A stretch of DNA of 64,000 bases from Candidatus Omnitrophota bacterium (GTDB lineage: Bacteria > Omnitrophota > Gorgyraeia > Duberdicusellales > 4484-171), in contig PMCS01000029.1 in NCBI GenBank assembly GCA_003154195.1, forward strand, positions 304,960-368,959, read 5' to 3'. This document shows positions 1 to 64,000 of this stretch, piece after piece. The position numbers and the translations under genes are program-made. The notes below the pieces were generated by a model. It searched no databases. It had not been told where the DNA came from and saw only the letters and a program-made list of their open reading frames with translations. Numbering within the stretch: the first letter of the stretch is position 1; each line of letters begins with the position of its first letter.

Positions 1-196
1 ACGGGAATTTATTCATATCGAAAGATTGGCCAATCTGAGTGCGCTGCCGCCGTTCGGGTTTAAGGTCAATTGTTTTCCGGTTAAGATAAAAAATACGGGA
101 GGCGCGTGGGCGCGGGTTGTGGCGATTGTATAGGGTAGGGGCGGGTTTATAACCCACCCTCTATGAAATTGTGGAATTGTATAATCAAAATCGGCG

Positions 197-340
197 AAAA
201 AATTTCACCACAGAGGACACAGAGAGGAACAAAACAGGAAAAATAATTTCTCACCACGAAGACGCGAAGTTCACGAAGAAGAAATAAAGACAAAAGATTT
301 TTGTCCACAGATTACACAGATTTTCACAGATTGATAAAAG
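197..340. repeat. Low-complexity CACAGAG/CACGAAG-type repeats: two forward arm copies of the TIR motif found at 12.6, 18.8 and 19.6 kb, then three CACAGATT units
   Basis: The strings aatttcaccacagaggacacagagaggaaca and tctcaccacgaagacgcgaagttcacgaagaag resemble ttaccacgaaggcacaaagaacacgaag found at 12610 and 19600. cacagatt occurs three times at 307-340. Confidence 0.6.
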
Positions 341-420
341 GGTGATAGGTTGTGAAAGATAATAAATTGGAGAAAGATTTTAACAACGAATTACGCAAAT
401 TGCACAAATTAAAATAATTT

Positions 421-1182
421 ATGATTCTTGAAAAACAGTTCGAAGGTATACTCTGTAAGTATCCGGAGCTGATAGAAGACGGTTTAAAATTCAAAGGTCG
501 GCAGATTACCCTTTATGGTAAAAGAATGGATATTTTATTCGAAGACAAGTTCGGGCAGAAACTTATCGTCGAGCTTAAAGTTCGTACCGTTGTCCGTGAA
601 CATATCGGACAAGTTATGGAGTATGAAGGCGGTGTCTTAAGCGTAGAAGATCCCACTGCTAGGATTATGCTGGTCGGCAATAGAGTGCCGCCTAATTTAA
701 AAAAGGCATTGGACCATCATGGGATAGAGTGGAAAGAGATTACCTTTTCTTATTTAAAAGAATTTTTATCTGTTCGCAACGATAGAGAGCTCGGCATTTT
801 ATTCGATGATGGCTTAACGCCGTCTACTCTGGGCGATAGCAAGGATATGGATAAAGATTTCTCAGCCGGGTTAGAGGTTAATAAAACTCAAGATAATTCT
901 GCAAATGCTACAAGAACTAAACGGCAACAGCCATCGTATGGGTCGCCAGAATGGGTAGAAAGGCGGAAAAAAACCGGCTTTCGGGACGATTGGATTGCCC
1001 GGCTGGAAGCTTTGAAGAAGGACCCAAAAAATATTGAAGAACTCTACAGGTTTTGGGGGTATCGCCCGTGGCCGGGTGGGTTTGCCAAGAGGTTACGCAA
1101 TCGGGCAAAAGTATATCCCCAGTATGCAAAGGCAATCGAGGAAGCGATTGCTTTTGTAAAGTCAGCAAAGAAAGGTTTTTGA
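421..1182 (+). CDS. PD-(D/E)xK nuclease, DUF91/NucS-like N-terminal domain with an uncharacterised C-terminal extension
   Basis: The N-terminus carries a D..E.K nuclease signature (MDILFEDKFGQKLIVELK) typical of the NucS/DUF91 fold. The ORF is 253 aa and its ATG directly follows an A-rich leader. Confidence 0.5.
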   Translation: MILEKQFEGILCKYPELIEDGLKFKGRQITLYGKRMDILFEDKFGQKLIVELKVRTVVREHIGQVMEYEGGVLSVEDPTARIMLVGNRVPPNLKKALDHHGIEWKEITFSYLKEFLSVRNDRELGILFDDGLTPSTLGDSKDMDKDFSAGLEVNKTQDNSANATRTKRQQPSYGSPEWVERRKKTGFRDDWIARLEALKKDPKNIEELYRFWGYRPWPGGFAKRLRNRAKVYPQYAKAIEEAIAFVKSAKKGF

Positions 1183-1283
1183 TATTGCTTAATACTGGAA
1201 ATATGAACAATCTGCTGAAGGAAAAATTGTTCAGATACTGTCTGAACAATTAGTTTTAAGGTTACTTTAGGCAGGCATCAATT

Positions 1284-1829
1284 ATGAAAGATAATTCAAA
1301 ACAAATCGAGGTGGTTTCAAGCGGAGTTATCGCCGGAAAGATACGTCTAATCCGCGGGAAAAAAGTCATATTTGATAGTGATCTTGCCGCTTTGTATGGT
1401 GTTGAGACGAAACAGCTAAAACGTGCTGTTAAGCGAAATATTGAGCGGTTTCCCGAAGATTTTATGTTTGAACTTACCCGCGAAGAATCAGATAACTTGA
1501 GGTGCCAAATTGGCACCTCAAGTTGGGGCGGCAAGCGCTACCTGCCGTATGCTTTTACCGAACAGGGCGTTGCCATGCTTTCCAGCGTTTTAAACAGTAA
1601 AAGGGCTATCCAAGTCAATATTGCTATTATGCGTGTTTTTGTGGCGATTAAGGAAATGCTTTTAGCGCATAAAGAATCATTGCTCAAAATTAATAAACTT
1701 GAACAGAGAATAGAACGAAAATTCGATAAATACGACAAAGACATCGAACTTATTTTCAGCGCTATTCAGCAACTTCTTGTGGAAAAAGAAAAACCCAAGC
1801 GACAAATCGGCTTTCATGTTGGTAAATAA
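1284..1829 (+). CDS. ORF6N (KilA-N-like) domain protein
   Basis: Strong match to the ORF6N family signature: IRGKKV.FDSDLAALYGVETKQLKRAVKRNIERFPEDFMFELT...TSSWGGKRYLPYAFTEQGVAMLSSVL. Confidence 0.8.
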   Translation: MKDNSKQIEVVSSGVIAGKIRLIRGKKVIFDSDLAALYGVETKQLKRAVKRNIERFPEDFMFELTREESDNLRCQIGTSSWGGKRYLPYAFTEQGVAMLSSVLNSKRAIQVNIAIMRVFVAIKEMLLAHKESLLKINKLEQRIERKFDKYDKDIELIFSAIQQLLVEKEKPKRQIGFHVGK

Positions 1830-1851
1830 GAATTTTATTTAACTTTTTTTT

Positions 1852-1889
1852 AACTTTAGGCATTTTAGGCACTTTGAACTTTAGGCATT
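1852..1889. promoter_or_regulatory. Three tandem TTTAGGCAYTTT repeats directly upstream of the SRPBCC gene RBS
   Basis: The sequence is aactttaggcattttaggcactttgaactttaggcatt. It is followed by AAGGGGG and the ATG at 1907. Confidence 0.3.
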
Positions 1890-1906
1890 AAAAAGGGGGT
1901 AATTAA

Positions 1907-2335
1907 ATGGCTCATACGGTAAATCGCATCGTGATCAACGCTCCTTACGAAAAGGTTTTTGAGATGTCTAACGATATTACCCGCTGGAAGGAATTTTTTG
2001 ACGAGTATACGGCCAGCGAAGTAGTTTCCCAGGAAGGCAACAAAATTACTTTTAAGCTAAGCCATCAAAATGGGACAAGCTGGACCAGCTATCGCCTGCT
2101 TTTTAAAGACCAGAAATTTACTTATGCCGAGCGCCTTGAGCCGAAAATGCCTTTTGTGTATATGAAGATAATCTGGCTTTACCGGGAAGTCGCCGGCGGC
2201 ATCGAAATGAGCTGGATCCAGGATTTTACGATGGATTCAAAAGCGAAATTCAACGACGCGCAGGTAGAAGAGATAATGAATAAACATTCCGCGGAAAATA
2301 TGAAACGGTTTAAGGAAATCATCGAGAAGGCATAA
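1907..2335 (+). CDS. SRPBCC (Bet v1/START-like, polyketide cyclase/dehydrase family) protein
   Basis: A 142-aa protein with a Polyketide_cyc2-like profile (NRIVINAPYEKVFEMSNDITRWKEFF...). RBS AAGGGGG. Confidence 0.6.
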   Translation: MAHTVNRIVINAPYEKVFEMSNDITRWKEFFDEYTASEVVSQEGNKITFKLSHQNGTSWTSYRLLFKDQKFTYAERLEPKMPFVYMKIIWLYREVAGGIEMSWIQDFTMDSKAKFNDAQVEEIMNKHSAENMKRFKEIIEKA

Positions 2336-2380
2336 GCATTGTTTGTAAATCACATAGCTAAACTATAAAAAAGGAGCGAG

Positions 2381-2923
2381 ATGAAAAAAAGCTTGAAACG
2401 CAAGAATCCTTCAGTTCAGCCGGCGGCCGGACCGGATATCTCTGGCCTGGTGGTTAAAATGCAGGAGCAATTGGTTAATTTGGAGCGGAAGGTAGATATT
2501 TTAATCAGCCGTCTTCCGGGAAGACCCCCGGAAGTTAAGCTTCAGCCGGTTCAACCGGTTCAACAACTGCAACAGTCCCGGCAGCCTCAACCGCCGCTTC
2601 GCCAGAATGAGATTAAGCAAAATAACGGCTTCAGGGAGAGAACCTTGTATAAAACAATCTGCGCCGATTGCCACAAAGAATGCGAAGTTCCCTTTAAGCC
2701 CAGCGGTAATCGTCCGGTATATTGTAAAGAGTGTTTTTCCCGGCGCAAGCAAAGCGGCGGTTTATTTAAAGGAAATAATAACCCTCAGCCGGGGGAAATA
2801 AAACCTGTGTCTGTCGCGGTGCCTCCGGTTTCTTCGTCACCTGCGGCCACCAAACCGGAGATCACTAAAACCAGAAAGCCCGGCGCTAAGAAAAAAACTG
2901 TTTCCCCGAAACGGAAAAAATGA
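2381..2923 (+). CDS. Pro/Gln-rich protein with a CxxC-x17-CxxC zinc ribbon
   Basis: Motif CADCHKECEVPFKPSGNRPVYCKECF, a Lys-rich C-terminus, and RBS AAAGGAG. Confidence 0.5.
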   Translation: MKKSLKRKNPSVQPAAGPDISGLVVKMQEQLVNLERKVDILISRLPGRPPEVKLQPVQPVQQLQQSRQPQPPLRQNEIKQNNGFRERTLYKTICADCHKECEVPFKPSGNRPVYCKECFSRRKQSGGLFKGNNNPQPGEIKPVSVAVPPVSSSPAATKPEITKTRKPGAKKKTVSPKRKK

Positions 2924-2929
2924 TTTTAT

Positions 2930-5113
2930 GTGATTATCAGAATACTTTTTTGGTGTGCTTTGATGAAGAAACTTTTAAAATTATTAAAGATTGCCGCAAT
3001 GGCTTTACTGGTTATTTTTATTCTGGCGTCAGCCGGTATTGTCATTTTTATTAAAACTTTTAACGCCAATAAATATAAGCCCCAGATAATTAAAGCAATC
3101 AGCCAAGCTCTCGGCCGGCCGGCGGCTATTGATGATATAAGCCTGAAAGTTTCCTTAAGGGGCGGCCTGGTTTTACAGCTTAAGGGCTTTAGATTAAACG
3201 ATGACCCGGCTTTCAGTAAAGATAATTTTTTAGAAATACCCCGGTTAGATGCTGCGATGGATATCATCGGTATTATTTTTAAGCACCGGATTTCCCTCGC
3301 GGTCATTACGATTGATGCACCTAAGACAGTGATTATTCGCGACGCTTCCGGCAGGCTTAATCTCCAAACCTTTGGCATGCCAACCGCGTCAAAACCATCG
3401 GCTTCGGCATTACCGGCAATTTTTATCAACTCATTTAAAATAAATAATGCCGCCGTAATCTTCAAGGATAAGGCCTTTTCCCCCGGGCTCTCAATCCTGC
3501 TTGATCAGCTTAACTTCGAAATAAAAGATTTTTCTCTGGATAAGCCTTTTGATGTTTTGCTGCAGGCGGCGGCGTTCAGCCCCCGGCAAAATTTCAACGC
3601 TTCCGCAAAACTCGCCTTGGATTTAATCGCCAGGGCGGTTAAAGTCTGCGATGCCCGGGCGTCGGTTGATCTCGGCTCCTTTTCTTTAGAGCAATTATCC
3701 CGTTTACCGATGATAAAACCGGGACAACTTCCCGAATTTTTATCCGGTAAAGTAGAGATAGTGTTCGCGCCGATAACCGTTTCGAAAAAAGGTTTAAGCC
3801 GGCTTTCCGCTGACATAACTTTAACTGACGGCGTGGTGGCGGCTTCTCATTTAATACCAGGTTTAGCGCTTAATCTCGGGAAGATAAACGGTTCCTTAAA
3901 GAACTTTTCTCCGGATTTTAAAAAGCCTTTTGATGCCAGCGTGAAAATGCAGTATTTAAGCGACCACCCTAATGTCAGTTTTAACGGGCAGGTAACTTTT
4001 GATCCGGTAAAAACATCAGTCCGGATAAGCAATGCCGGGATAGGGCTGGACCTGACGAATTTTTCCTTAAGCGGGCTTAAGGCCGATGTGGCCGCGCTTA
4101 AAGACGTCCCTTTGCCGGTTCAGGTAGGAGGAACCATCGACGTCTCTATCGTTAACGCGGATATCTCCGCAAAAGGGCTGGAAAGCCTGGCGGCAAAAGC
4201 TAAATTTACCAACGGTTTGGTTAAGCTTGACCAGCTTAACCAAGTGCTTTCTGGGATAAGCGTGGATGCAAGTTTAAACGAAAAAGATCTAACCATTGAT
4301 AACCTTAGCGCCGGCCTGGGAAAAGGTAGCATCCGGGCTAAGGGTGTGGTGAAGGATTATTTATCCGGCCGGGCGTTTGAGTTGGAAGCGGAAATAAAGG
4401 ATATTGAACTTGGCGAAGTAATCGAACAGTCTAAGGCGCAAATAAAGGTGAGCGGTTTAGCGGCGGGCAATTTCAAGGCCGCCGGTCATGCCGATGATTT
4501 AAAATCAATAAAAGCCGACGGCGTTTTTACGGTCAAGCCGGTTACGCTTAAGAATTTTAATATTTTAAAAACAGTTTTAGAGAAGATTTCTTTTTTGCCC
4601 AATGCCAGCGAAGGGATTAAGAACGGGTTAAGCAATAAATACGCTAAGAAGCTGGAAAGCCCCGATACCGAGATAAATAGCGCGGTGTTTACTTATGCGT
4701 TTTCGCAAGGCACGGTTCATCTTGAACCGGTGTCGATTGATGCCGATGAGTTTATCTTCAGTGGTAAAGCCGACGCGGATTTGGCTCAAGCCTATACGGT
4801 CGAAGGGAATGTGACTATTCCCGCCGAGCTTTCCGCGGCAATGGCCAAGGGTGTGGATGAACTGAAATATCTTTATGACGATAAGAACAGCATTACTATC
4901 CCGGTTTATGTCAAAGGACAGGGGGCCCAGGCGCCTAAAGTGGAAGTAACCCGGACTGCCGCACAATTAACTAAAAGTGTGGCGGTCAATAAAGGGGCGG
5001 AAGCGCTCGGCAAGTTAATCAATAAGTATACGGGAGGCGACAATGCTTCCGGTGAAGAAAATAATAACGGCAGCGAGGTCATCAAAGGCATTCTTAATAA
5101 AATTCTGAAGTAA
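2930..5113 (+). CDS. asmA: AsmA-family outer-membrane biogenesis protein
   Basis: An N-terminal TM helix followed by an AsmA-like region (AIDDISLKVSLRGGLVLQLKGFRLNDDPAFSKDNFLEIPRLDAAMDII); 727 aa. An alternative ATG lies at 2963. Confidence 0.7.
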   Translation: MIIRILFWCALMKKLLKLLKIAAMALLVIFILASAGIVIFIKTFNANKYKPQIIKAISQALGRPAAIDDISLKVSLRGGLVLQLKGFRLNDDPAFSKDNFLEIPRLDAAMDIIGIIFKHRISLAVITIDAPKTVIIRDASGRLNLQTFGMPTASKPSASALPAIFINSFKINNAAVIFKDKAFSPGLSILLDQLNFEIKDFSLDKPFDVLLQAAAFSPRQNFNASAKLALDLIARAVKVCDARASVDLGSFSLEQLSRLPMIKPGQLPEFLSGKVEIVFAPITVSKKGLSRLSADITLTDGVVAASHLIPGLALNLGKINGSLKNFSPDFKKPFDASVKMQYLSDHPNVSFNGQVTFDPVKTSVRISNAGIGLDLTNFSLSGLKADVAALKDVPLPVQVGGTIDVSIVNADISAKGLESLAAKAKFTNGLVKLDQLNQVLSGISVDASLNEKDLTIDNLSAGLGKGSIRAKGVVKDYLSGRAFELEAEIKDIELGEVIEQSKAQIKVSGLAAGNFKAAGHADDLKSIKADGVFTVKPVTLKNFNILKTVLEKISFLPNASEGIKNGLSNKYAKKLESPDTEINSAVFTYAFSQGTVHLEPVSIDADEFIFSGKADADLAQAYTVEGNVTIPAELSAAMAKGVDELKYLYDDKNSITIPVYVKGQGAQAPKVEVTRTAAQLTKSVAVNKGAEALGKLINKYTGGDNASGEENNNGSEVIKGILNKILK

Positions 5114-5170
5114 GCGGCTTGCGATGAGGCTTGGAATTTTGGGACTATCTTCTTTAAAATACAAATAATT

Positions 5171-6499
5171 ATGGATAATTTATTTCAACAATCGGAAAAA
5201 ACTTATACGGTTTTAGAATTAAACACCGCGGTGAAAAACCTTATCCGCAACGAATTTCCCGATCACGTCTGGGTCTGCGGCGAAATTCAGGATCTGCGCG
5301 ACCGGGGCGTAATAAATTTAAACCTGGTGCAGAAACACCAGAAGTTTGACGAAATCACCGCGCAGGCCAAAGCGGTAATTTTTGAAAATATCAAACCGCT
5401 GATCATGCGCCGGCTTAAAGAAGCGGACGAAACATTCGAATTAAAAAAAGATATCGAAGTAAAACTGCTTTGCCGGGTTGACCTTTACGCCAAGACCGGC
5501 CAATTCAGTTTGACGGTAGTCGATATCGACCCATATTTCACTCTGGGTAAAATCGCTGCCTCCCGCCAGAAGATCATCGAAGAATTAAAAGTTAAGGGGC
5601 TGCTGGAAAAAAATAAAAGCCTTTTCTTCCCCGAAGTCCCGTTAAACATCGGATTGGTCACTTCTTATGATTCCGCGGCGTTTCACGATTTTGTTCATGA
5701 GCTGGAACAGTCGGGGTTTGGGTTTAAGGTATCGGTATGGGATTCTTATGTGCAGGGGAAGCAGACCGAAACCGACGTGACCGTAGCGCTTAATTATTTT
5801 GGCGGCCGCCCGGCCGGAGAAATCGACGTGGTAGTGATTTCCCGCGGCGGCGGCTCAACCGCGGATTTAAGCTGGTTTGACAATAAACAGATCGCCGAAG
5901 CGATCGCCTCTTGCCCGATACCGGTGATCACTGCCCTGGGGCACCAGATCAATGTCACGGTATGCGATATTGTTTCCCATACCAGCGTTAAGACGCCGAC
6001 TAAGGCGGCGCAGTTTTTGATCGATAAAGTAAGCGATTTTAAAACGGCGATTACGCAGTTAAGCGGCACGGTTATCGCCGCGAGCGAAGATATCCTCGCC
6101 GGTTCCCGGAGTAAGCTGGCCGGCGCGGCTTCGCGCATTGAATCGTTAAGCCAGAGGTTTTTCCGGTTTCATCAACAAAACCTCGCGGAGCAGCGGGTGG
6201 GAATTTTCCGCGCCGCCGAAGAAATGGTTAAAACTAGAAAAGAAAAGATAAAAGAACAAAGCTTCCTGTTGCGGGATTCGCTAAAAAAACTCTTTAAAAA
6301 TCTGGAAAATGAGGTAAAATATATTACCGATAAGGTAAGCCTGCTAAATCCCCGTAATGTTTTAAAGCGCGGCTATTCCTTAACCCTCAAGCGAGAGAAA
6401 ACCGTTAGATCGTTAAACGATTTAGAGCGGGGCGATATCATCAAAACTATTCTTTATGAGGGTTCGGTGATTTCCCAGGTTAAAGAGAAAAATGAATAA
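5171..6499 (+). CDS. xseA: Exodeoxyribonuclease VII large subunit
   Basis: N-terminal OB fold plus catalytic domain (TVLELNTAVKNLIRNEFPDHVWVCGEI). Overlaps xseB by 8 nt. Confidence 0.9.
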   Translation: MDNLFQQSEKTYTVLELNTAVKNLIRNEFPDHVWVCGEIQDLRDRGVINLNLVQKHQKFDEITAQAKAVIFENIKPLIMRRLKEADETFELKKDIEVKLLCRVDLYAKTGQFSLTVVDIDPYFTLGKIAASRQKIIEELKVKGLLEKNKSLFFPEVPLNIGLVTSYDSAAFHDFVHELEQSGFGFKVSVWDSYVQGKQTETDVTVALNYFGGRPAGEIDVVVISRGGGSTADLSWFDNKQIAEAIASCPIPVITALGHQINVTVCDIVSHTSVKTPTKAAQFLIDKVSDFKTAITQLSGTVIAASEDILAGSRSKLAGAASRIESLSQRFFRFHQQNLAEQRVGIFRAAEEMVKTRKEKIKEQSFLLRDSLKKLFKNLENEVKYITDKVSLLNPRNVLKRGYSLTLKREKTVRSLNDLERGDIIKTILYEGSVISQVKEKNE

Positions 6500-6713
6500 A
6501 AAGGCCGTTAAATACAGAGAAGCGGTTGATGAATTAAACAATATTTTAGAGGATTTACAATCGGAAGAGATCGATGTGGACGAAGTTTCCGAGAAGGTAA
6601 AGCGGGCGGTCGAGCTGATTAAGTTATGCCGCGCGAAAATCGAAGGCACGGAATTGGAAGTGAGAAAGATCGTCAAAGAGTTCGAAGAAGAATCGGAAAA
6701 GAATAACGGTTAG
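6492..6713 (+). CDS. xseB: Exodeoxyribonuclease VII small subunit
   Basis: A 73-aa helical protein (YREAVDELNNILEDLQSEEIDVDEVSEKVKRAVELIKLCRAKI) sitting directly after xseA. Confidence 0.85.
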   Translation: MNKKAVKYREAVDELNNILEDLQSEEIDVDEVSEKVKRAVELIKLCRAKIEGTELEVRKIVKEFEEESEKNNG

Positions 6714-6907
6714 GGCTAAGCTTAAGCTCTCCTTCGCTCTTCGAGCTTCGGAGAAGTCTCGCCGGAGCAATAGCTGAGGCGGAAAGCCGGTATGGGTTAA
6801 GGCAACGGTCATGGCTTTAAAAATATTTTTAAAACCCTTACCTTTACTCTAACCAAAACCGGCATCTTTACCATTACCATAGCCCAGTTTTTAGGAGGTA
6901 ATTTCTG

Positions 6908-7864
6908 ATGTCACTAAACATACGTTTAACTTTATTATTGGCAGTGTTATTCGGCATCCTTTATATGATTGCTACGCTGATTATGCACGCCGCCGGTATT
7001 TCCAGCATGGCGGCTTATGCGGTGATGGCGTCGGTGATGCTCTTTATCCAGTACATGATTGGCCCCTGGCTGATCGGTCTTACCATGGGGGTTAAATACG
7101 TTAAGCGCCAAGATTACCCGTGGTTGTTCGAGATGGTGGAAGATCTGGCGCGTAAAGCGAAAATCCCTACGCCTAAAATCGGTATTTCGTCAATGCCGGT
7201 GCCTAACGCGTTCGCATTCGGCCGGGGCGCGCGCGACGGCCGGGTATGCGTTACTGCCGGGATTATAAATTTGGTCAACAAAGAAGAGCTGCGTGCGGTT
7301 TTGGGCCACGAAATGAGCCATCTTAAAAACCGCGACGTGCTTTTTATAACTCTTTTATCGGTAATTCCGATGATTCTCTGGTACATTGCCCGCCAGTTTA
7401 TGTTCTATGGTGGCGGCCGGCGCAACCGCGATTCCGGCAACTACACCGTTTTAATCGGAGCCGCCGCGCTTATTTTTTACTTTATTACCAACCTCTTAGT
7501 TCTATATGCGTCGCGTATCAGAGAGTATTTCGCCGATAAAGGGTCGGTCGAGCTGGGGAATCAGCCGGCGGCGCTGGCCTCGGCATTGTATAAATTAGTA
7601 GCCGGCTCCGCGAGTTTATCCGGCGCCGAGGTAAAAGCGGCGGCCGGCGCCAGGGCGTTTTTTCTCAACGATCCGACTAGGGCCCGCCGGGAAATTCGCA
7701 CCCTTGCCCAGCTTGACCCGGGCCATAGCGGGGTAATCACTATGGAGGCGCTGCGCAGTTTACGTTCCAAAGAAATTAAATTAGGGTTTGGCGATATGTT
7801 GTGGGAAGGTTTCGGCACCCATCCCAATATGCTTAAGCGGATAAAACATCTCTCCCAGCTTTAA
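6908..7864 (+). CDS. htpX: M48 family zinc metalloprotease HtpX-like
   Basis: HEMSH (HExxH) motif, multiple TM segments, RBS AGGAGG. Confidence 0.8.
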   Translation: MSLNIRLTLLLAVLFGILYMIATLIMHAAGISSMAAYAVMASVMLFIQYMIGPWLIGLTMGVKYVKRQDYPWLFEMVEDLARKAKIPTPKIGISSMPVPNAFAFGRGARDGRVCVTAGIINLVNKEELRAVLGHEMSHLKNRDVLFITLLSVIPMILWYIARQFMFYGGGRRNRDSGNYTVLIGAAALIFYFITNLLVLYASRIREYFADKGSVELGNQPAALASALYKLVAGSASLSGAEVKAAAGARAFFLNDPTRARREIRTLAQLDPGHSGVITMEALRSLRSKEIKLGFGDMLWEGFGTHPNMLKRIKHLSQL

Positions 7865-7956
7865 TTTTTCCGGCTGAATCAGGCGCAATATATATGGTTT
7901 TAATCTCACGCTTATACATTATATAGTAGAGATTATAATTTATAAACGTAAGGGAG

Positions 7957-7985
7957 TTGACAGGGGCGGAATAAAAAGGTATTAT
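7957..7985 (+). promoter_or_regulatory. Sigma70-type promoter TTGACA-17-TATTAT immediately upstream of rpsO
   Basis: TTGACA at 7957-7962 and TATTAT at 7980-7985 with exact 17-nt spacing. The rpsO ATG at 7993 lies about 7 nt after the -10, which would make the mRNA leaderless or near-leaderless. Confidence 0.5.
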
Positions 7986-7992
7986 ACTTAGT

Positions 7993-8256
7993 ATGCTTAC
8001 GAAGAAGGCAAAGAAGAATTTAATCGAACAGTTTAAGGAACACGTGGAAGATACGGGCTCGAGCCCCGTACAGGTGGCATTACTTACCGAAAGGATAAAG
8101 TATTTAAGTGAGCACCTCAAGAAACACAAAAAAGACTTCCACTCCCGGCGCGGCCTCTTGATGCTTGTAGGAAGGCGCCGCCGCCTCCTTAACTATCTTA
8201 AGAAAAAAGACCCGCAAGGTTACGGTGCGGTTTCCAAAAAACTCGAGTTGAAATAA
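7993..8256 (+). CDS. rpsO: 30S ribosomal protein S15
   Basis: Typical S15 sequence (LTERIKYLSEHLKKHKKDFHSRRGLLMLVGRRRRLLNYLKK). Confidence 0.95.
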   Translation: MLTKKAKKNLIEQFKEHVEDTGSSPVQVALLTERIKYLSEHLKKHKKDFHSRRGLLMLVGRRRRLLNYLKKKDPQGYGAVSKKLELK

Positions 8257-8257
8257 A

Positions 8258-10336
8258 ATGGCTACCTCTCTTTCTCTCTCCAATATCGGAAAGAATCCTT
8301 TGGTTTTTTCTACCGGCGATTGGGCTAAGCAGGCTGGCGGAGCGGTCAGCGCTTCTCTGGGCGATACTGTTCTTTTAGCTACGGTTTGTATGTCTCAGAC
8401 AGCCAAGGACGAGGGTTTTTTGCCCTTAATCGTCGAGTACCAGGAAAAAACTTACGCCATGGGTAAGATTCCCGGCGGCTATATCAAGCGGGAAGGCCGG
8501 CCTAAAGATAAAGAAATTCTTTGCGCCCGGCTTATTGACCGGCCGCTGCGGCCGCTTTTCCCCCAGGGGTTGACCAACGAAATTCAGATTGTGGTGATGG
8601 TGCTTTCCAGCGACGCTAAGAATGACCCGGATGTTTTAGCGATTAACGCCGCCAGCTGCGCTCTCCTCATTTCTGATATACCCTTTGACAATCCCGTCGG
8701 CGCGGTGCGCGTCGTAAAAGTCGATAACGATTTTATCGTTAATCCTACCTATGAGGAAAGAGGAAAATCTTCTTTAGAATTAGTCGTGGTCGGTACGCGC
8801 GATAAAATCGTGATGCTGGAAGGATGCTGTAAAGAAGTCAGCGAAGAAGATACTTTGGCAGCAATCAAGATTGCTCAGCCGCTTATAAAGGAAATCGTAG
8901 ATATTCAAGAGAAATTAAGACAGAATATCGGGAAGAAAAAACGAGAAGTTACCCTTTCCGTGCCCAATAAAGATATCTATAATTTAATAAAGGATAAAGT
9001 ATACGCGAAATTAGAAGGCATTTACGGCTTGGTGGGGAAAGAGGAGAGGGAAAGCGCGGTTGCCGGCGCGCTTAAATCCATCAGCGAAGAGATTTTAAAA
9101 GAGGATTCCCCGTTTACGGCGGAGGATATCGAACAGGTATTTTTCGCTTTAGAAGAAGAATTTTTCCGTCATAAAATAATCAACGAGGACAAGCGTCCGG
9201 ATTCCCGGTCGTTAAAAGATATCCGGGCGATTGATTGTAAGGTAAGAGTTTTGCCGCGCACGCACGGCTCGGCGGTATTTACCCGGGGGCAGACCCAGTC
9301 TTTAGCGATCACTACCCTGGGGACAACTTCCGATGCCCAGACTATCGAAGCGTTAGATGGAGTAAAGTCGGTGCATTTTATGCTTCACTACGCTTTCCCG
9401 CCCTTCAGCACCGGCGAAATCAAGATGATGCGAGGGCCGTCGCGCCGCGATATCGGCCACGGGGCCCTGGCGGAAAAAGCTTTAGTCAATATGATTCCTT
9501 CCAAGGATGTTTTTCCTTACACGATAAGAGTCGTTTCGGAGATTTTAGAGTCCAACGGTTCTTCCAGTATGGCGACAGTCTGTGCTACAACACTTTCCCT
9601 GATGGATGCCGGTGTGCCGATCAAAGAGCCGGTTGCCGGGATTGCCCTGGGGTTAGTCTCTGATGGCGATAAATATAAGATTCTTACCGATATTGCCGGT
9701 GTCGAAGACCACTGCGGCGATATGGATTTTAAAGTCGCCGGCACCAAAAACGGCATAACCGCGATACAACTGGATATCAAGATAAACGGTTTGACTTTTA
9801 AGATTATCGAAGACGGTTTACAGAGAGCAAAAGAAGCCCGGATGTATATTTTAGAAAAAATGAAAGAGGCGCTTTCTTTGCCGCGCGAAACGATTTCCCA
9901 GTATGCTCCTAAAATAAGGTCGATTAAGATCGATATCGAAAGAATCGGAAGCGTGATCGGGCCGGGCGGTAAGTTTATCCGCAAGATTCTCAGGGATTAT
10001 AACGTAAATATCGATATCGACGATGAAACCGGCATGGTTTCAATTGTCGCCGAGGATGAAGCGTCGCTGGAAAAAGCCGCGGCTCAGGTAACCGCTCTGG
10101 CCAGGGATATCGAGCCGGGGGATATTTATGACGCCAAGGTCGTTAAATTGATGAATTTCGGGGCGTTTTGTGAAATAGTCCCCGGCAAACAAGGCCTCGT
10201 CCACGTATCAGAAATCGCCGATACCTACGTTAAAGACGTAACCCAGTATTTAAAAGAAGGCGATATCGTAAAGGTAAAAGTTACCGGTATCGACGCGCAG
10301 GGAAAAATCAGCCTGAGCATAAAACAAGCACGATGA
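8258..10336 (+). CDS. pnp: Polynucleotide phosphorylase
   Basis: Two RNase PH domains followed by KH and S1 domains; 692 aa; located directly after rpsO. Confidence 0.95.
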   Translation: MATSLSLSNIGKNPLVFSTGDWAKQAGGAVSASLGDTVLLATVCMSQTAKDEGFLPLIVEYQEKTYAMGKIPGGYIKREGRPKDKEILCARLIDRPLRPLFPQGLTNEIQIVVMVLSSDAKNDPDVLAINAASCALLISDIPFDNPVGAVRVVKVDNDFIVNPTYEERGKSSLELVVVGTRDKIVMLEGCCKEVSEEDTLAAIKIAQPLIKEIVDIQEKLRQNIGKKKREVTLSVPNKDIYNLIKDKVYAKLEGIYGLVGKEERESAVAGALKSISEEILKEDSPFTAEDIEQVFFALEEEFFRHKIINEDKRPDSRSLKDIRAIDCKVRVLPRTHGSAVFTRGQTQSLAITTLGTTSDAQTIEALDGVKSVHFMLHYAFPPFSTGEIKMMRGPSRRDIGHGALAEKALVNMIPSKDVFPYTIRVVSEILESNGSSSMATVCATTLSLMDAGVPIKEPVAGIALGLVSDGDKYKILTDIAGVEDHCGDMDFKVAGTKNGITAIQLDIKINGLTFKIIEDGLQRAKEARMYILEKMKEALSLPRETISQYAPKIRSIKIDIERIGSVIGPGGKFIRKILRDYNVNIDIDDETGMVSIVAEDEASLEKAAAQVTALARDIEPGDIYDAKVVKLMNFGAFCEIVPGKQGLVHVSEIADTYVKDVTQYLKEGDIVKVKVTGIDAQGKISLSIKQAR

Positions 10337-12591
10337 AACAACTCTCTTCTTTTTTGAAGAGCGCTTATCTTCTTTTTGCCGCCGCCATTATCTTTCTAAG
10401 CCTGATTTCCTATTCGCCGCTCGACATCCCATTTTTAACTTATCCCACTCCGTTAAAAGTAAATAATCTGATTGGCGTTTGGGGAGGCTATTTAGCTTGT
10501 ACCCTTCGTTTTCTTTTCGGCTATGCCGCCTATTTTTTGCCGTTTTACCTTTTTTTCTTAGGCATAGCGTTTTTGGGAAAGGTTCGTTTTCATGGCCTGG
10601 CGAAGAGCCGGACAATGAGCATCTTTTCGTTTTTATTTTTTATTACATTTTTGGCGACGTTGATCGCGGTTTTCTTTGAAGGTAGAAACGCGGTTTTTGA
10701 AGCCGGCGGCCTGGCGGGATTTTTGCTTGCGGATTTTTTTAAGAAATACTTAGGGTTCTACGGCCTGGTGATTACTTCAACCTTTATTCTGGTGATTACG
10801 GCGATATTGCTGTTCGGGTTTTTCTTTGTAGATTTATTAGCGCTGGCCAAAGAAATAATCGCTGAAATTTCCGCAAGATGGGCTGATCGGAAAAACAAAA
10901 AGGAAGAAGGCGGCAAGGTAAAGCCGATAAAAATTTTCGATAAAAAACCGCAAGCGCCGGATAAGCGGGAAGAGAAACAAAAAATTACCCCGGCGGCGAT
11001 AAATAAAACGGAAGTAAAACCGGAAATCAAAGTCTACGCGCCCAAGGTTCCGGAGGCGGTAAAGCCGGCCGTCGGGCAAAACGCTCTTGCTAAAGAAAAA
11101 GTAGTAAATCCCGATGAAATTAAAAAGAAAATCGAAGCTTTGGAGAGCGGCATCAAAAATAAATTCGACCCGGCAACTTATAAATTGCCGGAAATAAGCC
11201 TCCTGAAGGTCCCGCCGCACCTTGATTACCGCGAGGTCAAGGAAGATATTGAGGCGAGCATCAAGAATCTGGAAGAAACGCTTCTGGAATTCGGCGTGGA
11301 AGCGAAAGTGGTAAGCGTGCAAAAGGGCCCGGTAGTCACGATGTATGAACTGGAGCCCTCGGCCGGCGTAAAAATACAAAAAATTTCCGCCCTGGCCGAC
11401 GATATCGCCCTGGCGATGAAGTCATCGAGCGTGCGCATTGTCGCGCCGATCCCCGGAAGAGGCACGATCGGCGTGGAAGTCCCCAATGAAAAAAAACACC
11501 TCGTTTATTTAAGGGAAGTCCTGGAAGAGAAGACCTTTATCGAAGCGGCCTCGAAACTTACCATATCAATCGGCAAGGATGTTTCCGGCAATTGCGTCGT
11601 TGCGGATTTAAAAGATATGCCGCATCTTTTGATTGCCGGGGCTACCGGCTCGGGGAAGACGGTTTGTGTCAATTCTTTGATTACCTCTGTGCTTTTTAAA
11701 GCTAAACCCGATGAGGTTAAGTTTATCCTGGTCGATCCCAAGATGGTAGAGCTCGCTCCTTTTGCCGGCATCCCCCATCTGATTCATCCGATAATCTCCG
11801 ATTCGAAAAAAGCTTTTGCCGCCCTGAATTGGGCGGTGGGAGAGATGGAGCGCCGTTATAAGATACTGGCGGCCGAGGGCGTGCGCAATATCGATAGCTA
11901 TAATAAAGGAGTAAAAAAACTGCCTTATATAATTATCGTTATTGATGAACTGGCGGATTTAATGTTGGTGGCGCGAGAGAACGTCGAAACTTCGATTCAA
12001 CGCCTGGCGCAATTATCCCGTGCAGTCGGAATTCATTTAATATTGGCCACCCAAAGGCCGTCGGTTGATGTAATCACCGGGGTTATCAAAGCTAATTTTC
12101 CGGCGCGGATATCCTTTAAAGTTTCGGCAAAAGTTGATTCGCGCACGATTCTTGATGCCATGGGCGCCGATAAACTTTTAGGTAAGGGCGATTTGTTATT
12201 TTTAAAGCCGGGGGCGATAAAAATAATACGGGCGCAAGGTTCTTTTATTGATGACGAAGATATAGATAATCTTACTGATTTTATCAGAAAGCAAGGCGGC
12301 CCGGTTTATGAAGATGGGATTGTCGAGGCGGAAAAAAAGAATATTCTGGACATCGAGGGCGATGAGTTATATGATGAAGCGGTAAAAGTTGTGATGCAGT
12401 CGCGTCAGGCTTCCGCTTCAATATTACAGCGGCGGATGCGCGTGGGGTACACCCGGGCAGCCCGGCTTCTGGATTTAATGGAGCAAAAAGGAGTAGTGGG
12501 GCCGTTTTGTGGCAGCAAAGCCCGGGAAATTCTCCTCGACCCGGAAGGTTACCTTCAAGCGGATTCACAAGCCAAAGAGGAAGGGATATGA
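10333..12591 (+). CDS. ftsK: DNA translocase FtsK
   Basis: N-terminal TM region, linker, Walker A motif (GATGSGKT) and a gamma winged-helix C-terminus. Confidence 0.9.
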   Translation: MKQLSSFLKSAYLLFAAAIIFLSLISYSPLDIPFLTYPTPLKVNNLIGVWGGYLACTLRFLFGYAAYFLPFYLFFLGIAFLGKVRFHGLAKSRTMSIFSFLFFITFLATLIAVFFEGRNAVFEAGGLAGFLLADFFKKYLGFYGLVITSTFILVITAILLFGFFFVDLLALAKEIIAEISARWADRKNKKEEGGKVKPIKIFDKKPQAPDKREEKQKITPAAINKTEVKPEIKVYAPKVPEAVKPAVGQNALAKEKVVNPDEIKKKIEALESGIKNKFDPATYKLPEISLLKVPPHLDYREVKEDIEASIKNLEETLLEFGVEAKVVSVQKGPVVTMYELEPSAGVKIQKISALADDIALAMKSSSVRIVAPIPGRGTIGVEVPNEKKHLVYLREVLEEKTFIEAASKLTISIGKDVSGNCVVADLKDMPHLLIAGATGSGKTVCVNSLITSVLFKAKPDEVKFILVDPKMVELAPFAGIPHLIHPIISDSKKAFAALNWAVGEMERRYKILAAEGVRNIDSYNKGVKKLPYIIIVIDELADLMLVARENVETSIQRLAQLSRAVGIHLILATQRPSVDVITGVIKANFPARISFKVSAKVDSRTILDAMGADKLLGKGDLLFLKPGAIKIIRAQGSFIDDEDIDNLTDFIRKQGGPVYEDGIVEAEKKNILDIEGDELYDEAVKVVMQSRQASASILQRRMRVGYTRAARLLDLMEQKGVVGPFCGSKAREILLDPEGYLQADSQAKEEGI

Positions 12592-12604
12592 AGGCAATCC
12601 ATTA

Positions 12605-12790
12605 AAACCTAAAATTTACCACGAAGGCACAAAGACACAAAGAAGATTAAGAATTATATTTTTCTTTTTTGTTGTTCTTGGTGACTCCGTCCCCTTCGGG
12701 GAGGCTTCGCTTCGCTGCGCACTGTCTTGGTGACAAAGTTTTCGGCTCTATTTTTTAGTGACTTAGTGGTGGAATCTTTACGGTTTGAAA
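12605..12790. repeat. MITE-like intergenic element with CACGAAG-type terminal inverted repeats and an internal UUCG-tetraloop hairpin core
   Basis: Left arm aaaatttaccacgaaggcacaaagacacaaagaag. Core gtccccttcggggaggcttcgcttcgctgcgcactg. Right arm cttagtggtggaatctttacgg is the reverse complement of the left arm. The element is homologous to sequences at 18725-18925 and 19596-19745. Confidence 0.7.
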
Positions 12791-12792
12791 AT

Positions 12793-13752
12793 ATGCTTGA
12801 AGAATTTTGCAAACAATTAAAAGAGAAACGCGAAGAATCAGGCTACAGCATCGAAGATGTCGTGGAAAAAACAAAACTGTATCCGGTGGCCATTCGCGAT
12901 ATCGAAGATGGCAATCTGGAAAATATAAGCCCGATTTATTTAAAGGGATTTATAAAGATTTACGCCTCTTTTCTGGGTATCGACGCAACTCAGGCCTTAA
13001 AAGATGTATCTTCGGTCAAACCCAAGCCCAAGCCTTCTTTTTTTAAGAAATTAAAAAACGATAATTTACCGAAGAAAGATACCGTAGCGCCGCCTGTTTC
13101 GGAGAAAAAAAATGCAATTGGGGAATCCGTGGTTATCGAAAAGCCGGTTGCGCCGCAAAAAAACCAGGCTGATTTTCCGGCCGTAGAGACAAAAAAATTA
13201 ACGGTTCTTTTAATCCTGGCAGTTATTTTAATGATCGGCGCGGTTTCCTTCAGCCGGTTTATCATCAAAGCAAAAGACAGCCGCCGCCGCAAACAAATCG
13301 TCGCGGAGCAGGCCGCCGGGGATGAACCGGGAGCGTTAAAGAAGGTAACGGCTAAAGAAGCGAAAAAGAACGCGCGGGATAAAATAAAGAAACCTTTGCC
13401 GAAAAACGGCGCGCTGAAAAGACATAAAAAGGAAATAAAAAACGAAGTGATGTCGCCCCGGATAAATTTAGGAAAAGATTTTTCCCAAACCGCTGAAATG
13501 ACGGTTTCCCTGACCGCTAAAAAAAATTGTTTTATTAAAGTAAAAAGCGACGGCAAACTTCTTTTTGAAGGAATCTTAAAAAAGGGAGTCGTGGAAAGCT
13601 GGCGCGGCCATAAGGTAATTGATTTGAAGACCAGCGACGGTTCGGCTTTATATATCGAATTGAACGGCCGGCCGCTTCCCGTTTTAACCGCAATGCACAA
13701 ACCCATTAAAAGCCTCAAAATCACTCCTGCCGGGATTTCTGTGGACAAATGA
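12793..13752 (+). CDS. rodZ: Cytoskeleton protein RodZ-like (HTH_XRE + TM + DUF4115)
   Basis: N-terminal HTH (SGYSIEDVVEKTKLYPVAIRDIEDGNLENISPIYLKGFIKIYASFLGID), a single TM helix, and a C-terminal DUF4115-like beta domain. Confidence 0.7.
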   Translation: MLEEFCKQLKEKREESGYSIEDVVEKTKLYPVAIRDIEDGNLENISPIYLKGFIKIYASFLGIDATQALKDVSSVKPKPKPSFFKKLKNDNLPKKDTVAPPVSEKKNAIGESVVIEKPVAPQKNQADFPAVETKKLTVLLILAVILMIGAVSFSRFIIKAKDSRRRKQIVAEQAAGDEPGALKKVTAKEAKKNARDKIKKPLPKNGALKRHKKEIKNEVMSPRINLGKDFSQTAEMTVSLTAKKNCFIKVKSDGKLLFEGILKKGVVESWRGHKVIDLKTSDGSALYIELNGRPLPVLTAMHKPIKSLKITPAGISVDK

Positions 13753-13814
13753 TTATTTTTACGAAGTAAAAATAATCATCATTCCAAAAAATGCGTTTGA
13801 AAACGCATTTTTTG
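13751..13814. terminator. Two consecutive perfect hairpins right after the rodZ stop codon
   Basis: GATTATTTTTAC-GAA-GTAAAAATAATC at 13751-13777 and AAAAATGCGTTT-GA-AAACGCATTTTTT at 13785-13814. The second is flanked by A-runs and T-runs, giving it a bidirectional character. Confidence 0.6.
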
Positions 13815-13899
13815 GGTAAAGAGACGGAACACCCACACCGGCGAATTAGCCGTACAAAAAAATGATTGACAAATAAGACCGTAGGAGTAAAGTAAGGTT

Positions 13900-14047
13900 A
13901 CAATTTGGCGTGGTGCAGTTTGAAGGAGTAAATCCGCCACGTTCCGCCAAGAGCGGACCAGCCTGTAAAAAACATCAAGGAAGCTGGAAAACAACAAAAA
14001 CCTTCGTTTGATTGTGCACGGTACAATTAGGCGAAGGTTTTTTTATT
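13900..14047 (+). ncRNA. Putative small RNA ending in a strong intrinsic terminator
   Basis: Promoter-like TTGACA at 13866 with TAAAGT 16 nt downstream, and TACAAT at 13899. No ORF is present. Internal hairpins are CCGC-CAAGA-GCGG and CCAGC...GCTGG. The terminator is AACCTTCG...CGAAGGTT followed by TTTTTTT at 13999-14047. Confidence 0.35.
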
Positions 14048-14070
14048 TTCTTTGCAATTATTTGGGTTTA

Positions 14071-14194
14071 TTCTTTGCAGAGAAAATGACCCGCCGACGA
14101 ATTGTGGCGGGTATATATGCCCGCAGTTGTATAGGCTTATTCCTTGCAGGTAAAATTACCCGTCAAAGGGTTGCGGCGGGTTATTTAGAGGTGA
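14071..14194 (+). repeat. Two tandem ~55-nt direct repeats, each with a GC hairpin and possible alternative pairing
   Basis: TTCTTTGCAGAGAAAATGACCCGCC-GACGAATTGT-GGCGGGT is duplicated as TTCCTTGCAGGTAAAATTACCCGTC...GCGGCGGGT. GGCGGG can pair either with the upstream ACCCGCC or with the downstream GCCCGC, which gives the region an attenuator-like look. Confidence 0.5.
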
Positions 14195-14276
14195 GGACGA
14201 ACAAATAGGTTTATAGGGAAAAATTGGAAGTCACAGATTGCGACTTCCAATTAAAATAAAGACAGGAGAATGATAT

Positions 14277-15350
14277 ATGAAACTTGAGTTAAGGCATGAC
14301 GGGAATTATATAAAATGGTTGGCGGCTATCAAGCTCAAAATTCGACAAGTACAGCTTAAGGCGGCGGTAAAAGTAAATACCGAACTTTTAACTTTTTATT
14401 GGGAACTCGGGGTGGATATTGTACAAAAACAAGCTGAAGCAAAATGGGGCGATGGTTTAATCGGGCAATTAAGCAAGGATCTATCTGCTGAATTTCCCGA
14501 TATAAAAGGTTTCTCTCGAACAAACCTCTTATATATCCGTCAATGGTATATGTTTTATTTCGAAAATTTTAAGAAAATCCCACAGGCTGTGGGACAAATG
14601 AGTAATGCATTTGTTAAAGAAATTTTTCAGGTTCCCTGGGGGCATAATAGAGAAATTGTCGCCAAATGTAAAACATTAGAAGAAGCTGTTTTTTATGTTC
14701 GTAATACAATCAAACACAATTGGAGCCGCGCGGTATTAGTGCATCAGATAGAATGGGGGCTTTTCCGCAGAGAGGGAAAAGCTGTCAATAATTTTGCGTT
14801 GACGTTGCCGAAGCCTCATTCGGATTTAGCTATGCAAACTCTCAATGACCCGTATATTTTTGACTTCTTGGCTATGACAAAAGATTATGACGAGAGAGAA
14901 CTGGAAAAGGCTTTGACTGGGCATATAACAACATTCTTATTGGAATTGGGTACCGGTTTTGCTTATGTGGGCCGGCAAATCCCGCTGCATGTTGGTGAAA
15001 GTGAATTTTTTATAGATTTGCTTTTTTATCATTTAAAGCTCCGTTGTTATGTGGTGATAGAGTTGAAAACGGTAGCGTTTCAGCCGGAGTTTGCCGGCAA
15101 ATTGAATTTCTACGTAACGGCCGTGGACCGTCGGTTGCGGAATGAATTAGACCGGCAAACGATTGGTATCTTCATATGTAAAACAAAAGATAAAGTCGTA
15201 GCCGAATACTCTTTAAGCGATATCAAAAAGCCCCTCGGCATTTCTGAATACCGCTTAACACAATCTCTGCCGAAGAAGTTTAAGTCAAGCTTGCCTTCGA
15301 TTCAGGAGATTAAGGCAGGGTTGAGTGGAGATGGAAACAAGGAAAAATGA
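14277..15350 (+). CDS. DUF1016 / YhcG-like PD-(D/E)xK nuclease family protein
   Basis: A C-terminal PDDEXK core (FIDLLFYHLKLRCYVVIELK) and an N-terminal YhcG-like helical domain. RBS AGGAG lies 8 nt before the ATG, which is preceded by a 9-bp hairpin at 14229-14252. Confidence 0.75.
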   Translation: MKLELRHDGNYIKWLAAIKLKIRQVQLKAAVKVNTELLTFYWELGVDIVQKQAEAKWGDGLIGQLSKDLSAEFPDIKGFSRTNLLYIRQWYMFYFENFKKIPQAVGQMSNAFVKEIFQVPWGHNREIVAKCKTLEEAVFYVRNTIKHNWSRAVLVHQIEWGLFRREGKAVNNFALTLPKPHSDLAMQTLNDPYIFDFLAMTKDYDERELEKALTGHITTFLLELGTGFAYVGRQIPLHVGESEFFIDLLFYHLKLRCYVVIELKTVAFQPEFAGKLNFYVTAVDRRLRNELDRQTIGIFICKTKDKVVAEYSLSDIKKPLGISEYRLTQSLPKKFKSSLPSIQEIKAGLSGDGNKEK

Positions 15351-15593
15351 ACATATTGAAAAGGCGTTAATTATGGCGAATTCGCCATATTAAAAAATGA
15401 AGCTACTGACAAAACATAAAGGATTGAGGCGGTTGGAATAAAGCTATTTAAAACTCCAACAACTTGTTGGAGAAATTAACTGGAAAAATATCTGCCCATT
15501 ATGCAAGGAGCTGATAGACCCATTGGAATGGTTTTTTATGAACAGTTTTGAGTTTGTTGAGGTGAGCTTGAAGCAGTCGTTAGGGTTTACCAG

Positions 15594-15632
15594 AAAAAAA
15601 TTTTAACAACGAATATCGCAAATCGCGCGAAT
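15594..15632. repeat. ~37-nt motif TTTTAACAACGAATNTCGCAAATNGCNCNAAT, second copy (first copy at 374-410 upstream of the DUF91 nuclease)
   Basis: aaaaaaattttaacaacgaatatcgcaaatcgcgcgaatg here matches gaaagattttaacaacgaattacgcaaattgcacaaatt at 374-410. Confidence 0.55.
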
Positions 15633-15668
15633 GTTTCTTTCGATGGGATGGAGCAGGAAGGCGGGGAA

Positions 15669-15914
15669 TTAAGTGAGCTGTCCCCCGAATCCCCCGATTG
15701 TTTCCTCTTCGCGCAGCCAATAAGAAAACCCCGCCGGTTTTTTGTTTACCCGGAGTACGTCGATTTTCGTATGAGGGATATTGAGCGATTCTATTGCATC
15801 CTTGAGGGAAGGGGTACCTTTAACCTGACAGGATAATCCTTTTGCGCAACGGTTCTTTGGTAAAAATATCTTAAGATTGCCGTGGAAACGAAATTTTACC
15901 GTAATTTCGTCCAT
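15669..15914 (-). CDS. Mut7-C ubiquitin-like (MoaD/ThiS-fold) domain protein, stand-alone
   Basis: Matches the Mut7-C_ubiquitin pattern FRF.G.L..FLP.........S.KD.IE.L.IPHT.ID...VN.K...FSY.L. No RNase (DUF82) domain is attached. Confidence 0.6.
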   Translation of the reverse strand: MDEITVKFRFHGNLKIFLPKNRCAKGLSCQVKGTPSLKDAIESLNIPHTKIDVLRVNKKPAGFSYWLREEETIGGFGGQLT

Positions 15915-17149
15915 CGTAATTTTGCTGCCCCCATGCCGGCTTCATGGTTAATTCCCGGGTCGCTGACACGGCCCATGAATAAAATCGTATTCGTAGTGTT
16001 ATCTTTAATCACAAAAATAAAAGGGTGGTCGGCTTGAAAAAACACCGATTCCGAATCCGTGTGCATTAACGCTTCTCCTGTGGCTGCGGCAGCTTCGGTA
16101 CCTTCCTCGTTAACTTCCACAAAAGCCTTGTGAAAAATATCACCGATATATAGAACGCCTTTCTCCACATTAGCCATACCGCTGAAATCAGCCCTTGTAT
16201 TGCTGAAAGTTTCTTTCATGCCCAAGGATACCAGGGATTTTTTTAAGGGAATTTCTGGGGCAGTTTTGAATTTAGGCAGGTAAACTATTACTTTTCGGGA
16301 ATCAGGCAAAGTGATTAAATCATTCAACTTGCCGGAATCTAAAGCATTTTCCACCGCATTAATGCCGTTTTTTTCTTTGGGTAAAATCACCACCATCGAT
16401 AATTTTTCGCCCCGGTAAGGCAGGGCCAATATCTGGACGTCATTGGTTTCTTTGTAGGCGTACTCTCTGTTTTGGGTCATCATTGTTGCGTTTATGGGAT
16501 TATCCGGGGTCAAGTAAAAAGGCATGTCTTTGGTATCTTCTTTTTTGAATTCCGCGGCCCACTTGCCTTTGAAATAAATAGCGTTGGTTAAAACCAGGTG
16601 GGCTTGGTCATTCAGAGATCCCCCCGGCAGTAAATCTTTGATGCGTCGTTTAGTTTTTTCTTCTACCCAGGAGTTGATGCGTATCCTTACTTGTTCATAG
16701 TCATGTTTAAAATCTACCTTTTCCAGGGCATTGGCGTAGTTAATTTTAACCAACTCGAGATATTGGTGGTAAAAATCAAACGACTGTTCCGCCCAAAGCG
16801 AGTTGGCGATATTCAACTCGATATCGCCGAAAGCGGCAGCTTGATTGAGCGTCTCGTTTAAGGCTTTAAAGCCGGGGTGGATATTCTGGCCGCAAGCGTA
16901 GTGCATTACTCCGGCGATTTCCTCCGCCGTGGTAGTTTTTGCTCCGGCATAAGCCATGGCCATGCAGCCGGAGATACTGTAGGGAGAAAAGAAGATATTG
17001 CCGGGTTCACTCCGGGCTTGGTTATATAAATCCAAGGCAAAAGCGTTGATGGCTTGGCCGGCGTCTTTAGCCGTCGCGCTTTGCGCCGGAGCTGAAGGGC
17101 AAAATAAAAGAAACATTGCGGCTAATGCGCCCAAGGTTTTATTTTTCAT
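15896..17149 (-). CDS. Serpin (serine protease inhibitor) with N-terminal signal peptide
   Basis: Signal peptide MKNKTLGALAAMFLLFCPSAPAQSA. Serpin hinge and reactive-centre-loop region (FHKAFVEVNEEGTEAAAATG...FFQADHPFIFVIKDNTTNTILFMGRVSDP). Confidence 0.85.
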   Translation of the reverse strand: MKNKTLGALAAMFLLFCPSAPAQSATAKDAGQAINAFALDLYNQARSEPGNIFFSPYSISGCMAMAYAGAKTTTAEEIAGVMHYACGQNIHPGFKALNETLNQAAAFGDIELNIANSLWAEQSFDFYHQYLELVKINYANALEKVDFKHDYEQVRIRINSWVEEKTKRRIKDLLPGGSLNDQAHLVLTNAIYFKGKWAAEFKKEDTKDMPFYLTPDNPINATMMTQNREYAYKETNDVQILALPYRGEKLSMVVILPKEKNGINAVENALDSGKLNDLITLPDSRKVIVYLPKFKTAPEIPLKKSLVSLGMKETFSNTRADFSGMANVEKGVLYIGDIFHKAFVEVNEEGTEAAAATGEALMHTDSESVFFQADHPFIFVIKDNTTNTILFMGRVSDPGINHEAGMGAAKLRWTKLR

Positions 17150-17395
17150 AGAGTTACCCCTTTTATCATTGCAGCATGTGAAGGATACCGTTTCCCAGAA
17201 AAGATTATTATCACACTTTTTTTTGGGCAGACAATAATTTTCTTTGCCCCTGATTATTTCGCGGCAAGCCGCGAAAGAATCAGAATTAAAAATTTTTAGA
17301 AGCCGATTGGCGGCATTTTGGGTTAAAATAACCTAAAAACAAGCGTATTGGTATGCTATAATATTAACCGGAAATTAGAAAATTATCTTATCTGA

Positions 17396-17422
17396 GATCC
17401 CGCAGCCTGTGGCTTCGGGATC
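17396..17422 (+). promoter_or_regulatory. 7-bp perfect hairpin in the rimO 5' leader
   Basis: GATCCCG-cagcctgtggctt-CGGGATC. An extended -10 (TGCTATAAT) lies at 17354-17362. Confidence 0.3.
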
Positions 17423-17462
17423 AAGGAAAATATGCCTGAAAGGCAGATTTTTCTTGAATAAT

Positions 17463-18710
17463 ATGCCCCAAAAAACCTTCTCTTTTATTTCCTTAGGTTG
17501 TTTCCGCAACACTTACGATTCGCAGGCTATTGCCCAAAGATTCAGCGACAGCGGGTATCGCTTTGTCGGCGAAGGTGAGCCTTGTGATACGCTGGTCGTC
17601 AATACCTGCGGGTTTATTACTGACGCCAAAAAAGAGTCATTGGGAGTTATTGAAGAAGCAATCGGATTGAAGAAAAAAAGAAAAGTAAAACAGATCATTG
17701 TGGTTGGCTGTCTGGTCGAGCGGTATCGTAAAGATTTAGAAAAAAGTTTTCCTCAAGTGGATGAGTGGCGGGGGGTGGAAGAGTTTAACCGGAAATTTAA
17801 GCCGGGAAAAAATGTTTTCTTACCTAAGCACATCGGTTTTTTAAAAGTTTGCGAAGGTTGTTTTAACCATTGCAGTTACTGCGCCATCCCTCTCATCAAA
17901 GGAAAATTCCGCAGCCGGCCGCTAAAGGAATTAATAAAAGAGGCTCGATTTATGGAAAGAAGCGGTGTTCGGGAATTAAATATTATTGGCCAGGATATCA
18001 CCGGCTGGGGAAGAGATTTAGGCGCAAAACAAGATTTAACGCTTTTGGTGAGAGGTATTTTAAAAAACACGAAAAATATACCATGGATAAGAATGATTTA
18101 CACCCACCCGAAACATTTTTCTCATTCTCTCATCGATTTAATCGCCGGAGAACCGCGAATCTGTAAATATATTGATTTGCCTATCCAGCATATCAACGAC
18201 CGGATCCTGAAATTAATGAATCGGGGTGTAACAAAAAAAGAAATAAAAACTCTTATCGAAACGATAAGAAAGAGAATTCCCGGCTGCCACATCAGGACTT
18301 CTTTGATCGTCGGTTTTCCTTCGGAGACGCAAAAGGAATTCAACGAACTTGTTGATTTTGTTGAAGAAATAAAGTTTGAAAAATTAGGCGTATTTACCTA
18401 TTCGCGGGAAGAGGGTACGCCGGCTTTTCGTTATAGCGGCCAAATCCATCAGAAGACAAAAGAGGCGCGACGCGACGCGATGATGACTATACAAAAAGAA
18501 ATATCGCTGAAAGTAAACGAAAAATTTATCGATAAAGAAACCACGGTTTTGGTTGACGAAAAAAATAAAGACTCCTGTATTGGCCGCACTCAATATGACG
18601 CTTATGAAGTGGACGGAGCGGTTATCCTGCCCGCAGGAGGATTTATCCCCGGAAAATTTTATAAAGTTACCGTAACCGACGCGCTGGAATATGATTTGGT
18701 TGCGGGCTAA
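17463..18710 (+). CDS. rimO: Ribosomal protein S12 methylthiotransferase RimO (MiaB-family radical SAM + TRAM)
   Basis: MTTase N-terminal domain (FISLGCFRNTYDSQ), radical SAM motif CEGCFNHCSYC and a C-terminal TRAM domain. The ORF extends upstream to 17409. Confidence 0.8.
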   Translation: MPQKTFSFISLGCFRNTYDSQAIAQRFSDSGYRFVGEGEPCDTLVVNTCGFITDAKKESLGVIEEAIGLKKKRKVKQIIVVGCLVERYRKDLEKSFPQVDEWRGVEEFNRKFKPGKNVFLPKHIGFLKVCEGCFNHCSYCAIPLIKGKFRSRPLKELIKEARFMERSGVRELNIIGQDITGWGRDLGAKQDLTLLVRGILKNTKNIPWIRMIYTHPKHFSHSLIDLIAGEPRICKYIDLPIQHINDRILKLMNRGVTKKEIKTLIETIRKRIPGCHIRTSLIVGFPSETQKEFNELVDFVEEIKFEKLGVFTYSREEGTPAFRYSGQIHQKTKEARRDAMMTIQKEISLKVNEKFIDKETTVLVDEKNKDSCIGRTQYDAYEVDGAVILPAGGFIPGKFYKVTVTDALEYDLVAG

Positions 18711-18724
18711 ACCCCGGCTTTAAA

Positions 18725-18925
18725 ACTTTTTGCCACAAAGCGCAGTGCGGAGTGAAGCGTAGCCTCCCCGAAGGGGACAGAGCTCACGGAGTAAGAAGAA
18801 ATATTTGAAATCAATAGTTTTTTGTTCCCTTCGGGGAGGCTACGCTTTATTACGCACTGTGATTAGCTATTGAATTTTATCTCTGTGTTCTCTGTGTCCT
18901 CCGTGGTGGAATATCTTTCTGTTCG
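18725..18925. repeat. Two head-to-head copies of the MITE-like element (UUCG/GAAG hairpin core + CACAGAG arm)
   Basis: gcgcagtgcggagtgaagcgtagcctccccgaaggggac is the reverse-complement homolog of the 12680-12720 core. gttcccttcggggaggctacgctttattacgcactgtg is the forward homolog. Together they form a ~140-bp palindrome, with arm ctctgtgttctctgtgtcctccgtggtggaatatcttt. Confidence 0.7.
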
Positions 18926-19026
18926 TATTTCCAAAAAACAGGGGAAGTCCTCCGTTAGTTTTCTCTTGTTTGCCTGCCGCGATAGCGGTAAAATAATTAT
19001 CCCCGCGTATACGCGGGGATAATTAT

Positions 19027-19593
19027 ATGAATATTGCCAACCAGCTTACCATCTTACGGATTTTGCTTGCCTTTATCGCAATGGCGCTTATTTTAAAAAA
19101 TACCCCTTTTTCTTTGTCGTGCGCGTTCGTGGTTTTTCTCATCGCTTCGTTCACCGACTTTTTGGACGGTTTTTTGGCGAGGAAAAAAGAGATAATCTCC
19201 GATTTGGGTAAAATCCTCGACCCTATCGCCGATAAAATTCTTATTATCGGCGTTTTTCTCGCTTTTCTCGAGTTGAATATAGTAAATATCTGGATGGTGA
19301 TAGCGATCATGCTCAGGGAATTTATCATTACCGGCCTGCGCTTGTCGGTTTTAAATAAAGGCGTCGTTTTGGAGGCGCGGTTCCTGGGAAAAAATAAGAC
19401 GGTTTCTCAAATGGCCGGCATTATTTTGATTTTTGTTACGCTGATTTTGTATAAAATTTATCCGGGGAATAAAGTGGTGTTTTTTACTTATTTAAAAATT
19501 ATCCCCGCGGTAATGTGGTATGTCGTGGTGATTACCATTTTTTCCGGCGTGCATTATTTATGGGTGAACCGTAAGCTCATAAAAACATTCTAA
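19027..19593 (+). CDS. pgsA: CDP-diacylglycerol--glycerol-3-phosphate 3-phosphatidyltransferase
   Basis: CDP-alcohol phosphatidyltransferase motif DGFLARKK...GKILDPIADK. Confidence 0.85.
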   Translation: MNIANQLTILRILLAFIAMALILKNTPFSLSCAFVVFLIASFTDFLDGFLARKKEIISDLGKILDPIADKILIIGVFLAFLELNIVNIWMVIAIMLREFIITGLRLSVLNKGVVLEARFLGKNKTVSQMAGIILIFVTLILYKIYPGNKVVFFTYLKIIPAVMWYVVVITIFSGVHYLWVNRKLIKTF

Positions 19594-19595
19594 AT

Positions 19596-19745
19596 ACATT
19601 TTTACCACGAAGGCACAAAGAACACGAAGACAAGATATGATTTTAAATCTTTTTATTTTTCTTAATGCTTCAGATGTTAAAAATCTTTATAGTTTTGGAT
19701 TTTTGATTTTCGTGGCTTAGTGCCTTGGTGGTAAAATCTTTATGG
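19596..19745. repeat. MITE-like element variant with terminal inverted repeats only (no UUCG core)
   Basis: Left arm ttttaccacgaaggcacaaagaacacgaag. The reverse complement of right arm cgtggcttagtgccttggtggtaaaatcttt is aaagattttaccaccaaggcactaagccacg. Confidence 0.65.
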
Positions 19746-19802
19746 TTTTGTTTTTATATTTTTCCGGGAATAGAAGAACTTTTAATCTAGGAGGTAAATT
19801 GA

Positions 19803-20297
19803 GTGGCGATGGATTCTGACAAAAAATTGGGAAACTTATCGTTTATCGATAAAACGAGCTTGGTTATTTCAACCGTTTTCGGTATCGGTTATACCCCTTT
19901 ATGTCCGGGCAGCGCTGCCTGCGTCGCCGCGGTTTTAGTTTTTCTTATCATTAAGAACCAAACATTTTTTTTAATTTTTACCGCCGCGAGCATTATTTTA
20001 GCTTTTGTTTTTCCCGGCCGCGCCGAAAAAATTTACGCGAAAAAAGACGATAAGCATATTGTTATCGATGATTTTTCCGGCATGCTTTTATCCTTTTTAT
20101 TTATTCCCCGCGATGTTCCTTTTGCCGTCGTCGGTTTTTTTCTTTTCCGGATGTTCGACATGCTGAAAATTCATCCGGCCGACCGAGTCGAAAAATACCC
20201 CGGCGCCATCGGCATCACCAGCGATGATTTGATCGCCGGTGCCTACGCCAATATTATCCTGCAAATCGTAAGGCATCTTCCCGGTGTTTCATCGTAA
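19803..20297 (+). CDS. pgpA: Phosphatidylglycerophosphatase A
   Basis: PgpA family (VFGIGYTPLCPGSAACVAAVLVFLI). AGGAGG lies 8 nt before the GTG at 19803, and an ATG sits at 19809. Confidence 0.8.
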   Translation: MAMDSDKKLGNLSFIDKTSLVISTVFGIGYTPLCPGSAACVAAVLVFLIIKNQTFFLIFTAASIILAFVFPGRAEKIYAKKDDKHIVIDDFSGMLLSFLFIPRDVPFAVVGFFLFRMFDMLKIHPADRVEKYPGAIGITSDDLIAGAYANIILQIVRHLPGVSS

Positions 20298-20478
20298 GAT
20301 TGAAATTTTTTCAATACGAAGTTGAAAAATCCCGTAAAAAATGTTATATTTAAACCGGGAAGGAAGGGCTGATTGGTTTAACTGTAAAAATATGCCGGAG
20401 AGTATTTTCCGGTTGATATCTAAAGGTTGAAACGCAGATTCTTTATAATTCTTCAAAGCGTAAAATAGGGTTACCTAT

Positions 20479-20967
20479 ATGGCTAAAATGAGACCTTTGC
20501 CGGTTAAAAAAAGCATTACTTTGGCGGAAATGCTGCTTGCTACGGCGATAACCGCTTTTGCGATTTGTAATATATTGGTAATGTACACAGCTTGTTTTGA
20601 CCTGATTGGAACAGCGAAAAATATGAATATTGCAACCAACGCCGCGCAGGGGTTGATCGAAGGAATGCGCAATAGCACCTTTCAGCAAATTGACGATACT
20701 TATGGCGTTAATCCTACTGCCGATGCCGACATATCCTATAGTAATTTTGTTGTTAACGCGATACCATCGAGCATGGGTGTGGTGTATATAAACGACACTA
20801 ATCCGGAATTGCTGCAAGCTACGGTAAGTGTCTGCTGGCGTCAAAAAAACAGAGTTATCGGAGAAGATAAAAATTTAAACGGCGCCCTCGACGCGGGAGA
20901 GGACGCTAACGGCAACAAGATAATCGATTCGCCTGTTGAATTGACTACCTTAATCGTTAATCGGTGA
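20479..20967 (+). CDS. Type IV pilin-like / pseudopilin protein with atypical prepilin N-terminus
   Basis: A hydrophobic N-terminal helix (KKSITLAEMLLATAITAFAICNILV) that resembles the methylation motif but lacks the conserved Gly. Confidence 0.5.
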   Translation: MAKMRPLPVKKSITLAEMLLATAITAFAICNILVMYTACFDLIGTAKNMNIATNAAQGLIEGMRNSTFQQIDDTYGVNPTADADISYSNFVVNAIPSSMGVVYINDTNPELLQATVSVCWRQKNRVIGEDKNLNGALDAGEDANGNKIIDSPVELTTLIVNR

Positions 20968-20971
20968 GAAT

Positions 20972-21565
20972 ATGAATAATTTTAGCCATGAATTGCAAGG
21001 TCGCTTTCTACTGGAGTGCGGCCGCCCGAAAGAGGAAGCCATAATAGCAGGGCGGCGGGGTTTCACTCTGGTGGAGATTATCGTTGCTTTTTCCCTTATG
21101 GTTGTTATTTCGGGGATGCTGGTTATTGTTTTTTCTGCAGGGCAGCGGGCGTGGTTTACTGCCGATGCCACAGTTGCGTTGCGCGACCAGACGATGCGTT
21201 TAGCCAGGACGATGGGAAAAGAATTGAGTCTGACCCGGCCGTCAAAAACCAATTTAGACCTCGGCGCGTCAAACAGCGTCTTGACCTTTCCTTTGCCACA
21301 GGATAATAACGGAGACGGCACTATTTTGGATGCTTCCGGTAATGTAGAATGGTCGGCAACGATCACCTATTCCCTGAATGGTTCGGGCCAGGTTGTGCGT
21401 AATTTTGCGGGAGCGGATTCAATAATCGGGATTAACATCTCGTTTTTACGCTTTACCCGTATCCAGGATACACTTATGCAAATCGATATTACCGCCCAGA
21501 AAACGGTTCGCCAGGGACAGCTTATCCAGGATACGGAACAGGTCAAAGTAAAAATGAGGAATTGA
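20972..21565 (+). CDS. Prepilin-type N-terminal cleavage/methylation domain protein (minor pilin)
   Basis: RRGFTLVEIIVAFSLMVVISGMLVIV is a classic GFTLxE motif. Confidence 0.7.
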   Translation: MNNFSHELQGRFLLECGRPKEEAIIAGRRGFTLVEIIVAFSLMVVISGMLVIVFSAGQRAWFTADATVALRDQTMRLARTMGKELSLTRPSKTNLDLGASNSVLTFPLPQDNNGDGTILDASGNVEWSATITYSLNGSGQVVRNFAGADSIIGINISFLRFTRIQDTLMQIDITAQKTVRQGQLIQDTEQVKVKMRN

Positions 21566-22917
21566 TTATGGCTAGACTAAAACTAAGCGCAAAAAGAAGA
21601 AAAGGGGCAATTCTGGTCCTGGTTTATATGGTCATCGTGTCGCTGGCTATTTACGCGGTAGCGTTTTTAAACCGCGGCGTCTATCATTACCGGGCTGTTA
21701 CTTTTTCTAAAGAGTATACTCAGGCATTCGATTTAGCCGAAGCCGGCCTGGATCGCGCAATCTCCTGGCTCAGGGTACAACCGTCCTACCCCAATGGTAA
21801 TTATACTAATCCGTGGCCGGGAGGAGTACAGAATCTGGGGACGGGCAATAACATTATCGGTGATTATACCGTTTCTATTTTTGATTTAGGCGCTCCTTCG
21901 GGGGGCTCGGGGATGAAAAGGTATAAGGTAACGTCCACGGGGGTCGCAGGAGCGATAAAGCGAACGCTGACTAATTATCTGCAGACCGATAATTATGCCC
22001 GGTTCATCTGGTTTACCGACCAGGAGAATTACGGCACATCCGAGGTCTGGTTTTGGACGCAGGACTATTTAGACGGTCCTACGCATACCAATACGCATTT
22101 TAATGTATTTGGACAGCCGACTTTTGACGGAGAAGCGGAATCAGCCGATGAGTTTTTGAAATTTTATAACAACGGCCATGAAAAGACGGGAAATGACGGC
22201 CAGATAAATAATACGCCTTACGACAAACCGAATTTTAACGCCGGGATGACTTTTGGCGTCAACCAGACCGCTATGCCGTCAAAGGCCGCAAATTTAAGGG
22301 CCGCGGCCGCTACCGACAGCGGAATGTGGTTTCAGGGCGATACGACGATTGTGTTGAACTCCAACAGCACGATGACGGTCACTAACAGTAAAAAAGGATG
22401 GACCAATCATAATGGGCCTTTACCTGCCAACGGCGCGCTTTTTGTCACAACCGATAGCAAGGGCAATGGCGGCAATTTGAATATTTCCGGGGCTTTAAAC
22501 GGTAGGCTAACGGTCGGCGCGGCCCGAGATGTGAATATACCGGGTAACCTGACCTATGTTCATGATCCCCGGGTTAATGCTACTTCAACCGATACTATGG
22601 GGATAATTTCGGAGCAGGATGTCGTGATTGATTCCAATGCCCCGACCAATCTGGAAATCGACGCTTCGATTATGGCGCTGAAAAGCTCCTTTATGCTTGA
22701 TAACTGGGATTCCGGTTCTCCTAAAGGTAATCTTACGGTTTATGGAGGGATTATCCAGGATCAGCGAGGCCCGGTAGGGACGTTTAACGGCGCCACCGGC
22801 CAGAAACTGACCGGCTATTCGAAAAACTATTCGTATGATGAGCGCTTGCTTACCAGCCCGCCGCCTTTTGTTCCTACGACGGGAGATTTCATTACTTTAT
22901 CCTGGGAGGAGGATTAG
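21562..22917 (+). CDS. PilX-like large minor pilin
   Basis: PilX_N-type N-terminus (RRKGAILVLVYMVIVSLAIYAVAFL) and a large Thr/Asn/Gly-rich beta domain; translationally coupled to the neighbouring genes. Confidence 0.55.
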   Translation: MIMARLKLSAKRRKGAILVLVYMVIVSLAIYAVAFLNRGVYHYRAVTFSKEYTQAFDLAEAGLDRAISWLRVQPSYPNGNYTNPWPGGVQNLGTGNNIIGDYTVSIFDLGAPSGGSGMKRYKVTSTGVAGAIKRTLTNYLQTDNYARFIWFTDQENYGTSEVWFWTQDYLDGPTHTNTHFNVFGQPTFDGEAESADEFLKFYNNGHEKTGNDGQINNTPYDKPNFNAGMTFGVNQTAMPSKAANLRAAAATDSGMWFQGDTTIVLNSNSTMTVTNSKKGWTNHNGPLPANGALFVTTDSKGNGGNLNISGALNGRLTVGAARDVNIPGNLTYVHDPRVNATSTDTMGIISEQDVVIDSNAPTNLEIDASIMALKSSFMLDNWDSGSPKGNLTVYGGIIQDQRGPVGTFNGATGQKLTGYSKNYSYDERLLTSPPPFVPTTGDFITLSWEED

Positions 22918-22920
22918 CGC

Positions 22921-23358
22921 ATGAAAAATAAATTATTATTTATTTTAGTGATATTGTTAATCCCCCTGGCCAGTATTATTTTTTTCTTTAATCCCGGGAG
23001 TTTAGTGCCGACCGCCGTGCTTCCCGAACCAAAAATCGAAAAGGAAAAAATAGCAAAAGAAATCCAATTTCCTGTTTCATCTCCGGCATCTCCGTTACCG
23101 CAGGCAATAACGATGATTACGCCGCCGCGTAAGGAAAAAAGGGCTAAGCCGGAGGCCGCTGTCGTTAAAAATATGGTAAAAAAGGAAGCAGAAGTTGCTT
23201 CTTCGCCGGAAAGCGCCGAGCCGCCTGTCGGGATAGAAATTACTTCGCCCGAATCTCGAAATAACCCTTCCCAATCCGGCTCCGGTAATAAAATTAATAA
23301 AAAAATTACCCCAGTGCAGCAGGAAGAAATGAAGACAAAAGGGATAATGATTTACTAA
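22921..23358 (+). CDS. Pilus-operon membrane-anchored Pro/Glu/Lys-rich protein
   Basis: N-terminal TM helix followed by a low-complexity periplasmic tail; last gene of the pilin operon. Confidence 0.4.
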   Translation: MKNKLLFILVILLIPLASIIFFFNPGSLVPTAVLPEPKIEKEKIAKEIQFPVSSPASPLPQAITMITPPRKEKRAKPEAAVVKNMVKKEAEVASSPESAEPPVGIEITSPESRNNPSQSGSGNKINKKITPVQQEEMKTKGIMIY

Positions 23359-23371
23359 CCGCAAAAATGCG

Positions 23372-23929
23372 TTACGGTATTTTTCCGGTTAAGGGTTGCG
23401 AGAAAATTTCTTCGTAGGTTGGTCTCTGGGCAGATAAGATACTTTTGAACAATACAATCTCGCCTATCGTAAATTCGTCCCGCGGTTTTAAAATTTCAAT
23501 TTTTTTCGCAAGTTTTTCTATATTTTCCGGGTTCTTTATCCGCGCCAGGGTAATGTGAGGTTTAAACCTGTTCTCTCGGACAAACCCCGATTTTTCTAAA
23601 TTTTTCTCCAAGGTTCGCGCGATTATCCCTAAGCGCGTTTCATTATCGGTAGCGATAAAAAAAATTTTCGGCCGTCGTTCATGGGGGAAAAATCCCCAAT
23701 CGGTCAAACGGACGTTCACCGCGCTGAATCCGCGCGCGGTATTTCCCATAGCCGCCTTGATGCTTTCGAGGCCCCGTGGCTCAACTTCGCCCAAAAATTT
23801 TATGGTGAGATGCAGATTTTGCGCTCTAACAAAACTCGCTTTCACGCCGCAATATTTTATCGTTTCCATGCACCGTCCAAGAATGGTTTTGATCTTTTCC
23901 GGTAAGGGGAAGGCGATGAATAAACGCAT
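23372..23929 (-). CDS. thpR: RNA 2',3'-cyclic phosphodiesterase (2'-5' RNA ligase family)
   Basis: Two H-x-T/S-x motifs (HLTIKFLG and HITLARI). The ORF may extend upstream to 23956. Confidence 0.8.
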   Translation of the reverse strand: MRLFIAFPLPEKIKTILGRCMETIKYCGVKASFVRAQNLHLTIKFLGEVEPRGLESIKAAMGNTARGFSAVNVRLTDWGFFPHERRPKIFFIATDNETRLGIIARTLEKNLEKSGFVRENRFKPHITLARIKNPENIEKLAKKIEILKPRDEFTIGEIVLFKSILSAQRPTYEEIFSQPLTGKIP

Positions 23930-23980
23930 ATTAATAATCCTGTAGGGGCGAGGCATGCCTAGCCCGATAATCTTTAATCA

Positions 23981-24469
23981 TTATTTTTTAACGGGCCGGG
24001 CATGCCCGGCCCCTACCTGGTTATAAATCATTTCTATCAGTATCATACTTGCTTCTTTCCGTACTTTATCCCGGCTTCCTTTTATCATTACTTTTTTAAC
24101 CGACGTTTTATTTCGGTAAGAAACGCTTAAGAAGACCTGCCCTACATTTTTTCCGGCCGGCCCGGCAAATCCGGTGAGCGCGGCGCCAACGTCGGTATTT
24201 AAGATATTCTTTACGCGCCTGGCTAGTAAAGAGGTAATTTTTCTTGATACACCCTGGGTTTGCCGCAAAATTGCCGGAGGTATTTTGAAAAACTTAGTTT
24301 TTGCTTCCAAGGAGTAAACGACAATACTGCCCCGGAAGATTCGGGAGCTGCCGGGTATTTTTGTTAAAAGATAGGAAACGTATCCGCCGCTTGCCGATTC
24401 AGCGCAGGCCAGCGTAAGTTTTTCTTTCCCAAGCTTATCGATCAATTTTCGAAGGGTTTTCATAATCAT
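23981..24469 (-). CDS. pncC: CinA C-terminal domain protein (nicotinamide-nucleotide amidohydrolase PncC-like)
   Basis: CinA_C signature LTLACAESASGGYVSYLLTKIPGSS...GAALTGFAGP. Confidence 0.75.
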   Translation of the reverse strand: MIMKTLRKLIDKLGKEKLTLACAESASGGYVSYLLTKIPGSSRIFRGSIVVYSLEAKTKFFKIPPAILRQTQGVSRKITSLLARRVKNILNTDVGAALTGFAGPAGKNVGQVFLSVSYRNKTSVKKVMIKGSRDKVRKEASMILIEMIYNQVGAGHARPVKK

Positions 24470-24480
24470 ATTGTATCAGA

Positions 24481-24509
24481 GTTTATTTTTTGCGCAGTAA
24501 AAAATAAAC
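24481..24509. promoter_or_regulatory. AT-rich perfect palindrome GTTTATTTTTTGC-GCAG-TAAAAAATAAAC (copy 1 of 3)
   Basis: Inverted repeat seen by eye. The same core is found at 25727-25759 and 26581-26605. Confidence 0.5.
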
Positions 24510-24676
24510 TAAAAATAACTATTTGACTGCCGAAGCGGTTTATGTTAAAACTAAAGATAATTTCCGGATTTTCTCTTGTTACGCCGCGAAGGAGCCAACG
24601 TTAATATTATTGATAAACTCGACGGCTGTTTTTGGAGCATTTATAAAAGCTGCTGCAATGGCCCTTAACGGTAACC

Positions 24677-24838
24677 ATGCCTATGGAAACTTTGCATCCT
24701 AAGATAGGTATCATCGGCGGGGGTAATGTAGGCATACGTTATGCCTGCGGCCTGATGATCAATGGCCTGGCGCGTTCGATCATCATCGTTGATTTGGATA
24801 AGAAGCGTTCTCAGGGTGAGGCGAAGTATTGCGCTTAA
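24677..24838 (+). pseudogene. Remnant of the N-terminus of an L-lactate/malate dehydrogenase (NAD-binding Rossmann start), 53 codons then stop
   Basis: Translation MPMETLHPKIGIIGGGNVGIRYACGLMINGLARSIIIVDLDKKRSQGEAKYCA* matches the LDH/MDH N-terminal signature KIGIIGAGNVG...LIDI...GEA. No continuation follows. Confidence 0.55.
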
Positions 24839-24914
24839 ACCTTAATGAAGAAGAAGGGGAAAATTTTGAGAAGTCGGCGCAAACGCTGAAAAATATTATA
24901 AGAGGGGTAGGTTT

Positions 24915-25727
24915 ATGATTGTGGAAGCTAAGTTGATAAAGAGAATACCCCGGACTGCCAACGTGGAAAGCTTCAGATTTGTTCTTTTAAGTAAGGTTGA
25001 TAATAAACCGTTGAGCCAAAATGTGAATTCGGTGCTGCCTTCCCCCGCCGCCGCGCCTTTTTCCGCCAAAACCGGCGTCGGCAGTTCTTTAAACCAAAGG
25101 TTTAATTTTTTCCCGGGTCAATTTGTCCAGGTGATTTTTGACCGGACGAATATCAGCAATGCTTTATTTAATAAATATCTTTCTTTTTCCTCTTCGCCTA
25201 CCAAAGATTACATGGAGGTCACCAAAAAATTAAGCGAAAGCCAATTTTCCCAGAAACTTAAGAATTTAAAAATAGACGATACAGTCTTTTTAAACGGGCC
25301 GCTGGGCAATTGCGTATTCAGGGACAATGACGACAGGCTGTGTTTTCTTGTTGGAGGAATAGGAGTAACCCCGGCAATTTCCATTATCGAATACGTGATG
25401 GAAAAAAAGCTGGGCACGGATATTACGCTTATTTATTCCAATAAAACGGAAGGCGACATCGCTTTCAAGAGAGAATTGGATGTATGGCAGGCCATAAATA
25501 AGAAGGTAAGGGTTGTATATATTGTAACGGAAGCAAGGCCGGAAGACAAATCGTGTTTGTGGGGGGTACTCAACAAAAATTTATTGATCCGCGAAGTTAA
25601 AGACATAGATAAGAGGGTTTTTTTTATTTTCGGCCCGCCGGTAATGGTTACGGCAATGAAGAATTTATGCGTCGAAGCCGATTGCCCAGGCAGGAGCATC
25701 AGGGCAGAGAATTTTATCGGGTACTAA
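24915..25727 (+). CDS. FAD/NAD(P)-binding oxidoreductase of the ferredoxin-NADP reductase (FNR/PyrK-like) family
   Basis: FPGQFVQVIF...FLVGGIGVTPAISII...FIFGPPVMV. RBS AGAGGGG. Confidence 0.6.
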   Translation: MIVEAKLIKRIPRTANVESFRFVLLSKVDNKPLSQNVNSVLPSPAAAPFSAKTGVGSSLNQRFNFFPGQFVQVIFDRTNISNALFNKYLSFSSSPTKDYMEVTKKLSESQFSQKLKNLKIDDTVFLNGPLGNCVFRDNDDRLCFLVGGIGVTPAISIIEYVMEKKLGTDITLIYSNKTEGDIAFKRELDVWQAINKKVRVVYIVTEARPEDKSCLWGVLNKNLLIREVKDIDKRVFFIFGPPVMVTAMKNLCVEADCPGRSIRAENFIGY

Positions 25728-25775
25728 TGTTTATTTTTTGCGGCGCAAAAAATAAACATCGGCCGCTTCGCGGAT
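25727..25775. promoter_or_regulatory. AT-rich palindrome ATGTTTATTTTTTGCG-G-CGCAAAAAATAAACAT plus GCCGCTTCGCGGAT box (copy 2 of 3)
   Basis: A 16-bp perfect stem, followed by catcggccgcttcgcggat. Lies between the FNR-like stop and the nfu-like gene. Confidence 0.55.
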
Positions 25776-25816
25776 AAAGAAAAATAAACAATAAATCAAA
25801 AAATGGAGATAAGGAC

Positions 25817-26041
25817 ATGAAAGAAAAAGTCGAAAAAGCCTTAAAAAAAATCAGGCCGTTTCTGGAAGCGGAAGGCGGCAACGTTGAGCTGGTTGACGTT
25901 ACGGATGATGGCGTGGTCAAGTTGCGCTTAAGCGGCGCATGCGGGTGTTGCCCGATGAGTGCTTATACCTTGAAAATGGGGATTGAGCAGAAACTTAAAG
26001 AGGAAGTGCCGGAAGTCAAGAGCGTGGAGCAGGTAAAGTGA
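25817..26041 (+). CDS. NifU-like (Nfu) Fe-S cluster assembly domain protein
   Basis: [37 protein letters not shown]. Confidence 0.8.
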
Positions 26042-26092
26042 AAACGCAACGCACATCTTTTGAGAGTATGGCAAAAAGAAAAAGGAGGAACT

Positions 26093-26578
26093 ATGGATAA
26101 GAAATTATATGAGGCGATTAATGACCAGATTAACAATGAGTTGGCTTCAGCGTATTTGTATTTGTCGATGGCGTCATATTTCGATTCAATGAACCTTGGT
26201 GGTTTCGCGCATTGGATGAAGAAGCAGGCTAAAGAAGAGCATAAACACGCGATGAAGTTTTATGAATTTTTGAACGATCGGAATGAAAGGGTAGTTTTAA
26301 AAGCGATTGCTCAGCCAGCGACGGAATTTTCTTCCGCCTTGGAAGTATTTAAGAAGACGCTTGAGCATGAAAAAAAAGTTACTGCTTTAATCGATAATAT
26401 TTATGCGATTGCCAAAAAAGTTAACGATAACTCCGCGGAAGTAATGTTGCATTGGTTTATTAATGAGCAAGTGGAAGAGGAAAAGAGTCCCGCGACGATT
26501 TTGGAAACACTTAAGATTATTAAGGCGGAAGGCGCGGCATTGATTATGTTGGATAGGGAATTGGCCAAGAGAGAATAA
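26093..26578 (+). CDS. ftn: Ferritin
   Basis: Ferritin di-iron ligand pattern (E..AS..Y...A......GFA.W...QA.EE..HA). RBS AAAGGAGG lies 6 nt before the ATG at 26093; the ORF is open from 26060. Confidence 0.8.
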   Translation: MDKKLYEAINDQINNELASAYLYLSMASYFDSMNLGGFAHWMKKQAKEEHKHAMKFYEFLNDRNERVVLKAIAQPATEFSSALEVFKKTLEHEKKVTALIDNIYAIAKKVNDNSAEVMLHWFINEQVEEEKSPATILETLKIIKAEGAALIMLDRELAKRE

Positions 26579-26580
26579 TA

Positions 26581-26625
26581 TTATTTTTTGCTGCGCAAAA
26601 AATAAATGGCATCTGCTTCGCGGAT
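26581..26625. promoter_or_regulatory. AT-rich palindrome TTATTTTTTGC-TGC-GCAAAAAATAA plus CTGCTTCGCGGAT box (copy 3 of 3)
   Basis: The same bipartite motif as at 25727-25775. Located directly after the ftn stop and upstream of the Cys-rich peptide and the ArsP-HMA gene. Confidence 0.55.
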
Positions 26626-26685
26626 GGGGGCAAAGAAATAAGGAATAAATCCTTTAGAATATTTAAGAAAAGAGGAAGTTAAGAA

Positions 26686-26823
26686 TGAAAAAAAAGAAAG
26701 CTAAAAAAACAAAAACTAACGTTTGTTCGGTTTGCTGCGGCGTAAGCGCTAAAAAATCCAAATCAAAAACTAAATGTTGTCCGACTTCGATGACTTCCCG
26801 GGATAGAGGAAGTTGGAATATTT
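26686..26823 (+). CDS. Small (45 aa) Lys- and Cys-rich peptide
   Basis: MKKKKAKKTKTNVCSVCCGVSAKKSKSKTKCCPTSMTSRDRGSWNI, with RBS AGAGGAAG 6 nt upstream. It is missing from the supplied ORF track (below 60 aa) but has a good translation context. Confidence 0.4.
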
Positions 26824-26892
26824 AATGAGATTTGCACCGCGTACTACTAATTAAGCTAGCGCGGTACGAGTGTAGTCAAACTGCGGTGGATA

Positions 26893-28113
26893 ATGAATTT
26901 GTTTAACGCCTTCCTCTCCGAAATAATCAATCTCTGGCTTGACGTGTCGCCGTATTTGTTACTGGGTATTGTTATTGCCGGGTTCATGCATTTATCCGTC
27001 GGCAGGGAATTCATTACCCGGCAGCTCGGCAAGGGCGGTCCGGCTTCGATTATCAAAGCTACGCTGATCGGTATACCATTGCCGGTTTGTTCCTGCGGGG
27101 TTATTCCTTTAGCCGCGGCTTTACGCAAAGACGGTGCGCATAGATCAAGCGTGCTTTCCTTTATGGTGTCCACGCCTACCACCGGTATCGATTCGATCAT
27201 GGCGACCTATTCGCTTTTGGGGCCGCTGTTCGCGTTTTTTCGGCCCCTGGCGGCCCTTGTATCGGGAATTTTAGTAGGTCTGGCTGATTATTTTATTGAA
27301 GGCAGGAAAGAAAAAAACATTCCGTTTATTAAACATGAGCACGTCAAAATAAAACCGGTGTTTAAACTGAAAGAATTTTTTAGATATTCGTTTGTGGAAA
27401 TACCGCAGGATATCGGCAGATGGTTGATCATCGGCACAATTATCGGCGCGGCCATTTCCGCATTCATCCCTAAAGGACTATTTTCACATTACCTGGGTTT
27501 TCCTCTTGATTATCTTGCGGCAATCGGCATCGGTATCCCTTTGTATGTTTGCGCTAGTGGTTCTATCCCTATCGCGGTTTCGTTGATGGCTAAAGGTATT
27601 TCCGCCGGCGCGGTACTGGCTTTTTTGATTACCGGCCCGGCTACCAACGCGATTACCCTTTCTTTCGTTCGCGCTAAACTGGGCAAAAAATCTTTCTATA
27701 TTTATCTGGCCAGTATTATTTTTACGGCAGTCACCTTAGGGTTGATTTTCGATAAGTTGTGGATTATTTTTCGCGGCAATCCCGGGTTTTTCGCGCCGGG
27801 CGGGGAGATGGTGGCGATGCCGTTTAAATCAGTTTGCGGGATATTTTTGTTGATAATTATTATTAATTCCCTGTTTAGAAAAGAACAGTGCGCGATTAAA
27901 CCGGATATTGTTATTTACGTGGACGATATTCATTGCCGGCAGTGTAAAATCGCTTTAGAAAGTAAAATCAGCGAATTAGCGGGGATCGAAGAGGTTTTCG
28001 TCGATATCGGAAACAAAAAGATAATTATGCGCGGAATTGTCGAGAAAGAAAAAGTTTTCGAAAAAATAAAAGAAGCGGGGTACCATCCTAATCCGGATAG
28101 ACCGCAACGATAA
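26893..28113 (+). CDS. ArsP/DUF318-family permease fused to a C-terminal heavy-metal-associated (HMA) CxxC domain
   Basis: ArsP signature PLPVCSCGVIPL within a polytopic membrane core. C-terminal HMA-like fold with HCRQC (VIYVDDIHCRQCKIALESKISELAGIEEVFVDIGNKKIIMRG). Confidence 0.65.
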   Translation: MNLFNAFLSEIINLWLDVSPYLLLGIVIAGFMHLSVGREFITRQLGKGGPASIIKATLIGIPLPVCSCGVIPLAAALRKDGAHRSSVLSFMVSTPTTGIDSIMATYSLLGPLFAFFRPLAALVSGILVGLADYFIEGRKEKNIPFIKHEHVKIKPVFKLKEFFRYSFVEIPQDIGRWLIIGTIIGAAISAFIPKGLFSHYLGFPLDYLAAIGIGIPLYVCASGSIPIAVSLMAKGISAGAVLAFLITGPATNAITLSFVRAKLGKKSFYIYLASIIFTAVTLGLIFDKLWIIFRGNPGFFAPGGEMVAMPFKSVCGIFLLIIIINSLFRKEQCAIKPDIVIYVDDIHCRQCKIALESKISELAGIEEVFVDIGNKKIIMRGIVEKEKVFEKIKEAGYHPNPDRPQR

Positions 28114-28148
28114 AGGAAAAAACTCATTCCGGTTGGTTGACAGAATTT

Positions 28149-30782
28149 CTATACCGTTAAAGTAATTTCTATGAAAATTTCTTTTTTATTCAATTTTTCG
28201 ATATCTTCTTTTTTAATAACGCATTGACTTCCGGTTCCGGCGATGATTTTTCCTTCCAGGCTTATATTTTTAATCCGCAATATCCCCAGTTTTTTGTTTT
28301 CCGCTGTTAACCGGAAATTATATTTTTTGCCGTCGCATTCAAACGATACCCCGATATTTTTTTTAAAAAAGTTTTTCCCGGTAAGTTTCGGTTCAATGGC
28401 TAAATCGCCCATCAAAAATTTTATCCCGATTATCTCCTCAATAAGGGTATAGACATACCAGCTGGCCGAGCCGGTGAGGAAAAAGTAAAGGCCTTTTCCC
28501 TGACGGTTGAAATATTCGGGAATCATTGGATAAATCCTGCCGCTTGTCGTCGACATTTTGTAGATAGAGTTGATTACTTCGAAACCTTCTTTGATATAAC
28601 CCTGCTTGTAGAGGGCATGGGCGAACATTACGGCCATGTGGCTGAAGACAGCGCCGTTTTCCTTGTCGCCGTAAGAAAAACCGAAGGCCCGGCCTAAATC
28701 CATATAAACATCGCCGAAATCGGTGTTGAGTCTGAACCCGCCGAATTTTTTGTCGAGAAGGTATTTTTTCGCCGCTTGCCACATTCTAGGGATTTGGTCC
28801 GGGCCGGCGACGCCGCTCATAATGGCAAAAACCTGCGGCGGCAGCATCATGTTTATTCTCTTACCGGTTTGGCCTTCCACGCGTATGCCTTTGTTGTCGT
28901 AATAGCCGTTAAAGAATCCCGGTTCAACCCATTCGTGTTCTTTGAGCCAACGGGAAGAATGCTCTCCCTTTTTTTCCAAGTCGGCGATCAGCGTGTTGAC
29001 GGAGATATCGATTTTTTCTCCGCTGGGTAATTCCGAAGCATGGAAATAGTCGTTGAGCCGGTTTTGTTTTTCCTGGACGCAGTCATAATTTATAGGCGTA
29101 TTCAAAGTGTCTAGAAGAATGATTAATTCTTTGGATATTTTCATAATATTTGTTTTTTCTTGGAGTTTTTTCAAGAAAAAACAAATATCTTTTAAATTAT
29201 CGCTGTACATAAAACTGAAGGTCACGCTTTCGCCCAAGTCCGGCGCCATGTCCAGACCGTCGTTCCAGTCGGCATTTTCCAGGCGCGTAACATTATGGTT
29301 ACCGACATTAAAAAATTGGACCAGCTGTTGAAGCAGGACATGTTCTAAGACGCTTGATTTTAAAACGTTCCCTCCCGCGTCGCGCTGTAAAAAATCCTTT
29401 TGGATAAATGAAGCGTCAATTTTTTTCGCCCGGTGAAGCTGATGGTCGCGAAAATAAGGTATTTCTTCAAGCAAGAGGTTTAAGTCCCGTGTCCGGTTGA
29501 GATACGATTTGAGCGTAAGATACGGCCAGACGCCGTGGTCCATCCATACCCGCGATATTTTGTTCCGGTCGGCAATAAAGTTTCCTTCCTGGGAGATAAT
29601 GGTTGCGTTGGAGCCGTCCAGCCGGACGCCGGAAAAATTATTTAATATTAACGCCCGCGCTTTTTCCGGTTCGGTCAATAATAAAGTTAAAGCGTCCTGC
29701 CATAAATCGCGCCAGCCCCGGCCGCCTTTGCCGTAATCAAAATGCGGCAGGAACGAACAGCCGAATAGTTTACGTAACGTCGGTTGGAATTTTACCCACA
29801 TCAGCCAGCCGTTAAAATCGCGGTTGGAGAAATCAAAGCTTATTTTGGCGAGATAATCAAGCCAGTATTTTTTAGTTTCCTCGAACGATCCGGCTATTTT
29901 TTCCGGATAAAAGAATCGTTTGGTCAGCCGATTGATTTCTTCATGGGATTGGGCGATGCCCATGATTAAAAAATAAGTTGTTGTTTCACCTTTTTTTAAA
30001 GTTTTTTCGGCAAAGCGTAACCCTGCGCAAATTTCTTTTCCGGCAAATTCGGCTTTATCTTTTTTCTGAGGTTTTATATTCTTATATACCGCGTCGGGCG
30101 TCATTATATCACTTTCGCCCAGGAAAATATCGAGCGTAGGGAATTGTCCTTGCGGCGCGACGGCATTATCCTGATAGCCAAAAACAAAATAACTGGTCCG
30201 GTTTTTACTATGGCCTTTTTCGTCAAAGACCATTGTCGGCGTTAAGACTATGCCGTTTTTAGTCAGCTGGACGCGATTAAGCAGGGAGCTCACGTGACGA
30301 TGGTCGCGCAGATTTTTTTCGCCGCGGCCGAATAAAGGCAGAAATGAGGTCGGCAATAATTTGAGGGTATTTTTTGAGATATTTCTTATTTTTATCTGCA
30401 TTATTTCGCAAGAGGTATCATGGGGAACGAAGTTGGTTATTTCCGCGGCAATATTTTTTGTTTTTTTGATGATTTTATGATAAAGAAAACCGGCTTCCAG
30501 CGTGTCTTCGTCCCACGCTTGGGATAAACGCAGAATTTCATTATTATTTATTTTTAAGAAGAAATCACGGCGGCAGAGAGGGCTGCAGCGCAGGTCTTCG
30601 CTGCTCGCGGGTACCGTAAGAAAGGTGGCGTTATTTTTTTTGATATCCCCGGATAGATTGGGGCCGATGGCGCTTAAAATATTCCCGTTTTTATCAGTAA
30701 GGGGAAAATAAAGGTTATATTTTAACGGATTTTTTACGATAAATGTTCCCTTGTCGTCGATAAATTTATAAATCATTTGCAC
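28149..30782 (-). CDS. GH94-like glycoside phosphorylase (cellobiose/chitobiose phosphorylase family)
   Basis: The N-terminus MIYKFIDDKGTFIVKNPLKYNLYFPL matches the GH94 start Y(G)FDD..REYVI..P.TP.PW.NYL. The 877-aa length fits the family. Confidence 0.55.
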   Translation of the reverse strand: MQMIYKFIDDKGTFIVKNPLKYNLYFPLTDKNGNILSAIGPNLSGDIKKNNATFLTVPASSEDLRCSPLCRRDFFLKINNNEILRLSQAWDEDTLEAGFLYHKIIKKTKNIAAEITNFVPHDTSCEIMQIKIRNISKNTLKLLPTSFLPLFGRGEKNLRDHRHVSSLLNRVQLTKNGIVLTPTMVFDEKGHSKNRTSYFVFGYQDNAVAPQGQFPTLDIFLGESDIMTPDAVYKNIKPQKKDKAEFAGKEICAGLRFAEKTLKKGETTTYFLIMGIAQSHEEINRLTKRFFYPEKIAGSFEETKKYWLDYLAKISFDFSNRDFNGWLMWVKFQPTLRKLFGCSFLPHFDYGKGGRGWRDLWQDALTLLLTEPEKARALILNNFSGVRLDGSNATIISQEGNFIADRNKISRVWMDHGVWPYLTLKSYLNRTRDLNLLLEEIPYFRDHQLHRAKKIDASFIQKDFLQRDAGGNVLKSSVLEHVLLQQLVQFFNVGNHNVTRLENADWNDGLDMAPDLGESVTFSFMYSDNLKDICFFLKKLQEKTNIMKISKELIILLDTLNTPINYDCVQEKQNRLNDYFHASELPSGEKIDISVNTLIADLEKKGEHSSRWLKEHEWVEPGFFNGYYDNKGIRVEGQTGKRINMMLPPQVFAIMSGVAGPDQIPRMWQAAKKYLLDKKFGGFRLNTDFGDVYMDLGRAFGFSYGDKENGAVFSHMAVMFAHALYKQGYIKEGFEVINSIYKMSTTSGRIYPMIPEYFNRQGKGLYFFLTGSASWYVYTLIEEIIGIKFLMGDLAIEPKLTGKNFFKKNIGVSFECDGKKYNFRLTAENKKLGILRIKNISLEGKIIAGTGSQCVIKKEDIEKLNKKEIFIEITLTV

Positions 30783-30953
30783 CCCCTGTTATTTTAAATT
30801 GGACATTGAGCATCTATTAATTATTATTAAGCAGAGAAGTTTATTTTTTTTCGCCCAGGATAAAATAAATTTGGCCGGAATAGGAGTTTATAAGGCCGAA
30901 TTTATTTTACACCAAATTTGCTATTTTTCATTAATATTTTTTGCTAATTCGCC

Positions 30954-30982
30954 TTGACAAGCGGCGTATTATGTTTTATAAA
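30954..30982 (+). promoter_or_regulatory. Sigma70-type promoter TTGACA-17-TATAAA upstream of pilin gene A
   Basis: TTGACA at 30954-30959 and TATAAA at 30977-30982 with 17-nt spacing, about 95 nt before the pilin ATG. Confidence 0.5.
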
Positions 30983-31075
30983 TAAAGGGGGAATACTAAG
31001 TTGCCCTCATTATATAATTACTACCCCTCGGAAAAACGTAAGTGTTATCGCACTCAATAAAGGCGGTATGGGCCA

Positions 31076-31447
31076 ATGATGGTAAATTTCTGCAAAAAAC
31101 ATAAAAAAACAGCTTTTTTAAAGGGGTTTACCCTTATCGAATTGATTAACGTTATCGTGATTATCGGGATTCTTGCCGCAATCGCGGTTCCCCGGTTTCT
31201 CAACTTTCGCGATCAGGCTACGTTAGCAAGAGACCAGGGAGTTTTAGCGGCCTTAAGGTCGGCAATCTATCTTTATTATGTGCAAAGCGCCGCCCAGTGT
31301 AATGCTTCTTCTTCCTGCGACGCTTTCTATCCGCCCAACACCACTGTTTTGGTCGGCCTTGTCCACTGGGATCCTCCCGACCTCGCTTGTCAATATAATT
31401 GGACTCTTACTGACGGGTCGCTGGCCAAACCTACCTTTTGCCCATAG
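31076..31447 (+). CDS. pilA: Type IV major pilin (PilA-like), prepilin
   Basis: KGFTLIELINVIVIIGILAAIAVPRF is the canonical class III signal peptide and cleavage/methylation site. Cys pair in the C-terminus. Confidence 0.85.
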   Translation: MMVNFCKKHKKTAFLKGFTLIELINVIVIIGILAAIAVPRFLNFRDQATLARDQGVLAALRSAIYLYYVQSAAQCNASSSCDAFYPPNTTVLVGLVHWDPPDLACQYNWTLTDGSLAKPTFCP

Positions 31448-31873
31448 GCCGGCAGGGTTTTTTCCCTTTCGCAAACGTTTAAATAAAACTTTAAACTGAG
31501 ATTATTTGCGGTTGCCTGTTACCGATTGCCTTGACTTTCAGCAAAAAATATGTTACATTTTAAGTGAAGAAAAAGGCCGTTCTTTACAATCAGGCGAATG
31601 TTTTATAAATACATAATACTCGATAAGAGCAAACTCCGGGTAACCGGAGGACGCAAAGCTACGGATCCTTTGCAAAATACCAAAGAACCTAAAAACTAAA
31701 TAACAAAAATGCTTTAATCTTATATCTTAGTTTTTGGTTCTTTAATCGCCCAGGTTTTAAGTTTTTTGGTATATGCCGTAAGGATTGCCGGGTTGCCGAA
31801 AGTGTTTTTAGCTTAACGGTGAGAATCTATGCGCCGGACTGCTTTTAGTTGAGTGGCCCGGCATTTTTTATTT

Positions 31874-32025
31874 AATGAGACTTCGCCGTAATGAAACTTG
31901 CCCGGTACCCAGGGCTTAGTTGAATTAGCAAGCCCGAAGGGCGTAGCGGGAGGCGGTAGTCGAATCAATGAAACTAAGTCCCGCCGTATTCGGCGGGCCA
32001 AGTTTCATTGCCCCGAAGGGGGTTT
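31874..32025. repeat. Nested-palindrome repeat element, AATGAGACTTCGCCGTAATGAAACTTGCCCGG family (full copy)
   Basis: aatgagacttcgccgtaatgaaacttgcccggtacccagggcttagttgaatta...ggcgggccaagtttcattgccccgaaggggg. The arm taatgaaacttgcccgg pairs with ccgggccaagtttcatt. Related copies lie at 32596, 44236 and 62367. Confidence 0.7.
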
Positions 32026-32050
32026 GAGATCGTTGGGAAAATAAAAAAAC

Positions 32051-32078
32051 TTGACAAATCGGCTATTACTGCTATCCT
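32051..32078 (+). promoter_or_regulatory. Promoter-like TTGACA-16-TATCCT upstream of pilin gene B
   Basis: TTGACA at 32051-32056 with a weak -10 element. RBS AGGAGG at 32145-32150. Confidence 0.35.
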
Positions 32079-32158
32079 TAAAATAAGGGTGTGTTCTTAT
32101 TATATATTAACCATATTTCCCTGCAGGGGTAGGGAAATAAAAAAAGGAGGTGGGTCAG

Positions 32159-32539
32159 ATGCTTAAGTTTAGAAAGAGCAAAGGTTTTACTCTCATTGAG
32201 TTGATCATGGTCATCGTTATCATCGGTATTTTAGCGGCAATCGCGGTTCCTCGGTTTGTAAACTTACGTAAGGACGCGAGAAAGGCCCAGTGCGAAGGCA
32301 GCGTAGCGGCAATCAGGGCGGCGCTTTCCAATTATTTTGCTTATTGGTCGGTTAACAGCGCTCATTATAACGGCAATTTTCCTGCCAGCATTGGTGCTCT
32401 TGATAATTATTTTCAAGATAAGGCAGAGCCGTCGTCTCCCGGTTGGCTCAATGCTACTGCTACTTGGAATAGCTATTATACTTCAGGCCAGACCGGCACG
32501 ATGAACCAAAGTGCCGCATGCGACGTAAACAACTTCTAA
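32159..32539 (+). CDS. pilA: Type IV major pilin (PilA-like), prepilin
   Basis: MLKFRKSKGFTLIELIMVIVIIGILAAIAVPRF. AGGAGG lies 8 nt before the ATG at 32159. A GTG at 32150 (the track start) is less likely. Confidence 0.85.
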   Translation: MLKFRKSKGFTLIELIMVIVIIGILAAIAVPRFVNLRKDARKAQCEGSVAAIRAALSNYFAYWSVNSAHYNGNFPASIGALDNYFQDKAEPSSPGWLNATATWNSYYTSGQTGTMNQSAACDVNNF

Positions 32540-32566
32540 CGACATTTAGGGAGTTATTTTTAAAAA

Positions 32567-32595
32567 GCCCCGCATTTTATGCGGGGCTTTTTTTT
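32567..32595 (+). terminator. Canonical rho-independent terminator after pilin gene B
   Basis: GCCCCGCA-tttta-TGCGGGGC followed by TTTTTTTT. Confidence 0.8.
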
Positions 32596-32665
32596 AATGA
32601 GACTTCACCGTAATGAAACTTGCCCAGTACCCCGGCTTAGTTTTATTGCCCAGCGCTAATTCTGC
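32596..32665. repeat. AATGAGACTTC-family repeat, partial copy
   Basis: aatgagacttcaccgtaatgaaacttgcccagtaccccggcttagtttta. Confidence 0.65.
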
Positions 32666-32986
32666 GCAGTAAGATAGAGGGATGCAGCCAATTTTTTCTC
32701 GGACCGAAAAAACGGCAACCTGCTTCGCAATTCTTGAGAAACAGTTTGAACGCAGGTGTTTTTGTGGCCCAAAACAACGCTAAAAAATTTTTATCCATGT
32801 TTTTTTAATCCTGAGCGCCGGATTTTTGGTATATAGTAATTATCTGTCCGGTAAATTTGTCTGGAACGATAAGGTTTTGATAGGGGTAACACCTATTTAA
32901 GAAACTGGTCTAAGTAAGCGGTTAAGCGGGGAGTTAAACTTTACCGCAGGTTTCAGTTGTTCGGCGGTTATCAGGATTTACAATAG

Positions 32987-34645
32987 TTAACGCTGACGAT
33001 ATTTTTTCAGGTCTTCGGAGAATTGGGAGGTTGGTTTTGATCCTAATTCGGCCGCCCTGTCGCAATGCTTTATGGCTAAATTATATTTTTTCTGTTTATA
33101 ATAAAGCGCTGCCAAGTATTGATGCGCGTTGGCGTTGCCGGGTTTTTTCTTCAAGAGTTTTTCAAAAGCGTTTATCGCCTCTTCTATCCTGCCCGTTTGA
33201 AAGTAAACTATACCCATGTTATTAATATTATCCGGATATTCGGGATTTATCGCAAACGCTGTTTCAAAAGAAATAATCGCTTCTTTATATTTCCCTAAAT
33301 TAGAGTAGATGACTCCCAAATTATTGTAGGCGTTTACCAGCTGCGGTTCGATTTCTATTGCTTTTTTGTAAAAAGTCACAGCCTCTTGATATCGGCCAAG
33401 CTGATTATATTCATTGGCAAGGTTAAAATAGGGCCTGGCGCTACGGGGCGAATATTTTATCGTTTGCCGATAAAATCCTATCGGTTCCCGCCAATAGTAA
33501 TTTTGCCGGGCTGTTAAATAACAATAGGCGATTATTAGTAAAATAGCCGCTCCGGCCGTTATTATTTTGTATTGCCGGTTGCTGTAAATTTGGGTAAACC
33601 ATTTTCCCAGAATAAGGAAAAAGCCTACGGAAGGGACATATAAAAAATGTTCTGCCATATAAAAAGTAAGGGGAGGATAAATATTCGCGACCGGGATAAG
33701 CGTTATAAAAAACCATAAAACGGCAAACGATACTAAGGGGTTTGTGTTTTTTCTGCGCCCGGCATAGGCGATAAGGCAAATTGTTGCGCCTACGCCGGCA
33801 ATTGCCTGAGGGTGGCTGAATTTGAATAACTGGTTGCCGTATTCCATGTGCAGGTTCCAGGGAAGAAACAGCAACCGCAAATAGCCGGCTATGGCCACAA
33901 AGAAGCCCGGTGTCCTTTTCCAGGCGCCGGCAAGCAGGGATAAAGGAATGGCCGCCGATTTAGACACCGCAAGCCTTAAAAAAAGATAAACCGACAGTGT
34001 CGTTATTATCAAAAGAAACGCTTTGCCGTTGATTTTTCTTTTAAAAACGACGTGGTAGAGTAATATCAAAGCAGGAAAGACGATGCTGCCTTCTTTTGAT
34101 AACAGCGCCAATCCGTAAGTTAAAAAAGTTAGAAGATAAAGGGACGCGCCGGTAAGCCTGATATAGCAAATAAAACAAAGCAACATAAACAGCAACGCTA
34201 AAGAATCTGCCCGACCGGAGATATAACTTACTGCTTCCGTGTGTATGGGGTGAACAACAAAAAGCAAAGCGGTCAAAAAAGCAAGGAGCCTGTCGCCGAA
34301 GAGGCAGGCAACCAGCCGGAATAAAGCCAAAGCGGTTAAAATGTGCAAAAGAAGATTGGTTATATGGTAGCCGACGGGATTAAAGCCCCATAAGCGGTGA
34401 TCAAAGCTGTAGCTAAGCAGTTGCAGCGGGCGGTAAAAATAAGAAGGCGCATCGGTGTCCCCGATAGTTTTGGTAAAAACGGATTTTATGCCCGGACCGC
34501 CGCGGAGCGCGGGGTTGTTTTTAACTAAAGTTGTGTCATCCCACAAAAATTGGCCTTGAAATGAATTGTAGTAAGCGATAACAGCGGCGGCGATGATAAG
34601 CAAGGAAAAAAAAGTATAAGTTTTGTTTAATCCGAAAACTGCCAT
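32987..34645 (-). CDS. TMTC-like transmembrane glycosyltransferase (PMT_2/DUF1736 N-domain + C-terminal TPR repeats), paralog 1
   Basis: FLWDDTTLVKNNPALRGG (PMT-like loop DD motif), about 10 TM helices including a DUF1736-like region, and C-terminal TPR repeats (AINPEYPDNINNMGIVYFQTGRIEEAINAFEKLL). Confidence 0.7.
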   Translation of the reverse strand: MAVFGLNKTYTFFSLLIIAAAVIAYYNSFQGQFLWDDTTLVKNNPALRGGPGIKSVFTKTIGDTDAPSYFYRPLQLLSYSFDHRLWGFNPVGYHITNLLLHILTALALFRLVACLFGDRLLAFLTALLFVVHPIHTEAVSYISGRADSLALLFMLLCFICYIRLTGASLYLLTFLTYGLALLSKEGSIVFPALILLYHVVFKRKINGKAFLLIITTLSVYLFLRLAVSKSAAIPLSLLAGAWKRTPGFFVAIAGYLRLLFLPWNLHMEYGNQLFKFSHPQAIAGVGATICLIAYAGRRKNTNPLVSFAVLWFFITLIPVANIYPPLTFYMAEHFLYVPSVGFFLILGKWFTQIYSNRQYKIITAGAAILLIIAYCYLTARQNYYWREPIGFYRQTIKYSPRSARPYFNLANEYNQLGRYQEAVTFYKKAIEIEPQLVNAYNNLGVIYSNLGKYKEAIISFETAFAINPEYPDNINNMGIVYFQTGRIEEAINAFEKLLKKKPGNANAHQYLAALYYKQKKYNLAIKHCDRAAELGSKPTSQFSEDLKKYRQR

Positions 34646-34816
34646 CGGGCGTCGTTTTATCCTTAACCCATGGGGTTTTTTAAGTTATAGAGAAACCGGT
34701 TGTATCCCCAAAGTCTAAATGTTTTTCGGTCGATATTGAAAAATCCCTTTAAGTTTTAGATTGATTTGATATACTTATTAATAATAAATCTAAATAATAA
34801 GGGTGTCAAATAAATT

Positions 34817-36673
34817 ATGGAAATAATCACGGCTTTGGGGTCAGTTTTATTTATTATTTTATCGGCTGACGCGCTTGGCCGCCTGCCGCCAAGCGCTATT
34901 TTAAAAGATATATATGAGGCACGAATCGGCCTGGGGCTGGCGGTTATTTCCTATTTTATTTTTTTTCTCGGTATTTTTAAATTACTTAATTCCCCCGTTA
35001 TACTATTCTCGTCATTGCTTATTTTTTTACCGCTATTTTTCGCCAATTTAAAAAATTATAAATCTACCCTGCGGCGAACTGCAAGATATTTTTATCAACA
35101 AATCTGCTCGATGCCGATGTTCGATAAATTTATATTTTCTGTTTTAAGTGTTTACTTTGTTTTACTCTTTTTAAATACGCTGACGCCGCCCACCTGCCGT
35201 GATTCTTTGACTTACCATTTATATTTGCCTAAAATATGGCTGAAAGAACAACGGATATTTTCTTTACCAGAAAATATTTATTCATTTTTTCCGCATTTTT
35301 GGGAAATGCTTTATGCTTACGCTTTGCTTCTCGGCGGCGATATCGGCGCAAAGCTCCTGCATTTGTTTACCATTTTCCTAAGCGCGAGGCTCATCGCGAG
35401 AATCATTAAATTGTTGTACCCGCGGATAGAACGCCGGTATATTCTGCTGAGCATTCTTGTTTTTGTTTCCACTCCTACAATCGGCAAAATCGCCACCTGG
35501 GCATACGTCGATCTCGCCCAGACTTATTATCTTTTACTTTCTTTTTATTTCCTGTTTTTGTTCCTGCGGGGAGAAAGGAAAATAACGTTTTATTTGTCGG
35601 CCATCTTTTTAGGTTGCGCCTTAGCCATAAAATACCTTTCGTTGGTATGGCTTTTGTTTTTGCCGTTTTTGATTCTGGAGAAAAAGATTGAAGAAAAGAA
35701 AGGAAAAGAAGCTTTATTTTTGATCGGCGCTTATGTCACTACGGCTTTATCGTGCGCCTTACCTTATTATCTCAAAAATTATTTTGATACCGGCAACCCT
35801 TTTTATCCTTTTTTTTACGGTATCTTCGGCGGTCGATTCCTTGATGCCGGAAAAAGCGTGCTGCTTGACGGGTATTTTAAAAGTTTCGGCTATGGCAATG
35901 GGCTGGGTGATTTATTGTTTTTACCGATAAGATTGGCGTTTTTTTCACGGTTTGAAAACCATCAAAAGTTTGACGGCGAAATCGGGATAATTTATTTGTT
36001 GCTGGCGGTTATCTTTATATGTAAATATAAAAAAATAGATTTGTGGAAGTCTTTAATCTATCTACCCTTTATCGGCGTTTTATTATGGTTCGCGGCCAGC
36101 CAGCAGGTACGATTTTTAATTCCTTTGCTGGCGGTTTTTATCATAATCGCCATAGGGCCGCTGGGACGGGTAAATAAATTTTATTTAAATCTGGTTTTAG
36201 CGATAATCAGCGCTTTATATTTATATTACCCGACCAGGCAATTCATCGAAGCCAGGCCTTACAATTTTATTTTAAACAGGGAAAGCCGCCCGGCCTATTT
36301 AGTAAGAAGCTATCCGATTGTTTATCCCTTGATTGAGAAGATAAACCGGTATGTTCCCCGCGATTCAAAAATAATGCTTTTAATGACCGGACAGATCGCT
36401 TATTTGTTCCAACGCGATGTTTATCAAGAGGTAATCTTTGAAGATTACTCTTTAAGAAAAGCGCTACGGAAAGGGGTAGGCGAAACCATGGGATTTTTTA
36501 AAAATAACCGAATAACCTTTATACTTATTAACGAATCGGCGGTCGCCGGATATTTCGATGAATATGCCGGGAAACAGGTTATTTTTAATTACCTTGAGCT
36601 GAGAAGGAAATATTTAAAGCCGGTTTACCGGCAAAATGGTTTTGGTGTTTATGAAATTATTTTTCCGCGTTAA
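34817..36673 (+). CDS. Large polytopic membrane protein, putative GT-C fold glycosyltransferase
   Basis: 618 aa with at least 12 TM helices, a periplasmic-loop motif RDSLTYHLYLPKIW, and a C-terminal soluble domain. Confidence 0.4.
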   Translation: MEIITALGSVLFIILSADALGRLPPSAILKDIYEARIGLGLAVISYFIFFLGIFKLLNSPVILFSSLLIFLPLFFANLKNYKSTLRRTARYFYQQICSMPMFDKFIFSVLSVYFVLLFLNTLTPPTCRDSLTYHLYLPKIWLKEQRIFSLPENIYSFFPHFWEMLYAYALLLGGDIGAKLLHLFTIFLSARLIARIIKLLYPRIERRYILLSILVFVSTPTIGKIATWAYVDLAQTYYLLLSFYFLFLFLRGERKITFYLSAIFLGCALAIKYLSLVWLLFLPFLILEKKIEEKKGKEALFLIGAYVTTALSCALPYYLKNYFDTGNPFYPFFYGIFGGRFLDAGKSVLLDGYFKSFGYGNGLGDLLFLPIRLAFFSRFENHQKFDGEIGIIYLLLAVIFICKYKKIDLWKSLIYLPFIGVLLWFAASQQVRFLIPLLAVFIIIAIGPLGRVNKFYLNLVLAIISALYLYYPTRQFIEARPYNFILNRESRPAYLVRSYPIVYPLIEKINRYVPRDSKIMLLMTGQIAYLFQRDVYQEVIFEDYSLRKALRKGVGETMGFFKNNRITFILINESAVAGYFDEYAGKQVIFNYLELRRKYLKPVYRQNGFGVYEIIFPR

Positions 36674-37358
36674 ATTTTCCCATTACCCTTACCGGCTTTT
36701 TTCCGGCCAGGGGATATTAGGGTTATGTTTTTTTTCCTCTTTGCTATGGGAAAATTACCTGGTTAAATCAGGCAAGCCCACGGCAAGAGCCGTGCTGATA
36801 TTTTTATGCGCTTATCTTTTAATTTTTCACAGTACCTTTAGTTTCCGGGGAGGTCGGCCTGGATTAAATATTTTCAACTCCACCTACGCTCATTTTTTTA
36901 AAGCCGATATGGATAAATTGCTGGAGTTTAAGTCTATTTTTTATCCCGCCGATTATTACCCGATTGTCGATGTTATTAAAAAACATACCCGGCCGCAGGA
37001 GATTATTTCTTCCAATATCGATATGATGACCGGAGTTTTTTCCGCGTTATCCGGCCGGCCCGCGGCTAATTCGATGTTTTATGAAATAAAGGCCCGGAGG
37101 GCTATTTTCGAAGAGTATGTTTTTGCCCGGTTGATTGTCTGGATCAAACCGCCGGACAAAACTCTTTATTTTTTAAAAAACCGTTTGAAATGGCAAAAGA
37201 TTTATGAAAATAAAATCGCGATTGTTTTTGAGAATCCCAATGCTTCCCGCCGTATCTATCCCGCAAAAGCAGTAATCCCGTTTAAATATATCGGCGTAAT
37301 CTTAGCGATTATTTTTATGTTTTTGGCTTTTGATTTATTTTTGCGGAATAAAAAATAA
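36636..37358 (+). CDS. Hypothetical membrane-associated protein
   Basis: 240-aa ORF overlapping the previous gene by 38 nt in a different frame. Hydrophobic N- and C-termini. The start is uncertain; an internal ATG lies at 36912. Confidence 0.3.
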   Translation: MVLVFMKLFFRVKFSHYPYRLFSGQGILGLCFFSSLLWENYLVKSGKPTARAVLIFLCAYLLIFHSTFSFRGGRPGLNIFNSTYAHFFKADMDKLLEFKSIFYPADYYPIVDVIKKHTRPQEIISSNIDMMTGVFSALSGRPAANSMFYEIKARRAIFEEYVFARLIVWIKPPDKTLYFLKNRLKWQKIYENKIAIVFENPNASRRIYPAKAVIPFKYIGVILAIIFMFLAFDLFLRNKK

Positions 37359-37359
37359 A

Positions 37360-38967
37360 ATGAAATTATTGCATATTATTATAATAATAGTTCTCGGTTT
37401 AGTAATTTACTCTAATTCGCTGGCCGGTCGGTTTGTCTGGGATGATTATACCTTAGTGGAGGCAAACACTTACCTGAGGAGCTGGTCCCATGTGCCCGAT
37501 ATTTTTACCAGAGATATGGGTTCTGGCGCCGACGTAAAATATTATTTTTACCGCCCTTTGCAGATATTTATTTACCGCCTAATCTATTCCTTGGCGAAAT
37601 TAGATGTAAGATTTTACCATTTCGCCAATATTTTTTTTCATATCGGCGCTGCTTTATGCGTTTATGGATTAGCGGTTATGATTTTTAGCGATAGCTTGCC
37701 GGCTTTTTTTACGGGGATTCTCTTTTTGGTTCATCCGATACAAACCGATGCTGTTTGCTATATTTCCGGAATAGCTGACCCTCTCTGCGCGGTATTTTTG
37801 CTCTTGTCTTCTATATTTTATATAAAATTTATCCATTGCGATAATAATTTTCAATCCGGTGCCGGCCGCAAACGGATAATCTTTTATGTTTTAGCGCTAA
37901 TAAGCTGTAATCTAGCTCTTTTGTCCAAAGAAATTGGTTTGGTTTTTCCGCTTATACTTTTATTGTGCCATTATACGTTTAAGAAAAAACTAGAAGGTAA
38001 ATATTTTTTGCCATTTTTGATTATCGTTTTTAGTTACCTATTATTTCGCAATTCAATCGTCGGCAACAATGCCCCGTTTAGTTTTACCGCCGCAGTATTG
38101 AGAATTCCCGGATTTTTTGCCGCGCTCGCCGATTACGCCCGGCTTTTGCTGCTCCCTTTCGGTTTGCATGCGGATTACGGGAACAAGCTATTCAGTTTTT
38201 TTCAGCCCGTGACGATACTGGGATTGAGTATTGTACTTTTTTTGCTGGTTCTGGCGTTCAAGAAAAAAAATAAAAACAATATTCTATTCTTTTCCGTAAT
38301 GTGGTTTTTTATCACGCTTTTACCGGTTTCCGGGATATACCCTATTTTACGTTTTTATATGGCCGAACATTATTTATACCTGCCGTCGCTGGGATTCTTT
38401 TTAATTTTTGCCGACATCCTAAATCGTGCCTGCCGAGTTGACAAATTTAAAATTGCCGGCCGTATTTTAATAATATTTTTAGTCGGTTTTTATTCTTATT
38501 TGACCGTTAAACAGAATAATTACTGGCGGGAACCGGTAACATTTTATAAAAGGACGGTTAAATATAATCCTCTAAGCGTCAGGATGTGGATGATGCTTGG
38601 CGAGATCTATTTTGCCGGGGCCAGGTATGATGAGGCGGAGGCGGTATTCAAAAAGGTCGTAGAGATTAATCCCAACCATTCAGCCGGTTACTTTACCTTA
38701 GGCAATATCTATGCAAGGAGGGGGCAGTTTAAGGATGCCGCTTTTTATTTTGAAAAAGCCATCGAAGTTAACCCTGAGCACGCCGCGGCTTATAATAATC
38801 TGGCTAACCTTTTCAGGCAAATCGGCAGAAAAAATATCGCGGTATCTTTGTACAAAAAAGCTATCGAAGTTGATGCTCATCTTGAATCGGCTCGCGCCAA
38901 TCTTGCCGATATTTCTCATAATCTGGACGAGCCGGAACCAAAAAAGAAAAAAAATCGTCCAGATTAG
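37360..38967 (+). CDS. TMTC-like transmembrane glycosyltransferase with TPR repeats, paralog 2
   Basis: FVWDDYTLVEANTYLRSW, DUF1736-like TM core, and C-terminal TPRs (INPNHSAGYFTLGNIYARRGQFKDAAFYFEKAIEVNP). The ORF is open from 37330. Confidence 0.7.
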   Translation: MKLLHIIIIIVLGLVIYSNSLAGRFVWDDYTLVEANTYLRSWSHVPDIFTRDMGSGADVKYYFYRPLQIFIYRLIYSLAKLDVRFYHFANIFFHIGAALCVYGLAVMIFSDSLPAFFTGILFLVHPIQTDAVCYISGIADPLCAVFLLLSSIFYIKFIHCDNNFQSGAGRKRIIFYVLALISCNLALLSKEIGLVFPLILLLCHYTFKKKLEGKYFLPFLIIVFSYLLFRNSIVGNNAPFSFTAAVLRIPGFFAALADYARLLLLPFGLHADYGNKLFSFFQPVTILGLSIVLFLLVLAFKKKNKNNILFFSVMWFFITLLPVSGIYPILRFYMAEHYLYLPSLGFFLIFADILNRACRVDKFKIAGRILIIFLVGFYSYLTVKQNNYWREPVTFYKRTVKYNPLSVRMWMMLGEIYFAGARYDEAEAVFKKVVEINPNHSAGYFTLGNIYARRGQFKDAAFYFEKAIEVNPEHAAAYNNLANLFRQIGRKNIAVSLYKKAIEVDAHLESARANLADISHNLDEPEPKKKKNRPD

Positions 38968-38974
38968 TCATTTG

Positions 38975-40558
38975 TTAAAGCCGGTAGACCGACATTATTT
39001 TCAAGCCGTTTACGGTAAGCGAGTAATACTCGTTTTTAAGCGGATAATCTTTTTCGCGAAGGGAATAATTGCTTATAAAATAGTCAGCCTCATCGATTTT
39101 GTCAACGAAGCGTATGCGCTGCCGGTCTTCAGGCAGCAGGATAGGATAATTCCATTTACCGCCGTAATTAGCCGCGCATATTTTTATAATATTCCGCTTG
39201 TCGGTTTGCATGATGTACTCCAGCCCTTGGCGGTAGGATAAACCCCAGTAGTCCACCTCAAAATTATTTTTGATATTTTGAGGTTTTCCTGCCAGCGCGT
39301 TAAAATAAATATCCTGATAGGGATGGGCAACGGCCATGAACCAGGCCGTTTCCGCCAGATTAATTGTAATCAGCGCCGCGATAGCAATATCAAAAGTGCA
39401 TTTTGTCCCGCCGGTAAATCTTATCTTAATAAATTCTCTGAGAGCGGTTACCCCTTTTAAAGCAAAGAGCAAAACGGCCGGGTAGATAAAAAACATGTGG
39501 CGCCAGGAGTTATAAAGCGTTGGGCGGTATATGATCGCCGTTGTCATAGGAAAAAAGAGCCAGAGGAGAAAAATTAAATAATCACGGTGTCGCCGGTAAA
39601 ATTCCCGGAAACTAAAAATCATATTTTTAATAACCGCCGCCAGGCCGATTAGGAAAAGTACGAGATAAACCAGGGGTGTAGAAACAGCAATCCATACCGG
39701 TGTATAATGCCAGGGTGGATGGTTTATCTCGATGTAATTTCCTAAATATAAAATTTTTCCAGCCACGGGGAATTTTGTCATCAGCTTGAGCGATGCCATA
39801 AAATTAGAAAGCGGATTCTGCCATAGAATCGGCCAAAAAAGGATAGTAAGCAAAACCAGTAGCCCGGCATACAGCGCAAAGCTTAAAAATACGTTTGCTT
39901 GCTTTTTATCCGGCGGTAAAAGTATTTTTCCGATTGACTCGCTAAAAACAAAAATAACGGTGAAAAAAGGAACAATTACCCCGATTACCCGTAAATCGAT
40001 AAGCAGAGCGCAGGCCAGAGCGTGAAAAAATATACGCCCGAGAGTTCTTTTATCCAAATATCTTAGCAGGGTATAAATACTGATGATAAACATGGCCAGG
40101 AAAGGTATGTCTTTGGGATTATAAAAGGAATGAGCGAACAGTCGTGGGCTTAAGACCAGAAAGAGAGCGCCGAGCAATCCGGCCTTCCAATCGCCGAAGT
40201 GGTATTTACATAATCGGTAGAAGAAAAATACCCCCAGGTAAAATATTAAAAAATTTGCCAGGTGCCGGGCAAAGCATATATCTCTTGAATCTTGTAAATG
40301 TAAAATTTTCTCCGTGGCGATAAGGGTAACCTCAAAGATCGAGCCGTAGTGCCTATCGCGATTTTTAAGAAGTTCCTTGTTGCCTTTTACAATATAGCTA
40401 TAGGTTTCTTTTCCCAGGGTTCTTTGAAACTTTTCATCCCAGGAAACTCCGTAATCAGTGAATACTTTTATCCCGATTAAGAGATATACGGCAAAAAATA
40501 ACAGGACGATAACCCGGCGGTTGTTGTCAATTAAGCTTATAATTTTATATTTTGTCAT
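38975..40558 (-). CDS. GT39/ArnT-PMT-like polytopic glycosyltransferase
   Basis: First-loop D-E motif (YGVSWDEKFQRTLGKETYSY), about 12 TM helices, and a C-terminal periplasmic domain. Overlaps the upstream TMTC-like gene by 14 nt, indicating an operon. Confidence 0.55.
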   Translation of the reverse strand: MTKYKIISLIDNNRRVIVLLFFAVYLLIGIKVFTDYGVSWDEKFQRTLGKETYSYIVKGNKELLKNRDRHYGSIFEVTLIATEKILHLQDSRDICFARHLANFLIFYLGVFFFYRLCKYHFGDWKAGLLGALFLVLSPRLFAHSFYNPKDIPFLAMFIISIYTLLRYLDKRTLGRIFFHALACALLIDLRVIGVIVPFFTVIFVFSESIGKILLPPDKKQANVFLSFALYAGLLVLLTILFWPILWQNPLSNFMASLKLMTKFPVAGKILYLGNYIEINHPPWHYTPVWIAVSTPLVYLVLFLIGLAAVIKNMIFSFREFYRRHRDYLIFLLWLFFPMTTAIIYRPTLYNSWRHMFFIYPAVLLFALKGVTALREFIKIRFTGGTKCTFDIAIAALITINLAETAWFMAVAHPYQDIYFNALAGKPQNIKNNFEVDYWGLSYRQGLEYIMQTDKRNIIKICAANYGGKWNYPILLPEDRQRIRFVDKIDEADYFISNYSLREKDYPLKNEYYSLTVNGLKIMSVYRL

Positions 40559-42407
40559 AACGGTGAGGCGCTAAGGCCTTTAAAAATCCCGAGTGTATTT
40601 TATATCCCAGTTTTATCGCCTGATCGCAATGTTTTATTGCCAGGCTATATTGTTTTTTAGCATAATAGATTATCGAAAGATTATTATGGGTTTCGGCCAG
40701 TTCGGGATTTATTTCCAGAGCCTTGAGAAAAAATCGGACAGCTGGCTCGATTTGTCCTATATCTTTGAAGATAATCCCCAGGCTATTATAGGCGTCGGCA
40801 AAATCAGGATTAATCTTTACGGCCATGCTTAATGAATCTACGGCATTTTTTATATCCGATATTTTTCGATAAGTAAGGCCGAGGCTGTAATATGTCCGGC
40901 TGTCGCCGGGATTTATTTGAAGCGCTTTTTTATATAAAGTTATTGCTTCGGCGTATTCCCGTTCTCCATAGTAGACAGCCGCTAAGCTGAGATAAGCATC
41001 GGCGTAACGGGGATTTATTTCCACCGCTTTCTTAAAAAATTTCTTAGCCTCATTTTTTTTGTTCAGGCTTTCGTAAACCTTGCCCGCGTTTAAATAAGCC
41101 TGGGTGTAGCCGGGGTTATCTTTGGTCGCTGTCGTGAAAGATGTGATTGCTTCTTCTTTTTCCCCTTTAGCGTAATAGGCCGCGCCGAGATTGTAGTAAA
41201 GCTTTGCCTGGTCGGGAGAATATTTTAAAGTTCTTTGGTAAAAGGCAATCGGTTCTTTCCAGTAGTTGTTTTGTTCGATGGTCAAACAAGAATAAAAAAA
41301 CAATAAACTTATCGATAAAGAAACGGCAAGCAATTTGAATCTATCTATTTTAAATAAGTCGTTTATCTTTTTCGCGAGAATAAAAAAGAATCCCAGGGAA
41401 GGGAGATAAAGGAAATGCTCTGCCATATAGAAAGATATAGGGTAGATATTCGAAGCGGGAATAATACTTACAAAAAACCACAAGATAGAAAATGATAAAA
41501 TCGTGCGGTGTTTGTTTCTAAAGGCATAAACCAGCAAAAAGATAAGAATAACCATGCCGATTATTGCCTGGGGGCGGCTAAAAGGAAAAAATTCCCGGCC
41601 ATAATCCATATGAAGAGAAAACGGTAAAAACAGAAGTTTTATATAATTTGTTATCGCCGTAAAAAATCCCGGTATTCTTTCCCATGAAGAGGCGACGGGA
41701 GAAAGGGAGAGCCGGCCGTATTCCAGCAGAGTAAAACGCAGGGTAAGATAGGCCGCGCCCAACGCGCATAGCAGCAAGAATGGTTTTATCCGTATATTTT
41801 TGCGAAAAACGTAGTGATAGGCTAATAATAATCCCGGAAGAACCAGACTGGTTTCTTTAGAGAGGAGCGCAAGGATGTAGCTCGACGCCATCACAAACCA
41901 GAGCGAAAAACTTTTTGGCGATAGGGAAAGCTTTATATAAACAATAAAGCAAGTCAGCATAAATATGGCGGCTAACGAATCGGTTCTCCCCGATATGTAG
42001 GATACGGCTTCCGTATGAATGGGGTGGACTACAAATAAGCTTGCGGCAAGAAGAGCCAGGGTAAGATCGTTAAAAAGAATGATTGCCAGCCGCCAAGCGC
42101 ATAATGCGGCCAGGATATGTAAAATTATGTTGGTAAGGTGGTAGCCTTTAACATTCAGCTTCCATAAAGAATAGTCAAGATTATAAGTCAGTATTTGCAG
42201 CGGCCGGTAAAACATCACTCCTGTTTCATCGCCGGCTTTAAAATTTTCGCTGAAAATCTTCGGCGCCAGCGCCCAGCTTTTTACGTAGGCATTATCTTTG
42301 ATCAAAAGATTATCGTCCCAGATGAATTCTCCGTCCAGAGAGTTAGCGTAGGCAATAATTCCCAGGAGAGTTATCAAGGCAATGGAAAAGATAGTATTTT
42401 TTTTCAC
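40545..42407 (-). CDS. TMTC-like transmembrane glycosyltransferase with TPR repeats, paralog 3
   Basis: FIWDDNLLIKDNAYVKSW and at least 7 C-terminal TPR repeats. Confidence 0.7.
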   Translation of the reverse strand: MKKNTIFSIALITLLGIIAYANSLDGEFIWDDNLLIKDNAYVKSWALAPKIFSENFKAGDETGVMFYRPLQILTYNLDYSLWKLNVKGYHLTNIILHILAALCAWRLAIILFNDLTLALLAASLFVVHPIHTEAVSYISGRTDSLAAIFMLTCFIVYIKLSLSPKSFSLWFVMASSYILALLSKETSLVLPGLLLAYHYVFRKNIRIKPFLLLCALGAAYLTLRFTLLEYGRLSLSPVASSWERIPGFFTAITNYIKLLFLPFSLHMDYGREFFPFSRPQAIIGMVILIFLLVYAFRNKHRTILSFSILWFFVSIIPASNIYPISFYMAEHFLYLPSLGFFFILAKKINDLFKIDRFKLLAVSLSISLLFFYSCLTIEQNNYWKEPIAFYQRTLKYSPDQAKLYYNLGAAYYAKGEKEEAITSFTTATKDNPGYTQAYLNAGKVYESLNKKNEAKKFFKKAVEINPRYADAYLSLAAVYYGEREYAEAITLYKKALQINPGDSRTYYSLGLTYRKISDIKNAVDSLSMAVKINPDFADAYNSLGIIFKDIGQIEPAVRFFLKALEINPELAETHNNLSIIYYAKKQYSLAIKHCDQAIKLGYKIHSGFLKALAPHRYDKI

Positions 42408-42490
42408 ATCCGTCTTCTTCTTCTTCTTCTTCGGGTATTTTCTACATAATAAACTTTCAGGCTATTTATATTTATGCATTTCCTGAAAGT

Positions 42491-44191
42491 TTATTCGGTA
42501 ATCGCGAAAACAATTTGTTTTCTTTGGTTATAGATAAATTTTTTAACCCTGTATTTTAATTTACTTATGATATATTTACGATTTTCATTTATTGATTCAT
42601 AATAATCCACTACAAATAACGTTCGGCCGTCATGCCGGTAGCATTCATCTTCCGCTTTATCGTATACAACGTATTTATCCATCTTCGCGGTTTTACGAAA
42701 TTGTCCAGGATTGATTTTGGCAAAAAATAAAACATAAACATAAGCGTACCGGCTGGAAAGTAAAACTACGCGGTCATATCTTTGCGAATTATCCCGGGCG
42801 TATTCGATGGCCTCTTTCCACCCGTAGCTGAACCAATCCTGGGATACGGGAGGGTATATCACAAAATAGGCGTGTAAAAAGAATAAGATGTTGGCAAGAA
42901 TTAATGTAATCATTACAATTTTTATCGCGATATTCCGAATATTTTTCAATAAATAAAATACGCCGGCCGCCGCGATAATCTCGACGAACGGTACACCGGT
43001 TATCGCCCGCAGGGCATGGGGTATTTTATCGTTAGTGAGCGACGCGGGGATAAGCCCAGCCAGGAATAAAATAGCCAGGAGGATAATATTTTTATCCCGT
43101 AGCGGGAATACCCCCGCCGGTAGGCGTGGGGTGAGAGCAGGGCGGGACGTCGCCCCACGGGGGCGTATATAATAGAGGTACCACGGGCGTAAGCCCGTGG
43201 GGCCCCAGTCGCGCCGGGTAAAGACAAGGTAAAATGAGTAAATTATAAACGGCGATAAAAATATCATGATTTTACCGAAACCGGGGATGCCGTGACGCAG
43301 ATTGTAATCGCCGTTAACAAAAATAAAATTGGGCGATAGATGAGCCAGGAAGTTTATAAAAAATTGAGATAGGGGGTGAGCGGAGTTGAAGACCGAGATG
43401 GAATTAAACCTTCTGCTGCCTTGCCCTGATAAAAAAAGTTCATAGGGGGGAAGAGAAATCAATAAAAAAATCAACCCTGCGGCAAGAAAAAATCCGGCGG
43501 CATTCCGTTCCGATTTTAAAAGCGCGGCTATTTGTTTGAGGTAAAACAAAGAAACGATAATGATCGCCAGGGGGATAAAAACTTTCATGACCGGATAAGC
43601 ATATAAAGAAAGGCCGAAGGTAATTGCCGCGGGAATCGCCCATTTCGCGCTATGAAAACTTTTGAGTAATAAAAATAATCCCAGGGTAGTAAAAAATGGT
43701 ACTAAACTTGCTTCGTGCCCCCATCTCGTAATCGGGAGGTGCCATGGCGAAACGGCAAGCAGGAACGCGGCGACGATTCCGATATTCTTATTGAATAATT
43801 TTTTGGCAAAAAAATAGGTGGTTATGGTGGTCAGCGTTCCGATTATCGCCGCGGATAATCTTACCGCGAAGATATTTAGACCGAATAAAAAGATGAAAGG
43901 CGCGGTTAGGTATGTATACATTGCTTCCATGTAGCTCAGGTCGAATCTCTGGGTGTAAAAAGGGAGGAATTTCGCGTGCGTGTCATAGCCGGTTTTAATG
44001 ATGCTAAAAGCGTCATAACCGGCGGCGGCTTCGTCGCAAAAAAATCCGTCGGGGATGGCCGCCAATTTATATAATCTAAGGCTCAGGGCAAAGAGCGCGA
44101 TGAGGGTGAGAACCAAAACGTAACGCTTGGCGGCTAGGAACACAATAATTTTGTTCATCAGAAAGTATTCTACCGTAAAAGTATAAAGCAA
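42491..44191 (-). CDS. GT39/ArnT-PMT-like polytopic glycosyltransferase
   Basis: PDGFFCDEAAAGYDAFSIIKTGYD (DE motif in the first loop), about 12 TM helices. Alternative start at 44158. Confidence 0.55.
   Translation of the reverse strand: MLYTFTVEYFLMNKIIVFLAAKRYVLVLTLIALFALSLRLYKLAAIPDGFFCDEAAAGYDAFSIIKTGYDTHAKFLPFYTQRFDLSYMEAMYTYLTAPFIFLFGLNIFAVRLSAAIIGTLTTITTYFFAKKLFNKNIGIVAAFLLAVSPWHLPITRWGHEASLVPFFTTLGLFLLLKSFHSAKWAIPAAITFGLSLYAYPVMKVFIPLAIIIVSLFYLKQIAALLKSERNAAGFFLAAGLIFLLISLPPYELFLSGQGSRRFNSISVFNSAHPLSQFFINFLAHLSPNFIFVNGDYNLRHGIPGFGKIMIFLSPFIIYSFYLVFTRRDWGPTGLRPWYLYYIRPRGATSRPALTPRLPAGVFPLRDKNIILLAILFLAGLIPASLTNDKIPHALRAITGVPFVEIIAAAGVFYLLKNIRNIAIKIVMITLILANILFFLHAYFVIYPPVSQDWFSYGWKEAIEYARDNSQRYDRVVLLSSRYAYVYVLFFAKINPGQFRKTAKMDKYVVYDKAEDECYRHDGRTLFVVDYYESINENRKYIISKLKYRVKKFIYNQRKQIVFAITE
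43105..43220. repeat. GC-rich hairpin-dense ~115-bp segment embedded in-frame inside the GT39-like gene
   Basis: Local GC spike in an AT-rich gene. Perfect hairpin CCACGGGC-GTAA-GCCCGTGG at 43181-43200, plus CGTGGGG...CCCCACG pairs. Encodes the Pro/Arg-rich stretch IRPRGATSRPALTPRLPAGVFPLRD. Confidence 0.45.
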
Positions 44192-44235
44192 GCCATAATT
44201 TTCTATTAGTAAATTTTTGGTGTGATAAAATAATT

Positions 44236-44335
44236 AATGAGACTTAGCCGAAATCAAGCCCGAAGGGCGCAGATTGAGGCGGTAGCCGAATTACCCAGCA
44301 CTAATTTTGCCGTAGCAAAATTAGTGCTGGGTAAC
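44236..44335. repeat. AATGAGACTT-family repeat variant with a 17-bp perfect hairpin
   Basis: aatgagacttagccgaaatcaagcccgaagggcg...gaggcggtagccgaatta, followed by CCCAGCACTAATTTTGC-cgta-GCAAAATTAGTGCTGGG. Confidence 0.6.
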
Positions 44336-44368
44336 GTAAATCGCCGGCTTCGTCGGTGGTAATTAACT

Positions 44369-46063
44369 ATGCGTAATAGTATTATCTATTTATTAATCTT
44401 TCTTGCTGTTTTAGGAGTGCTTAGCCCTATTGTATTTCTACGTACCTGGCCCCTGACCCATGATACTTCCCGGTATATTGTCCTTTTGGACCATTTTCGC
44501 GCGGCATTTCTCCAGGGGATAATCTATCCTCGTTGGCTTCCCAATCTATACGGCGGTTATGGGTACCCTACTTTTTTATTTTACCAGCCGGGATTTTTCT
44601 ATTTTGCTCTCCCTTTTACTTTTCTTCCCGGGTATCCGGAAAATGCCATACCCCTGGCGGTAATTTTCTTATTCTTTCTCGGCACCGCCGGCGCTTACCG
44701 CCTTTGTAAGGAAATATCTTCCGATAACATGACCGCGCTGTTTTGTTCGCTTTTATTTTTGTTAACGCCCTATCTCTACGTAAATTTTTATGTCCGCGGC
44801 GATTTAAGCGAATTAATGGCGATGTTGCTGTGCCCCTGGCCTTTATATTTTTTGATCAAGCTGAAGAAAAATATTTTTTCGCTTAAATACACAATCAGTT
44901 TGCTTGCTGCTTTAAGCATGGTTTTTATTTCTCACCCGGCAACCGCTTTATTTTTTATCTTGGTTTTTTGCGTTTTTGTCATAGCGCTTTTTTTTGATCT
45001 GCCTTTGGCTTCGCGTAAAAGTTTTCTCATCAACGCGGCGTTTGTGGCTATTGCCGCCGGGATTTTAACTTCGCCGTACTGGTTCACCATATTTAAAATG
45101 AAACCCTATGCTAATATTGAGGTAGTAACCGAAAATTATTTTTTGTGGGAACGCCATTTTGTCTCTGTCCCCCAATTATTTTTGCGCTACCGGGAATTTA
45201 GCGCTTCAGTCCCGGGCCGGGCTGACGTGTCTTTTCAACTGGGAGCATTCCATTTTCTTTTTGCCTTATGCGGTTTTGTAGCCATGCGGCGTAAAAAGGT
45301 TATTGCAGTATCTTTTTTTCTGTATCTATTTTTAATTTTTCTGATGACGCCTTACAGCGCGCCATTATGGCGATGTATTCCTTTTATGAAGTTTGTACAG
45401 TTCCCCTGGAGGATTTTATCGGTTACCGCCACCTTACAGGTTATTTGTGCTTGCGGTATCGCCGCGCTTTTCTCCACGAGTTTTTCCTCCGGGCGTAAAG
45501 TAAGCCTGATGGTGATGTTGCTGGCGCTGATGTTGTTATGGTATTCCCCGCAGTTTAAAATATCCGGCACGCTGGATATCGACGCTTCTCTACGCGAGGC
45601 AAAGATCCCGGAAATTACGCGGTTTGATACCTATACGGCATATAATGAATTTTTACCTAAAGCGGCGCTGGGGAAAACTTTTTTATCCAGCCGTTTCAAT
45701 ACGGGGATGCTTTCGCTAAGCGGATCAGCAAACTGTATTCCTTTTAAAGATAATAGCGAATACCGGCTTCATTATCAAGTCAAGGCTGCCTCGAGGGTAG
45801 TGGCGCGGATTAACCAGCTTTATTTTCCGGGTTGGAAGGTTATGGTTAATGGTAAAACTATTTCGTCTCTATTTCTGGAGAAGAATATTTCAGAAGACCC
45901 GCGGATATTCTTCGTTTTACCCGGGGCCGGAGATTATGAGATTGAAGCATTTTACGACGGCCCGCCGGGTCATTTTAAACATAATATTATAAACGCTTTT
46001 TTAATGACGGTACTAGGCGTTGTTTTAGTTTATTACCGACGGGAGTTGTCAGCTAAGGCCTAA
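44369..46063 (+). CDS. Large polytopic membrane protein, putative GT-C-like glycosyltransferase
   Basis: 564 aa, at least 12 TM helices, conserved-looking loop RWLPNLYGGYGYPTFLFYQPGFFY, and a C-terminal beta-rich domain. Confidence 0.4.
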   Translation: MRNSIIYLLIFLAVLGVLSPIVFLRTWPLTHDTSRYIVLLDHFRAAFLQGIIYPRWLPNLYGGYGYPTFLFYQPGFFYFALPFTFLPGYPENAIPLAVIFLFFLGTAGAYRLCKEISSDNMTALFCSLLFLLTPYLYVNFYVRGDLSELMAMLLCPWPLYFLIKLKKNIFSLKYTISLLAALSMVFISHPATALFFILVFCVFVIALFFDLPLASRKSFLINAAFVAIAAGILTSPYWFTIFKMKPYANIEVVTENYFLWERHFVSVPQLFLRYREFSASVPGRADVSFQLGAFHFLFALCGFVAMRRKKVIAVSFFLYLFLIFLMTPYSAPLWRCIPFMKFVQFPWRILSVTATLQVICACGIAALFSTSFSSGRKVSLMVMLLALMLLWYSPQFKISGTLDIDASLREAKIPEITRFDTYTAYNEFLPKAALGKTFLSSRFNTGMLSLSGSANCIPFKDNSEYRLHYQVKAASRVVARINQLYFPGWKVMVNGKTISSLFLEKNISEDPRIFFVLPGAGDYEIEAFYDGPPGHFKHNIINAFLMTVLGVVLVYYRRELSAKA

Positions 46064-46105
46064 TTATCTGATAATTACTTGCGCAGATTACCGTAGCGCA
46101 GTAAA

Positions 46106-48154
46106 ATGAATTCTATGAATTTTTTTCAAAAAGAAAACAGAGACCACATAGTTATTGTTTTTCTTATTTTTTACGCCGTCCTCTTGTATTCCAGCTCTCT
46201 GCAGGCGCCTTTTTATTTTGACGATTCGCACATGATCGCGAATAATCTTTTTATTAAAAACCCCAGGTATCTCATCTGGATTTTAAAAGGTTATGTTACC
46301 AGCTTTACTATCGCTAAGGGGATGATGCTCCGGCCGTTGCTGATGGTTACTTTTGCCGCAAATTACTGGACCGGCGGCTTGAATCCCGTCGGCTATCATA
46401 TTTTCAATATTCTTTTCCATTTCTTATGCGCCGTTTTTCTTTACCTTTTTTTAAAATTCCTGAAAAAAGACGCGCCGGCCGGGCTGATATTTCTTATCAC
46501 TCTTTTATTCCTGGCGCATCCCTTGAATACGGAAGCCGTTACTTATTTATCCAGCCGTTCCGATTTGATGGTCACTTTGTTTATTGGGTTAGCATTTTTA
46601 CTTTACCTTAAAGGTAAAGCCGTGGCGGCCGTTTTATGCTATCTGTGCAGTTTGCTTACTAAAGAAACTGGTTTATGCTTGCCCCTGCTTGCTTTAGCCT
46701 ACGATTTTATTTTCGCGTCGTCCGCCGCCGATTGCCGCGGGCCGACAGCGGTTTCCCCGGGGCGTGATGTTCTTAAATCGGGGAAAGAAAAAAAGTGGTA
46801 TTTTTACGCGTTTCTGGTTTTGACCACAGTTCTTTATCTTTTTTATAAGAAGACATTTTTTGCTGAGCCTCTCTCGACGCCGCTGCGTTCTTATTATTCC
46901 AACATTCTTATCCAGTCCGCTGTTACTTTTTTTTATCTTAAATTATTCTTCTGGCCTCACCCTTTGATTCTGGTGCATAATTTTCCGGAATTTAACAATA
47001 TCCTCGATCCTATTGCTTTTCTATCGTTTTTGGGGATAGTCGTTTTGGTTATTTTAATTTTTGCCGCAAGAAAGGAATATCCCCTTTTTTCTTTCGGCCT
47101 GGCCTGGTATTTGATTTGCCTTCTTCCTAAATTTTACGCCCGGCTCAATTATACCGCCTGCGAGCACCATTTCTATCTTCCTTCCCTGGGCATCTACATC
47201 ATCCTGCTGGCTGTTTTGCAAAAACTATATGTAAAATACAAACGTTATTTTTTATATCCCGCAGCCGGGATTATTATTATTTGCACACTGCTGGTTTGGC
47301 TAAGAAATTATGAATGGAGTGATGAGTTTCGGTTTTGGAAATTAACGGCCTTGCGCGAACCGCTGTCCAGTAACGCCCACAGTCAATTGGGGGTAGAATA
47401 TATTCGAAGAGGGTTTGTCGACGAGGCTAAGGGTGAGTTTGAAACGGCCCTGCGTTTATCCGATAAATTACCCAGTATTATTAATAATAAAGGCAATCTT
47501 GCGGGTATCTACCGCAGGAAGAAAGATTACACGAAAGCTATATCTTTATTGAACGAACTTACTAAAATTTATCCGGCGCCGCCCAGGGTATATGAAAATA
47601 TGGGGATTATTTATATGGAAATGGGCAGGGAGTCGGAGGCTTTGCGCGCGTGGGTGAAAGAGTTAAGAAATTACCCCCAGTCTCCGGGAATTTATGTCAT
47701 GCTGGGGTTGTATGAGCTTGATCACAAGAAGAATGTGGACCGGGCGCAAAAACTTTTTCAAGAAGCTTTGCGCTTAGAACCGGATGATTATCTGGGTTAT
47801 TATGGCTTGGGGAGAGTGGAGGATAATAGAGGAAATATCGCGCAAGCCGTCGCTTACTACACCAAATCTATTTTCCTGGCTCCCTACTTTTTTGACGCCC
47901 ATTACGCTTTAGGTTTTGTTTATTCCCGAATGGGAGATTTGCGCGCTATAGAGGAATTTAAAACAGCGATTAAGCTCGACCCTTCCGCCGGCCGGGTTTA
48001 TAACGATTTAGCGGTTTTTTACGCCTCCCTTAAAGAGCCGGATTGGCTGTCGGCAAACGTTTATGCTCAAAAGGCAAAACTATCGGGATATTCCGTGAGC
48101 GGCGAATTTTTGGAAATAGTCGATAAAAATCTTAAAAAACAAAATTTGCGCTAA
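46106..48154 (+). CDS. TMTC-like transmembrane glycosyltransferase with TPR repeats, paralog 4
   Basis: FYFDDSHMIANNLFIKNP, DUF1736-like core, and a long C-terminal TPR array. Confidence 0.65.
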   Translation: MNSMNFFQKENRDHIVIVFLIFYAVLLYSSSLQAPFYFDDSHMIANNLFIKNPRYLIWILKGYVTSFTIAKGMMLRPLLMVTFAANYWTGGLNPVGYHIFNILFHFLCAVFLYLFLKFLKKDAPAGLIFLITLLFLAHPLNTEAVTYLSSRSDLMVTLFIGLAFLLYLKGKAVAAVLCYLCSLLTKETGLCLPLLALAYDFIFASSAADCRGPTAVSPGRDVLKSGKEKKWYFYAFLVLTTVLYLFYKKTFFAEPLSTPLRSYYSNILIQSAVTFFYLKLFFWPHPLILVHNFPEFNNILDPIAFLSFLGIVVLVILIFAARKEYPLFSFGLAWYLICLLPKFYARLNYTACEHHFYLPSLGIYIILLAVLQKLYVKYKRYFLYPAAGIIIICTLLVWLRNYEWSDEFRFWKLTALREPLSSNAHSQLGVEYIRRGFVDEAKGEFETALRLSDKLPSIINNKGNLAGIYRRKKDYTKAISLLNELTKIYPAPPRVYENMGIIYMEMGRESEALRAWVKELRNYPQSPGIYVMLGLYELDHKKNVDRAQKLFQEALRLEPDDYLGYYGLGRVEDNRGNIAQAVAYYTKSIFLAPYFFDAHYALGFVYSRMGDLRAIEEFKTAIKLDPSAGRVYNDLAVFYASLKEPDWLSANVYAQKAKLSGYSVSGEFLEIVDKNLKKQNLR

Positions 48155-48205
48155 CTTAAAAAATTACCACAGACAAGCCGCCGTCCGGGGAATGCCTGTT
48201 TGGTT

Positions 48206-48230
48206 GCCTCGCTTTGCGGTCGAAGCGGGC
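48206..48230 (+). promoter_or_regulatory. Conserved hairpin motif GCCTCGCTTTGCGGTCGAAGCGGGC (copy 1 of 2)
   Basis: The stem CGCUUUG/CGAAGCG carries a U-G wobble where the copy at 55531 has a C-G pair. Sits in the 5' region of TMTC-like paralog 5. Confidence 0.5.
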
Positions 48231-48274
48231 CGTCAGGCAAGCGCGGCACATTTTCCCGGTTGAGGAATAGAAAA

Positions 48275-49954
48275 ATGAACCGCAGCAAATACACCGCTAT
48301 TTTTTTTATATCAATATTGGGTATCATCGGCTACGTTAATTCCTCCAACGGTAGATTTATCCTCGACGATAAGATGTTGGTGAGGGACAATGCGTATATA
48401 AGAAGTTTTTCCCGCTTTCCCAGTCTTTTTGCTTCCGATATCGGTTCCGGCGCAGGCTGCACCGCAGGCTACTTTCGTCCCATCCCGATGTTAAATTATA
48501 CACTGGACTATCATTTATGGAAGCTGGATCCCCGCGGGTATCATTTAAGCAATATTATCCTGCATATTCTTGTCGCGCTTTGCGCGTATTGGTTGGCTGA
48601 TATTATTTTTGCCGAAAATATTCTTTCAACGCTGGTGGGAATATTTTTTGTAATTCACCCTATCCAGACCGAAGCCGTGTCTTATATTTCTTCGCGTTCG
48701 GAATTATTGATGGGATTGTTTTCATTCCTTTGTTTTATTTTCTATCTAAAATATTCCGTAAGTGAACCGGCGAAACGGTTGTCAAGTATTGGTTTCTTTT
48801 CCCTCATGTCGCTAAGTTATATTATCGCTCTTCTTTCCAAAGAGACGGCCTTGGTTGTCCCCGTGTTGATTTTGCTTTATAGCTGCGCCTTCGGCAAAAA
48901 AACTAAAAAAAATGCCCTGGCGGGTTTATTGATCGCAGCTATTCTTTACGTAATTTTTAGATCAACCATTTTTCAATCCGTGCCTGTCCATATGGATAGA
49001 TTTGCTACCGTTGTCCCGAGAATTCCGGGAATATTTGTCGCCCTGGTCAAGTATCTTTCGCTGTTGTTATTTCCTTTCGGCACGCATATGAATTATGGAC
49101 TTAAGTTTTTTAGCTTTTTCGACCCGAATGTGCTTGCCGCTGCTATTATCGTCGCCGTTTTAATAATATATACGATAAAAAAAAGGAAGCTTTACCCGCT
49201 TTTATTTTTTTCAGCCGGATGGTTTTTCGTCACGCTGCTGCCCGCTTTAAATATTTATCCGCTCGATTCTTACATGGCGGAACGCTATCTATACCTGCCG
49301 TCTTGGGGATTTTTTTTAGCCCTTGCCTGGGGCTTGAGCCGTTTGTACAAAAATAATAAACTATGGTGTTTGGGCTTGAGCGCATTTTTAATCGTGTCTT
49401 ATTCATTCCTGACTATTAAACAAAATAACTACTGGAAAGATCCGATCAGCCTTTATGGGGCGACGCTTAGGCAGGAACCGGATAACTACCGTATTCATGA
49501 GGCGCTTGCCGGAGAATACTATCTTGAAGGAAGAGTGAATAAAGCCATAGAGGAGTATCTGAAAGCGATAGAAATCAATCCCGGTTATGGCCGGGCATAT
49601 GGTAATCTCGGTAATGTTTTTTGCAAACAGGGAAAAATTAAACAGGCGGTTTTTATGTACATGAAGGCAATAAATTCCCGTTCAGAAAAAGACGTTATCG
49701 GCGCGGCGTATTATAATCTGGGTAATTTATATCTTTCGATAGGAAAAGACAGCCAGGCAGTTGAATTATATAGAAAAGCCGTGGAAATCATCCCCGCCAT
49801 GGCCGCGGCGCATAATAATTTAGCCGTGCTTTATTATTATAACAAAGACTACGGGCTTGCGGTTAAGCATTATAACCAGGCAAGGAAGCTCGGCTATAAT
49901 GTTCATCCGGACTTTAAAAAGGCAATCGATAATTATGCGGGTACAACTCGTTAG
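48275..49954 (+). CDS. TMTC-like transmembrane glycosyltransferase with TPR repeats, paralog 5
   Basis: FILDDKMLVRDNAYIRSF and C-terminal TPRs. The ORF is open from 48200; the first Met before the TM segment is at 48275. Confidence 0.65.
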   Translation: MNRSKYTAIFFISILGIIGYVNSSNGRFILDDKMLVRDNAYIRSFSRFPSLFASDIGSGAGCTAGYFRPIPMLNYTLDYHLWKLDPRGYHLSNIILHILVALCAYWLADIIFAENILSTLVGIFFVIHPIQTEAVSYISSRSELLMGLFSFLCFIFYLKYSVSEPAKRLSSIGFFSLMSLSYIIALLSKETALVVPVLILLYSCAFGKKTKKNALAGLLIAAILYVIFRSTIFQSVPVHMDRFATVVPRIPGIFVALVKYLSLLLFPFGTHMNYGLKFFSFFDPNVLAAAIIVAVLIIYTIKKRKLYPLLFFSAGWFFVTLLPALNIYPLDSYMAERYLYLPSWGFFLALAWGLSRLYKNNKLWCLGLSAFLIVSYSFLTIKQNNYWKDPISLYGATLRQEPDNYRIHEALAGEYYLEGRVNKAIEEYLKAIEINPGYGRAYGNLGNVFCKQGKIKQAVFMYMKAINSRSEKDVIGAAYYNLGNLYLSIGKDSQAVELYRKAVEIIPAMAAAHNNLAVLYYYNKDYGLAVKHYNQARKLGYNVHPDFKKAIDNYAGTTR

Positions 49955-51323
49955 ATACCAGGATCTGGCAAATATAAACACGCGGTTGGCGCAAAGTTTG
50001 AATAAACACCAGGGCGTCTTACCTCCTTTGGGTATAGCCTATATTGCCTCTTCTCTCGAAAAAGCGAATCATGACGTTGATATCATTGATGCAATCGCGC
50101 TTAAAATGTCAAGAGATCAGGTGCGGCGCCGGATAAGAGAATTCCACCCGGATGTTGTCGGGATTACGGCAATGACCCCTACTTTTCCAGGCGCGAAAGA
50201 AGCCGCGTGGCTGGCGAAACAAGAAGGCGCGATAACCGTGATGGGCGGCGTGCATATGGCGATTTTTGCCGAAGAAACATTATCTTATGATTATGTTGAT
50301 TTTGGCGTAATCGGAGAAGCCGAGGAAACGATTGTTGAGCTGTGCGCCGCGATAGAAAATAAACAGCCATTCGAGCCGATCAAAGGGTTGGCTTTTAAAA
50401 AAGACGGCAAGATTATTGCCGGCCGGCCGAGAATCATAGAAGATTTAGATAGTTTGCCGATGCCGGCGTACCATCTTTTGCCGATGGATAAATATTCTTC
50501 CATCATCGGTTTGCACCCTGTTTCTACCATGATGGCTTCGCGCGGCTGCCCTTACCGGTGTGGTTTTTGTTATAAGACCCCTTCGGACGTCAAGCATCGT
50601 TATCGAAATTACGCGCAGGTTGCCGATGAGATGGAATTTCTTATCAAAAATTATCGCGTCAAAGAAATAATGTTCTATGATGACCTGATGATGCCGCAAT
50701 TTGTGGAAAACTTATGCAATGAGATTTTAAAACGTAAGTTAAAAATCGCCTGGCAGTCTCCCCAAAGAGTAAATTTAGTAACCTTCCCCTTGCTGAAGTT
50801 GATGAAAAAAGCGGGATGCCGTATGCTCAGGTATGGTATCGAGCAGGGCGATCCGGAAATGATGCGGCTGATTGAAAAAAATATTACTTTGCAAGGGGCA
50901 AAAGATGCGTTGCGCTGGACGCATCAGGCCGGCATAGAGACTTTTACTTATTATATTATCGGATATCCCGGCGAAAACGAAAGAACGGTTAGGGCGACGA
51001 TCAACCTTGCCAAGGAGTTGGATTCGCGTTATGCTATGTTCACTAAAGCGGTGCCTCTACCGGGAACAAAATTAATGGAATCGGCGGCTGGGAAGGGGCT
51101 GGTTGAACAAGATTATTGGCGTAAATTCATTTTGGGGCAAAATGTTAAACCGCTGCCTGATTTTATCCCGGGAACGGAAAAGTGGGTAGAGCGCGCGTAT
51201 AAAGAATTTTATTTGCGGCCGGCTAAAATAATAAAACAAATCGCGAGCATTCGCGGGTGGGAGGATATTAAAAAAAGTATCGCCGGTTTTATGGGGTTGG
51301 TAAATTTTAAAATGAGAGAATAA
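49935..51323 (+). CDS. B12-binding domain radical SAM enzyme (class B radical SAM family)
   Basis: N-terminal cobalamin-binding-like Rossmann domain (IAYIASSLEKANHDVDIIDA) and the radical SAM cluster motif CPYRCGFC. The ORF is open from 49857, so it overlaps the upstream gene. Confidence 0.75.
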   Translation: MRVQLVRYQDLANINTRLAQSLNKHQGVLPPLGIAYIASSLEKANHDVDIIDAIALKMSRDQVRRRIREFHPDVVGITAMTPTFPGAKEAAWLAKQEGAITVMGGVHMAIFAEETLSYDYVDFGVIGEAEETIVELCAAIENKQPFEPIKGLAFKKDGKIIAGRPRIIEDLDSLPMPAYHLLPMDKYSSIIGLHPVSTMMASRGCPYRCGFCYKTPSDVKHRYRNYAQVADEMEFLIKNYRVKEIMFYDDLMMPQFVENLCNEILKRKLKIAWQSPQRVNLVTFPLLKLMKKAGCRMLRYGIEQGDPEMMRLIEKNITLQGAKDALRWTHQAGIETFTYYIIGYPGENERTVRATINLAKELDSRYAMFTKAVPLPGTKLMESAAGKGLVEQDYWRKFILGQNVKPLPDFIPGTEKWVERAYKEFYLRPAKIIKQIASIRGWEDIKKSIAGFMGLVNFKMRE

Positions 51324-52204
51324 TGAGTATTGTAAAATATTTATTTTTATCTATACGGCCGAAGCAGTGGATCAAAAATTTGTTTATCATCTTACCGTTG
51401 ATCTTCGGCAGGAAACTTTTTTTTTACCCGGACAATGGCAGGGCTTTTTTAGCGCTTTTACTTTTTTCTTTAACCAGTAGCGCCGTCTATCTATTGAACG
51501 ATATTATTGATATTGAGAAAGATAAGTTCCATCCGGTTAAATCAAGCCGGCCGCTCGCTTCCGGAAAAATCAGCGTAAGAGATGCCGCTATTGTTTCAGC
51601 CCTATTGGGAATTGTTTCTACTTTTTTTTCTTTTGTCCTGGATATCGGCTTGGGATGGACAGTCATCGCCTATCTTGGCGTTAACCTTTTCTACTCTCTT
51701 TTTCTGAAGAATATAGTAATCATTGATATATTTTGCGTGGGTTGTTTTTTCCTTTTGCGTATCCTGGCCGGCGGTTTTGCCGCGCATGTTTTAATATCTC
51801 ACTGGATTATAATTATGACTTTTTTTCTCGCGCTTTTTTTAGGCTTTGTCAAAAGGCGCCAGGAGTTAATCATGCTGGAAGAAAACTCTGCTTATCATCG
51901 AACAGTTTTAAGCAAATATAATTCTTATTTTATCGACCAGTTGATAACAGTAATCGTTTCTTCAATTGTGGTGAGTCATATGTTGTATACCGTAGACGCC
52001 AGGACGGTAAAGGAATTCGGTAGCCGGCATTTGCTTTACAGCGTTCCTTTTGTTTATTATGGAATTTTTCGTTATCTTTATCTAATACATAAGGCTAAAA
52101 CCGACGGCGATCCTACGAATATTTTATTGTCGGATAGGCCGCTGCAGGCCGCGGTTATTTTTTGGGTTATTGTTTGTATCGCGGTGGTTTATTTTGGCCT
52201 CTAA
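51323..52204 (+). CDS. UbiA-family prenyltransferase, decaprenyl-phosphate phosphoribosyltransferase (DPPR synthase)-like
   Basis: RPKQWIKN...SAVYLLNDIIDIEKDKFHP...RPLASGKIS...RILAGGFAA...VKRRQEL closely parallels the mycobacterial Rv3806c-type sequence pattern, including the NDxxDxxxD motif. Confidence 0.7.
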   Translation: MSIVKYLFLSIRPKQWIKNLFIILPLIFGRKLFFYPDNGRAFLALLLFSLTSSAVYLLNDIIDIEKDKFHPVKSSRPLASGKISVRDAAIVSALLGIVSTFFSFVLDIGLGWTVIAYLGVNLFYSLFLKNIVIIDIFCVGCFFLLRILAGGFAAHVLISHWIIIMTFFLALFLGFVKRRQELIMLEENSAYHRTVLSKYNSYFIDQLITVIVSSIVVSHMLYTVDARTVKEFGSRHLLYSVPFVYYGIFRYLYLIHKAKTDGDPTNILLSDRPLQAAVIFWVIVCIAVVYFGL

Positions 52205-52385
52205 TTAAAATTATTTATCGAAACGGGCGCAGTTTTTTGATTTTGTCAAAGGCGGGGAATGGAGTATAATATACTGGAAGAGGCTAAAGGCGCTTCGCTT
52301 AATTCTCATGGGACATTAAGCGTGGTGGGTTTAGCTGAAAGAAATAATTGTGGCGGGCGACCGGGTTTCATTGAGGAGGCGAATA

Positions 52386-52973
52386 ATGAAAGGAAGAATT
52401 TTAAGAAGGAAATACCTGATTCATCCCTCGAGCCAGCTTAAATATATTGCCATGAGCATCTTGCCTACTTTATTGGTAAGCATTTTTGGGATATACTTTT
52501 TAGTCAGAAGCGGGGAGTTTATTTTTTTGATTGAGAAGGAGCAATTTTCTGCCGGAACGTCTTCTATCGATTTGACTATTCAGCAGCTGGAACGTGAAGC
52601 TTATCCTCGCGAAGCGGTGACCAAAATCAAAGTGTTAAAGAGTGACTTGCTTTCTTTGCGCAGCCTCTTAGATACTTCTTATTATGACGCCGTAAAAAAA
52701 TGGAACGATACAAAATCGGCGATGATACTTATTTTAGCCGCAGTTATCGTTTTTTCCGCGGTATTATCCCTTCTGTATTCCCATAGAATTGCCGGGCCGA
52801 TTTTCCGGTTGCGCCGGTCGATTGACATGCTCAGCCAGGGCCAGGATATACCGCCGGTTCACGTTCGCCGCTACGATGAATTTAAAGAATTGGCCGAATC
52901 GGTAGAACAATTGCGGGAAACCCTTAAAAAAAAGGGTATCCTGGGCTGGAGGGAAGATTCCAGCCATCGCTGA
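52386..52973 (+). CDS. Membrane protein with a HAMP linker domain and no obvious output domain
   Basis: Two TM helices flanking a periplasmic segment, then HAMP-like RIAGPIFRLRRSIDMLSQGQD. RBS GAGGAGG before the ATG at 52386. Confidence 0.5.
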   Translation: MKGRILRRKYLIHPSSQLKYIAMSILPTLLVSIFGIYFLVRSGEFIFLIEKEQFSAGTSSIDLTIQQLEREAYPREAVTKIKVLKSDLLSLRSLLDTSYYDAVKKWNDTKSAMILILAAVIVFSAVLSLLYSHRIAGPIFRLRRSIDMLSQGQDIPPVHVRRYDEFKELAESVEQLRETLKKKGILGWREDSSHR

Positions 52974-53011
52974 TAGTTTTATTTAAAATAATTTCTTTAA
53001 AAATATGAAGG

Positions 53012-54517
53012 TTGCCGATGGGGAAGATAAAAGACGGCATATCGCATAATTTAGCTTTGTTTATCGCTGTTTGTTTTGTTGTCGCTTATTTTGCTTTTCT
53101 TCAATTTCTCTCGCCGGCTTTATACTGTCCCGATAGCTACTATCATATCAGCGTCTCCCGGTTTATAAAAGATTACGGCCCGCGCTACGATTTTCACTGG
53201 GCTCAAATTTCCACGTTTAAATATGCCTTCTCCGATAAGGACTTTTTATTCCACGTTTTAAGTATACCTTTTTTGTATCTTTCGAAAAATATAATTTTCG
53301 CGGGAAAATTGGCGGTGGTTTTCTTTAATATCTTTTTTGTATTTAGCTATGTTTTTATTTTGCGAAAATATGTCCAGCCTTTTTTAGCCGCCTGCATTTT
53401 AATCCTGCCGTTATCTTCTTATTTATTTTCCATTTACTTTCTATATCTCCGCAGCATCACTCTGGCTAATATTTTTATGATTTTTAGTATCTATTTTCTT
53501 ATCAATAAAAAGTGGATTACAGTTTTTGTCCTGGCTTTATTGTATCCGCTTGCCCATATTTCTTTTTTTACCGTAATAATTTTTGCTTTTATTTGCGAAA
53601 TAATAAGATATTTTTGCAAAAAAGAATTTTTTTCTCATAACCTCTATGCGGTTATCCTGGGCTCGGTTTTAGGATGTTTTATCCATCCCAATTGCCCCAA
53701 CAATTTACTATCGTTTTATCTCAACGGTTTTTTAGTGCCTTTGCATACGTTAAATAATACCGGTGCAGATTTAGCCAGGGAGCTTTTTTCTTCCCCGGCA
53801 CGTGCTATTTTTATCGACAATTTCGCCGTATTCTTCACCATCAATCTTGTTTTTTGGCTCTTGTTCTGCCTAAAGATAAACGTAAGTTTTTCGACTCTGG
53901 TATGGTGGGGATGCACGACGATCTATCTGGTATTGGGTTTTTGGTCAAACCGCTACTGGTATCAGGTAAACATTTTATTTTTTATTTTTTTTGCCTCGTT
54001 CATAAAAGACTGGGGTATAGAAAAGAACCGGCAAAATTTTTCAAAAAGAATAAATATTCTCCTTGTCGCGTATTTTGCGCTGATTTTTATAGCAAGCTCC
54101 GCGGGTTTTGAAGATTTAAAAATTTCTATGCGACACAAAATAGCAGACCATATTTATTATGAAGATATCAGCCGCTGGATGGAGAAAAATATCCCCGCCG
54201 GCGAGACAATTTACCATACGGCGGTAAGCGATTCCCCATTTTTTATATGCTTAAATCCCAAGAATAATTATTTCGTTGTTTTAGACCCCATTTACATGTA
54301 TTATCCTTACCCCAAAATTTATGCGCTTTATCGCGATTTAGGGAACGGGAAGGTGCGCGTTCCCGCCGAGGTTTTAAGAAAAGTGTTTAACGTTGGCTAC
54401 GGGTTCGTCAGGAAGGATAGGGCGTTATGCGGACAAATTAAAAACGATCACGTTAATTTCAAAATTCTTTACGAGAATGAGATAGGTATTGTTTTCAAAA
54501 TAAATAAAACTTGCTAA
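53012..54517 (+). CDS. Large polytopic membrane protein, putative GT-C-like glycosyltransferase
   Basis: 501 aa with at least 11 TM helices, a first-loop motif YCPDSYYH, and a C-terminal soluble domain. Confidence 0.35.
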   Translation: MPMGKIKDGISHNLALFIAVCFVVAYFAFLQFLSPALYCPDSYYHISVSRFIKDYGPRYDFHWAQISTFKYAFSDKDFLFHVLSIPFLYLSKNIIFAGKLAVVFFNIFFVFSYVFILRKYVQPFLAACILILPLSSYLFSIYFLYLRSITLANIFMIFSIYFLINKKWITVFVLALLYPLAHISFFTVIIFAFICEIIRYFCKKEFFSHNLYAVILGSVLGCFIHPNCPNNLLSFYLNGFLVPLHTLNNTGADLARELFSSPARAIFIDNFAVFFTINLVFWLLFCLKINVSFSTLVWWGCTTIYLVLGFWSNRYWYQVNILFFIFFASFIKDWGIEKNRQNFSKRINILLVAYFALIFIASSAGFEDLKISMRHKIADHIYYEDISRWMEKNIPAGETIYHTAVSDSPFFICLNPKNNYFVVLDPIYMYYPYPKIYALYRDLGNGKVRVPAEVLRKVFNVGYGFVRKDRALCGQIKNDHVNFKILYENEIGIVFKINKTC

Positions 54518-54625
54518 AGGAAAAAAATAGTTTATCATAAAAAATATGAACCCCGTTAGACCTTTGCGCAAAAAAATATGCGCAATTTCCTTGATTTTTC
54601 AAAGTCTAACGGGGGGTAATCTTGC

Positions 54626-55510
54626 ATGGCAAGAAGGAGGCCTAACGGGGTGAAGATAAGCGTTGTTTTACCGGCTTATAACGAGGCGGAAAATTTAAAG
54701 AATATATTGCCCGGAATTCGTAAGACCATGGGCGATGCGGCAGAAATCATCGTAGTGGACGATGCGTCGAGCGACCAAACGGCGCTCGTTGCCAGGGACT
54801 TTGGCGCGACGGTGATAAAAAATCCCTATAATATGGGTAACGGCGCCGCGGTCAAGCGCGGTATCCGCAGGGCCGGCGGCGACATTATCGTGTTGATGGA
54901 TTCTGACGGCCAGCACCGGCCGCAAGATATACCCCTGCTTTTAAAAGAATTGGACGATTTCGATATGGTTATCGGCGCGAGAACCAATTCCCAACAGGTT
55001 TGGTGGCGTAAATCTGCCAACGCGCTTTATAACTGTTTAGCTTCCTATGTTACGGATGTCAAGATCGACGATTTAACTTCGGGATTCCGGGTATTTAAAA
55101 AAGCGCAGGCGCTGAAATTTCTTTATTTGCTGCCTAATACTTTTTCTTACCCCTCAACGTTAACGCTGGCATTTATTAAGGCTTCTTATCCGGTTAAATT
55201 TGTTCCCGTGAATGTTCTTGCTCGGAGCAGGGGGGAAAGCAAGATAAATCTGATTAAAGACGGTTCGCGTTTCCTTTCGATTATTATGAAAATCAGCGTT
55301 TTTTTCGCGCCGCTGAAAGTATTTTTACCGGTTTCTCTGCTTTTCTTTTTTACCGGCCTCGGCTATTATAGTTATACTTTTTTTCTTTTCCACCGTTTTA
55401 CCAACATGAGCGCTCTGCTTTTTACCGCTTCCATTATCATCTTTATGCTTGGGCTTATTTCCGAACAAGTCGCTTCCTTAAAGATGGAAAAGATAGACGA
55501 AGAATCTTAA
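54626..55510 (+). CDS. GT2 polyprenol-phosphate sugar synthase (ArnC/GtrB/DPM1-like) with C-terminal TM anchor
   Basis: ISVVLPAYNEAENL...VVDDASSD...DSDGQH (DxD) with C-terminal TM helices. AAGGAGG lies 11 nt before the GTG at 54650, which may be the true start. Confidence 0.8.
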   Translation: MARRRPNGVKISVVLPAYNEAENLKNILPGIRKTMGDAAEIIVVDDASSDQTALVARDFGATVIKNPYNMGNGAAVKRGIRRAGGDIIVLMDSDGQHRPQDIPLLLKELDDFDMVIGARTNSQQVWWRKSANALYNCLASYVTDVKIDDLTSGFRVFKKAQALKFLYLLPNTFSYPSTLTLAFIKASYPVKFVPVNVLARSRGESKINLIKDGSRFLSIIMKISVFFAPLKVFLPVSLLFFFTGLGYYSYTFFLFHRFTNMSALLFTASIIIFMLGLISEQVASLKMEKIDEES

Positions 55511-55530
55511 CCGGAAAAATACCCCTGCTC

Positions 55531-55556
55531 GCCTCGCTTCGCGAGTCGAAGCGGGC
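55531..55556 (+). promoter_or_regulatory. Conserved hairpin motif GCCTCGCTTCGCGAGTCGAAGCGGGC (copy 2 of 2)
   Basis: CGCTTCG-cgagt-CGAAGCG perfect stem, near-identical to 48206-48230. Confidence 0.5.
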
Positions 55557-55573
55557 TCGCCCGGTTCGACTCA

Positions 55574-55672
55574 TCTCGCTCGCCTCTCGGCGTCCGCCTC
55601 GGCGAGCTTTCGGCCCTCGGCTTTGTCCACCTCGGCAAGTCTTTGGCGAGACGGGCCGAGAGGCGAGCGAGA
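55574..55672. repeat. GC-rich long palindrome with 18-bp terminal stem and internal CTCGGCNAG triplicate
   Basis: TCTCGCTCGCCTCTCGGC at 55574-55591 pairs perfectly with GCCGAGAGGCGAGCGAGA at 55655-55672. The interior holds ctcggcgagcttt / ctcggctttgtcc / ctcggcaagtcttt. Confidence 0.6.
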
Positions 55673-55711
55673 CGGGAAGCTGATGTCGATTCACTTAAAG
55701 AGGATATGGAG

Positions 55712-57205
55712 CAAAAAAAATATAAATTGCCCCTGGTGTTTTTATCGTTGATCTTCTGGGTTTTTATTTTTATCAATATCTCCGGGGATTTTGTTAACTT
55801 CGGCGGCGACAGCAGCCAATACATAATCCTGGCGGAAAGCCTTGCGAGAGGTACGGGGTATCACGCGATCAATCAGCCCGGTTCGCCGTCATTTTTCTAT
55901 TATCCGCCTGTTTTTCCTTTGATTATTTCCCCGATTATTTATTTTTTTGGAAGAAACTTCTATTTAATGTATTTATTGATTGCTGTTTTCGGTTATTTAA
56001 GCTTGATTTTTCTTTACTATTTTTTTAAAACGCAGGCAGGAAGGGATATCGCATTTTTTTCCACGGCCTATTTAGCGTTGAACAACATCTTTATTTTTTA
56101 TTCTTCCGGGGTGATTTTATCGGAAATACCGTATTTATTTTTTTCGTCTTTTGCCCTTTACGCCGCTCATAAATATTTTTACGCGCCGGTATGCTTCGGC
56201 AAAGAAGCGATTTTACTTATCCTGGGTTTAATTGCCGCCTATCTCACGCGTTATATCGGGATAGTTTTATTTCCGGCCACGGTTATTTTTTTGTTCTTCT
56301 CCTGGGATAAGCGAAAGGCAGTTTTTGTCGCTTCTTCTTTTATCGCTTTTTTTATTCTTTGGCAAACTGTTATTAAAGCCGGAGGCGCATCTTCGAGCCT
56401 CCACTATCAACAATTGCTTTTAATCGATCCCTACCGGCCGTTTTTGGGAAATATCTTAACCAACCCGGGTTTTCTTCTTCTCCGTTTTATTGAAGGGATT
56501 AACTATTACGCCTATCTCACCGGAAGCATTTTCCTGCCGGTTTTTTTAAAAGGTTTTTGGGCGCGCAGTTTCTATCCGCCGGCGGTGTTTATTGTGATTA
56601 TTTATGGTGTATGCTGCGATTTTTTCGGGAACCGCAGCCGCTTGCTTCCTTCCTATTTTATTTTTTATTTTCTCCTTACCGTTTTATGGCCGTTTAAGGA
56701 AGGCGTAAGATTTTTAGTGCCTATTTTACCGTTTTTTGTTTACTATATTTTTATTGCGCTTAAATCTTTGACGTCATTTTTAAAAAGCCAGATGATCGCC
56801 CGGTATATTTTTTACGTGCCGGCAATTTTTATTATTTTTTTTTCCAATACCCCGGCTTTCCCCATTAAGCAATACGCTTACCAGGATTTATCTAAGGAGC
56901 TTAAGAATTTTATCGCGCTGCACCTATGGATCAAAAACAATATTCCCGCAAACAGTATTATTGCCGGCCGCAAGCCTACCCTTACTTATTTTTATACCGG
57001 ACGGCAGGCTTTGGACTATCCTTTTACTCTCAACGATGAAGAAATGAAGCAATTCTTCGTCGACAACCATGTTGATTATGTGATCATCGACGAATTTTCT
57101 CAGGAAACCCGCAGCTATCTTCTGCCGTTTTTAAAAAAGTATAACCGTAGTTTCAAGCTAACGTATCGTGTAGGAAATACATTGTTGTTGGAAAAGATAA
57201 AATGA
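55712..57205 (+). CDS. GT39/ArnT-PMT-like polytopic glycosyltransferase
   Basis: GGDSSQYIILAESLARGTGYH first-loop motif and at least 11 TM helices. RBS AAGAGGA before the ATG at 55712. The track ORF starts at 55643, inside the palindrome. Confidence 0.55.
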   Translation, partial: QKKYKLPLVFLSLIFWVFIFINISGDFVNFGGDSSQYIILAESLARGTGYHAINQPGSPSFFYYPPVFPLIISPIIYFFGRNFYLMYLLIAVFGYLSLIFLYYFFKTQAGRDIAFFSTAYLALNNIFIFYSSGVILSEIPYLFFSSFALYAAHKYFYAPVCFGKEAILLILGLIAAYLTRYIGIVLFPATVIFLFFSWDKRKAVFVASSFIAFFILWQTVIKAGGASSSLHYQQLLLIDPYRPFLGNILTNPGFLLLRFIEGINYYAYLTGSIFLPVFLKGFWARSFYPPAVFIVIIYGVCCDFFGNRSRLLPSYFIFYFLLTVLWPFKEGVRFLVPILPFFVYYIFIALKSLTSFLKSQMIARYIFYVPAIFIIFFSNTPAFPIKQYAYQDLSKELKNFIALHLWIKNNIPANSIIAGRKPTLTYFYTGRQALDYPFTLNDEEMKQFFVDNHVDYVIIDEFSQETRSYLLPFLKKYNRSFKLTYRVGNTLLLEKIK

Positions 57206-57220
57206 TGTTATGGTGAATTT

Positions 57221-59374
57221 ATGGCACAGCCGGTTTTTCTTTCGATAATAATCCCTGCTTTTGATGAGGAATGTCGTATTGCCGATTCCCTCAAGGCTCT
57301 TTTTGATTATCTGGGGCGCCGGCCGTTTACCTATGAGGTCATCGTCGTGGATGACGGGTCAAGGGATAATACCGTCAGTCTGGTTAATAATTTCGATAAA
57401 GATTATCATCTAGTTTTGCGTCTGATTGAAAACCATGCCAATCGCGGCAAAGGCTATTCAGTCCGGCAGGGGGTATTAATGAGCGCCGGCGAGTTCGTTA
57501 TCTTTACCGATGCCGATCTCTGCTGCCCGGTGGAAGAGATAGATAAATTAGTCGGTTTACTCCAGGAAGGCAACGATATCGTTATCGGCTCGCGGGCGGT
57601 CAAAGGCGCGAATTTAGTCATCCGGCAGCCATGGTGGCGAGAGGCCATGGGAAGGTGCTTTAACCTTTTAGTGCAAGCGTTTGTTCTTCCGGGAATTTGG
57701 GATACGCAATGCGGTTTTAAAGGGTTCCGGGGGAGCGTGGCCAGGGAGATTTTTTCTAAAGCGTTGATCGATCGTTTTGGTTTCGATGTGGAGATTCTTC
57801 TGTTCGCCCGGCAAAAGGGGTATAAGATTATTGAGGTCGGCGTGGCTTGGCGACACTCCTCTCCTTCCAAGGTCGCCGCTTTGCGCGATTCGCTGCGCAT
57901 GCTTATAGAGTTAGCGCGGATAAAAATGAAATTTAAAAAAGAAAATTTAAATACAAAGAATTTTTCCGGCATAATCTATAAATTATATATTTTTATCATT
58001 GCTTACATTTTACTGGCGGCGTTACCGTTGTTTTTGTACTTAAGCTATCGGCATTCGTTGGGAGCTTATCGGATGATGTGGCTTAATCTGTGGGGAGCAC
58101 ATTATAATTTTTTTCTGGAAACGCCTAAACCGCTGATGGCTTTTTTCGCCGGAGTTATCGGGCCGTCATATTTGTATTTATTCGCCTGTTTGTTTGGAGC
58201 GTTGCTTGTAGTATGCTGGGCGGAGATTTCTTTAGGCATTACGGGAAGTATATGGCACGGTGTGGTTGCTTCTTTCCTGTACTTTTTTACCAGCAAAGAA
58301 GTTTTGATTAATTTCCTTCTGCCGGTTTCCTGGGGTATATTCTATATACCTTTGATATGGTGGTCGGTAACCTTGTTGATACTCCGGCGTTACCGGCCGG
58401 CGGCGGCCATAATGTTTTTATCCGGTTTGTTGAGGCCGGAAAGCTGGCTTTTCGGCATTTTAATGCTCGTCTGGTTCCGGCTGCGCCGCATACCTTTACG
58501 GCCGGTATATTGGCTCGCGGCTTTTGCCCCTTTTATCTGGATGTTGTTTGACTGGCGCATCACCGGTAACCTTTTCGCTTCAGCGTTGATCACGAAACAA
58601 TATGGTGCTTTAACCGGTTTTCCGATTACCACCTTCACGTCGTTTTGGCCGATGCTTATAATGATTACGCCGTATTTATATAACCCGCCGATTTTATTAT
58701 GCGGTTCAATCGGTTTGGGCACCTATGTTTTTCAGAGTATCCGACGCAAGCATCTTTCTGATTACGATATTATTTTTATTTTATCCGCCGCTACCTTAAT
58801 CGGGTATTGGTTGGTAACTATCGGACAGAATATTGTGATATTTCCCAGATTTTTGGTTTTTCCCTACAGTGCGATTTATTTGTTCGCCGGTTTGATGCCG
58901 GCTTTTTTATCGCGGCGGTATATTTTAGGATATTTATTGCTTGCCTTATTATTTATCGCCGCCCGGCCCGAGAAGCTTTTAATCAACGCTGCTCGTAAAT
59001 ACGGCAACGCGCAATCGTCGGCTGATGCCATGCGCGAGGCCGGTGATTTTCTTGAGGGGTATTTTAAACGCCGCCCTTCGCGCGGTAAAATTTTATGCGA
59101 AGCCGGCGCGGATTATTTATCGCTGCGTTTCGGCGAAGATTTTTCCCGCCGGATTATTTTTTTTCGTGAAATCGGCAGCGCGGCGGAATTTGATAAAACG
59201 CAAGTTGGCCTTGCCATATATCAATATTGGAGCGAAATGCCGGTCCACGGCAAATTTTTATTCCTCGGCGGCGGCCGGCGCGTTGTTTTAAATAACCGGT
59301 ATATTTTTACGCCGGTTTTTATCAGCCGGAACCGCTTGGCGATCGTGTATGAAATAAACCGCAAAAGTTTTTAG
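57221..59374 (+). CDS. Fusion protein: N-terminal GT2 polyprenol-phosphate sugar synthase (DPM1-like) + C-terminal ~480-aa polytopic membrane domain
   Basis: LSIIIPAFDEE...VVDDGSRDNT...FTDADL (DxD), then a TM domain whose conserved block MWLNLWGAHYNFFLETPKPLMAFF is paralogous to the protein at 62453-63895. Confidence 0.7.
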   Translation: MAQPVFLSIIIPAFDEECRIADSLKALFDYLGRRPFTYEVIVVDDGSRDNTVSLVNNFDKDYHLVLRLIENHANRGKGYSVRQGVLMSAGEFVIFTDADLCCPVEEIDKLVGLLQEGNDIVIGSRAVKGANLVIRQPWWREAMGRCFNLLVQAFVLPGIWDTQCGFKGFRGSVAREIFSKALIDRFGFDVEILLFARQKGYKIIEVGVAWRHSSPSKVAALRDSLRMLIELARIKMKFKKENLNTKNFSGIIYKLYIFIIAYILLAALPLFLYLSYRHSLGAYRMMWLNLWGAHYNFFLETPKPLMAFFAGVIGPSYLYLFACLFGALLVVCWAEISLGITGSIWHGVVASFLYFFTSKEVLINFLLPVSWGIFYIPLIWWSVTLLILRRYRPAAAIMFLSGLLRPESWLFGILMLVWFRLRRIPLRPVYWLAAFAPFIWMLFDWRITGNLFASALITKQYGALTGFPITTFTSFWPMLIMITPYLYNPPILLCGSIGLGTYVFQSIRRKHLSDYDIIFILSAATLIGYWLVTIGQNIVIFPRFLVFPYSAIYLFAGLMPAFLSRRYILGYLLLALLFIAARPEKLLINAARKYGNAQSSADAMREAGDFLEGYFKRRPSRGKILCEAGADYLSLRFGEDFSRRIIFFREIGSAAEFDKTQVGLAIYQYWSEMPVHGKFLFLGGGRRVVLNNRYIFTPVFISRNRLAIVYEINRKSF

Positions 59375-59491
59375 TTACTTTTTATTTGAACCGCGGAAAT
59401 CCGCCGAATTTATCCGGTGCGCCTGCCCGCGGCAGGTAGGCAGCTGGAATTTTTAAAAAAATTAAAGAAATAGCGGCATTTTTTGGGTTAA

Positions 59492-61096
59492 TTGATTGTT
59501 ATGGCTATATTAGAAAATTTAACTAAACCGGTTTCCCGCAAAACGCAAGGGGCGATCATACTTGGCCTGATCCTTATGCTGTCGTTTCTCGCCAGGCTTC
59601 CTTTTTTAAATGTCCCCTTAGACGGCGACAGCGGAGTTTTTACGGCAATCGGCCGGCTGATTGCCCGGCATGGCCTTCTGCTTTACCGCGATCTTTTCGA
59701 AATTAAACCTCCGGGAATATATTTTTTGTTTGCCGCCTTATTCAAGGTCATTGATTTAGACCTGTTTGGTGTTAACGTGTTCACCGCTTGCTGGAACACG
59801 GCGAATGTATTTTTGGTCTACCTTCTGGCGAAGCGCTTATTTAATAAAAAAACTGCTTTAATCGCGGCATTTTTTTACGGTTTGTTTTCCTCGAGCCCTG
59901 TAATCTCTGGCACTTTTCCTCTCACCGAAAATTTTATGATAACCTTTACAGTGATGGGAGCTTTTTTTGTAATTAAATCAATACAAGAAAACCGCAATTT
60001 TTATTTTCTCGCCGGATTATTTTACGGTGTTGGTTTTCTTTTTAAGCAGATTGCCGCCATGGAGATGTTTGCCGCCGTCATTTTGCTATTTCTGGCATCA
60101 TTCAGGCCGGGGGGGAAAGTAGAAATAAAATATTTTTTACGCGGTTTATTATTTTACTCTGGCGGTCTTATCCTCATCTTCGGCATAAGCGCTTTATATT
60201 TTTTTATAAAAGGCGCCTACAATGATTTTATCTTCTGCGCGCTTATTTATAATTTTAAGTATATAAGCGTAGGCTATCGCAGCCTTAGCAGCTATTGGCT
60301 TCATTTCTTTAATGCTAATTTTGCTATTTTTCGCGCTACGGCGCTATTATGGATAACAAGCGCGATATTTATGGCAGAGACATTTAAGGATATTTTTACG
60401 AAACGCCCGGCCGCCGGAGAAAAACAGGCGGTTCTAAACCGTATTTTTTTGTTAGTTTGGATTATTTTTGCGTTTATAGGCGTTTGTTTAAGCGGCCAAT
60501 TTATCGTCCACTACTATATTGTTTTAATGCCCCCTTTTAGCATAGCTTGCGCCGCGGCTTTAACCCGGCCGTGGGCCGCGCGGCGTAATAGTTTTTATAA
60601 TGCCGTGATGTATATTTTAACGGCCGTATGCGTTATCTACGCGATAGCCGTCCATTATCGGTATTATTTTACCTATAAACCTGAGGAGATTGCGATTAAT
60701 GTTTTTGGGGATTCGCCTTTTAATGAGGCGCGTCAGGTGGGATTATATTTACGCCGGCACACTACCCCCGGCGATTATATTTATAATTGGTCGAAAGAGC
60801 CGGAGATATTCTTTTATACCCGGGCTAAGCCGACAAGCCGTTATCTTTGGTTGTCCCACTACACTGTTTATTATCGCCCCGGCGCGGTAGACGAAGTGGC
60901 TCATGCCTTGGCCGAGCACCCGCCAAAATATATCGTCATCGATACGCATATTGGCCACTGGATACATGAGCCGATATTTAAACCGATCAAAGATTTTTTT
61001 GACCGGAATAAATATATTCCGGAAAAGGATTTTTCCGTAGTGCGAAACGGCAAATTCCAATATAATTTTTTAGTTTCCCGGCGTATAGAAAGGTAA
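59492..61096 (+). CDS. GT39/ArnT-PMT-like polytopic glycosyltransferase
   Basis: LDGDSGVFTAIGRLIARHGLLLYRDLFEIKPPGIYFL matches the D-x-G-x-Y-A-x-I-G-R-x-M-x...-KPPL-x-YWL first-loop pattern of ArnT/PMT_2-like enzymes; about 12 TM helices. Confidence 0.55.
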   Translation: MIVMAILENLTKPVSRKTQGAIILGLILMLSFLARLPFLNVPLDGDSGVFTAIGRLIARHGLLLYRDLFEIKPPGIYFLFAALFKVIDLDLFGVNVFTACWNTANVFLVYLLAKRLFNKKTALIAAFFYGLFSSSPVISGTFPLTENFMITFTVMGAFFVIKSIQENRNFYFLAGLFYGVGFLFKQIAAMEMFAAVILLFLASFRPGGKVEIKYFLRGLLFYSGGLILIFGISALYFFIKGAYNDFIFCALIYNFKYISVGYRSLSSYWLHFFNANFAIFRATALLWITSAIFMAETFKDIFTKRPAAGEKQAVLNRIFLLVWIIFAFIGVCLSGQFIVHYYIVLMPPFSIACAAALTRPWAARRNSFYNAVMYILTAVCVIYAIAVHYRYYFTYKPEEIAINVFGDSPFNEARQVGLYLRRHTTPGDYIYNWSKEPEIFFYTRAKPTSRYLWLSHYTVYYRPGAVDEVAHALAEHPPKYIVIDTHIGHWIHEPIFKPIKDFFDRNKYIPEKDFSVVRNGKFQYNFLVSRRIER

Positions 61097-61261
61097 ATAA
61101 CCTGGATAACTGCCTATACGCCGGGGAAGTCTAAGGTAGAGCCGGGATGGCCGCTTTCAGCGGCTGACTTGCCCGTTTATAAGGAACTTAGCTTTGGCAT
61201 CCATGGTTTTACCGTAAGGAGGGTTTAATCTTTGTCAATTTGCCGCAGGCAAATTAGCGGA

Positions 61262-61298
61262 TAAATTCACCTCGCGGTAAACTGCGAGGTGAATTTAT
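61262..61298 (+). promoter_or_regulatory. 13-bp perfect hairpin enclosing the Shine-Dalgarno of the GT4 gene
   Basis: AAATTCACCTCGC-ggtaaact-GCGAGGTGAATTT. GAGGTG lies in the 3' arm, 8 nt before the ATG at 61299. Confidence 0.5.
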
Positions 61299-62417
61299 AT
61301 GAAAGTGCTTTTTATCAGCCGCAGTTTTCCTCCCTTAAGGGGGGGGATGGAAAAAGTAGCCCATAATCTTTATACCGATTTTTCGGCTAAGGCAAGCGTT
61401 ACGCTTATAAAATGGAGTGGTTCAAAGAAATGGCTTGTGTTCGTTTTGCCGGTTTTTTTTATGAAAAGCGCATGGTATCTTTTGTGTAAAAAAATCGACG
61501 TAATCTATTTATGCGACGGTTTTCTTTCTCTCTTGATACCGTTTTTAAGAATTTTTAAAAAACCGATTATAGTTACCGTTCACGGTTTGGATATAACCTA
61601 CAAAAATAAATCTTATCAGGCGATTATCCCCAAAAAAATAGCCTTAGCGGACAGGGTAGTTTGCGTAAGCCGCGCGACTGCCGGCGAGTGTTTAAAAAGG
61701 AATATCCCGGAGGAAAAGATTTGTATCGTGCCTAACGGTATAAAAGATGAGTTTTATCTGGCCGGGGGTAGGGGAAATTTAAAAGCCGCGCTTGAACGCA
61801 AATTAAAAATAAATATCGGTAACAAAAAAGTGCTGCTCTCCGTGGGGAGGCTTATCGAGCGTAAAGGGATCCATTGGTTTATTAAAGAAATCGTGCCTAA
61901 GATTAAAGCGGATTGCGCCGATTTCGTTTATTTGGTCGCCGGATGCGGCAAAATGGCCGAAGATATCCGGGCGATTATTAAAAATAATGCTTTAGAGAAT
62001 TGGGTGGTTATGGTTGGAGAAGTAAGCGACGAGGAGCTGAAAATTTTATACAACGCGGCTGATATCTTTGTGATGCCTAATATTCCCGTCGCGGGCGATT
62101 TTGAAGGGTTTGGCATTGTGATTCTGGAAGCAGCGAGCTGTGGCCTGGCGGTGGTAGCTTCTGACATGGAAGGCATCAGGGACGCGCTTGGGGATGGAGA
62201 CTGGGGGGTTTTAATTGAGCCGCTTAACGCCGCTAAATTTAGCGGGGAGATTTTGAATTTAATGAGAGATGATGATAGAAGAGCCAACTTGGCTACGCGC
62301 GCCCGGGCCGGCGTAATTGATGTTTTTAATTGGCCGGGCGTCGCGCAAAAATATTTGGATATTTTTAATGAGACTTCGTCGATAATGAAACTTGCCCGGT
62401 ACTCCGGGCCTAGTTGA
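61299..62417 (+). CDS. GT4-family glycosyltransferase (GT-B fold)
   Basis: EX7E-type motif FVMPNIPVAGDFEGFGIVILEAASCGLAVVAS. The last ~17 codons (SSIMKLARYSGPS) are translated from the AATGAGACTT repeat, so the annotated C-terminus is repeat-derived. Confidence 0.75.
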   Translation: MKVLFISRSFPPLRGGMEKVAHNLYTDFSAKASVTLIKWSGSKKWLVFVLPVFFMKSAWYLLCKKIDVIYLCDGFLSLLIPFLRIFKKPIIVTVHGLDITYKNKSYQAIIPKKIALADRVVCVSRATAGECLKRNIPEEKICIVPNGIKDEFYLAGGRGNLKAALERKLKINIGNKKVLLSVGRLIERKGIHWFIKEIVPKIKADCADFVYLVAGCGKMAEDIRAIIKNNALENWVVMVGEVSDEELKILYNAADIFVMPNIPVAGDFEGFGIVILEAASCGLAVVASDMEGIRDALGDGDWGVLIEPLNAAKFSGEILNLMRDDDRRANLATRARAGVIDVFNWPGVAQKYLDIFNETSSIMKLARYSGPS

Positions 62418-62440
62418 ATTATCCCGGAGGGGATAGCCGG
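62367..62440. repeat. AATGAGACTTC-family repeat copy overlapping the GT4 3' end
   Basis: aatgagacttcgtcgataatgaaacttgcccggtactccgggcctagttgaatta, then a cccggagggg hairpin. Confidence 0.65.
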
Positions 62441-62452
62441 ATTAATAAACCG

Positions 62453-63895
62453 ATGACAAAAAATAAATTTTTCCCAACGGGCATAATCTTCGCAGGGTCA
62501 TTTCTTTTCTTCTTTTTCTTGCCCCATATTTTTTATTTGCGCTTTAAGCCGTCGTGGGAACCGTTTATCATGATGTGGCTTAATGTTTGGGGGGCGCACT
62601 ATAACTTTTTGATTGAAACCCCTAAGCCTTTGATGGCGTTTTTAAGCGCAATCTTGCCGCAAAAGTTTTTATATCTTTTTCTGCCTTTGTTCTGCGCTTT
62701 ATGGTGCACGGTGTTAGTTGAGTTGTCAAAAGAGATAACCGGCAAGCGTATCTTCGGGTTATTTGCTGTATTTTTTTGTTTTTTTTGTAACGCGGAGATA
62801 ATCGCCGCCGTTTTTTCCGGAGAGTGGACGGTTATTTATCCGCCTCTCGTGTTTTTCGCTCTTTTATTTTTTATGAGGCAGAAGTATTTTTTGTCTTCGC
62901 TGATTATGCTTTTTGCCGGTTTACTCCGGCCGGAAAGTTGGTTGTACAGCGCATTTTTTCTAATCTGGATGAAATCGCAGAAGAAACACCTGAAGCCGTT
63001 ATATTTTATATCCTTGCTCGCGCCTTTTTTATGGGCGTTGTTTGATTGGCGGCTTTCCGGAGATTGGTTTTATTCTTATCACGCGACGGCAAGGCATGCC
63101 GCGGTCAGCGGTTTTCCCGTGACGACCTTTTTTAATTTTTGGCCGGCCGTCGCCAGGAATACATTTTTACTCTATAATCGGGTAATCTTAAGTTGTGGGA
63201 TAATCTTTGTTTTGATGGATTTATTGAGAAGCTATAAAAAGCAAGGAGAAAAGCATGGTAATTTAATGATGGTTATGGTGATTTTGCCTTTTTTGTTTTA
63301 CTGGGCGCTATCGTTAAAAGGTTCAATCGTCGTTTATCCCCGTTTTTTTGCTTTTTCCTATGCCGTAATATATTTTTGCGCGGTATTGCTTCCCTGGTTG
63401 ATTTTTAAGGAACGTAAAATTTTGACCATATTTTTTCTGGTATTGCTGGCGTTGGTTTCTTTTTCCCGGGATAATCTGGGTTTTGCTGTTACCAAAAGAA
63501 TTTATGATGATAAAATAGATAAAACCTCGCGAGAGTTGGGTGATTTTCTGCAAGGCTATCTGGCTAACCATAAAGTAACCGGTAGGGTATTGGCGGGGAA
63601 TAACGCGTGGTATTTTTCTTTGCGGCTGGGCGAAGAATTTTCTCAAAAAATCATCATGTTTCGCGAGGCCGGGACATATCCGGAGTTGTTAAAAGAAATC
63701 CCGCCGGGTTTGGCCGTATATCAGAAATGGGGTGAGGCGGGAGCCGGCGAAAAGTTTGATTTCTTGCGGCGGCCGCGAAAGTTTGTCGTTAAAAATAAAT
63801 ATATTTTTAACCCCCTATTCGTGACCGGCGACAAATGCGGCATAGTTTATGAAGTTTTTCTAAAGGCAGCGGATAATAAACTTGCTTCTCAATGA
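62453..63895 (+). CDS. Polytopic membrane protein paralogous to the C-terminal domain of the GT2 fusion (putative lipid-linked sugar utilising transferase)
   Basis: MMWLNVWGAHYNFLIETPKPLMAFLSAIL and LLRPESWLY / LAPFLWALFDWRLSGDW blocks are shared with 57221-59374. The ORF is open from 62414. Confidence 0.5.
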   Translation: MTKNKFFPTGIIFAGSFLFFFFLPHIFYLRFKPSWEPFIMMWLNVWGAHYNFLIETPKPLMAFLSAILPQKFLYLFLPLFCALWCTVLVELSKEITGKRIFGLFAVFFCFFCNAEIIAAVFSGEWTVIYPPLVFFALLFFMRQKYFLSSLIMLFAGLLRPESWLYSAFFLIWMKSQKKHLKPLYFISLLAPFLWALFDWRLSGDWFYSYHATARHAAVSGFPVTTFFNFWPAVARNTFLLYNRVILSCGIIFVLMDLLRSYKKQGEKHGNLMMVMVILPFLFYWALSLKGSIVVYPRFFAFSYAVIYFCAVLLPWLIFKERKILTIFFLVLLALVSFSRDNLGFAVTKRIYDDKIDKTSRELGDFLQGYLANHKVTGRVLAGNNAWYFSLRLGEEFSQKIIMFREAGTYPELLKEIPPGLAVYQKWGEAGAGEKFDFLRRPRKFVVKNKYIFNPLFVTGDKCGIVYEVFLKAADNKLASQ

Positions 63896-64000
63896 AACGA
63901 TTGAAAAATTCAGCCATGCTTTATAATTTAAAATTTACTCAATTTGAAAATATTCGCCGGAGCCGGAATTGGTTGAACGATAAGGAAAATTTATTGTTTG

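Follow-up and report, generated by a model that had tools for sequence, protein, structure and literature searches.

A hairpin-forming CAC-word repeat in housekeeping-gene spacers of an Omnitrophota bacterium resembles REP and STRR sequences and matches no described family

Introduction

What kind of sequence separates ftsK from rodZ, rimO from pgsA, and pgsA from pgpA in a Candidatus Omnitrophota bacterium? An earlier note on the 64,000-nt stretch of DNA analysed here (the window) named these flanking genes correctly and described what lies between them as a MITE-like repeat family, with terminal inverted repeats (TIRs) and a hairpin core with a UUCG tetraloop. It was right that a dispersed repeat family with inverted arms exists, since copies occur far beyond the window (in IMG/VR and in more than 15 phyla). 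Both repeats are real, and they are two independent modules: arms built from CAC words, and a 33-nt core. The hairpin-forming CAC-word repeat resembles REP and STRR sequences and matches no described family, and we class the arms with REP/REPIN- and STRR-like foldback repeats and not with classical MITEs. We found no description of a CAC-word foldback, and no paper containing the arm or core strings, in the literature available to us; general literature on such repeats returned only work on REP, REPIN, and STRR sequences.

Results

An arm is about 30-35 nt long and consists of a leader, TTT(A/C)AC, followed by about three CACNRAG units set 1-2 nt apart, which gives a unit period of 8-9 nt (a 7-nt word plus spacer). 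Unit number varies from 2 to 6, and the most common inter-unit spacer is A, not G. The leader recurs in 190 arms though the search pattern did not require it; read on its reverse strand, the cross-genome consensus is GTGGTKAAA, beyond which nothing is conserved. As is plain from its letters, an arm repeats its words in one direction and has no complementarity within itself. Two arms with their leaders outward give a foldback, which has three 7-bp helices with small mismatches between them. Counting looser dialects, the window holds 11 arms at five intergenic sites (chance expectation 0.03), all of them within 1-20 kb, a stretch that is 13.6% intergenic. The window has 5 two-unit CACNNAG arrays (0.03 in Markov resamples) and two occurrences of CCACNNNGNNCACNNNG (0.06 expected). 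The inward-facing arms of the window form imperfect hairpins directly after stop codons.

At the ftsK-rodZ junction (site A), the inverted pair that the earlier note placed at 12605-12790 is present, within a set of three arms (12604-12787), not two: an inward pair and a second antisense arm. The outer left arm (12604-12645, plus strand; AAAACCTAAAATTTAC, then CACGAAG G CACAAAG A CACAAAG) begins 13 nt past the ftsK stop (12589-12591). It pairs, over a 24-nt A/T-rich spacer, with an inner antisense arm (12670-12739, minus strand; read on that strand, TTTGT CACCAAG A CA^CGGAG T CACCAAG AA CAACAAA), whose second unit is split by core copy A (12690-12722, minus strand, 33 nt). The GTGCG...GGGGA polarity of this copy lies on the minus strand, and hence the mRNA-sense strand at site A carries CCCCUUCGGGG. 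The second antisense arm (12753-12787, minus strand; AAACCGTAAAGATTCCAC, then CACTAAG T CACTAAA) ends 5 nt 5' of the rodZ ATG at 12793.

At the rimO-pgsA junction (site B), the left arm (18722-18800, plus strand; AAAACTTTTTGC, then CACAAAG CG CA^CAGAG CT CACGGAG) begins 12 nt past the rimO stop and is split in unit 2 by core copy B1 (18745-18777, 33 nt), whose GTGCG...GGGGA polarity lies on the plus strand. Copy B2 (18825-18857, minus strand), which has diverged by 6 substitutions, faces it, which bears out the head-to-head arrangement seen earlier (18745-18857), and the two cores fold into a near-perfect 40-bp hairpin. The right arm follows at 18881-18919 (minus strand; GAAAGATATTCCAC, then CACGGAG GA CACAGAG AA CACAGAG). 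The pgsA-pgpA junction (site C) has a left arm (19596-19633, plus strand; TTTTTAC, then CACGAAG G CACAAAG AA CACGAAG) that begins 3 nt past the pgsA stop, and a right arm (19708-19745, minus strand; ATAAAGATTTTAC, then CACCAAG G CACTAAG C CACGAAA). Folding z-scores, computed for sites A, B, and C, are strongly negative (-2.8, -7.3, and -5.5).

Arms were said to be inverted at both ends of the elements, which holds for sites A, B, and C and fails at 197-300, where four arms share one direction upstream of the ORF at 421. The first of these tandem arms, D1 (203-224, plus strand), is solo and has the leader TTTCAC, then CACAGAG GA CACAGAG. It is followed on the same strand by D2 (247-278; TTTCTCAC, then CACGAAG A CGCGAAG TT CACGAAG), D3 (293-332; CACAGATT dialect, with AAAGATTTTTGTC, then CACAGATT A CACAGATT TT CACAGATT), and D4 (372-410; ACGAATT dialect, with GAAAGATTTTAAC, then AACGAATT ACGCAAATT GCACAAATT), which ends 10 nt 5' of the ATG at 421. 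D3 recurs upstream of the window, at locus L235 (6486-6512, minus strand). Additional word dialects are found upstream of the window and at 1853-1887 (plus strand), where (A)CTTTAGGCA(C) is repeated about 4 times between an ORF6N gene and the next ORF; this array is related to the TTTAGGCAC foldback at L235 (4899-5010). A solo arm of the ACGAAT dialect (15593-15632, plus strand), with 83% identity to D4, lies between a YhcG-like gene and convergent Ub-Mut7C/serpin genes.

The earlier note also considered that the copies might be restricted to the window and lack conserved structure. The copies are far from confined to it, and so this does not hold: the family is widespread and its arms co-vary. 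The arm pattern fits 75 IMG/VR loci, and a genome scan returned at least 120 matches, with more than 15 bacterial phyla among the matches listed. Carriers include gut Bacteroides, soil Acidobacteriota, Planctomycetota, Chloroflexota, Omnitrophota, and some phage-like contigs, with no match in a cultured-phage collection. Among cultured organisms, the grammar is carried by Bacteroides (in B. ovatus, at the gmd-fcl junction), Gemmatirosa (73% GC), and Nostoc. Word "dialects" are genome-specific: the identity of words is 0.54 inside a single arm, 0.51 for the two arms of a pair, 0.45 for distinct elements at the same locus, and 0.16 from locus to locus. Many unrelated dialects also occur in one genome, and tandem local duplications are present at four loci (L109, L169, L216, and L228).

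Arm pairs face inward in 103 cases and outward in 16. Across 24 hairpins, 95.3% of cells pair, as compared with 89.6% in shuffles (0/500 shuffles reach 95.3%), and the R position is GC in 15 and AU in 9, with none broken; the covariation check proposed earlier therefore came out in favour of a hairpin. The arms are only about 78% complementary, with more transversions than transitions, and hence the hairpin may not be the selected feature. The genes on either side of a pair are co-directional in 61 cases, convergent in 17, and divergent in 5 (background 552, 140, and 155), and the median distance from the upstream stop is 27 nt. Solo arms have no orientation bias relative to genes (40 vs 55).

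The core is a near-invariant 33-nt insert, GTGCGNAGCGAAGCGAAGCCTCCCCGAAGGGGA. Its 20-mer CCTTCGGGGAGGCTWCGCTT occurs 3 times in the window (12693 plus, 18755 minus, 18828 plus; 0 expected). Entry is at the A^C of a word start, without duplication (junction NA^CN in 27/33 copies), and the boundaries are sharp in the 33 copies. Excision of the 33 nt restores the word period and leaves the array intact, from which it follows that the core duplicates no word; a TSD-like word duplication around the core was rejected, as no extra word is left behind. There are 0 CAC arms in 152 kb of core-bearing contigs, and the core is absent from most arm elements; arms and core are therefore independent. Some core-hosting arrays have a true 7-nt period (L211, L218, and L226). 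Upstream of pilB in other Omnitrophota, a series runs from no element, to a hairpin without the core, to a hairpin with the core. Large ORFs flanking the cores outside the window favour, by 16:2, the strand giving CCCCGAAGGGG, not CCCCUUCGGGG, in the mRNA, a bias based on crude ORF calls (16:2 at 200 aa or more; 15:6 for all ORFs, p = 0.08). With CCCCGAAGGGG usually in the mRNA there, the reading of the core as a UUCG tetraloop hairpin is weak. The CCCCTTCGGGG stem is only 3-4 bp.

In related Omnitrophota, ftsK and rodZ overlap by 4 nt, the rimO-pgsA and pgsA-pgpA spacers are short, and 57 kb of syntenic regions contains 0 arms. As these junctions are compact and arm-free, the window elements are lineage-specific gains. 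A hairpin shared by B. ovatus and B. finegoldii is inverted at its site in one species relative to the other (60/64 identical positions after flipping, 48/64 without), and Phocaeicola is without this Bacteroides hairpin. Elsewhere, one strain has two foldback copies flanking an ORF, and another has one copy and lacks the ORF. Loci already holding one arm contain about one extra element per 17 kb. No strain polymorphism was found at the window sites (13-19 contigs with the window genes are ~100% identical there), and no case was seen of a fresh arm insertion together with its clean empty site.

Discussion

In REP sequences, the unit is an imperfect palindrome of 20-40 bp whose foot bears a GT[AG]G or CGTC tag (PMC3116915, PMC3733652, PMC6006769). 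Like REP and REPIN sequences, CAC arms are short, abundant, and extragenic, have a hairpin-forming inverted doublet as the functional unit, lie downstream of coding regions, mainly between co-directional or convergent genes, cause no obvious target duplication, and form genome-specific sequence populations. They differ in that a CAC arm is a direct CACNRAG array with a TTTMAC leader and not a self-complementary palindrome, and in that the foot tag is absent (CCAC/GTGG is present but stem-paired, on the opposite side). REP families are also lineage-specific, whereas the CAC grammar is common to more than 15 phyla, and no RAYT gene was seen in the arm-bearing loci examined.

STRR sequences are intergenic tandem repeats of cyanobacteria, an example being the hupS-hupL hairpin (PMC2670836). 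They share with CAC arms the heptamer-scale tandem intergenic words, the nearby complementary array that gives hairpins between co-transcribed genes, and a proposed role in transcript stability or translational coupling. STRRs are contiguous 7-bp repeats of filamentous cyanobacteria, while CAC arms are pan-bacterial (more than 15 phyla), with a period of 8-9 nt, usually exactly three units, and a conserved leader. Cyanobacterial STRR sequences were reportedly described by Mazel et al. in 1990. Some core-hosting word arrays resemble STRR heptamers; CCACAGT (L226), for example, is close to CAACAGT and CCCCAGT.

The Correia/NEMIS, ERIC, BOX, and RUP elements are bacterial MITEs that form transcribed hairpins, with documented effects on mRNA processing and stability. 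CAC arms share with them inverted arms and insertion near gene ends, and probably co-transcription with neighbours. Those elements have sequences conserved over their full length, target duplications (TA for Correia), and narrow host ranges, and none is made of short words in phase in which one position varies from genome to genome. The core, compared by features alone, recalls the IS200/IS605 single-stranded DNA elements and their miniature derivatives in its short specific target, lack of duplication, fixed polarity, and small hairpin; it differs in being only 33 nt long, in having just A^C at the word start as its target, and in having no linked Y1 transposase.

In light of these likenesses, what might the repeats be? 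The reading we prefer, to which we give an even chance, combines REP/REPIN/STRR-like CAC-word arms with a separate 33-nt core that is a secondary colonist of word arrays. In it, the arms are quickly gained and lost, located just past stop codons, and homogenised within a genome. They would be amplified or converted at the DNA level by a trans-acting activity that leaves the target unduplicated and which, for that reason, would not be a DDE-type transposase. Within operons they would be co-transcribed to give intercistronic mRNA hairpins, and these could protect the upstream message, undergo processing, or uncouple translation; a candidate for uncoupling is the ancestral ftsK/rodZ ATGA overlap, which the arms appear to have split in this genome. 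The core is inserted where a word unit opens, separating its A from its C, always with the same polarity and with no duplication of the target. Awkward for simple whole-element copy-and-paste is that loops are unrelated between same-genome copies, and no mobilising enzyme was found.

More tentatively, the CAC-word foldback may be an undescribed pan-bacterial class of intergenic repeat, whose grammar and dialects would imply conserved trans-acting machinery, with the core a site-specific "nano-insertion" at A^C without target duplication. That machinery would be an enzyme that mobilises or converts the repeats, or else a multimeric binding protein.

A conserved host factor might instead account for finding one grammar in many phyla. 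One explanation of this kind, which we regard as unlikely, makes the arms arrays of double-stranded DNA sites for a host protein (such as a nucleoid-associated, replication, or segregation factor) that reads the leader and the phased CAC...AG, with the variable positions drifting and being homogenised. The invariance of TTTMAC, CAC, and AG across phyla, including the 73% GC genome, is consistent with such a protein, as are the unbiased solo arms, the lack of a strand-specific wobble signature, and the tolerated in-place flip. The leader and first unit, TT(A/C)ACCACA, are also 1-2 mismatches from the DnaA box TTATCCACA, but at box position 4, where a T is required, 77% of arms have A and 3% have T. 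Further, the 8-9 bp period fails to keep sites on one helix face, the inward-pair preference just past stop codons is left unexplained, and the patchy distribution, with none in the syntenic regions of close relatives, is unexpected for a universal host function.

Also improbable, to a similar degree, is that the elements are structured cis-regulatory or processing RNAs (a terminator, attenuator, or RNase III site) selected at the RNA level around a functional UUCG hairpin. Their position directly after stops and within operons, the covariation, the negative z-scores of the window elements, the orientation bias of the core, and an IMG/VR contig (L076) on which hairpins separate consecutive genes all speak for this. 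A structured RNA family, as suggested earlier, agrees with the covariation but with no known RNA family: Rfam gathering and E-value searches gave nothing relevant, the sole window match being a c-di-GMP-I riboswitch elsewhere in the window, and in 18 hairpin-bearing loci there was no match, sub-threshold matches being generic long hairpins. As the right arms end in GTGGT(G/T/A)AA and not in a T-run, the elements are not classical terminators; a terminator scan detected none in the elements and a canonical one at 13998-14040. Nor is there a strand-specific RNA signature: G.U-compatible mismatches number 70 sense and 89 antisense, and the test for RNA-level selection (G.U vs A.C mismatch asymmetry) was negative. 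The excess of transversions, the absence of the elements from orthologous junctions, the poor complementarity of inter-unit spacers (22-37%), and a UUCG strand that is usually not the mRNA strand also count against selection on the RNA.

We consider it very unlikely that the elements are classical MITEs, that is, deletion derivatives of a DDE-transposase IS whose arms are TIRs with several transposase-binding sites, mobilised in trans. Inward-facing arms with a defined outer boundary at TTTMAC would fit, as would the patchy phylogenetic distribution with gains relative to relatives, and the genome-specific dialects fit within-genome amplification. However, no target-site duplication was found at the window sites or as direct repeats flanking 67 well-formed pairs, where the flanks only carry the inverted symmetry further (T-rich...A-rich). 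Dispersed same-genome copies (L133, L240, and L128) have near-identical arms and unrelated central sequences, many arms are solo or in same-direction tandem (203-410 in the window), and the variable word would demand that the transposase differ in specificity from dialect to dialect, including dialects that share a genome. The search for a transposase found no such gene and no other recurrent neighbour among 1475 neighbouring ORFs, and all-against-all clustering of these ORFs revealed no linked gene family (largest cluster 12, members not arm-adjacent). With arms and core independent as well, a single MITE made of both does not stand.

Equally remote is a local origin in many genomes independently, with arrays formed by replication slippage and quasi-palindromes by template switching, which would suit the variable unit number, the tandem local duplications, the many dialects per genome, and the unrelated loops, but cannot yield a shared TTTMAC leader and invariant CAC/AG across phyla and explains neither the 6:1 excess of inward pairs nor a near-invariant core in unrelated contexts.

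Several narrower readings of the arms were tried and rejected. The reverse complement of the window leader, GTGGTAAAATCTTT, resembles an extended -10 promoter element (TGnTAAAAT); the consensus GTGGTKAAA loses the key A at -11, and a promoter scan shows no excess. A DnaA-box array (TT(A/T)TNCACA 9-mers) fails on box position 4, and later units fit only CAC(A). Many sense arms precede an ATG, as a Shine-Dalgarno mimic or standby site would, but solo arms are unbiased and the spacer is most often A.

If the grammar is as widespread as the matches listed suggest, it would be a common component of bacterial intergenic DNA that has so far gone unnamed. In that case there would be consequences for gene calling (the arrays give rise to spurious ORFs), operon models (hairpins between co-transcribed genes break translational coupling, as at ftsK/rodZ), assembly (contigs break at CAC-word repeats), and genome rearrangement (deletion between copies and in-place flips). 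The cultured copies in Bacteroides ovatus and Gemmatirosa make these questions directly testable. Much as with REPINs, the genome-specific dialect could provide an intrinsic marker for sequence populations within a genome, and the core is a manageable system in which to study site-specific insertion that leaves no duplication. Should the pan-bacterial class prove true, few known mobile DNA modules would be as small as the 33-nt core.

We propose that the CAC-word elements of the window are foldback repeats of a class resembling REPs and STRRs, with a conserved grammar and genome-specific dialects, and that a site-specific insert of 33 nt has colonised them secondarily; this is the reading that the evidence supports best. 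The earlier note had described a MITE-like family with CACGAAG-type terminal inverted repeats and a UUCG-tetraloop hairpin core. Its observation is largely right, its interpretation only in part.

Repeat arms in the window

An arm consists of a leader, TTT(A/C)AC, followed by about three CACNRAG units set 1-2 nt apart. This motif is real and non-random: the window holds five CACNNAG two-unit arrays against 0.03 in Markov resamples, two matches to a stricter arm pattern (0.06 expected) and three copies of the core 20-mer (0 expected). Counting looser dialects, the arms number 11 and are spread over five sites, every one of them intergenic and within the first 20 kb, where the intergenic share is 13.6%. 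Exact protein matches assign the window to a contig from a Candidatus Omnitrophota MAG (GCA_003154645.1, PMEA01000109.1), and homologues of its PgsA carry Omnitrophota names. The gene order at 8-20 kb is rpsO-pnp-ftsK-rodZ ... rimO-pgsA-pgpA, and left arms start 13 nt (ftsK), 12 nt (rimO) and 3 nt (pgsA) after the stop codons. The arms thought to be inverted at 197-300 are instead part of a set of four at 203-410, which are in tandem and point in the same direction. Between ftsK and rodZ lie an inward-facing pair and a third arm, and the inner arm is split by the core. A previously unnoticed arm lies at 15593-15632. Two word dialects also recur in the same genome, TTTAGGCAC (window 1853-1887; locus L235, 4899-5010) and CACAGATT (window 306-332; L235, 6486-6512). 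In the arm at 293-332, which is of the CACAGATT dialect, the units read TTGTCCACA, GATTACACA and ATTTTCACA, three consecutive 9-mers with 9-10 bp spacing that agree with the DnaA-box consensus at 7-8 of 9 positions; this likeness is probably a coincidence, because the main dialects show no match.

Hairpin architecture and gene context

Among 422 arms at 196 loci, 103 pairs face inward, with the leaders outside, and 16 face outward, the spacers being 10-60 nt for most. Covariation bears out the arms as a hairpin. An RNAalifold alignment of 24 hairpins yields three helices of 7 bp, in which 95.3% of cells are paired; column shuffles give 89.6%, and none of 500 reaches 95.3%. Covariation scores 0.204, compared with 0.100. 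At the R position of the word, 15 hairpins have GC, nine have AU and none has a broken pair; at the N position, pairing is broken in 5-8 of the 24. Complementarity is poor in the inter-unit spacers, where partner arms share 22-37% identity.

The genes around arm pairs are co-directional in 61 cases, convergent in 17 and divergent in five (background 552, 140 and 155). Pairs begin a median of 27 nt after the upstream stop, many of them at 5-16 nt, and the right arm is often 10-20 nt from the next start. The window sites conform to this after-stop placement, and the hairpin of Bacteroides ovatus (NZ_CP081918.1, 96278-96351) lies 11 nt past the gmd stop and 15 nt ahead of the fcl start. Solo arms show no orientation bias with respect to genes (40 sense, 55 antisense).

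Distribution and dialects

The arm is a cosmopolitan grammar rather than a local family. A scan of viral contigs with the pattern TTTACCACNNAGN{1,2}CACNNAGN{1,2}CAC matched 75 loci, and a genome scan with a version specifying 20 bases gave at least 120 matches. Those listed include isolates and come from Bacteroidota, Planctomycetota, Acidobacteriota, Chloroflexota, Desulfobacterota, Verrucomicrobiota, Nitrospirota, Ignavibacteria, Chlamydiia, Cyanobacteria, Alpha-, Gamma- and Zetaproteobacteria, Armatimonadota, Gemmatimonadota, Saganbacteria and others. The matches carry features beyond the search pattern, among them additional units (a third and a fourth), a partner in inverted orientation and the leader; TTT[A/C]AC recurs in 190 non-ascertained arms, with no conservation upstream of position -7. 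In genome loci, the two-unit regular expression matched 239 times, against six in shuffles. BLAST against plasmid records places the element in cultured B. ovatus, B. finegoldii and Nostoc, and on two megaplasmids of Gemmatirosa kalamazoonensis (73% GC), at 12 sites on one and 9 on the other. Complete genomes with arms include those of G. kalamazoonensis KBS708, Desulfobacter vibrioformis DSM 8776, Thiohalophilus thiocyanatoxydans DSM 16326 and Pinibacter soli.

Words vary in concert at their two variable positions. Their identity is 0.54 within an arm, 0.51 between partner arms and 0.45 between separate elements of the same locus, as against 0.16-0.18 between different loci (same-locus versus different-locus elements, p = 1e-37). 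The concerted variation is thus for the most part a dialect of the genome as a whole, and this implies within-genome homogenisation or amplification. Loops are unrelated among dispersed copies of one genome, yet total element length can still be kept, both copies at one locus (L133) being 98 nt.

Gain, flip and other changes at the DNA level

In four related Omnitrophota loci, ftsK and rodZ share a 4-nt overlap, ATGA. The window still shows this ancestral stop/start at the ftsK end (12588-12591), and rodZ, with a homologous N-terminus, starts 201 nt further on (12793). The ATG within the surviving ATGA opens just a 5-codon ORF, MKAIH*, and the restart at 12793 has no obvious Shine-Dalgarno sequence. 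The rimO-pgsA spacer is 316 nt in the window versus 57-229 nt in relatives, and the pgsA-pgpA spacer 209 nt versus 33-86 nt. No CAC arms occur in 57 kb of the related loci, some junctions of which carry other word arrays. On this comparison of sequences, the window elements are gains relative to the relatives. As rodZ and rimO are only 13-190 nt apart in related Omnitrophota, the intervening 13753-17408, which encodes a YhcG/DUF1016 PDDEXK nuclease, Ub-Mut7C and a serpin, is an inserted gene island beside the repeats.

The reported window sites showed no strain differences; all other contigs with these genes are ~100% identical, and hence offer no usable polymorphism. Some 5 kb before the window begins, two TTTAGGCAC foldbacks flank a 196-aa ORF in one strain (L236, 3935-4743); L235 (4899-5007) and other strains have one foldback and lack the ORF, and in two other assemblies the contigs break at the foldback. 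The Bacteroides gmd-fcl hairpin has flipped in place between B. ovatus (L239, 4001-4074) and B. finegoldii (L242): identity is 60/64 to the reverse complement versus 48/64 direct, with flanks 48/50 identical (96%). This hairpin is absent in Phocaeicola.

The 33-nt core

The core 20-mer matched 27 loci in a metagenome scan. Comparison of 33 copies delimits a conserved unit of 33 nt, GTGCGNAGCGAAGCGAAGCCTCCCCGAAGGGGA, whose boundaries are sharp and whose flanks are unrelated. Every copy lies within an array of tandem words 7-9 nt long, and the period of the array is restored once exactly 33 nt are removed, as in GGAATAC GGAATA^C GGAATAC and CCACAGT CCA^CAGT CCACAGT, or at the window sites CACAAAG CG CA^CAGAG CT CACGGAG and CACCAAG A CA^CGGAG T CACCAAG. 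Of the 33 junctions, 27 read NA^CN, and the insertions show no word duplication. Tandem cores occur at L216 and L228, and all three window cores share one polarity relative to the host arm. Core-bearing contigs contain no CACNNAG arms in 152 kb, and core and CAC arms are therefore independent. The single core-bearing contig that was typed is another Omnitrophota; in its series, L208 has a GATAGAA-type hairpin that holds a core, inserted at GA^CGATA, two relatives (L243, 94% amino acid identity; L244, 91%) have a GATAGAA-word hairpin and no core, and a third (L245, 88%) has a compact junction with no element.

In three metagenome contigs (L219, 1280-1420; L220, 60-230; L227, 2900-3060) the core lies within another kind of repeat, a G+C-rich palindrome of the gtcattgcgag...gcgaagcaatc type, which occurs in many MAGs.

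Alternative readings

Might the elements act chiefly as RNA? Around the core, the strand that places CCCCGAAGGGG in the mRNA is favoured 16:2 by flanking ORFs of 200 aa or more (all flanking ORFs, 15:6, p = 0.08), so that the UUCG reading usually falls on the non-coding strand. G.U-compatible mismatches show no excess on the sense strand (70 vs 89), transversions outnumber transitions, and the elements have no Rfam match. As for terminators, no T-run was found 3' of the hairpin, though canonical ones exist nearby: downstream of rodZ, 13998-14040 (+) has a 20-bp stem and a T-run, and the organism therefore also uses ordinary terminators. A classical MITE fails on target duplication (none was found at the elements) and whole-length homology (loops differ between copies); as to a cognate IS, no recurrent protein family was found among 1475 neighbouring ORFs.

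Other repeats and structures in the window

A c-di-GMP-I riboswitch aptamer at 31618-31801 (+) (Rfam RF01051; 56.4 bits, gathering score 35) sits upstream of a pilin-like gene cluster. A repeated leader of ~48 nt, TTTTATTTAATGAGACTTCGCCGTAATGAAACTTGCCCGGTACCC, and a common segment, CAAGCCCGAAGGGCG...GGCGGTAG (repeat families D1 and D18), occur at 31866-31965, 32588-32635, 44228-44291 and 62360-62407, near genes with repeated 5' ends (family D5; 31121, 32180) and prepilin-type-like N-termini; the leader may be a shared 5' UTR. A/T-rich palindromes, GTTTATTTTTTGCGCAGTAAAAAATAAAC (families D4, I14 and I19; 24481, 25729, 26579, 30842 and 37332), lie in the part without CAC arms and may be a different type of intergenic hairpin or terminator. 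A perfect 34-nt palindrome, ATAATTATCCCCGCGTATACGCGGGGATAATTAT (18993-19026), abuts the pgsA ATG (19027) and could be an operator or a start-occluding hairpin.

Relation to known families and possible roles

CAC-word foldbacks share their distribution and doublet architecture with REPs and REPINs, but have neither the palindromic unit that defines that family nor its tag, GT[AG]G or CGTC (PMC3733652; PMC3116915); REP families are lineage-specific (PMC6006769). Closest in construction are the cyanobacterial STRR hairpins, 7-bp tandem repeats of unknown function that can form intergenic hairpins (PMC2670836), although these differ in period, host range and the lack of a leader. No arm or core strings were found within searchable papers, and the elements may be undescribed so far.

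Beyond the structure, distribution, gain, flip and insertion-site rule shown here, we infer that some factor would amplify the foldbacks at the DNA level. At the RNA level, the foldbacks would act as hairpins between cistrons.

Follow-up and report, generated by a model that had tools for sequence, protein, structure and literature searches.

Likely defence-type accessory insertion with a stand-alone nuclease gene and an ORF6N gene in a conserved biosynthetic operon of a Candidatus Omnitrophota bacterium

The left edge of the window, by which we mean the whole 64,000-nt stretch of Candidatus Omnitrophota DNA analysed, carries a 1.77-kb accessory insertion (134–1906) in the spacer between the Cyclase and SRPBCC genes of a conserved cluster. 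The explanation that best accounts for the whole, and which we regard as reasonably probable, is an insertion with two independently acquired single-gene cassettes, one for a nuclease and one for an ORF6N protein, with the surrounding repeats separate from the system. The region is likely a defence-type hotspot, a fairly ordinary accessory site inside a conserved operon and modestly interesting.

Insertion site in the conserved operon

The left flank of the insertion is the 3′ end of a Cyclase gene (PF04199; 1–133, plus strand, stop codon TAG at 131–133), which corresponds to L001 8916–9713, matching the window up to position 133. Identity of the window's Cyclase to its counterparts in four relatives is 68–74%. 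Directly past its stop codon, a small hairpin (GGGCGGGTT-TAT-AACCCACCC, 139–159) with eight of nine positions paired was read from the sequence. The right flank is an SRPBCC/aromatase-like protein of 142 aa (1907–2335, plus strand; Polyketide_cyc2/Polyketide_cyc). In all four Omnitrophota relatives compared, SRPBCC follows directly after Cyclase with a spacer of 27–112 nt, which shows 134–1906 to be an insertion. The conserved order of the cluster is ApbA-hyp-KAS-KAS-ACP-Cyclase-SRPBCC, which is type-II-PKS-like. Orthologue identities in the relatives were 51–81% for KAS1, KAS2, ACP, and Cyclase and 69–89% for SRPBCC, which has hundreds of Omnitrophota orthologues at 69–84% identity. From gene order and sequence identity, SRPBCC is thus assigned to the core operon, outside the island cargo, and the initial annotation, which had placed the nuclease, ORF6N, and SRPBCC genes in one unit, was wrong on this point. 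Its three domain calls were all confirmed.

The GC3 values of the nuclease (0.425) and ORF6N (0.39) genes were lower than those of the core genes measured (0.47–0.55). These lower values, together with the spread of the nuclease N-domain across phyla, point to a foreign origin of both genes. The reading of the two as accessory, horizontally spread genes with defence-type affinities is supported. Ten contigs of this species were retrieved of the 19 carrying the protein, and all were 100% identical over 1–5200 or the part covered; they are therefore uninformative about differences between strains at this site. The insertion is marked by no integrase, transposase, or target-site duplication. Sigma-70 promoters and intrinsic terminators in 1–2500 were not more numerous than in shuffled sequences, and searches for known RNA families in 1–2400 and 12560–20000 gave nothing meaningful, only miRNA-like hairpin matches far below threshold.

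The nuclease

The first gene of the insertion (421–1182, plus strand) encodes a stand-alone PD-(D/E)xK nuclease of 253 aa, with a Pfam NucS_C match over residues 4–108 (28.3 bits, cut-off 24). The protein is laid out as a NucS_C-type domain (about 1–128), a disordered linker (about 135–169), and an orphan helical C-terminal domain (about 176–252). The N-domain was modelled with pLDDT above 90, and Foldseek matched it to NucS/EndoMS structures (2vld/5gke) with an E-value of 5e-9 and an rmsd of 1.6 Å over 106 columns. The D...ExK motif is present, and D37, E51, K53, and Y68 are invariant across 86 sequences. This domain is 60–75% identical across many phyla, and archaeal homologues show 33–54% identity.

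In the family, the constant NucS_C-type domain is combined with interchangeable C-termini (EVE, DUF4268, DUF7225, DUF6157, or DUF5655). The C-terminal half of the present protein matched none of these, and no Pfam domain was detected in it. The initial annotation had called this domain unknown, which was borne out: an exhaustive phmmer search with residues 127–253 against 1.84 billion representative proteins returned only the protein itself. The domain is predicted to adopt a helical fold even without homologues (pLDDT 65–84), and Foldseek with a stand-alone model (pLDDT 71) gave no match, with a best E-value of 1.5. A frame-shifted leftover of a known C-terminal domain was also considered, and tblastn with 120 homologues against all frames of 1–2000 found nothing credible.

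Some homologues of the nuclease adjoin type I and IIG R-M, PLD nuclease, PIN/MazE, Phd/ParE, AbiE, DISARM, or Dpd genes. Overall, both defence and housekeeping genes were observed around the homologues. Plasmid carriage of the nuclease was limited to a single weak plasmid match. No repeats were shared upstream of the nuclease homologues from other phyla; at the Geobacteraceae locus there are TAGAAAC repeats of a different kind, and the remaining loci have no repeats.

The EVE and DUF4268 paralogues, like modification-dependent nucleases, suggest by analogy that the nuclease may work on its own, as a restriction-type sensor-effector. Its C-terminal domain would sense some property of foreign DNA, and cleavage would fall to the N-terminal domain, with D37, E51, and K53. 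It is a separate possibility that the orphan domain is a new recognition module of a single-protein restriction enzyme. Because it has neither a homologue nor a structural match, it may instead be no sensor at all but a degenerate tail.

The ORF6N protein

The second gene (1284–1829, plus strand) encodes a predicted DNA-binding protein of 181 aa, ORF6N (KilA-N-like; Pfam ORF6N 1.5e-36) with a helical C-terminal tail. It matched the PADLOC PDC-S05 model PDLC04856 at full length (2.8e-59, residues 10–176 on model positions 6–174 of 177), and on a second model, PDLC04869, only positions 2–167 of 306 were covered. One PDC-S05 representative cut T7 and T5 plating about 1000-fold in E. coli (PMC12881386). 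ORF6N has at least 8000 homologues; among its relatives are plasmid-borne genes adjoining integrases or transposases, and genes that stand alone in genomes in varied contexts.

In a sister species (L078/L079), ORF6N (76% identical), module E (a repeat described below; L078 811–846), and SRPBCC (89% identical) are all kept, and in DNA the two species are 79% identical. The gene upstream of ORF6N is unrelated to the nuclease there, and the similarity ends at the ORF6N start. As the sister species shares this arrangement, ORF6N is probably the older resident of the insertion. The nuclease would then occupy a variable slot upstream of ORF6N, in which cargo swaps, and ORF6N would act apart from the nuclease as a DNA-binding defence or regulatory protein.

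Repeat modules and the recurring motif

The CACGAAG-type repeats noted initially upstream of the nuclease are real, and they form an array of four intergenic modules (197–420), all on the plus strand and in the same orientation. These are module B (CACAGAG type, 203–225), module A′ (CACGAAG type, 247–281), module C (CACAGATT type, 299–333), and module D (377–409). Each consists of a T-run followed by about three tandem 8–10-nt units. The array is unpaired and without significant secondary structure (fold z-score of +0.5 for 197–340). An array of another organism (L022 6883–7025) can be aligned with positions 258–409 at 77%. The right half of a further module, E, with AACTTTAGGCA-type units, lies at 1840–1895 (plus strand, core 1852–1887) directly upstream of the SRPBCC ribosome-binding site, and one more module-E unit is found upstream of ORF6N at 1264–1273.

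Consensus scans with shuffled controls covered 74 kb of genome and found about 12 module copies, all intergenic, against none in five shuffles. Outside the insertion, a module A copy (12615–12643, plus strand) lies in the ftsK-rodZ spacer, an inverted module B copy (18881–18911, minus strand) in the miaB-pgsA spacer, each between two core genes, and a complete hairpin element (19597–19742) in the pgsA-pgpA spacer. The hairpin joins a forward module A (19601–19629) with an inverted one (19707–19735), and its fold energy is −43.7 kcal/mol (z-score −6.3); paired modules in general fold with z-scores of −5 to −7. Full module-E hairpins are present at L001 4899–5007 and twice in L002. Since the same modules lie in these three core–core spacers, the repeats are no mark of an island, and the earlier description of the genes as flanked by mobile repeats loses its force. 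The modules form a lineage-wide family of short intergenic elements beside core and accessory genes and are not part of the system.

Two module-E hairpins in direct orientation bound a strain-level deletion that removed a conserved 196-aa gene. The modules act as recombination substrates which aid gene loss, and plausibly also gain, at such spacers. Besides Omnitrophota, the organism of L081 and a Methanobacteriota archaeon have them, and no description of such repeat modules was found in the literature searched. A wider reading, which we consider possible but doubtful, is that they are a widespread new class of recombinogenic intergenic element creating cargo-swapping hotspots, of which the nuclease slot would be a product.

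The recurrence of a motif near the DUF1016 and Mut7-C genes, also noted initially, proved genuine. Positions 370–409 match 15593–15632 (plus strand) at 33 of 40 positions, and this match is beyond chance because forty dinucleotide shuffles of 134–420 peaked at 26–30 of 40 against the same 74 kb. Aligning the motif with further copies, as had been suggested, was productive: two more module D copies came from another organism (L021, L022), and all four share a sharply bounded 33-nt core, ATTTTAACAACGAAT-NN-CGCAAAT-N-RC-R-C-R-AAT. The second copy in the window lies in a convergent spacer between DUF1016/YhcG (14277–15350, plus strand) and Ub-Mut7C (15669–15914, minus strand), both confirmed as its neighbours. 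It is 243 nt past the DUF1016 stop and 37 nt past the convergent Ub-Mut7C stop. The other copies are in unrelated spacers. Co-regulation of the two nuclease loci through a shared upstream motif is unsupported, because the second copy lies 3′ of both neighbours and upstream of no credible gene.

Alternative explanations

The nuclease and ORF6N genes are adjacent, co-oriented, and 101 nt apart, with defence or mobile-element affinities on both sides. A perfect inverted repeat of 11 bp with a 5-nt loop (AATTGTTCAGA-TACTG-TCTGAACAATT, 1225–1251) lies between them and could be a terminator or an operator. These features would fit a two-gene system, either toxin-antitoxin/addiction or a regulator-effector pair, in which ORF6N controls or neutralises the nuclease, and addiction islands had been among the readings named initially. 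However, none of 55 nuclease-family loci (508 kb examined) had an ORF6N gene closer than 6 kb, and three further nuclease-homologue contexts also had none. In the sister species, ORF6N is present but the nuclease is not, nor is the palindrome conserved with ORF6N; elsewhere, homologues of ORF6N are found singly in a range of settings. We therefore regard a two-gene system as very unlikely; its type II toxin-antitoxin or two-gene defence form, which calls for conserved adjacency, is largely refuted. Because of the 55 loci and the sister species, the two genes were probably acquired independently and inserted separately. Domestication of ORF6N as a transcription factor for the distal operon (SRPBCC onward) has in its favour the conservation of the ORF6N, module E, and SRPBCC arrangement in two species and the TTTAGGCA units on either side of ORF6N (1264–1273 and 1852–1887), to which ORF6N would bind. 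However, the site lacks ORF6N in four other relatives, hairpin elements of module E are found in places unconnected with ORF6N, and no promoter-like signal exceeded chance, so this explanation appears quite improbable. The phage relatives of ORF6N, namely the PHROG ‘anti-repressor’ family phrog_4792 (2.1e-32) and five uncultured gut phage contigs (47–51% identity), raise the question of a decayed prophage or satellite remnant. Against this, the insertion measures just 1.77 kb and holds only two genes; within 10 kb there is no capsid, terminase, or integrase gene and nothing att-like, and the window has no tRNA gene. No member of the nuclease family was found in 50,697 phage records, in PHROGs, or in an IMG/VR pattern scan. 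With neither hallmark genes nor integrase/att nearby, and with phage relatives for ORF6N only, a prophage origin is highly improbable. The initial claim of a mobile or defence island thus held for the accessory nature and the defence-type affinities of the genes, with their lower GC3 in agreement, and failed for the prophage remnant, as there were no phage genes within 10 kb.

For the nuclease itself, a decaying and functionless passenger would be a protein whose orphan half was left after loss or scrambling of a reader domain. The 127 C-terminal residues without any homologue, the domain model without a structural match and with only moderate confidence, and a gene without a Shine-Dalgarno sequence are consistent with such decay. 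The reading frame nevertheless stays open for 125 codons beyond the nuclease domain, none of the residues for catalysis is lost, and the search for frame-shifted pieces of known C-terminal domains was negative. In addition, the gene is 100% identical in the contigs from all ten places retrieved, which represent several samples, and a helical fold is predicted for the orphan domain. On balance a passenger is unlikely. A housekeeping mismatch-repair NucS/EndoMS agrees with the fold of the nuclease domain. The NCBIfam equivalog NF003270, however, has a cut-off of 216 bits and scored 43.4, with a match over model positions 130–236 of 250 only. The N-terminal DNA-binding domain is absent, the protein begins directly with the nuclease domain, and the gene is missing from the four relatives at the locus and patchily distributed across phyla. 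This identity is scarcely credible. An accessory nuclease acquired on its own remains the preferred reading.

Comparison with known systems

The layout of the nuclease, with a NucS_C-type N-domain, a linker, and a C-terminal accessory domain, is that of PDC-S11 (NucS-like nuclease with DUF4268) and PDC-S18 (with DUF5655). Its matches to the two models were weak (22.7 and 17.9 bits) and involved residues 3–70 of the N-domain alone, and its C-terminal domain is neither DUF4268 nor DUF5655, so it belongs to neither. The homologues P0016 and P0034 match the PDC-S11/PDC-S18 models through their C-termini, and homologues 60–72% identical in the N-domain carry DUF4268, DUF5655, or EVE. We know of no experimental test of the PDC-S11 and PDC-S18 candidates. 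Type IV modification-dependent nucleases, among them EVE- or DUF4268-fused enzymes, follow the same logic of pairing, in one polypeptide, an unvarying nuclease with a recognition domain that can be swapped; the DUF4268-carrying MdgA and MdgB cut modified T4 DNA. The present nuclease differs from such reader-fused enzymes in having no recognisable reader domain, and modification dependence could be proposed for it purely by analogy. With NucS/EndoMS it shares the catalytic fold (28.3 bits; 2vld/5gke), but not the full-length equivalog match; it is accessory, not conserved, and without the NucS N-terminal domain.

The ORF6N protein falls in PDC-S05 by its full-length match to PDLC04856. The protective PDC-S05 representative carried a RhuM domain, which has no counterpart in the 181-aa protein (PMC12881386), whereas the protein described here is a short form of ORF6N plus helical tail.

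The modules resemble REP/BIME elements, MITEs, and cyanobacterial STRR heptamer repeats: all are short multi-copy sequences of intergenic regions, many of them arranged as imperfect inverted pairs, and they are associated with rearrangements. The array upstream of the nuclease is unpaired. They differ from all these classes in that an arm consists of about three tandem 8–10-nt units after a T-run, an architecture shared by classes A–E, and in that single unpaired half-modules are stacked in arrays. No RAYT/transposase partner was found in the 74 kb, and no target-site duplication was noted at the element ends. As for an integron, there is no integrase within 10 kb, and the flanking modules are direct tandem-unit arrays, not attC-like hairpins.

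Conclusions

This natural locus cleanly illustrates a small hotspot, in which one slot keeps an old ORF6N gene and the adjoining slot changes its cargo. Current concepts are unchanged; the annotation is refined and testable candidates are gained. For an uncultivated phylum, the deletion between module-E hairpins is direct evidence that repeats mediate gene loss, and the modules also explain many spurious small ORFs and assembly breaks. If the wider reading of these elements were true, they would create cargo-swapping hotspots such as the Cyclase–SRPBCC spacer. The nuclease family is large and cross-domain and a good place to look for candidate single-protein restriction enzymes that have new specificities; the present nuclease adds to it a C-terminal domain seen nowhere else.

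Gene content and genomic setting

All three reading frames at the left edge of the window were found with their proposed domains. The nuclease gene (421–1182, plus strand) encodes 253 aa, of which residues 4–108 matched Pfam NucS_C at 28.3 bits (cut-off 24). The ORF6N gene (1284–1829, plus strand, 181 aa) matched Pfam ORF6N at 1.5e-36, and the SRPBCC/Polyketide_cyc2 gene (1907–2335, plus strand) encodes 142 aa. A Cyclase gene ends at window 133 and is preceded, in order, by AMP-ligase, PNP_UDP, ApbA, KAS, DUF5674, a hypothetical gene, KAS and ACP. Downstream lie zf_Tbcl_2, AsmA, xseA/B, M48 peptidase, rpsO, pnp, ftsK, rodZ, DUF1016, serpin, miaB, pgsA and pgpA, and by gene content the region around the nuclease and ORF6N is ordinary chromosome. 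The window sequence was also present in GCA_003154645.1 and several peat or fen metagenomes. Strain contigs (10 retrieved of 19 carrying the nuclease protein) showed 100% identity across window 1–5200, or across the part that each covered.

Insertion in a conserved gene cluster

The initial annotation had joined the nuclease, ORF6N and SRPBCC genes into one repeat-flanked unit. In all four Omnitrophota relatives compared (L017–L020) the gene order was ApbA-hyp-KAS-KAS-ACP-Cyclase-SRPBCC-MFS, with PNP_UDP_1 further upstream in two and SDR plus a B12-radical-SAM gene after MFS in three. The Cyclase–SRPBCC spacer was 27–112 nt in these relatives versus 1773 nt in the window. Identities to the window genome were 70–81%, 72–75%, 51–62%, 68–74% and 69–79% for KAS1, KAS2, ACP, Cyclase and SRPBCC, respectively. 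Because of this gene order, the short spacers and these identities, SRPBCC is a core member of a conserved type-II-PKS-like cluster and window 134–1906 (1773 nt, Cyclase stop to SRPBCC start) is an insertion, which refutes the three-gene unit. SRPBCC had hundreds of orthologues at 69–84% identity, and all those with a named source were Omnitrophota. The L017–L020 loci gave no match to the nuclease, ORF6N, DUF5674, zf_Tbcl_2 or AsmA. A foreign origin is supported by GC3: the nuclease (0.425), ORF6N (0.39) and DUF1016 (0.405) all fall below the core genes (0.47–0.55).

A second insertion was seen in the same operon on the same-species contig L001 (6270–7300, about 2.3–3.3 kb upstream of window position 1). 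It carries DUF5674 and a 116-aa hypothetical gene between KAS genes that are adjacent in all four relatives, and has inverted copies of two repeat classes described below, module C (34/35 match to window 299–333) and module A, at its flanks. Synteny was also lost 3′ of SRPBCC, where window 2336–5113 holds zf_Tbcl_2 (CxxC-x17-CxxC) and an AsmA-family gene; in contrast, MFS_1 is the gene after SRPBCC in each of the four relatives and in L078, from the sister species.

Independence of the two inserted genes

The nearest ORF6N homologues (76–77% identity) were found on sister-species contigs L078 and L079, in the order unknown ORF, ORF6N, module E, SRPBCC (89% identical) and MFS. DNA similarity between the two loci was 78.6% over 1037 nt and began 15 nt past the ORF6N start codon; the ORF upstream of ORF6N in the sister species was neither the nuclease nor the Cyclase. 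As both species share the ORF6N–SRPBCC arrangement, ORF6N is probably the older resident of the Cyclase–SRPBCC spacer, and the slot 5′ of it differs between the species, holding the nuclease in the window genome. One genome per species was scanned for the nuclease family, giving 55 loci spread over many bacterial phyla and archaea. Around none of these loci did tblastn with 21 ORF6N proteins (508 kb in total) find an ORF6N in the flanking 6 kb, and three further nuclease-homologue contexts lacked it too. The two cargo genes are, on this evidence, apparently independent.

Nuclease

The N-terminal 128 residues showed 60–75% identity to more than 130 proteins, and in 86 sequences D37, E51, K53 and Y68 were invariant and Q64 nearly so. 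In the AlphaFold model this domain had pLDDT above 90, and its top structural matches were NucS and EndoMS (2vld, 5gke; E 5e-9, rmsd 1.6 Å over 106 columns). The catalytic-domain fold is common to these enzymes and the window nuclease, but only NucS has the NucS N-terminal domain. With that domain missing and an equivalog score of 43 bits, far under the cut-off of 216, a NucS orthologue was rejected.

Varied C-terminal domains were joined to near-identical N-domains across the homologues: EVE (P0002, N-domain 72% identical), DUF4268 (P0016, 65%), DUF6157 (P0015, 67%), DUF5655 (P0034, 65%) and DUF7225 (P0023, 60%). The PADLOC candidates PDC-S11 and PDC-S18 are counterparts of the DUF4268 and DUF5655 forms, respectively. 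In the predicted model of the window protein, a disordered linker (135–169) is followed by four or five helices (176–252, pLDDT 65–84). A search of 1.84 billion representative proteins gave no sequence homologue of this helical region, and it had no structural match, so its description as an unknown domain stands; no frame-shifted remnant of a known C-terminal domain was found.

Neighbors of the homologues included defence-type genes (type I and IIG R-M, PLD nuclease, PIN/MazE, Phd/ParE, AbiE, DISARM and Dpd), two integrases and housekeeping genes, with no recurrent partner gene in the neighborhoods examined. The nuclease would act alone, as a sensor-effector enzyme of restriction type. A prophage-type origin had been suggested, but the family was not found in phage records, PHROGs or an IMG/VR scan, and it was nearly absent from plasmids. 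MdgA and MdgB, DUF4268 nucleases that degrade modified T4 DNA (bioRxiv 10.1101/2025.02.28.640651), are the nearest functional precedent, through their DUF4268 domain and a nuclease domain that may be of the same type.

ORF6N protein

ORF6N gave a full-length hit to PADLOC PDC-S05 (2.8e-59) and also matched an anti-repressor family of PHROGs (2.1e-32). It had at least 8000 homologues, with full-length identities of 60–67% in Planctomycetota, Desulfobacterota and Bacteroidota. One homologue adjoins a resolvase in Scalindua, another is duplicated next to Rhs/Tc toxin genes, and plasmid-borne ones adjoin integrases or Tn3 transposase. By eye, a putative tRNA-like sequence lies alongside the Scalindua locus. 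One PDC-S05 representative lowered T7 and T5 plating about 1000-fold in E. coli; it has a RhuM domain, which the window ORF6N lacks (PMC12881386). The proposed mobile or defence affinity holds for the nuclease and ORF6N, as candidates, and not for SRPBCC, a conserved cluster gene.

Repeat modules

Five classes of short intergenic repeat (modules A–E) were distinguished, each a T-run with about three tandem 8–10-nt units. The CACGAAG-type repeats noted upstream of the nuclease are four modules in the spacer 197–420, all in the same orientation: B (203–225, CACAGAG type), A′ (247–281, CACGAAG type), C (299–333, CACAGATT type) and D (377–409). When 74 kb of this genome was scanned with the module consensuses at ≥70% identity, A, B, C, D and E had 4, 2, 2, 2 and 1 copies, respectively; five shuffles gave none of any class. 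B had two additional borderline 17/23 matches, one being the module C site; A′ and a gapped module E copy (L001 4952–5007) are outside these counts. Every copy was intergenic. Modules lie by accessory genes (5′ of the nuclease, 3′ of ORF6N, in the DUF1016/Ub-Mut7C spacer, and on both sides of the DUF5674 insertion on L001) and also between core genes (ftsK-rodZ, miaB-pgsA, pgsA-pgpA).

The recurring motif was confirmed: 370–409 matched 15593–15632 at 33/40 positions, compared with a best of 26–30/40 against the same 74 kb for 40 dinucleotide shuffles of 134–420. DUF1016/YhcG (14277–15350) and Ub-Mut7C (15669–15914, minus strand) do flank the second copy. The co-regulation drawn from it was not supported, as this copy is 3′ of both convergent genes, 243 nt and 37 nt past their respective stops, and two further copies of the module D core, found by metagenome scan in another organism (L021, L022), lie in unrelated spacers. 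The four copies have a sharply bounded 33-nt core in common and unrelated flanks, and promoter-like sites in window 1–2500 were not above chance. The motif is one of a set of dispersed repeats, not an operator common to the two loci.

Inverted module pairs form long hairpins, with fold z-scores of −6.3 (window 19597–19742), −6.4 (L001 4893–5012), −6.9 (L002 3929–4048), −5.1 (L078 1292–1436, 3′ of SRPBCC in the sister species) and −5.5 (L081 5540–5689, downstream of an ORF6N homologue). The L017 Cyclase–SRPBCC spacer scored −2.6, and the array 5′ of the nuclease shows neither pairing nor structure (+0.5). Arms of the L078 and L081 hairpins are tandem CCAAT-type units (ACCAATGACCAAT...). L022, from a related organism, carries the modules of window 258–409 in the same order (77% over 155 nt). 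They lie there in a hypA-hypC spacer (6750–7500) that is an imperfect palindrome of about 750 nt, in which five forward modules (A, C-like, A2, C, D) run up to a centre and are mirrored beyond it by inverted counterparts. In a Methanobacteriota MAG (L073) two hairpins with CACAGATT x3 arms (1340–1460 and 4700–4810, z-score −6.8), both following a TGTATATAAAGTATA stretch that they have in common, lie at either end of a 3.3-kb segment containing a nuclease homologue of the NucS_C+EVE form, so that an archaeon, too, has the module architecture.

Upstream of the window, between ApbA and KAS1, a conserved 196-aa cluster gene is bracketed in the same-species strains L002 and L005 by two direct 109-nt module E hairpins (L002 3935–4043 and 4635–4743). 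One hairpin is left in L001 (4899–5007), where the 700 nt between copies, including the gene, are deleted as a strain polymorphism. The loss indicates a repeat-mediated deletion, and the modules do drive rearrangement.

Other repeats and elements

A GC-rich repeat, CAGTGCG..GAAGCG.AGCCTCCCCGAAGGGGAC, has three copies (12685–12724, 18743–18782 and 18823–18864), each adjoining CAC-type modules, the latter two as an inverted pair. Upstream of DUF1016, 14060–14200 holds a tandem pair of units, each roughly 65 nt long and containing an ACCCGCC...GGCGGGT hairpin that follows TTATTCYTTGCAG, with no Rfam match. Two small ORFs (31076–31447 and 32150–32539) flank a c-di-GMP-I riboswitch (31618–31800, 56.4 bits against a gathering score of 35), and each ORF has one copy of an 89-nt repeat (31121–31209 and 32180–32268) that reads like a putative type IV pilin N-terminus. 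A 48-nt family, TTAATGAGACTTCGCCGTAATGAAACTTGCCCGG..., has four copies (31866–31913, 32588–32635, 44228–44275 and 62360–62407) in the window's right half, which lacks CAC-type modules. The 12-mer ATGAAATTGTGG (163–174), just 3′ of the Cyclase stop, occurs twice in tandem 3′ of a nuclease homologue on an unrelated metagenome contig (L015 6296–6330), which may be chance.

Significance of the locus

The observation is confirmed and its earlier interpretation partly supported. Two points are new and of modest interest: the orphan C-terminal domain, of putative function, in a nuclease family that swaps such domains, and the architecture of the modules with their apparently recombinogenic behavior. 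The locus is a small accessory hotspot within a conserved operon of a genome rich in repeats, and it holds two genes, unrelated to each other, that are candidates for defence or mobile-element functions.

Follow-up and report, generated by a model that had tools for sequence, protein, structure and literature searches.

Gene content of the rodZ–rimO interval

The window analyzed here is a 64,000-nt stretch of a contig from an Omnitrophota metagenome-assembled genome. In this window, a 3,656-nt segment (13753–17408) lies between rodZ (12727–13752, plus strand; Pfam HTH_25 and RodZ_C) and rimO (17409–18710, plus strand), both conserved core genes by synteny; rimO scores 403.7 bits against the NCBIfam equivalog TIGR01125 (cut-off 356.95). 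A 524-nt non-coding stretch opens the segment and is followed by yhcG (14277–15350, plus strand), which encodes a 357-aa PD-(D/E)xK nuclease of the YhcG/DUF1016 family. On the minus strand lie an 81-aa ORF with a Ub-Mut7C beta-grasp domain (15669–15914; hereafter the Ub ORF) and a gene for a 417-aa serpin (15896–17149). The ORF coordinates are those of a preliminary description of this DNA, and all four features were found where it placed them.

The segment as a lineage-specific insertion

Based on synteny, 31 related Omnitrophota loci keep the order ftsK/rodZ-rimO-pgsA-pgpA, with pnp as well where the contig extends that far; for one of them (L008), the gene identities were confirmed by Pfam. 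In these loci, the rodZ stop abuts rimO at a distance of −34 to 192 nt (median 18), and nothing lies between the two genes; none of the loci contains a yhcG, Ub or serpin match. Since rodZ and rimO directly adjoin in all 31 loci, whereas 3,656 nt separate them here, the segment is a lineage-specific insertion, and its description as accessory is borne out. Both junctions are common to seven independent assemblies that are 99.95–100% identical, so the segment is not a mis-assembly. The relatives are all distant, with RimO at most 51% identical. Between Omnitrophota, pnp, rimO and pgsA reach at most ~57% identity and ftsK 44–49% over its full length, and the range for core genes is 42–57%.

No integrase, transposase, tRNA or flanking target-site duplication was found at the segment. 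The sole bracketing repeat is a marginal 26-nt direct pair (D2, plus strand) that surrounds only the yhcG part, with copies at 13840–13865 and 15375–15400 and a core palindrome GGCGAATTxGCC. The right copy starts 25 nt past the yhcG stop, within a 14+14 palindrome (15367–15394; inverted repeat I13). The copies are 85% identical, their similarity stops at 26 nt, and a rough estimate of the chance of such a pair is ~0.01–0.05. Furthermore, the preliminary description had proposed a comparison of composition with the flanks, and the segment proved almost indistinguishable from the rest of the window: its GC content is 0.417 versus 0.430 ± 0.022, its tetranucleotide distance is unremarkable, and the low GC3 of yhcG (2nd percentile) is the only outlier. 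Accordingly, the DNA was acquired long ago or from a similar genome, or its acquisition is not datable.

The normal composition and the lack of mobility genes and target-site duplications would also fit an ancestral arrangement from which the relatives deleted the segment. This reading is highly improbable, as the segment would have to have been lost from all 31 diverse loci, every time with rodZ and rimO left exactly adjoining or overlapping. Moreover, YhcG homologues are 60–80% identical in Elusimicrobia, Nitrospirae, Firestonebacteria, Pseudomonadota and Planctomycetes, and the family is found on 525 plasmids and on the Wolbachia phage WO. Such identity across phyla, set against 42–57% for the core genes, is incompatible with vertical descent of yhcG together with them. 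Collectively, these results indicate an insertion, which resembles small genomic islets in conserved operons in its presence/absence relative to related genomes, in its mobile or defence-type cargo, and in the new promoters and terminators at its junctions. In contrast to such islets, it carries no integrase, tRNA, att repeats or compositional signature.

The yhcG nuclease gene

YhcG matches the Pfam domains YhcG_C (E 4.5e-62) and DUF1016_N (E 3.4e-38). Its catalytic residues E223, D247 and E262-x-K264 are intact, the motif is invariant across 119 homologues, and it agrees with the published family motif E-D-E(I/L/V)K (PMC1189080). In PADLOC, YhcG also matches PDC-S02, a single-gene defence candidate, over its full length (E 3e-149), although PDC systems are phage-defence candidates only (bioRxiv 10.1101/2024.01.29.577857). 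Two of three YhcG-homologue loci are restriction-modification (R-M) or defence-type contexts: one homologue lies among R-M genes and another among a Fic gene, a transposase fragment, a methyltransferase and a ResIII-family gene, while the third adjoins a DUF4062/HATPase_c_4 gene. Thus, yhcG is mobile and defence-associated. Similar to the PDC-S02/YhcG family (PF06250 and PF17761; COG4804), which is patchily distributed and both plasmid- and phage-borne, it is a lone gene with both domains at full length and the invariant E-D-ExK motif. In contrast, it lies between housekeeping genes and a serpin, not in a defence island, and is preceded by a unique structured region.

The structured region upstream of yhcG

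The rodZ–yhcG gap, given as ~520 nt in the preliminary description, contains no ORF with a Pfam match and folds with a minimum free energy (MFE) of −174.9 kcal/mol (z = −8.2; 0 of 100 shuffles as good). Its presence and structure thus stand, but its placement after the rodZ terminator pair does not: the 524 nt include both hairpins, which directly follow the rodZ stop (13753–13815, plus strand; inverted repeats I1 and I3 and the MFE structure). The first (13753–13775) has an AT-only stem, while the second (13784–13815), with an A-run, a GC stem and a T-run, has the layout of a bidirectional terminator. Beyond the left D2 copy lies a sigma-70-like promoter match (13866–13893, plus strand; TTGACA, 16 nt, TAAAGT; 10/12 positions), which amounts to agreement with the consensus alone; the region has as many promoter-like sites as its shuffles would give. 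It is followed by a candidate small RNA or attenuator of ~150 nt (13896–14047, plus strand; fold z = −4.6), in which three short hairpins precede an intrinsic terminator located by a terminator scan (13996–14042; 20–22-bp stem) and a T-run, and which matches no Rfam family at E ≤ 1. Because of this promoter-like site and strong terminator, much of the stretch may be a separate transcription unit, and the earlier label of a leader is an interpretation.

Two tandem hairpin repeats (D1) occupy 14054–14181 on the plus strand. The copies (14054–14112 and 14123–14181; 59 nt aligned, 69-nt period) are 75% identical, and each forms an ACCCGyC...GGCGGGT hairpin whose stem is maintained despite a C-to-U change, with a G-U pair at that position. 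No other instance of this pattern occurs in the window, where chance alone would give 0 matches; it was found in no fetched comparison locus and matched no known family. A 14-bp hairpin (14222–14252, plus strand; inverted repeat I5), overlapped by a weak promoter-like site (14230–14257), closely precedes the Shine-Dalgarno sequence of yhcG (AGGAG, ~14265).

The order of promoter-like site, structured RNA, strong terminator, tandem hairpin repeats, hairpin, ribosome-binding site and yhcG could suggest an RNA regulator of the nuclease, either a riboswitch-like or attenuator leader or a repeat RNA that would neutralise YhcG in the manner of type III toxin-antitoxin systems. The fold of the whole region and the preserved D1 stem are consistent with such a regulator. 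So is the observation that two 21-kb assemblies of the locus differ from the window by SNPs at only two positions, both of them within these 524 nt. Several observations nevertheless make this improbable. The region has no Rfam match and no sequence relative in any fetched locus, and yhcG overlaps the preceding gene, without a leader, in two of the three YhcG-homologue loci. In ToxIN, the terminator lies between the repeats and the toxin gene; here it lies upstream of the repeats, which number just two at 75% identity, and YhcG is not a ToxN, CptN or TenpN endoribonuclease. Moreover, neighbouring intergenic regions in this genome have comparable RNA structure, and the rimO–pgsA spacer, which lies just beyond the segment, exceeds the 524-nt region in this respect (z = −10.4). 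Heavy RNA structure, which had been taken to separate the island from the housekeeping genes, therefore finds no support as a boundary mark. In the reading that we prefer, the region probably provides for termination and attenuation of transcription and yields a small RNA.

The serpin gene

The serpin matches its Pfam profile at positions 2–370 of 370 (E 6e-116), and its closest relative is 51% identical. Its N-terminus carries a signal-peptide-like segment (A20-P-A22/Q23), its hinge, E348-EGTEAAAA, equals the inhibitory P17–P9 consensus ExGTEAAAA (PMC8233489), and the predicted P1–P1' pair is T364-D365. Bacterial serpins had been called uncommon; this holds for cultured genomes but not for metagenomes, in which >8000 serpins match at E < 1e-30. 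Similar to prokaryotic inhibitory serpins with signal peptides (Group T/U and 'hub', Spence et al. 2021; e.g., miropin, tengpin and chloropin), this protein combines a match to the full serpin fold with the hinge and an N-terminal export signal. It differs in its short, unusual reactive loop with the predicted Thr-Asp pair and in its C-terminus: 109 of 112 homologues end 1–7 aa past GRVxxP, whereas this serpin continues for 19 aa in an unusual tail that overlaps the Ub ORF. PDB serpin matches stop at query residues 394–402.

A divergent control region (17150–17462) separates the serpin from rimO. It contains a minus-strand promoter-like site for the serpin (17234–17207), a hairpin (17250–17283) and, ahead of rimO, an extended −10-like element TGcTATAAT (~17354–17362). 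The rimO start is probably the ATG at 17463; other assemblies call a 415-aa protein, and alignments to relatives start at residues 13–27.

The orphan Ub-Mut7C ORF

The Ub ORF matches Ub-Mut7C (PF14451) at profile positions 3–70 of 81 (E 4.8e-16). As read directly from the sequence, its ATG (15912–15914) and the serpin stop codon (15896–15898) delimit an overlap of 19 nt, in line with the overlap noted earlier. A terminator-like hairpin with a T-run (15454–15472, minus strand) lies ~200 nt past the Ub-ORF stop, and the serpin–Ub transcript likely ends there. Ubl-Mut7-C proteins of the TM_0779 and Rv0579 type comprise an N-terminal Ub-Mut7C beta-grasp, a Mut7-C RNase/TOPRIM-like domain and a zinc ribbon. 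The Ub ORF shares the homologous beta-grasp, which is predicted to fold, but lacks the whole Mut7-C and zinc-ribbon half. An HMM from full-length homologues matched only its beta-grasp part. In the 350 nt downstream, no trace of an RNase domain was found, with 62 of 200 shuffles scoring at least as well. Both results confirm that the RNase half is missing. Its gene also differs in overlapping a serpin gene and in its degenerate last strand (TIGGFG versus the family xxVYP).

The Ub ORF could instead encode a beta-grasp protein that functions on its own, perhaps as a regulator that binds RNA or as a partner in the serpin operon, and this view has several points in its favor. The reading frame is intact, 8 of 9 near-invariant family positions are conserved in it, and its AlphaFold model is a confidently predicted beta-grasp (pLDDT 84) that matches MoaD/SAMP/SUMO structures with TM-scores up to 0.75. 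Any truncation would be clean, as no decayed RNase remnant is visible. Moreover, family representatives of short length are numerous, and 83 of the 149 closest Ub-Mut7C family representatives also have no detectable Mut7-C domain, although many may be contig-end fragments, and an RNA-binding role has been proposed for the beta-grasp (Iyer et al. 2006, PMC1779556). An intact ORF with most conserved residues is thus equally compatible with a functional stand-alone protein. We nevertheless regard this reading as rather doubtful, since the ORF is confined to a single population, outside which no relative exceeds 47% identity. The preliminary description had named such a lack of conservation as evidence against its own reading. 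Furthermore, the last strand is degenerate, Lys replaces a near-invariant Glu at position 50, there is no well-spaced Shine-Dalgarno sequence (a G-run ends 13 nt before the ATG), and the sole SNP seen within the ORF is non-synonymous (C29S). The most likely status of the Ub ORF is that of a passenger: it probably represents the beta-grasp N-terminus of what was once a Mut7-C RNase gene.

A probable patchwork of unrelated genes

The nuclease, beta-grasp protein and serpin had been proposed to form one horizontally acquired module, insulated by RNA structure from the housekeeping genes. A defence or host-interaction cassette would be an example of its function. The three genes do lie together inside one insertion, the overlap of the Ub ORF with the serpin suggests co-transcription, and YhcG matches a defence candidate. 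However, no serpin or Ub partner occurs in three YhcG-homologue loci and no YhcG or Ub partner in three serpin-homologue loci. Related serpins in two Omnitrophota genomes are single genes, one inside a pur operon and one between gpsA and pilZ, and the closest homologue lies upstream of PPK2. In addition, yhcG is convergent with the serpin–Ub pair, with terminator-like hairpins between them; neither the serpin nor the Ub ORF matches anything in PADLOC; and Ubl-Mut7-C proteins were reported to lack a conserved genome context (Iyer et al. 2006, PMC1779556). Together with the equally strong structure of the rimO–pgsA spacer, these observations make a single functional module very unlikely; of the original proposal, the accessory insertion remains.

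Collectively, the segment is quite probably a lineage-specific accessory insertion of two convergent, functionally unrelated units, which splits the conserved row pnp-ftsK-rodZ-rimO-pgsA-pgpA at the otherwise contiguous rodZ–rimO junction. The first unit would be yhcG, a widely mobile nuclease predicted to cleave DNA in a metal-dependent manner and to serve as a single-gene defence or selfish nuclease. The second would be the serpin, whose product may be exported through its Sec signal peptide. Because the hinge motif is canonical, we infer that it inhibits serine proteases outside the cytoplasm by the suicide-substrate loop-insertion mechanism. The RNase half of the former Mut7-C gene was probably lost in a rearrangement that shifted the stop codon of the serpin as well, which would explain the 19-aa tail, and any translation of the Ub ORF would occur by re-initiation coupled to that of the serpin. 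The segment is thus a real accessory islet with the look of an ordinary assortment of unrelated genes, not of a new functional system.

A lineage-specific insertion splits the rodZ-rimO junction

The segment at 13753–17408 lies between rodZ (12727–13752, forward strand), whose product matches HTH_25 and RodZ_C of Pfam, and rimO, a MiaB/RimO-type ORF (17409–18710, forward strand) scoring above the cut-off of NCBIfam TIGR01125. It holds a structured non-coding region of 524 nt, yhcG, an 81-aa Ub-Mut7C ORF (Ub ORF), and a serpin gene. The domains named in the preliminary description (RodZ, YhcG nuclease, Ub-Mut7C, and serpin) were all recovered by Pfam, and each coding component belongs to a known family. 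Loci with RimO relatives were retrieved from a genome collection and then from a metagenome collection, where a two-sequence alignment served as the query, and all window proteins were compared with them by tblastn. Both rodZ and rimO were found on 31 loci in which RimO is 42–51% identical, and the order pnp-ftsK-rodZ-rimO-pgsA-pgpA is kept in those long enough to show it. The gene identities of one of the fetched loci, L008, were verified with Pfam. In the 31 loci, the RimO match begins −34 to 192 nt (median 18) from the rodZ stop codon, whereas this distance is 3,656 nt in the window, and tblastn detected neither YhcG nor the serpin nor the Ub ORF in these rodZ-rimO loci. Because rodZ and rimO overlap or abut in the relatives, the segment is an insertion into a conserved junction, which is probably co-transcribed. 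The comparison of gene order proposed in the preliminary description thus bears out its accessory nature, as the segment is missing at this site in 31 of 31 related loci. Collectively, these results identify the segment as a genuine lineage-specific accessory insertion. Moreover, rimO seems to have acquired a promoter of its own here.

The closest named relative of the window is a Candidatus Omnitrophica MAG. The window matches contig PMEA01000109.1 (GCA_003154645.1) and near-identical contigs of ENA, JGI, and Logan assemblies, and both junctions are 99.95–100% identical across seven independent assemblies. The samples behind GCA_003154645.1, ERZ27256921, and SRR6960558 are from peat. Since seven assemblies from NCBI, ENA, JGI, and Logan agree across the junctions, mis-assembly is ruled out and the segment is not an assembly artefact. 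There is no tRNA anywhere in the window, no integrase or transposase among its ORFs, and no direct repeat flanking the whole segment. A marginal 26-nt repeat, 85% identical, brackets just the non-coding region and the yhcG part; its similarity does not continue past 26 nt into longer duplicated ends. Furthermore, when the whole segment was compared with plasmid DNA, the similarity was confined to the coding part of yhcG.

Composition and sequence variants

The GC content of the segment is 0.417, compared with 0.430 ± 0.022 in other windows of equal size. Its dinucleotide signature distance falls in the upper 7% of these windows and its tetranucleotide distance in the upper 16%, and all three measures remain within the range of the other windows (7–26% tails). 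At the gene level, the third-position GC content of yhcG (GC3 0.405) lies at the 2nd percentile of 42 ORFs and is the sole outlier, while the composition of the serpin gene is typical. The deviation in GC or codon usage anticipated earlier is therefore not seen for the segment, with the low GC3 of yhcG as the exception.

The seven assemblies of the locus are at least 99.95% identical and differ from the window by four SNPs in all, at 14048, 14216, 15830, and 16375, every one of them within the segment. Two lie in the 524-nt region, one changes Cys29 of the Ub ORF to Ser, and one falls in codon 259 of the serpin, where a first-position change of GAA to CAA, read by hand, gives E259Q. No SNPs were found in the flanking core genes over the ~17 kb covered by two 21-kb assemblies.

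YhcG is a predicted nuclease with mobile relatives

The yhcG gene (14277–15350, forward strand) encodes 357 aa that match DUF1016_N (E 3.4e-38; 131.3 bits against a Pfam gathering cut-off of 32.8) and YhcG_C (E 4.5e-62; 209 bits against 32.5). Its start codon is preceded by a well-spaced Shine-Dalgarno sequence, AGGAG, read from the sequence. The catalytic residues Glu223, Asp247, and Glu262-Leu-Lys264 are all present and are at least 98% conserved among 119 homologues. They agree with E-D-E(I/L/V)K, the PD-(D/E)xK motif given for the YhcG family (PMC1189080), and the protein is thus a predicted PD-(D/E)xK nuclease with an intact motif. No solved structure of a relative was detectable by sequence.

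Residues 1–350 of YhcG also match positions 1–351 of the 355 in the PDC-S02 profile, a PADLOC single-gene defence candidate (E 3e-149). PDC-S02 is one of 145 "phage defence candidates" obtained by guilt-by-embedding, and its authors describe these as candidates (bioRxiv 10.1101/2024.01.29.577857). The gene studied here differs from PDC-S02 in its surroundings, as its neighbours are rodZ, the serpin gene, and rimO rather than defence genes. Restriction-modification-type genes do occur in two of the three homologue loci examined. The first locus adjoins a DUF4062/HATPase_c_4 gene, the second lies within a methyltransferase/AlwI-type restriction cluster, and the third lies amid genes for Fic, a transposase fragment, an N6/N4 methyltransferase, Bro-N, and a ResIII-family protein. 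A serpin or Ub-Mut7C gene is absent from all three.

Homologues that are 60–80% identical occur in MAGs named Elusimicrobia, Nitrospirae, Firestonebacteria, Pseudomonadota, Desulfobacteraceae, Planctomycetes, and Omnitrophota. The flanking core proteins are clearly less similar to their counterparts in other Omnitrophota; yhcG thus lies nearer to genes of distant taxa than the core genes lie to those of relatives, as expected for the cargo of an island. The family is represented in 525 plasmid records and in Wolbachia phage WO.

The serpin gene and its extended C-terminus

The serpin gene (15896–17149, reverse strand) encodes 417 aa that match PF00079 over positions 2–370 of 370 (E 6e-116), and it is preceded by AAGGGG, a well-spaced Shine-Dalgarno sequence in our reading. 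Serpins in the PDB align to it over residues ~31–398, and the matches end at residues 394–402. The hinge at P17–P9, E348-EGTEAAAA, fits the consensus of inhibitory serpins, ExGTEAAAA (PMC8233489); counted from this hinge, P1-P1′ would be Thr364-Asp365. By eye, the N-terminus resembles a Sec signal peptide: it has MKNK, a hydrophobic core, and a putative A-P-A/Q cleavage site.

At E < 1e-30, the serpin has more than 8000 matches among database proteins. Apart from itself, the nearest shares 51% identity and is followed by a plateau of 44–49% from many phyla. This closest homologue (fetched locus L094, 167–1396) is a single gene upstream of PPK2. In two Omnitrophica MAGs, the homologues are likewise single genes, in the orders purQ-serpin-purM (L098, 6001–7218) and gpsA-serpin-pilZ (L100, 6001–7212). 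Ub-Mut7C was never seen as a neighbour in the three serpin-homologue loci. That related serpins stand as lone genes in unrelated housekeeping contexts suggests repeated independent insertions of single genes.

The serpin carries a tail of 19 aa past the conserved GRVxxP (residues 399–417; 15896–15955 in the window), and this tail is only 1–7 aa long in 109 of 112 homologues. It is precisely this added tail that overlaps the start of the Ub ORF, which suggests that the native stop codon of the serpin was displaced by a rearrangement.

The Ub-Mut7C ORF is an orphan beta-grasp domain

The Ub ORF (15669–15914, reverse strand) matches PF14451 with 58.9 bits against a cut-off of 23 (E 4.8e-16), and its start overlaps the serpin stop by 19 nt. 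A word-index search returned nothing but one copy in the same population, 99% identical, while an exhaustive search of representatives gave 482 relatives at E ≤ 0.001. Conservation of the ORF in stand-alone form, a check named in the preliminary description, is not supported, as the best relative outside the population is just 47% identical. The 149 closest of the 482 relatives all match Ub-Mut7C; the Mut7-C RNase domain is present in 66 and absent from 83, and the short relatives may partly be fragments at contig ends.

Eight of nine near-invariant family positions are kept, and the Glu typical of the family at position 50 is replaced by Lys. A confident AlphaFold model based on a family alignment (pLDDT 84.1) predicts a complete beta-grasp fold, and the modeled fold resembles the structures of MoaD, SAMP1, Urm1, and SUMO with TM-scores up to 0.75. 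The ORF has TIGGFG at its end in place of the terminal xxVYP of the family, and it ends in ...GGFGGQLT, unlike modifiers of the ThiS/MoaD/SAMP type, which terminate in Gly-Gly. An E1-like or JAB gene is present neither in the segment nor in its flanks.

The ORF terminates immediately behind the beta-grasp and thus has this part of Ubl-Mut7-C proteins without their Mut7-C RNase and zinc ribbon half. A decayed RNase was looked for downstream, and a recurrent 15-aa tblastn match at 15594–15550 did resemble the start of the RNase domain. However, tblastn with 40 full-length homologues gave noise only, the RNase-domain HMM score of the downstream sequence was no better than those of 62 of 200 shuffles, and no relic was found in the 350 nt downstream; a decayed RNase is therefore unsupported. 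For Ubl-Mut7-C proteins, no conserved genome context was found, and a role in RNA binding was proposed (Iyer et al. 2006, PMC1779556).

The G-run upstream of the Ub ORF, read from the sequence, ends 13 nt before the ATG, which makes for a poor Shine-Dalgarno signal. We weakly favour the reading that the ORF is a passenger fragment from the same rearrangement that lengthened the serpin; that this orphan beta-grasp domain partners the predicted secreted serpin through coupled translation is a weaker reading than RNA control of YhcG (below).

The non-coding region upstream of yhcG and structure elsewhere

The 524-nt region folds with z = −8.2. Two hairpins follow the rodZ stop codon (13753–13815), and a promoter-like site composed of TTGACA, 16 nt, and TAAAGT lies at 13866–13893. 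A structured stretch of ~100 nt then ends in a terminator with a 20–22-bp stem and a T-run (13996–14047). Further downstream are two tandem copies with a period of 69 nt, 75% identical and each with a conserved hairpin (14054–14181), and a 14-bp hairpin just ahead of the ribosome-binding site of yhcG (14222–14252).

Rfam has no family for this region, in scans of the entire window at gathering thresholds and of 13600–17500 at E ≤ 1, where hits were at chance level only. An SRP-like RNA, suspected from GGUGC and GGAAGC motifs, is therefore rejected. The small ORFs at 14008–14208 (forward), 13779–13997 (reverse), and 15648–15836 (forward) have no Pfam match at E ≤ 1. The leader, the tandem repeats, and the remaining spacers have no further copies in the window or among the 98 loci fetched, and the leader is altogether missing in two of the three yhcG-homologue loci. 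Given this lack of relatives and the leaderless homologues, the YhcG family does not share this region as a conserved feature.

In ToxIN systems, near-identical tandem RNA repeats are followed by a terminator and then by a ToxN/CptN/TenpN endoribonuclease. The present arrangement departs from such a type III toxin-antitoxin layout: the repeats number two and are 75% identical, the terminator precedes them, and the downstream gene encodes a predicted PD-(D/E)xK nuclease. We consider it very improbable that the region is an undescribed RNA element, composed of a small RNA running from promoter to terminator (~13896–14047) and the hairpin repeats (14054–14181), that controls or neutralises YhcG/PDC-S02. 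The structured region is the only element of the segment left without an explanation.

Strong RNA structure had been taken as a mark of the segment, and it proved not to be unique to it. When 15 intergenic regions of the window were surveyed with mononucleotide shuffles, the rimO-pgsA spacer (18711–19026, 316 nt; MFE −134.7 kcal/mol, z = −10.4) exceeded the 524-nt region. This spacer contains an inverted repeat with 42-nt arms (18738–18779 and 18823–18864) and a perfect 34-nt palindrome (17+17) abutting the pgsA start. The pgsA-pgpA spacer (19594–19802, 209 nt) has two repeats, one inverted (21 nt) and one tandem (41 nt). In the relatives, in contrast, rimO, pgsA, and pgpA abut or lie within ~100 nt, which indicates that the row of this genome gained several structured intergenic inserts.

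Two further features of the window were recorded. A c-di-GMP-I riboswitch aptamer (31618–31800, forward strand; RF01051, 56.4 bits against a gathering threshold of 35) lies in a 702-nt intergenic region; one of its stem-loops carries an insertion of 109 nt, which is unusually long. Past pgpA, at 20479–21565 and beyond, small ORFs with prepilin-like N-terminal hydrophobic segments are followed by a DUF4900 protein, annotated in the fetched locus L002, and this cluster looks pseudopilin/type IV pilus-like.

Interpretation of the segment

The nuclease, beta-grasp protein, and serpin had been described as one horizontally acquired module. The accessory insertion stands (31 of 31 loci), whereas a functional trio is not supported, as the partners are missing at the three yhcG-homologue and three serpin-homologue loci examined. 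Collectively, the evidence favours two unrelated cargo units and an orphan domain fragment rather than a functional module.

The locus shows that the tightly packed housekeeping row of Omnitrophota can be split by accessory DNA. It is one more instance of YhcG/PDC-S02 as a single-gene nuclease that is transferred promiscuously, and it belongs to a small pattern, two Omnitrophota loci and one further, of serpins dropped singly into unrelated housekeeping contexts. RNA control of YhcG, if true, would make the yhcG locus an RNA-regulated unit of the toxin or defence type. Current understanding is unchanged, and the main value of the finding lies in its annotation and in a candidate locus for PDC-S02 or environmental serpins.
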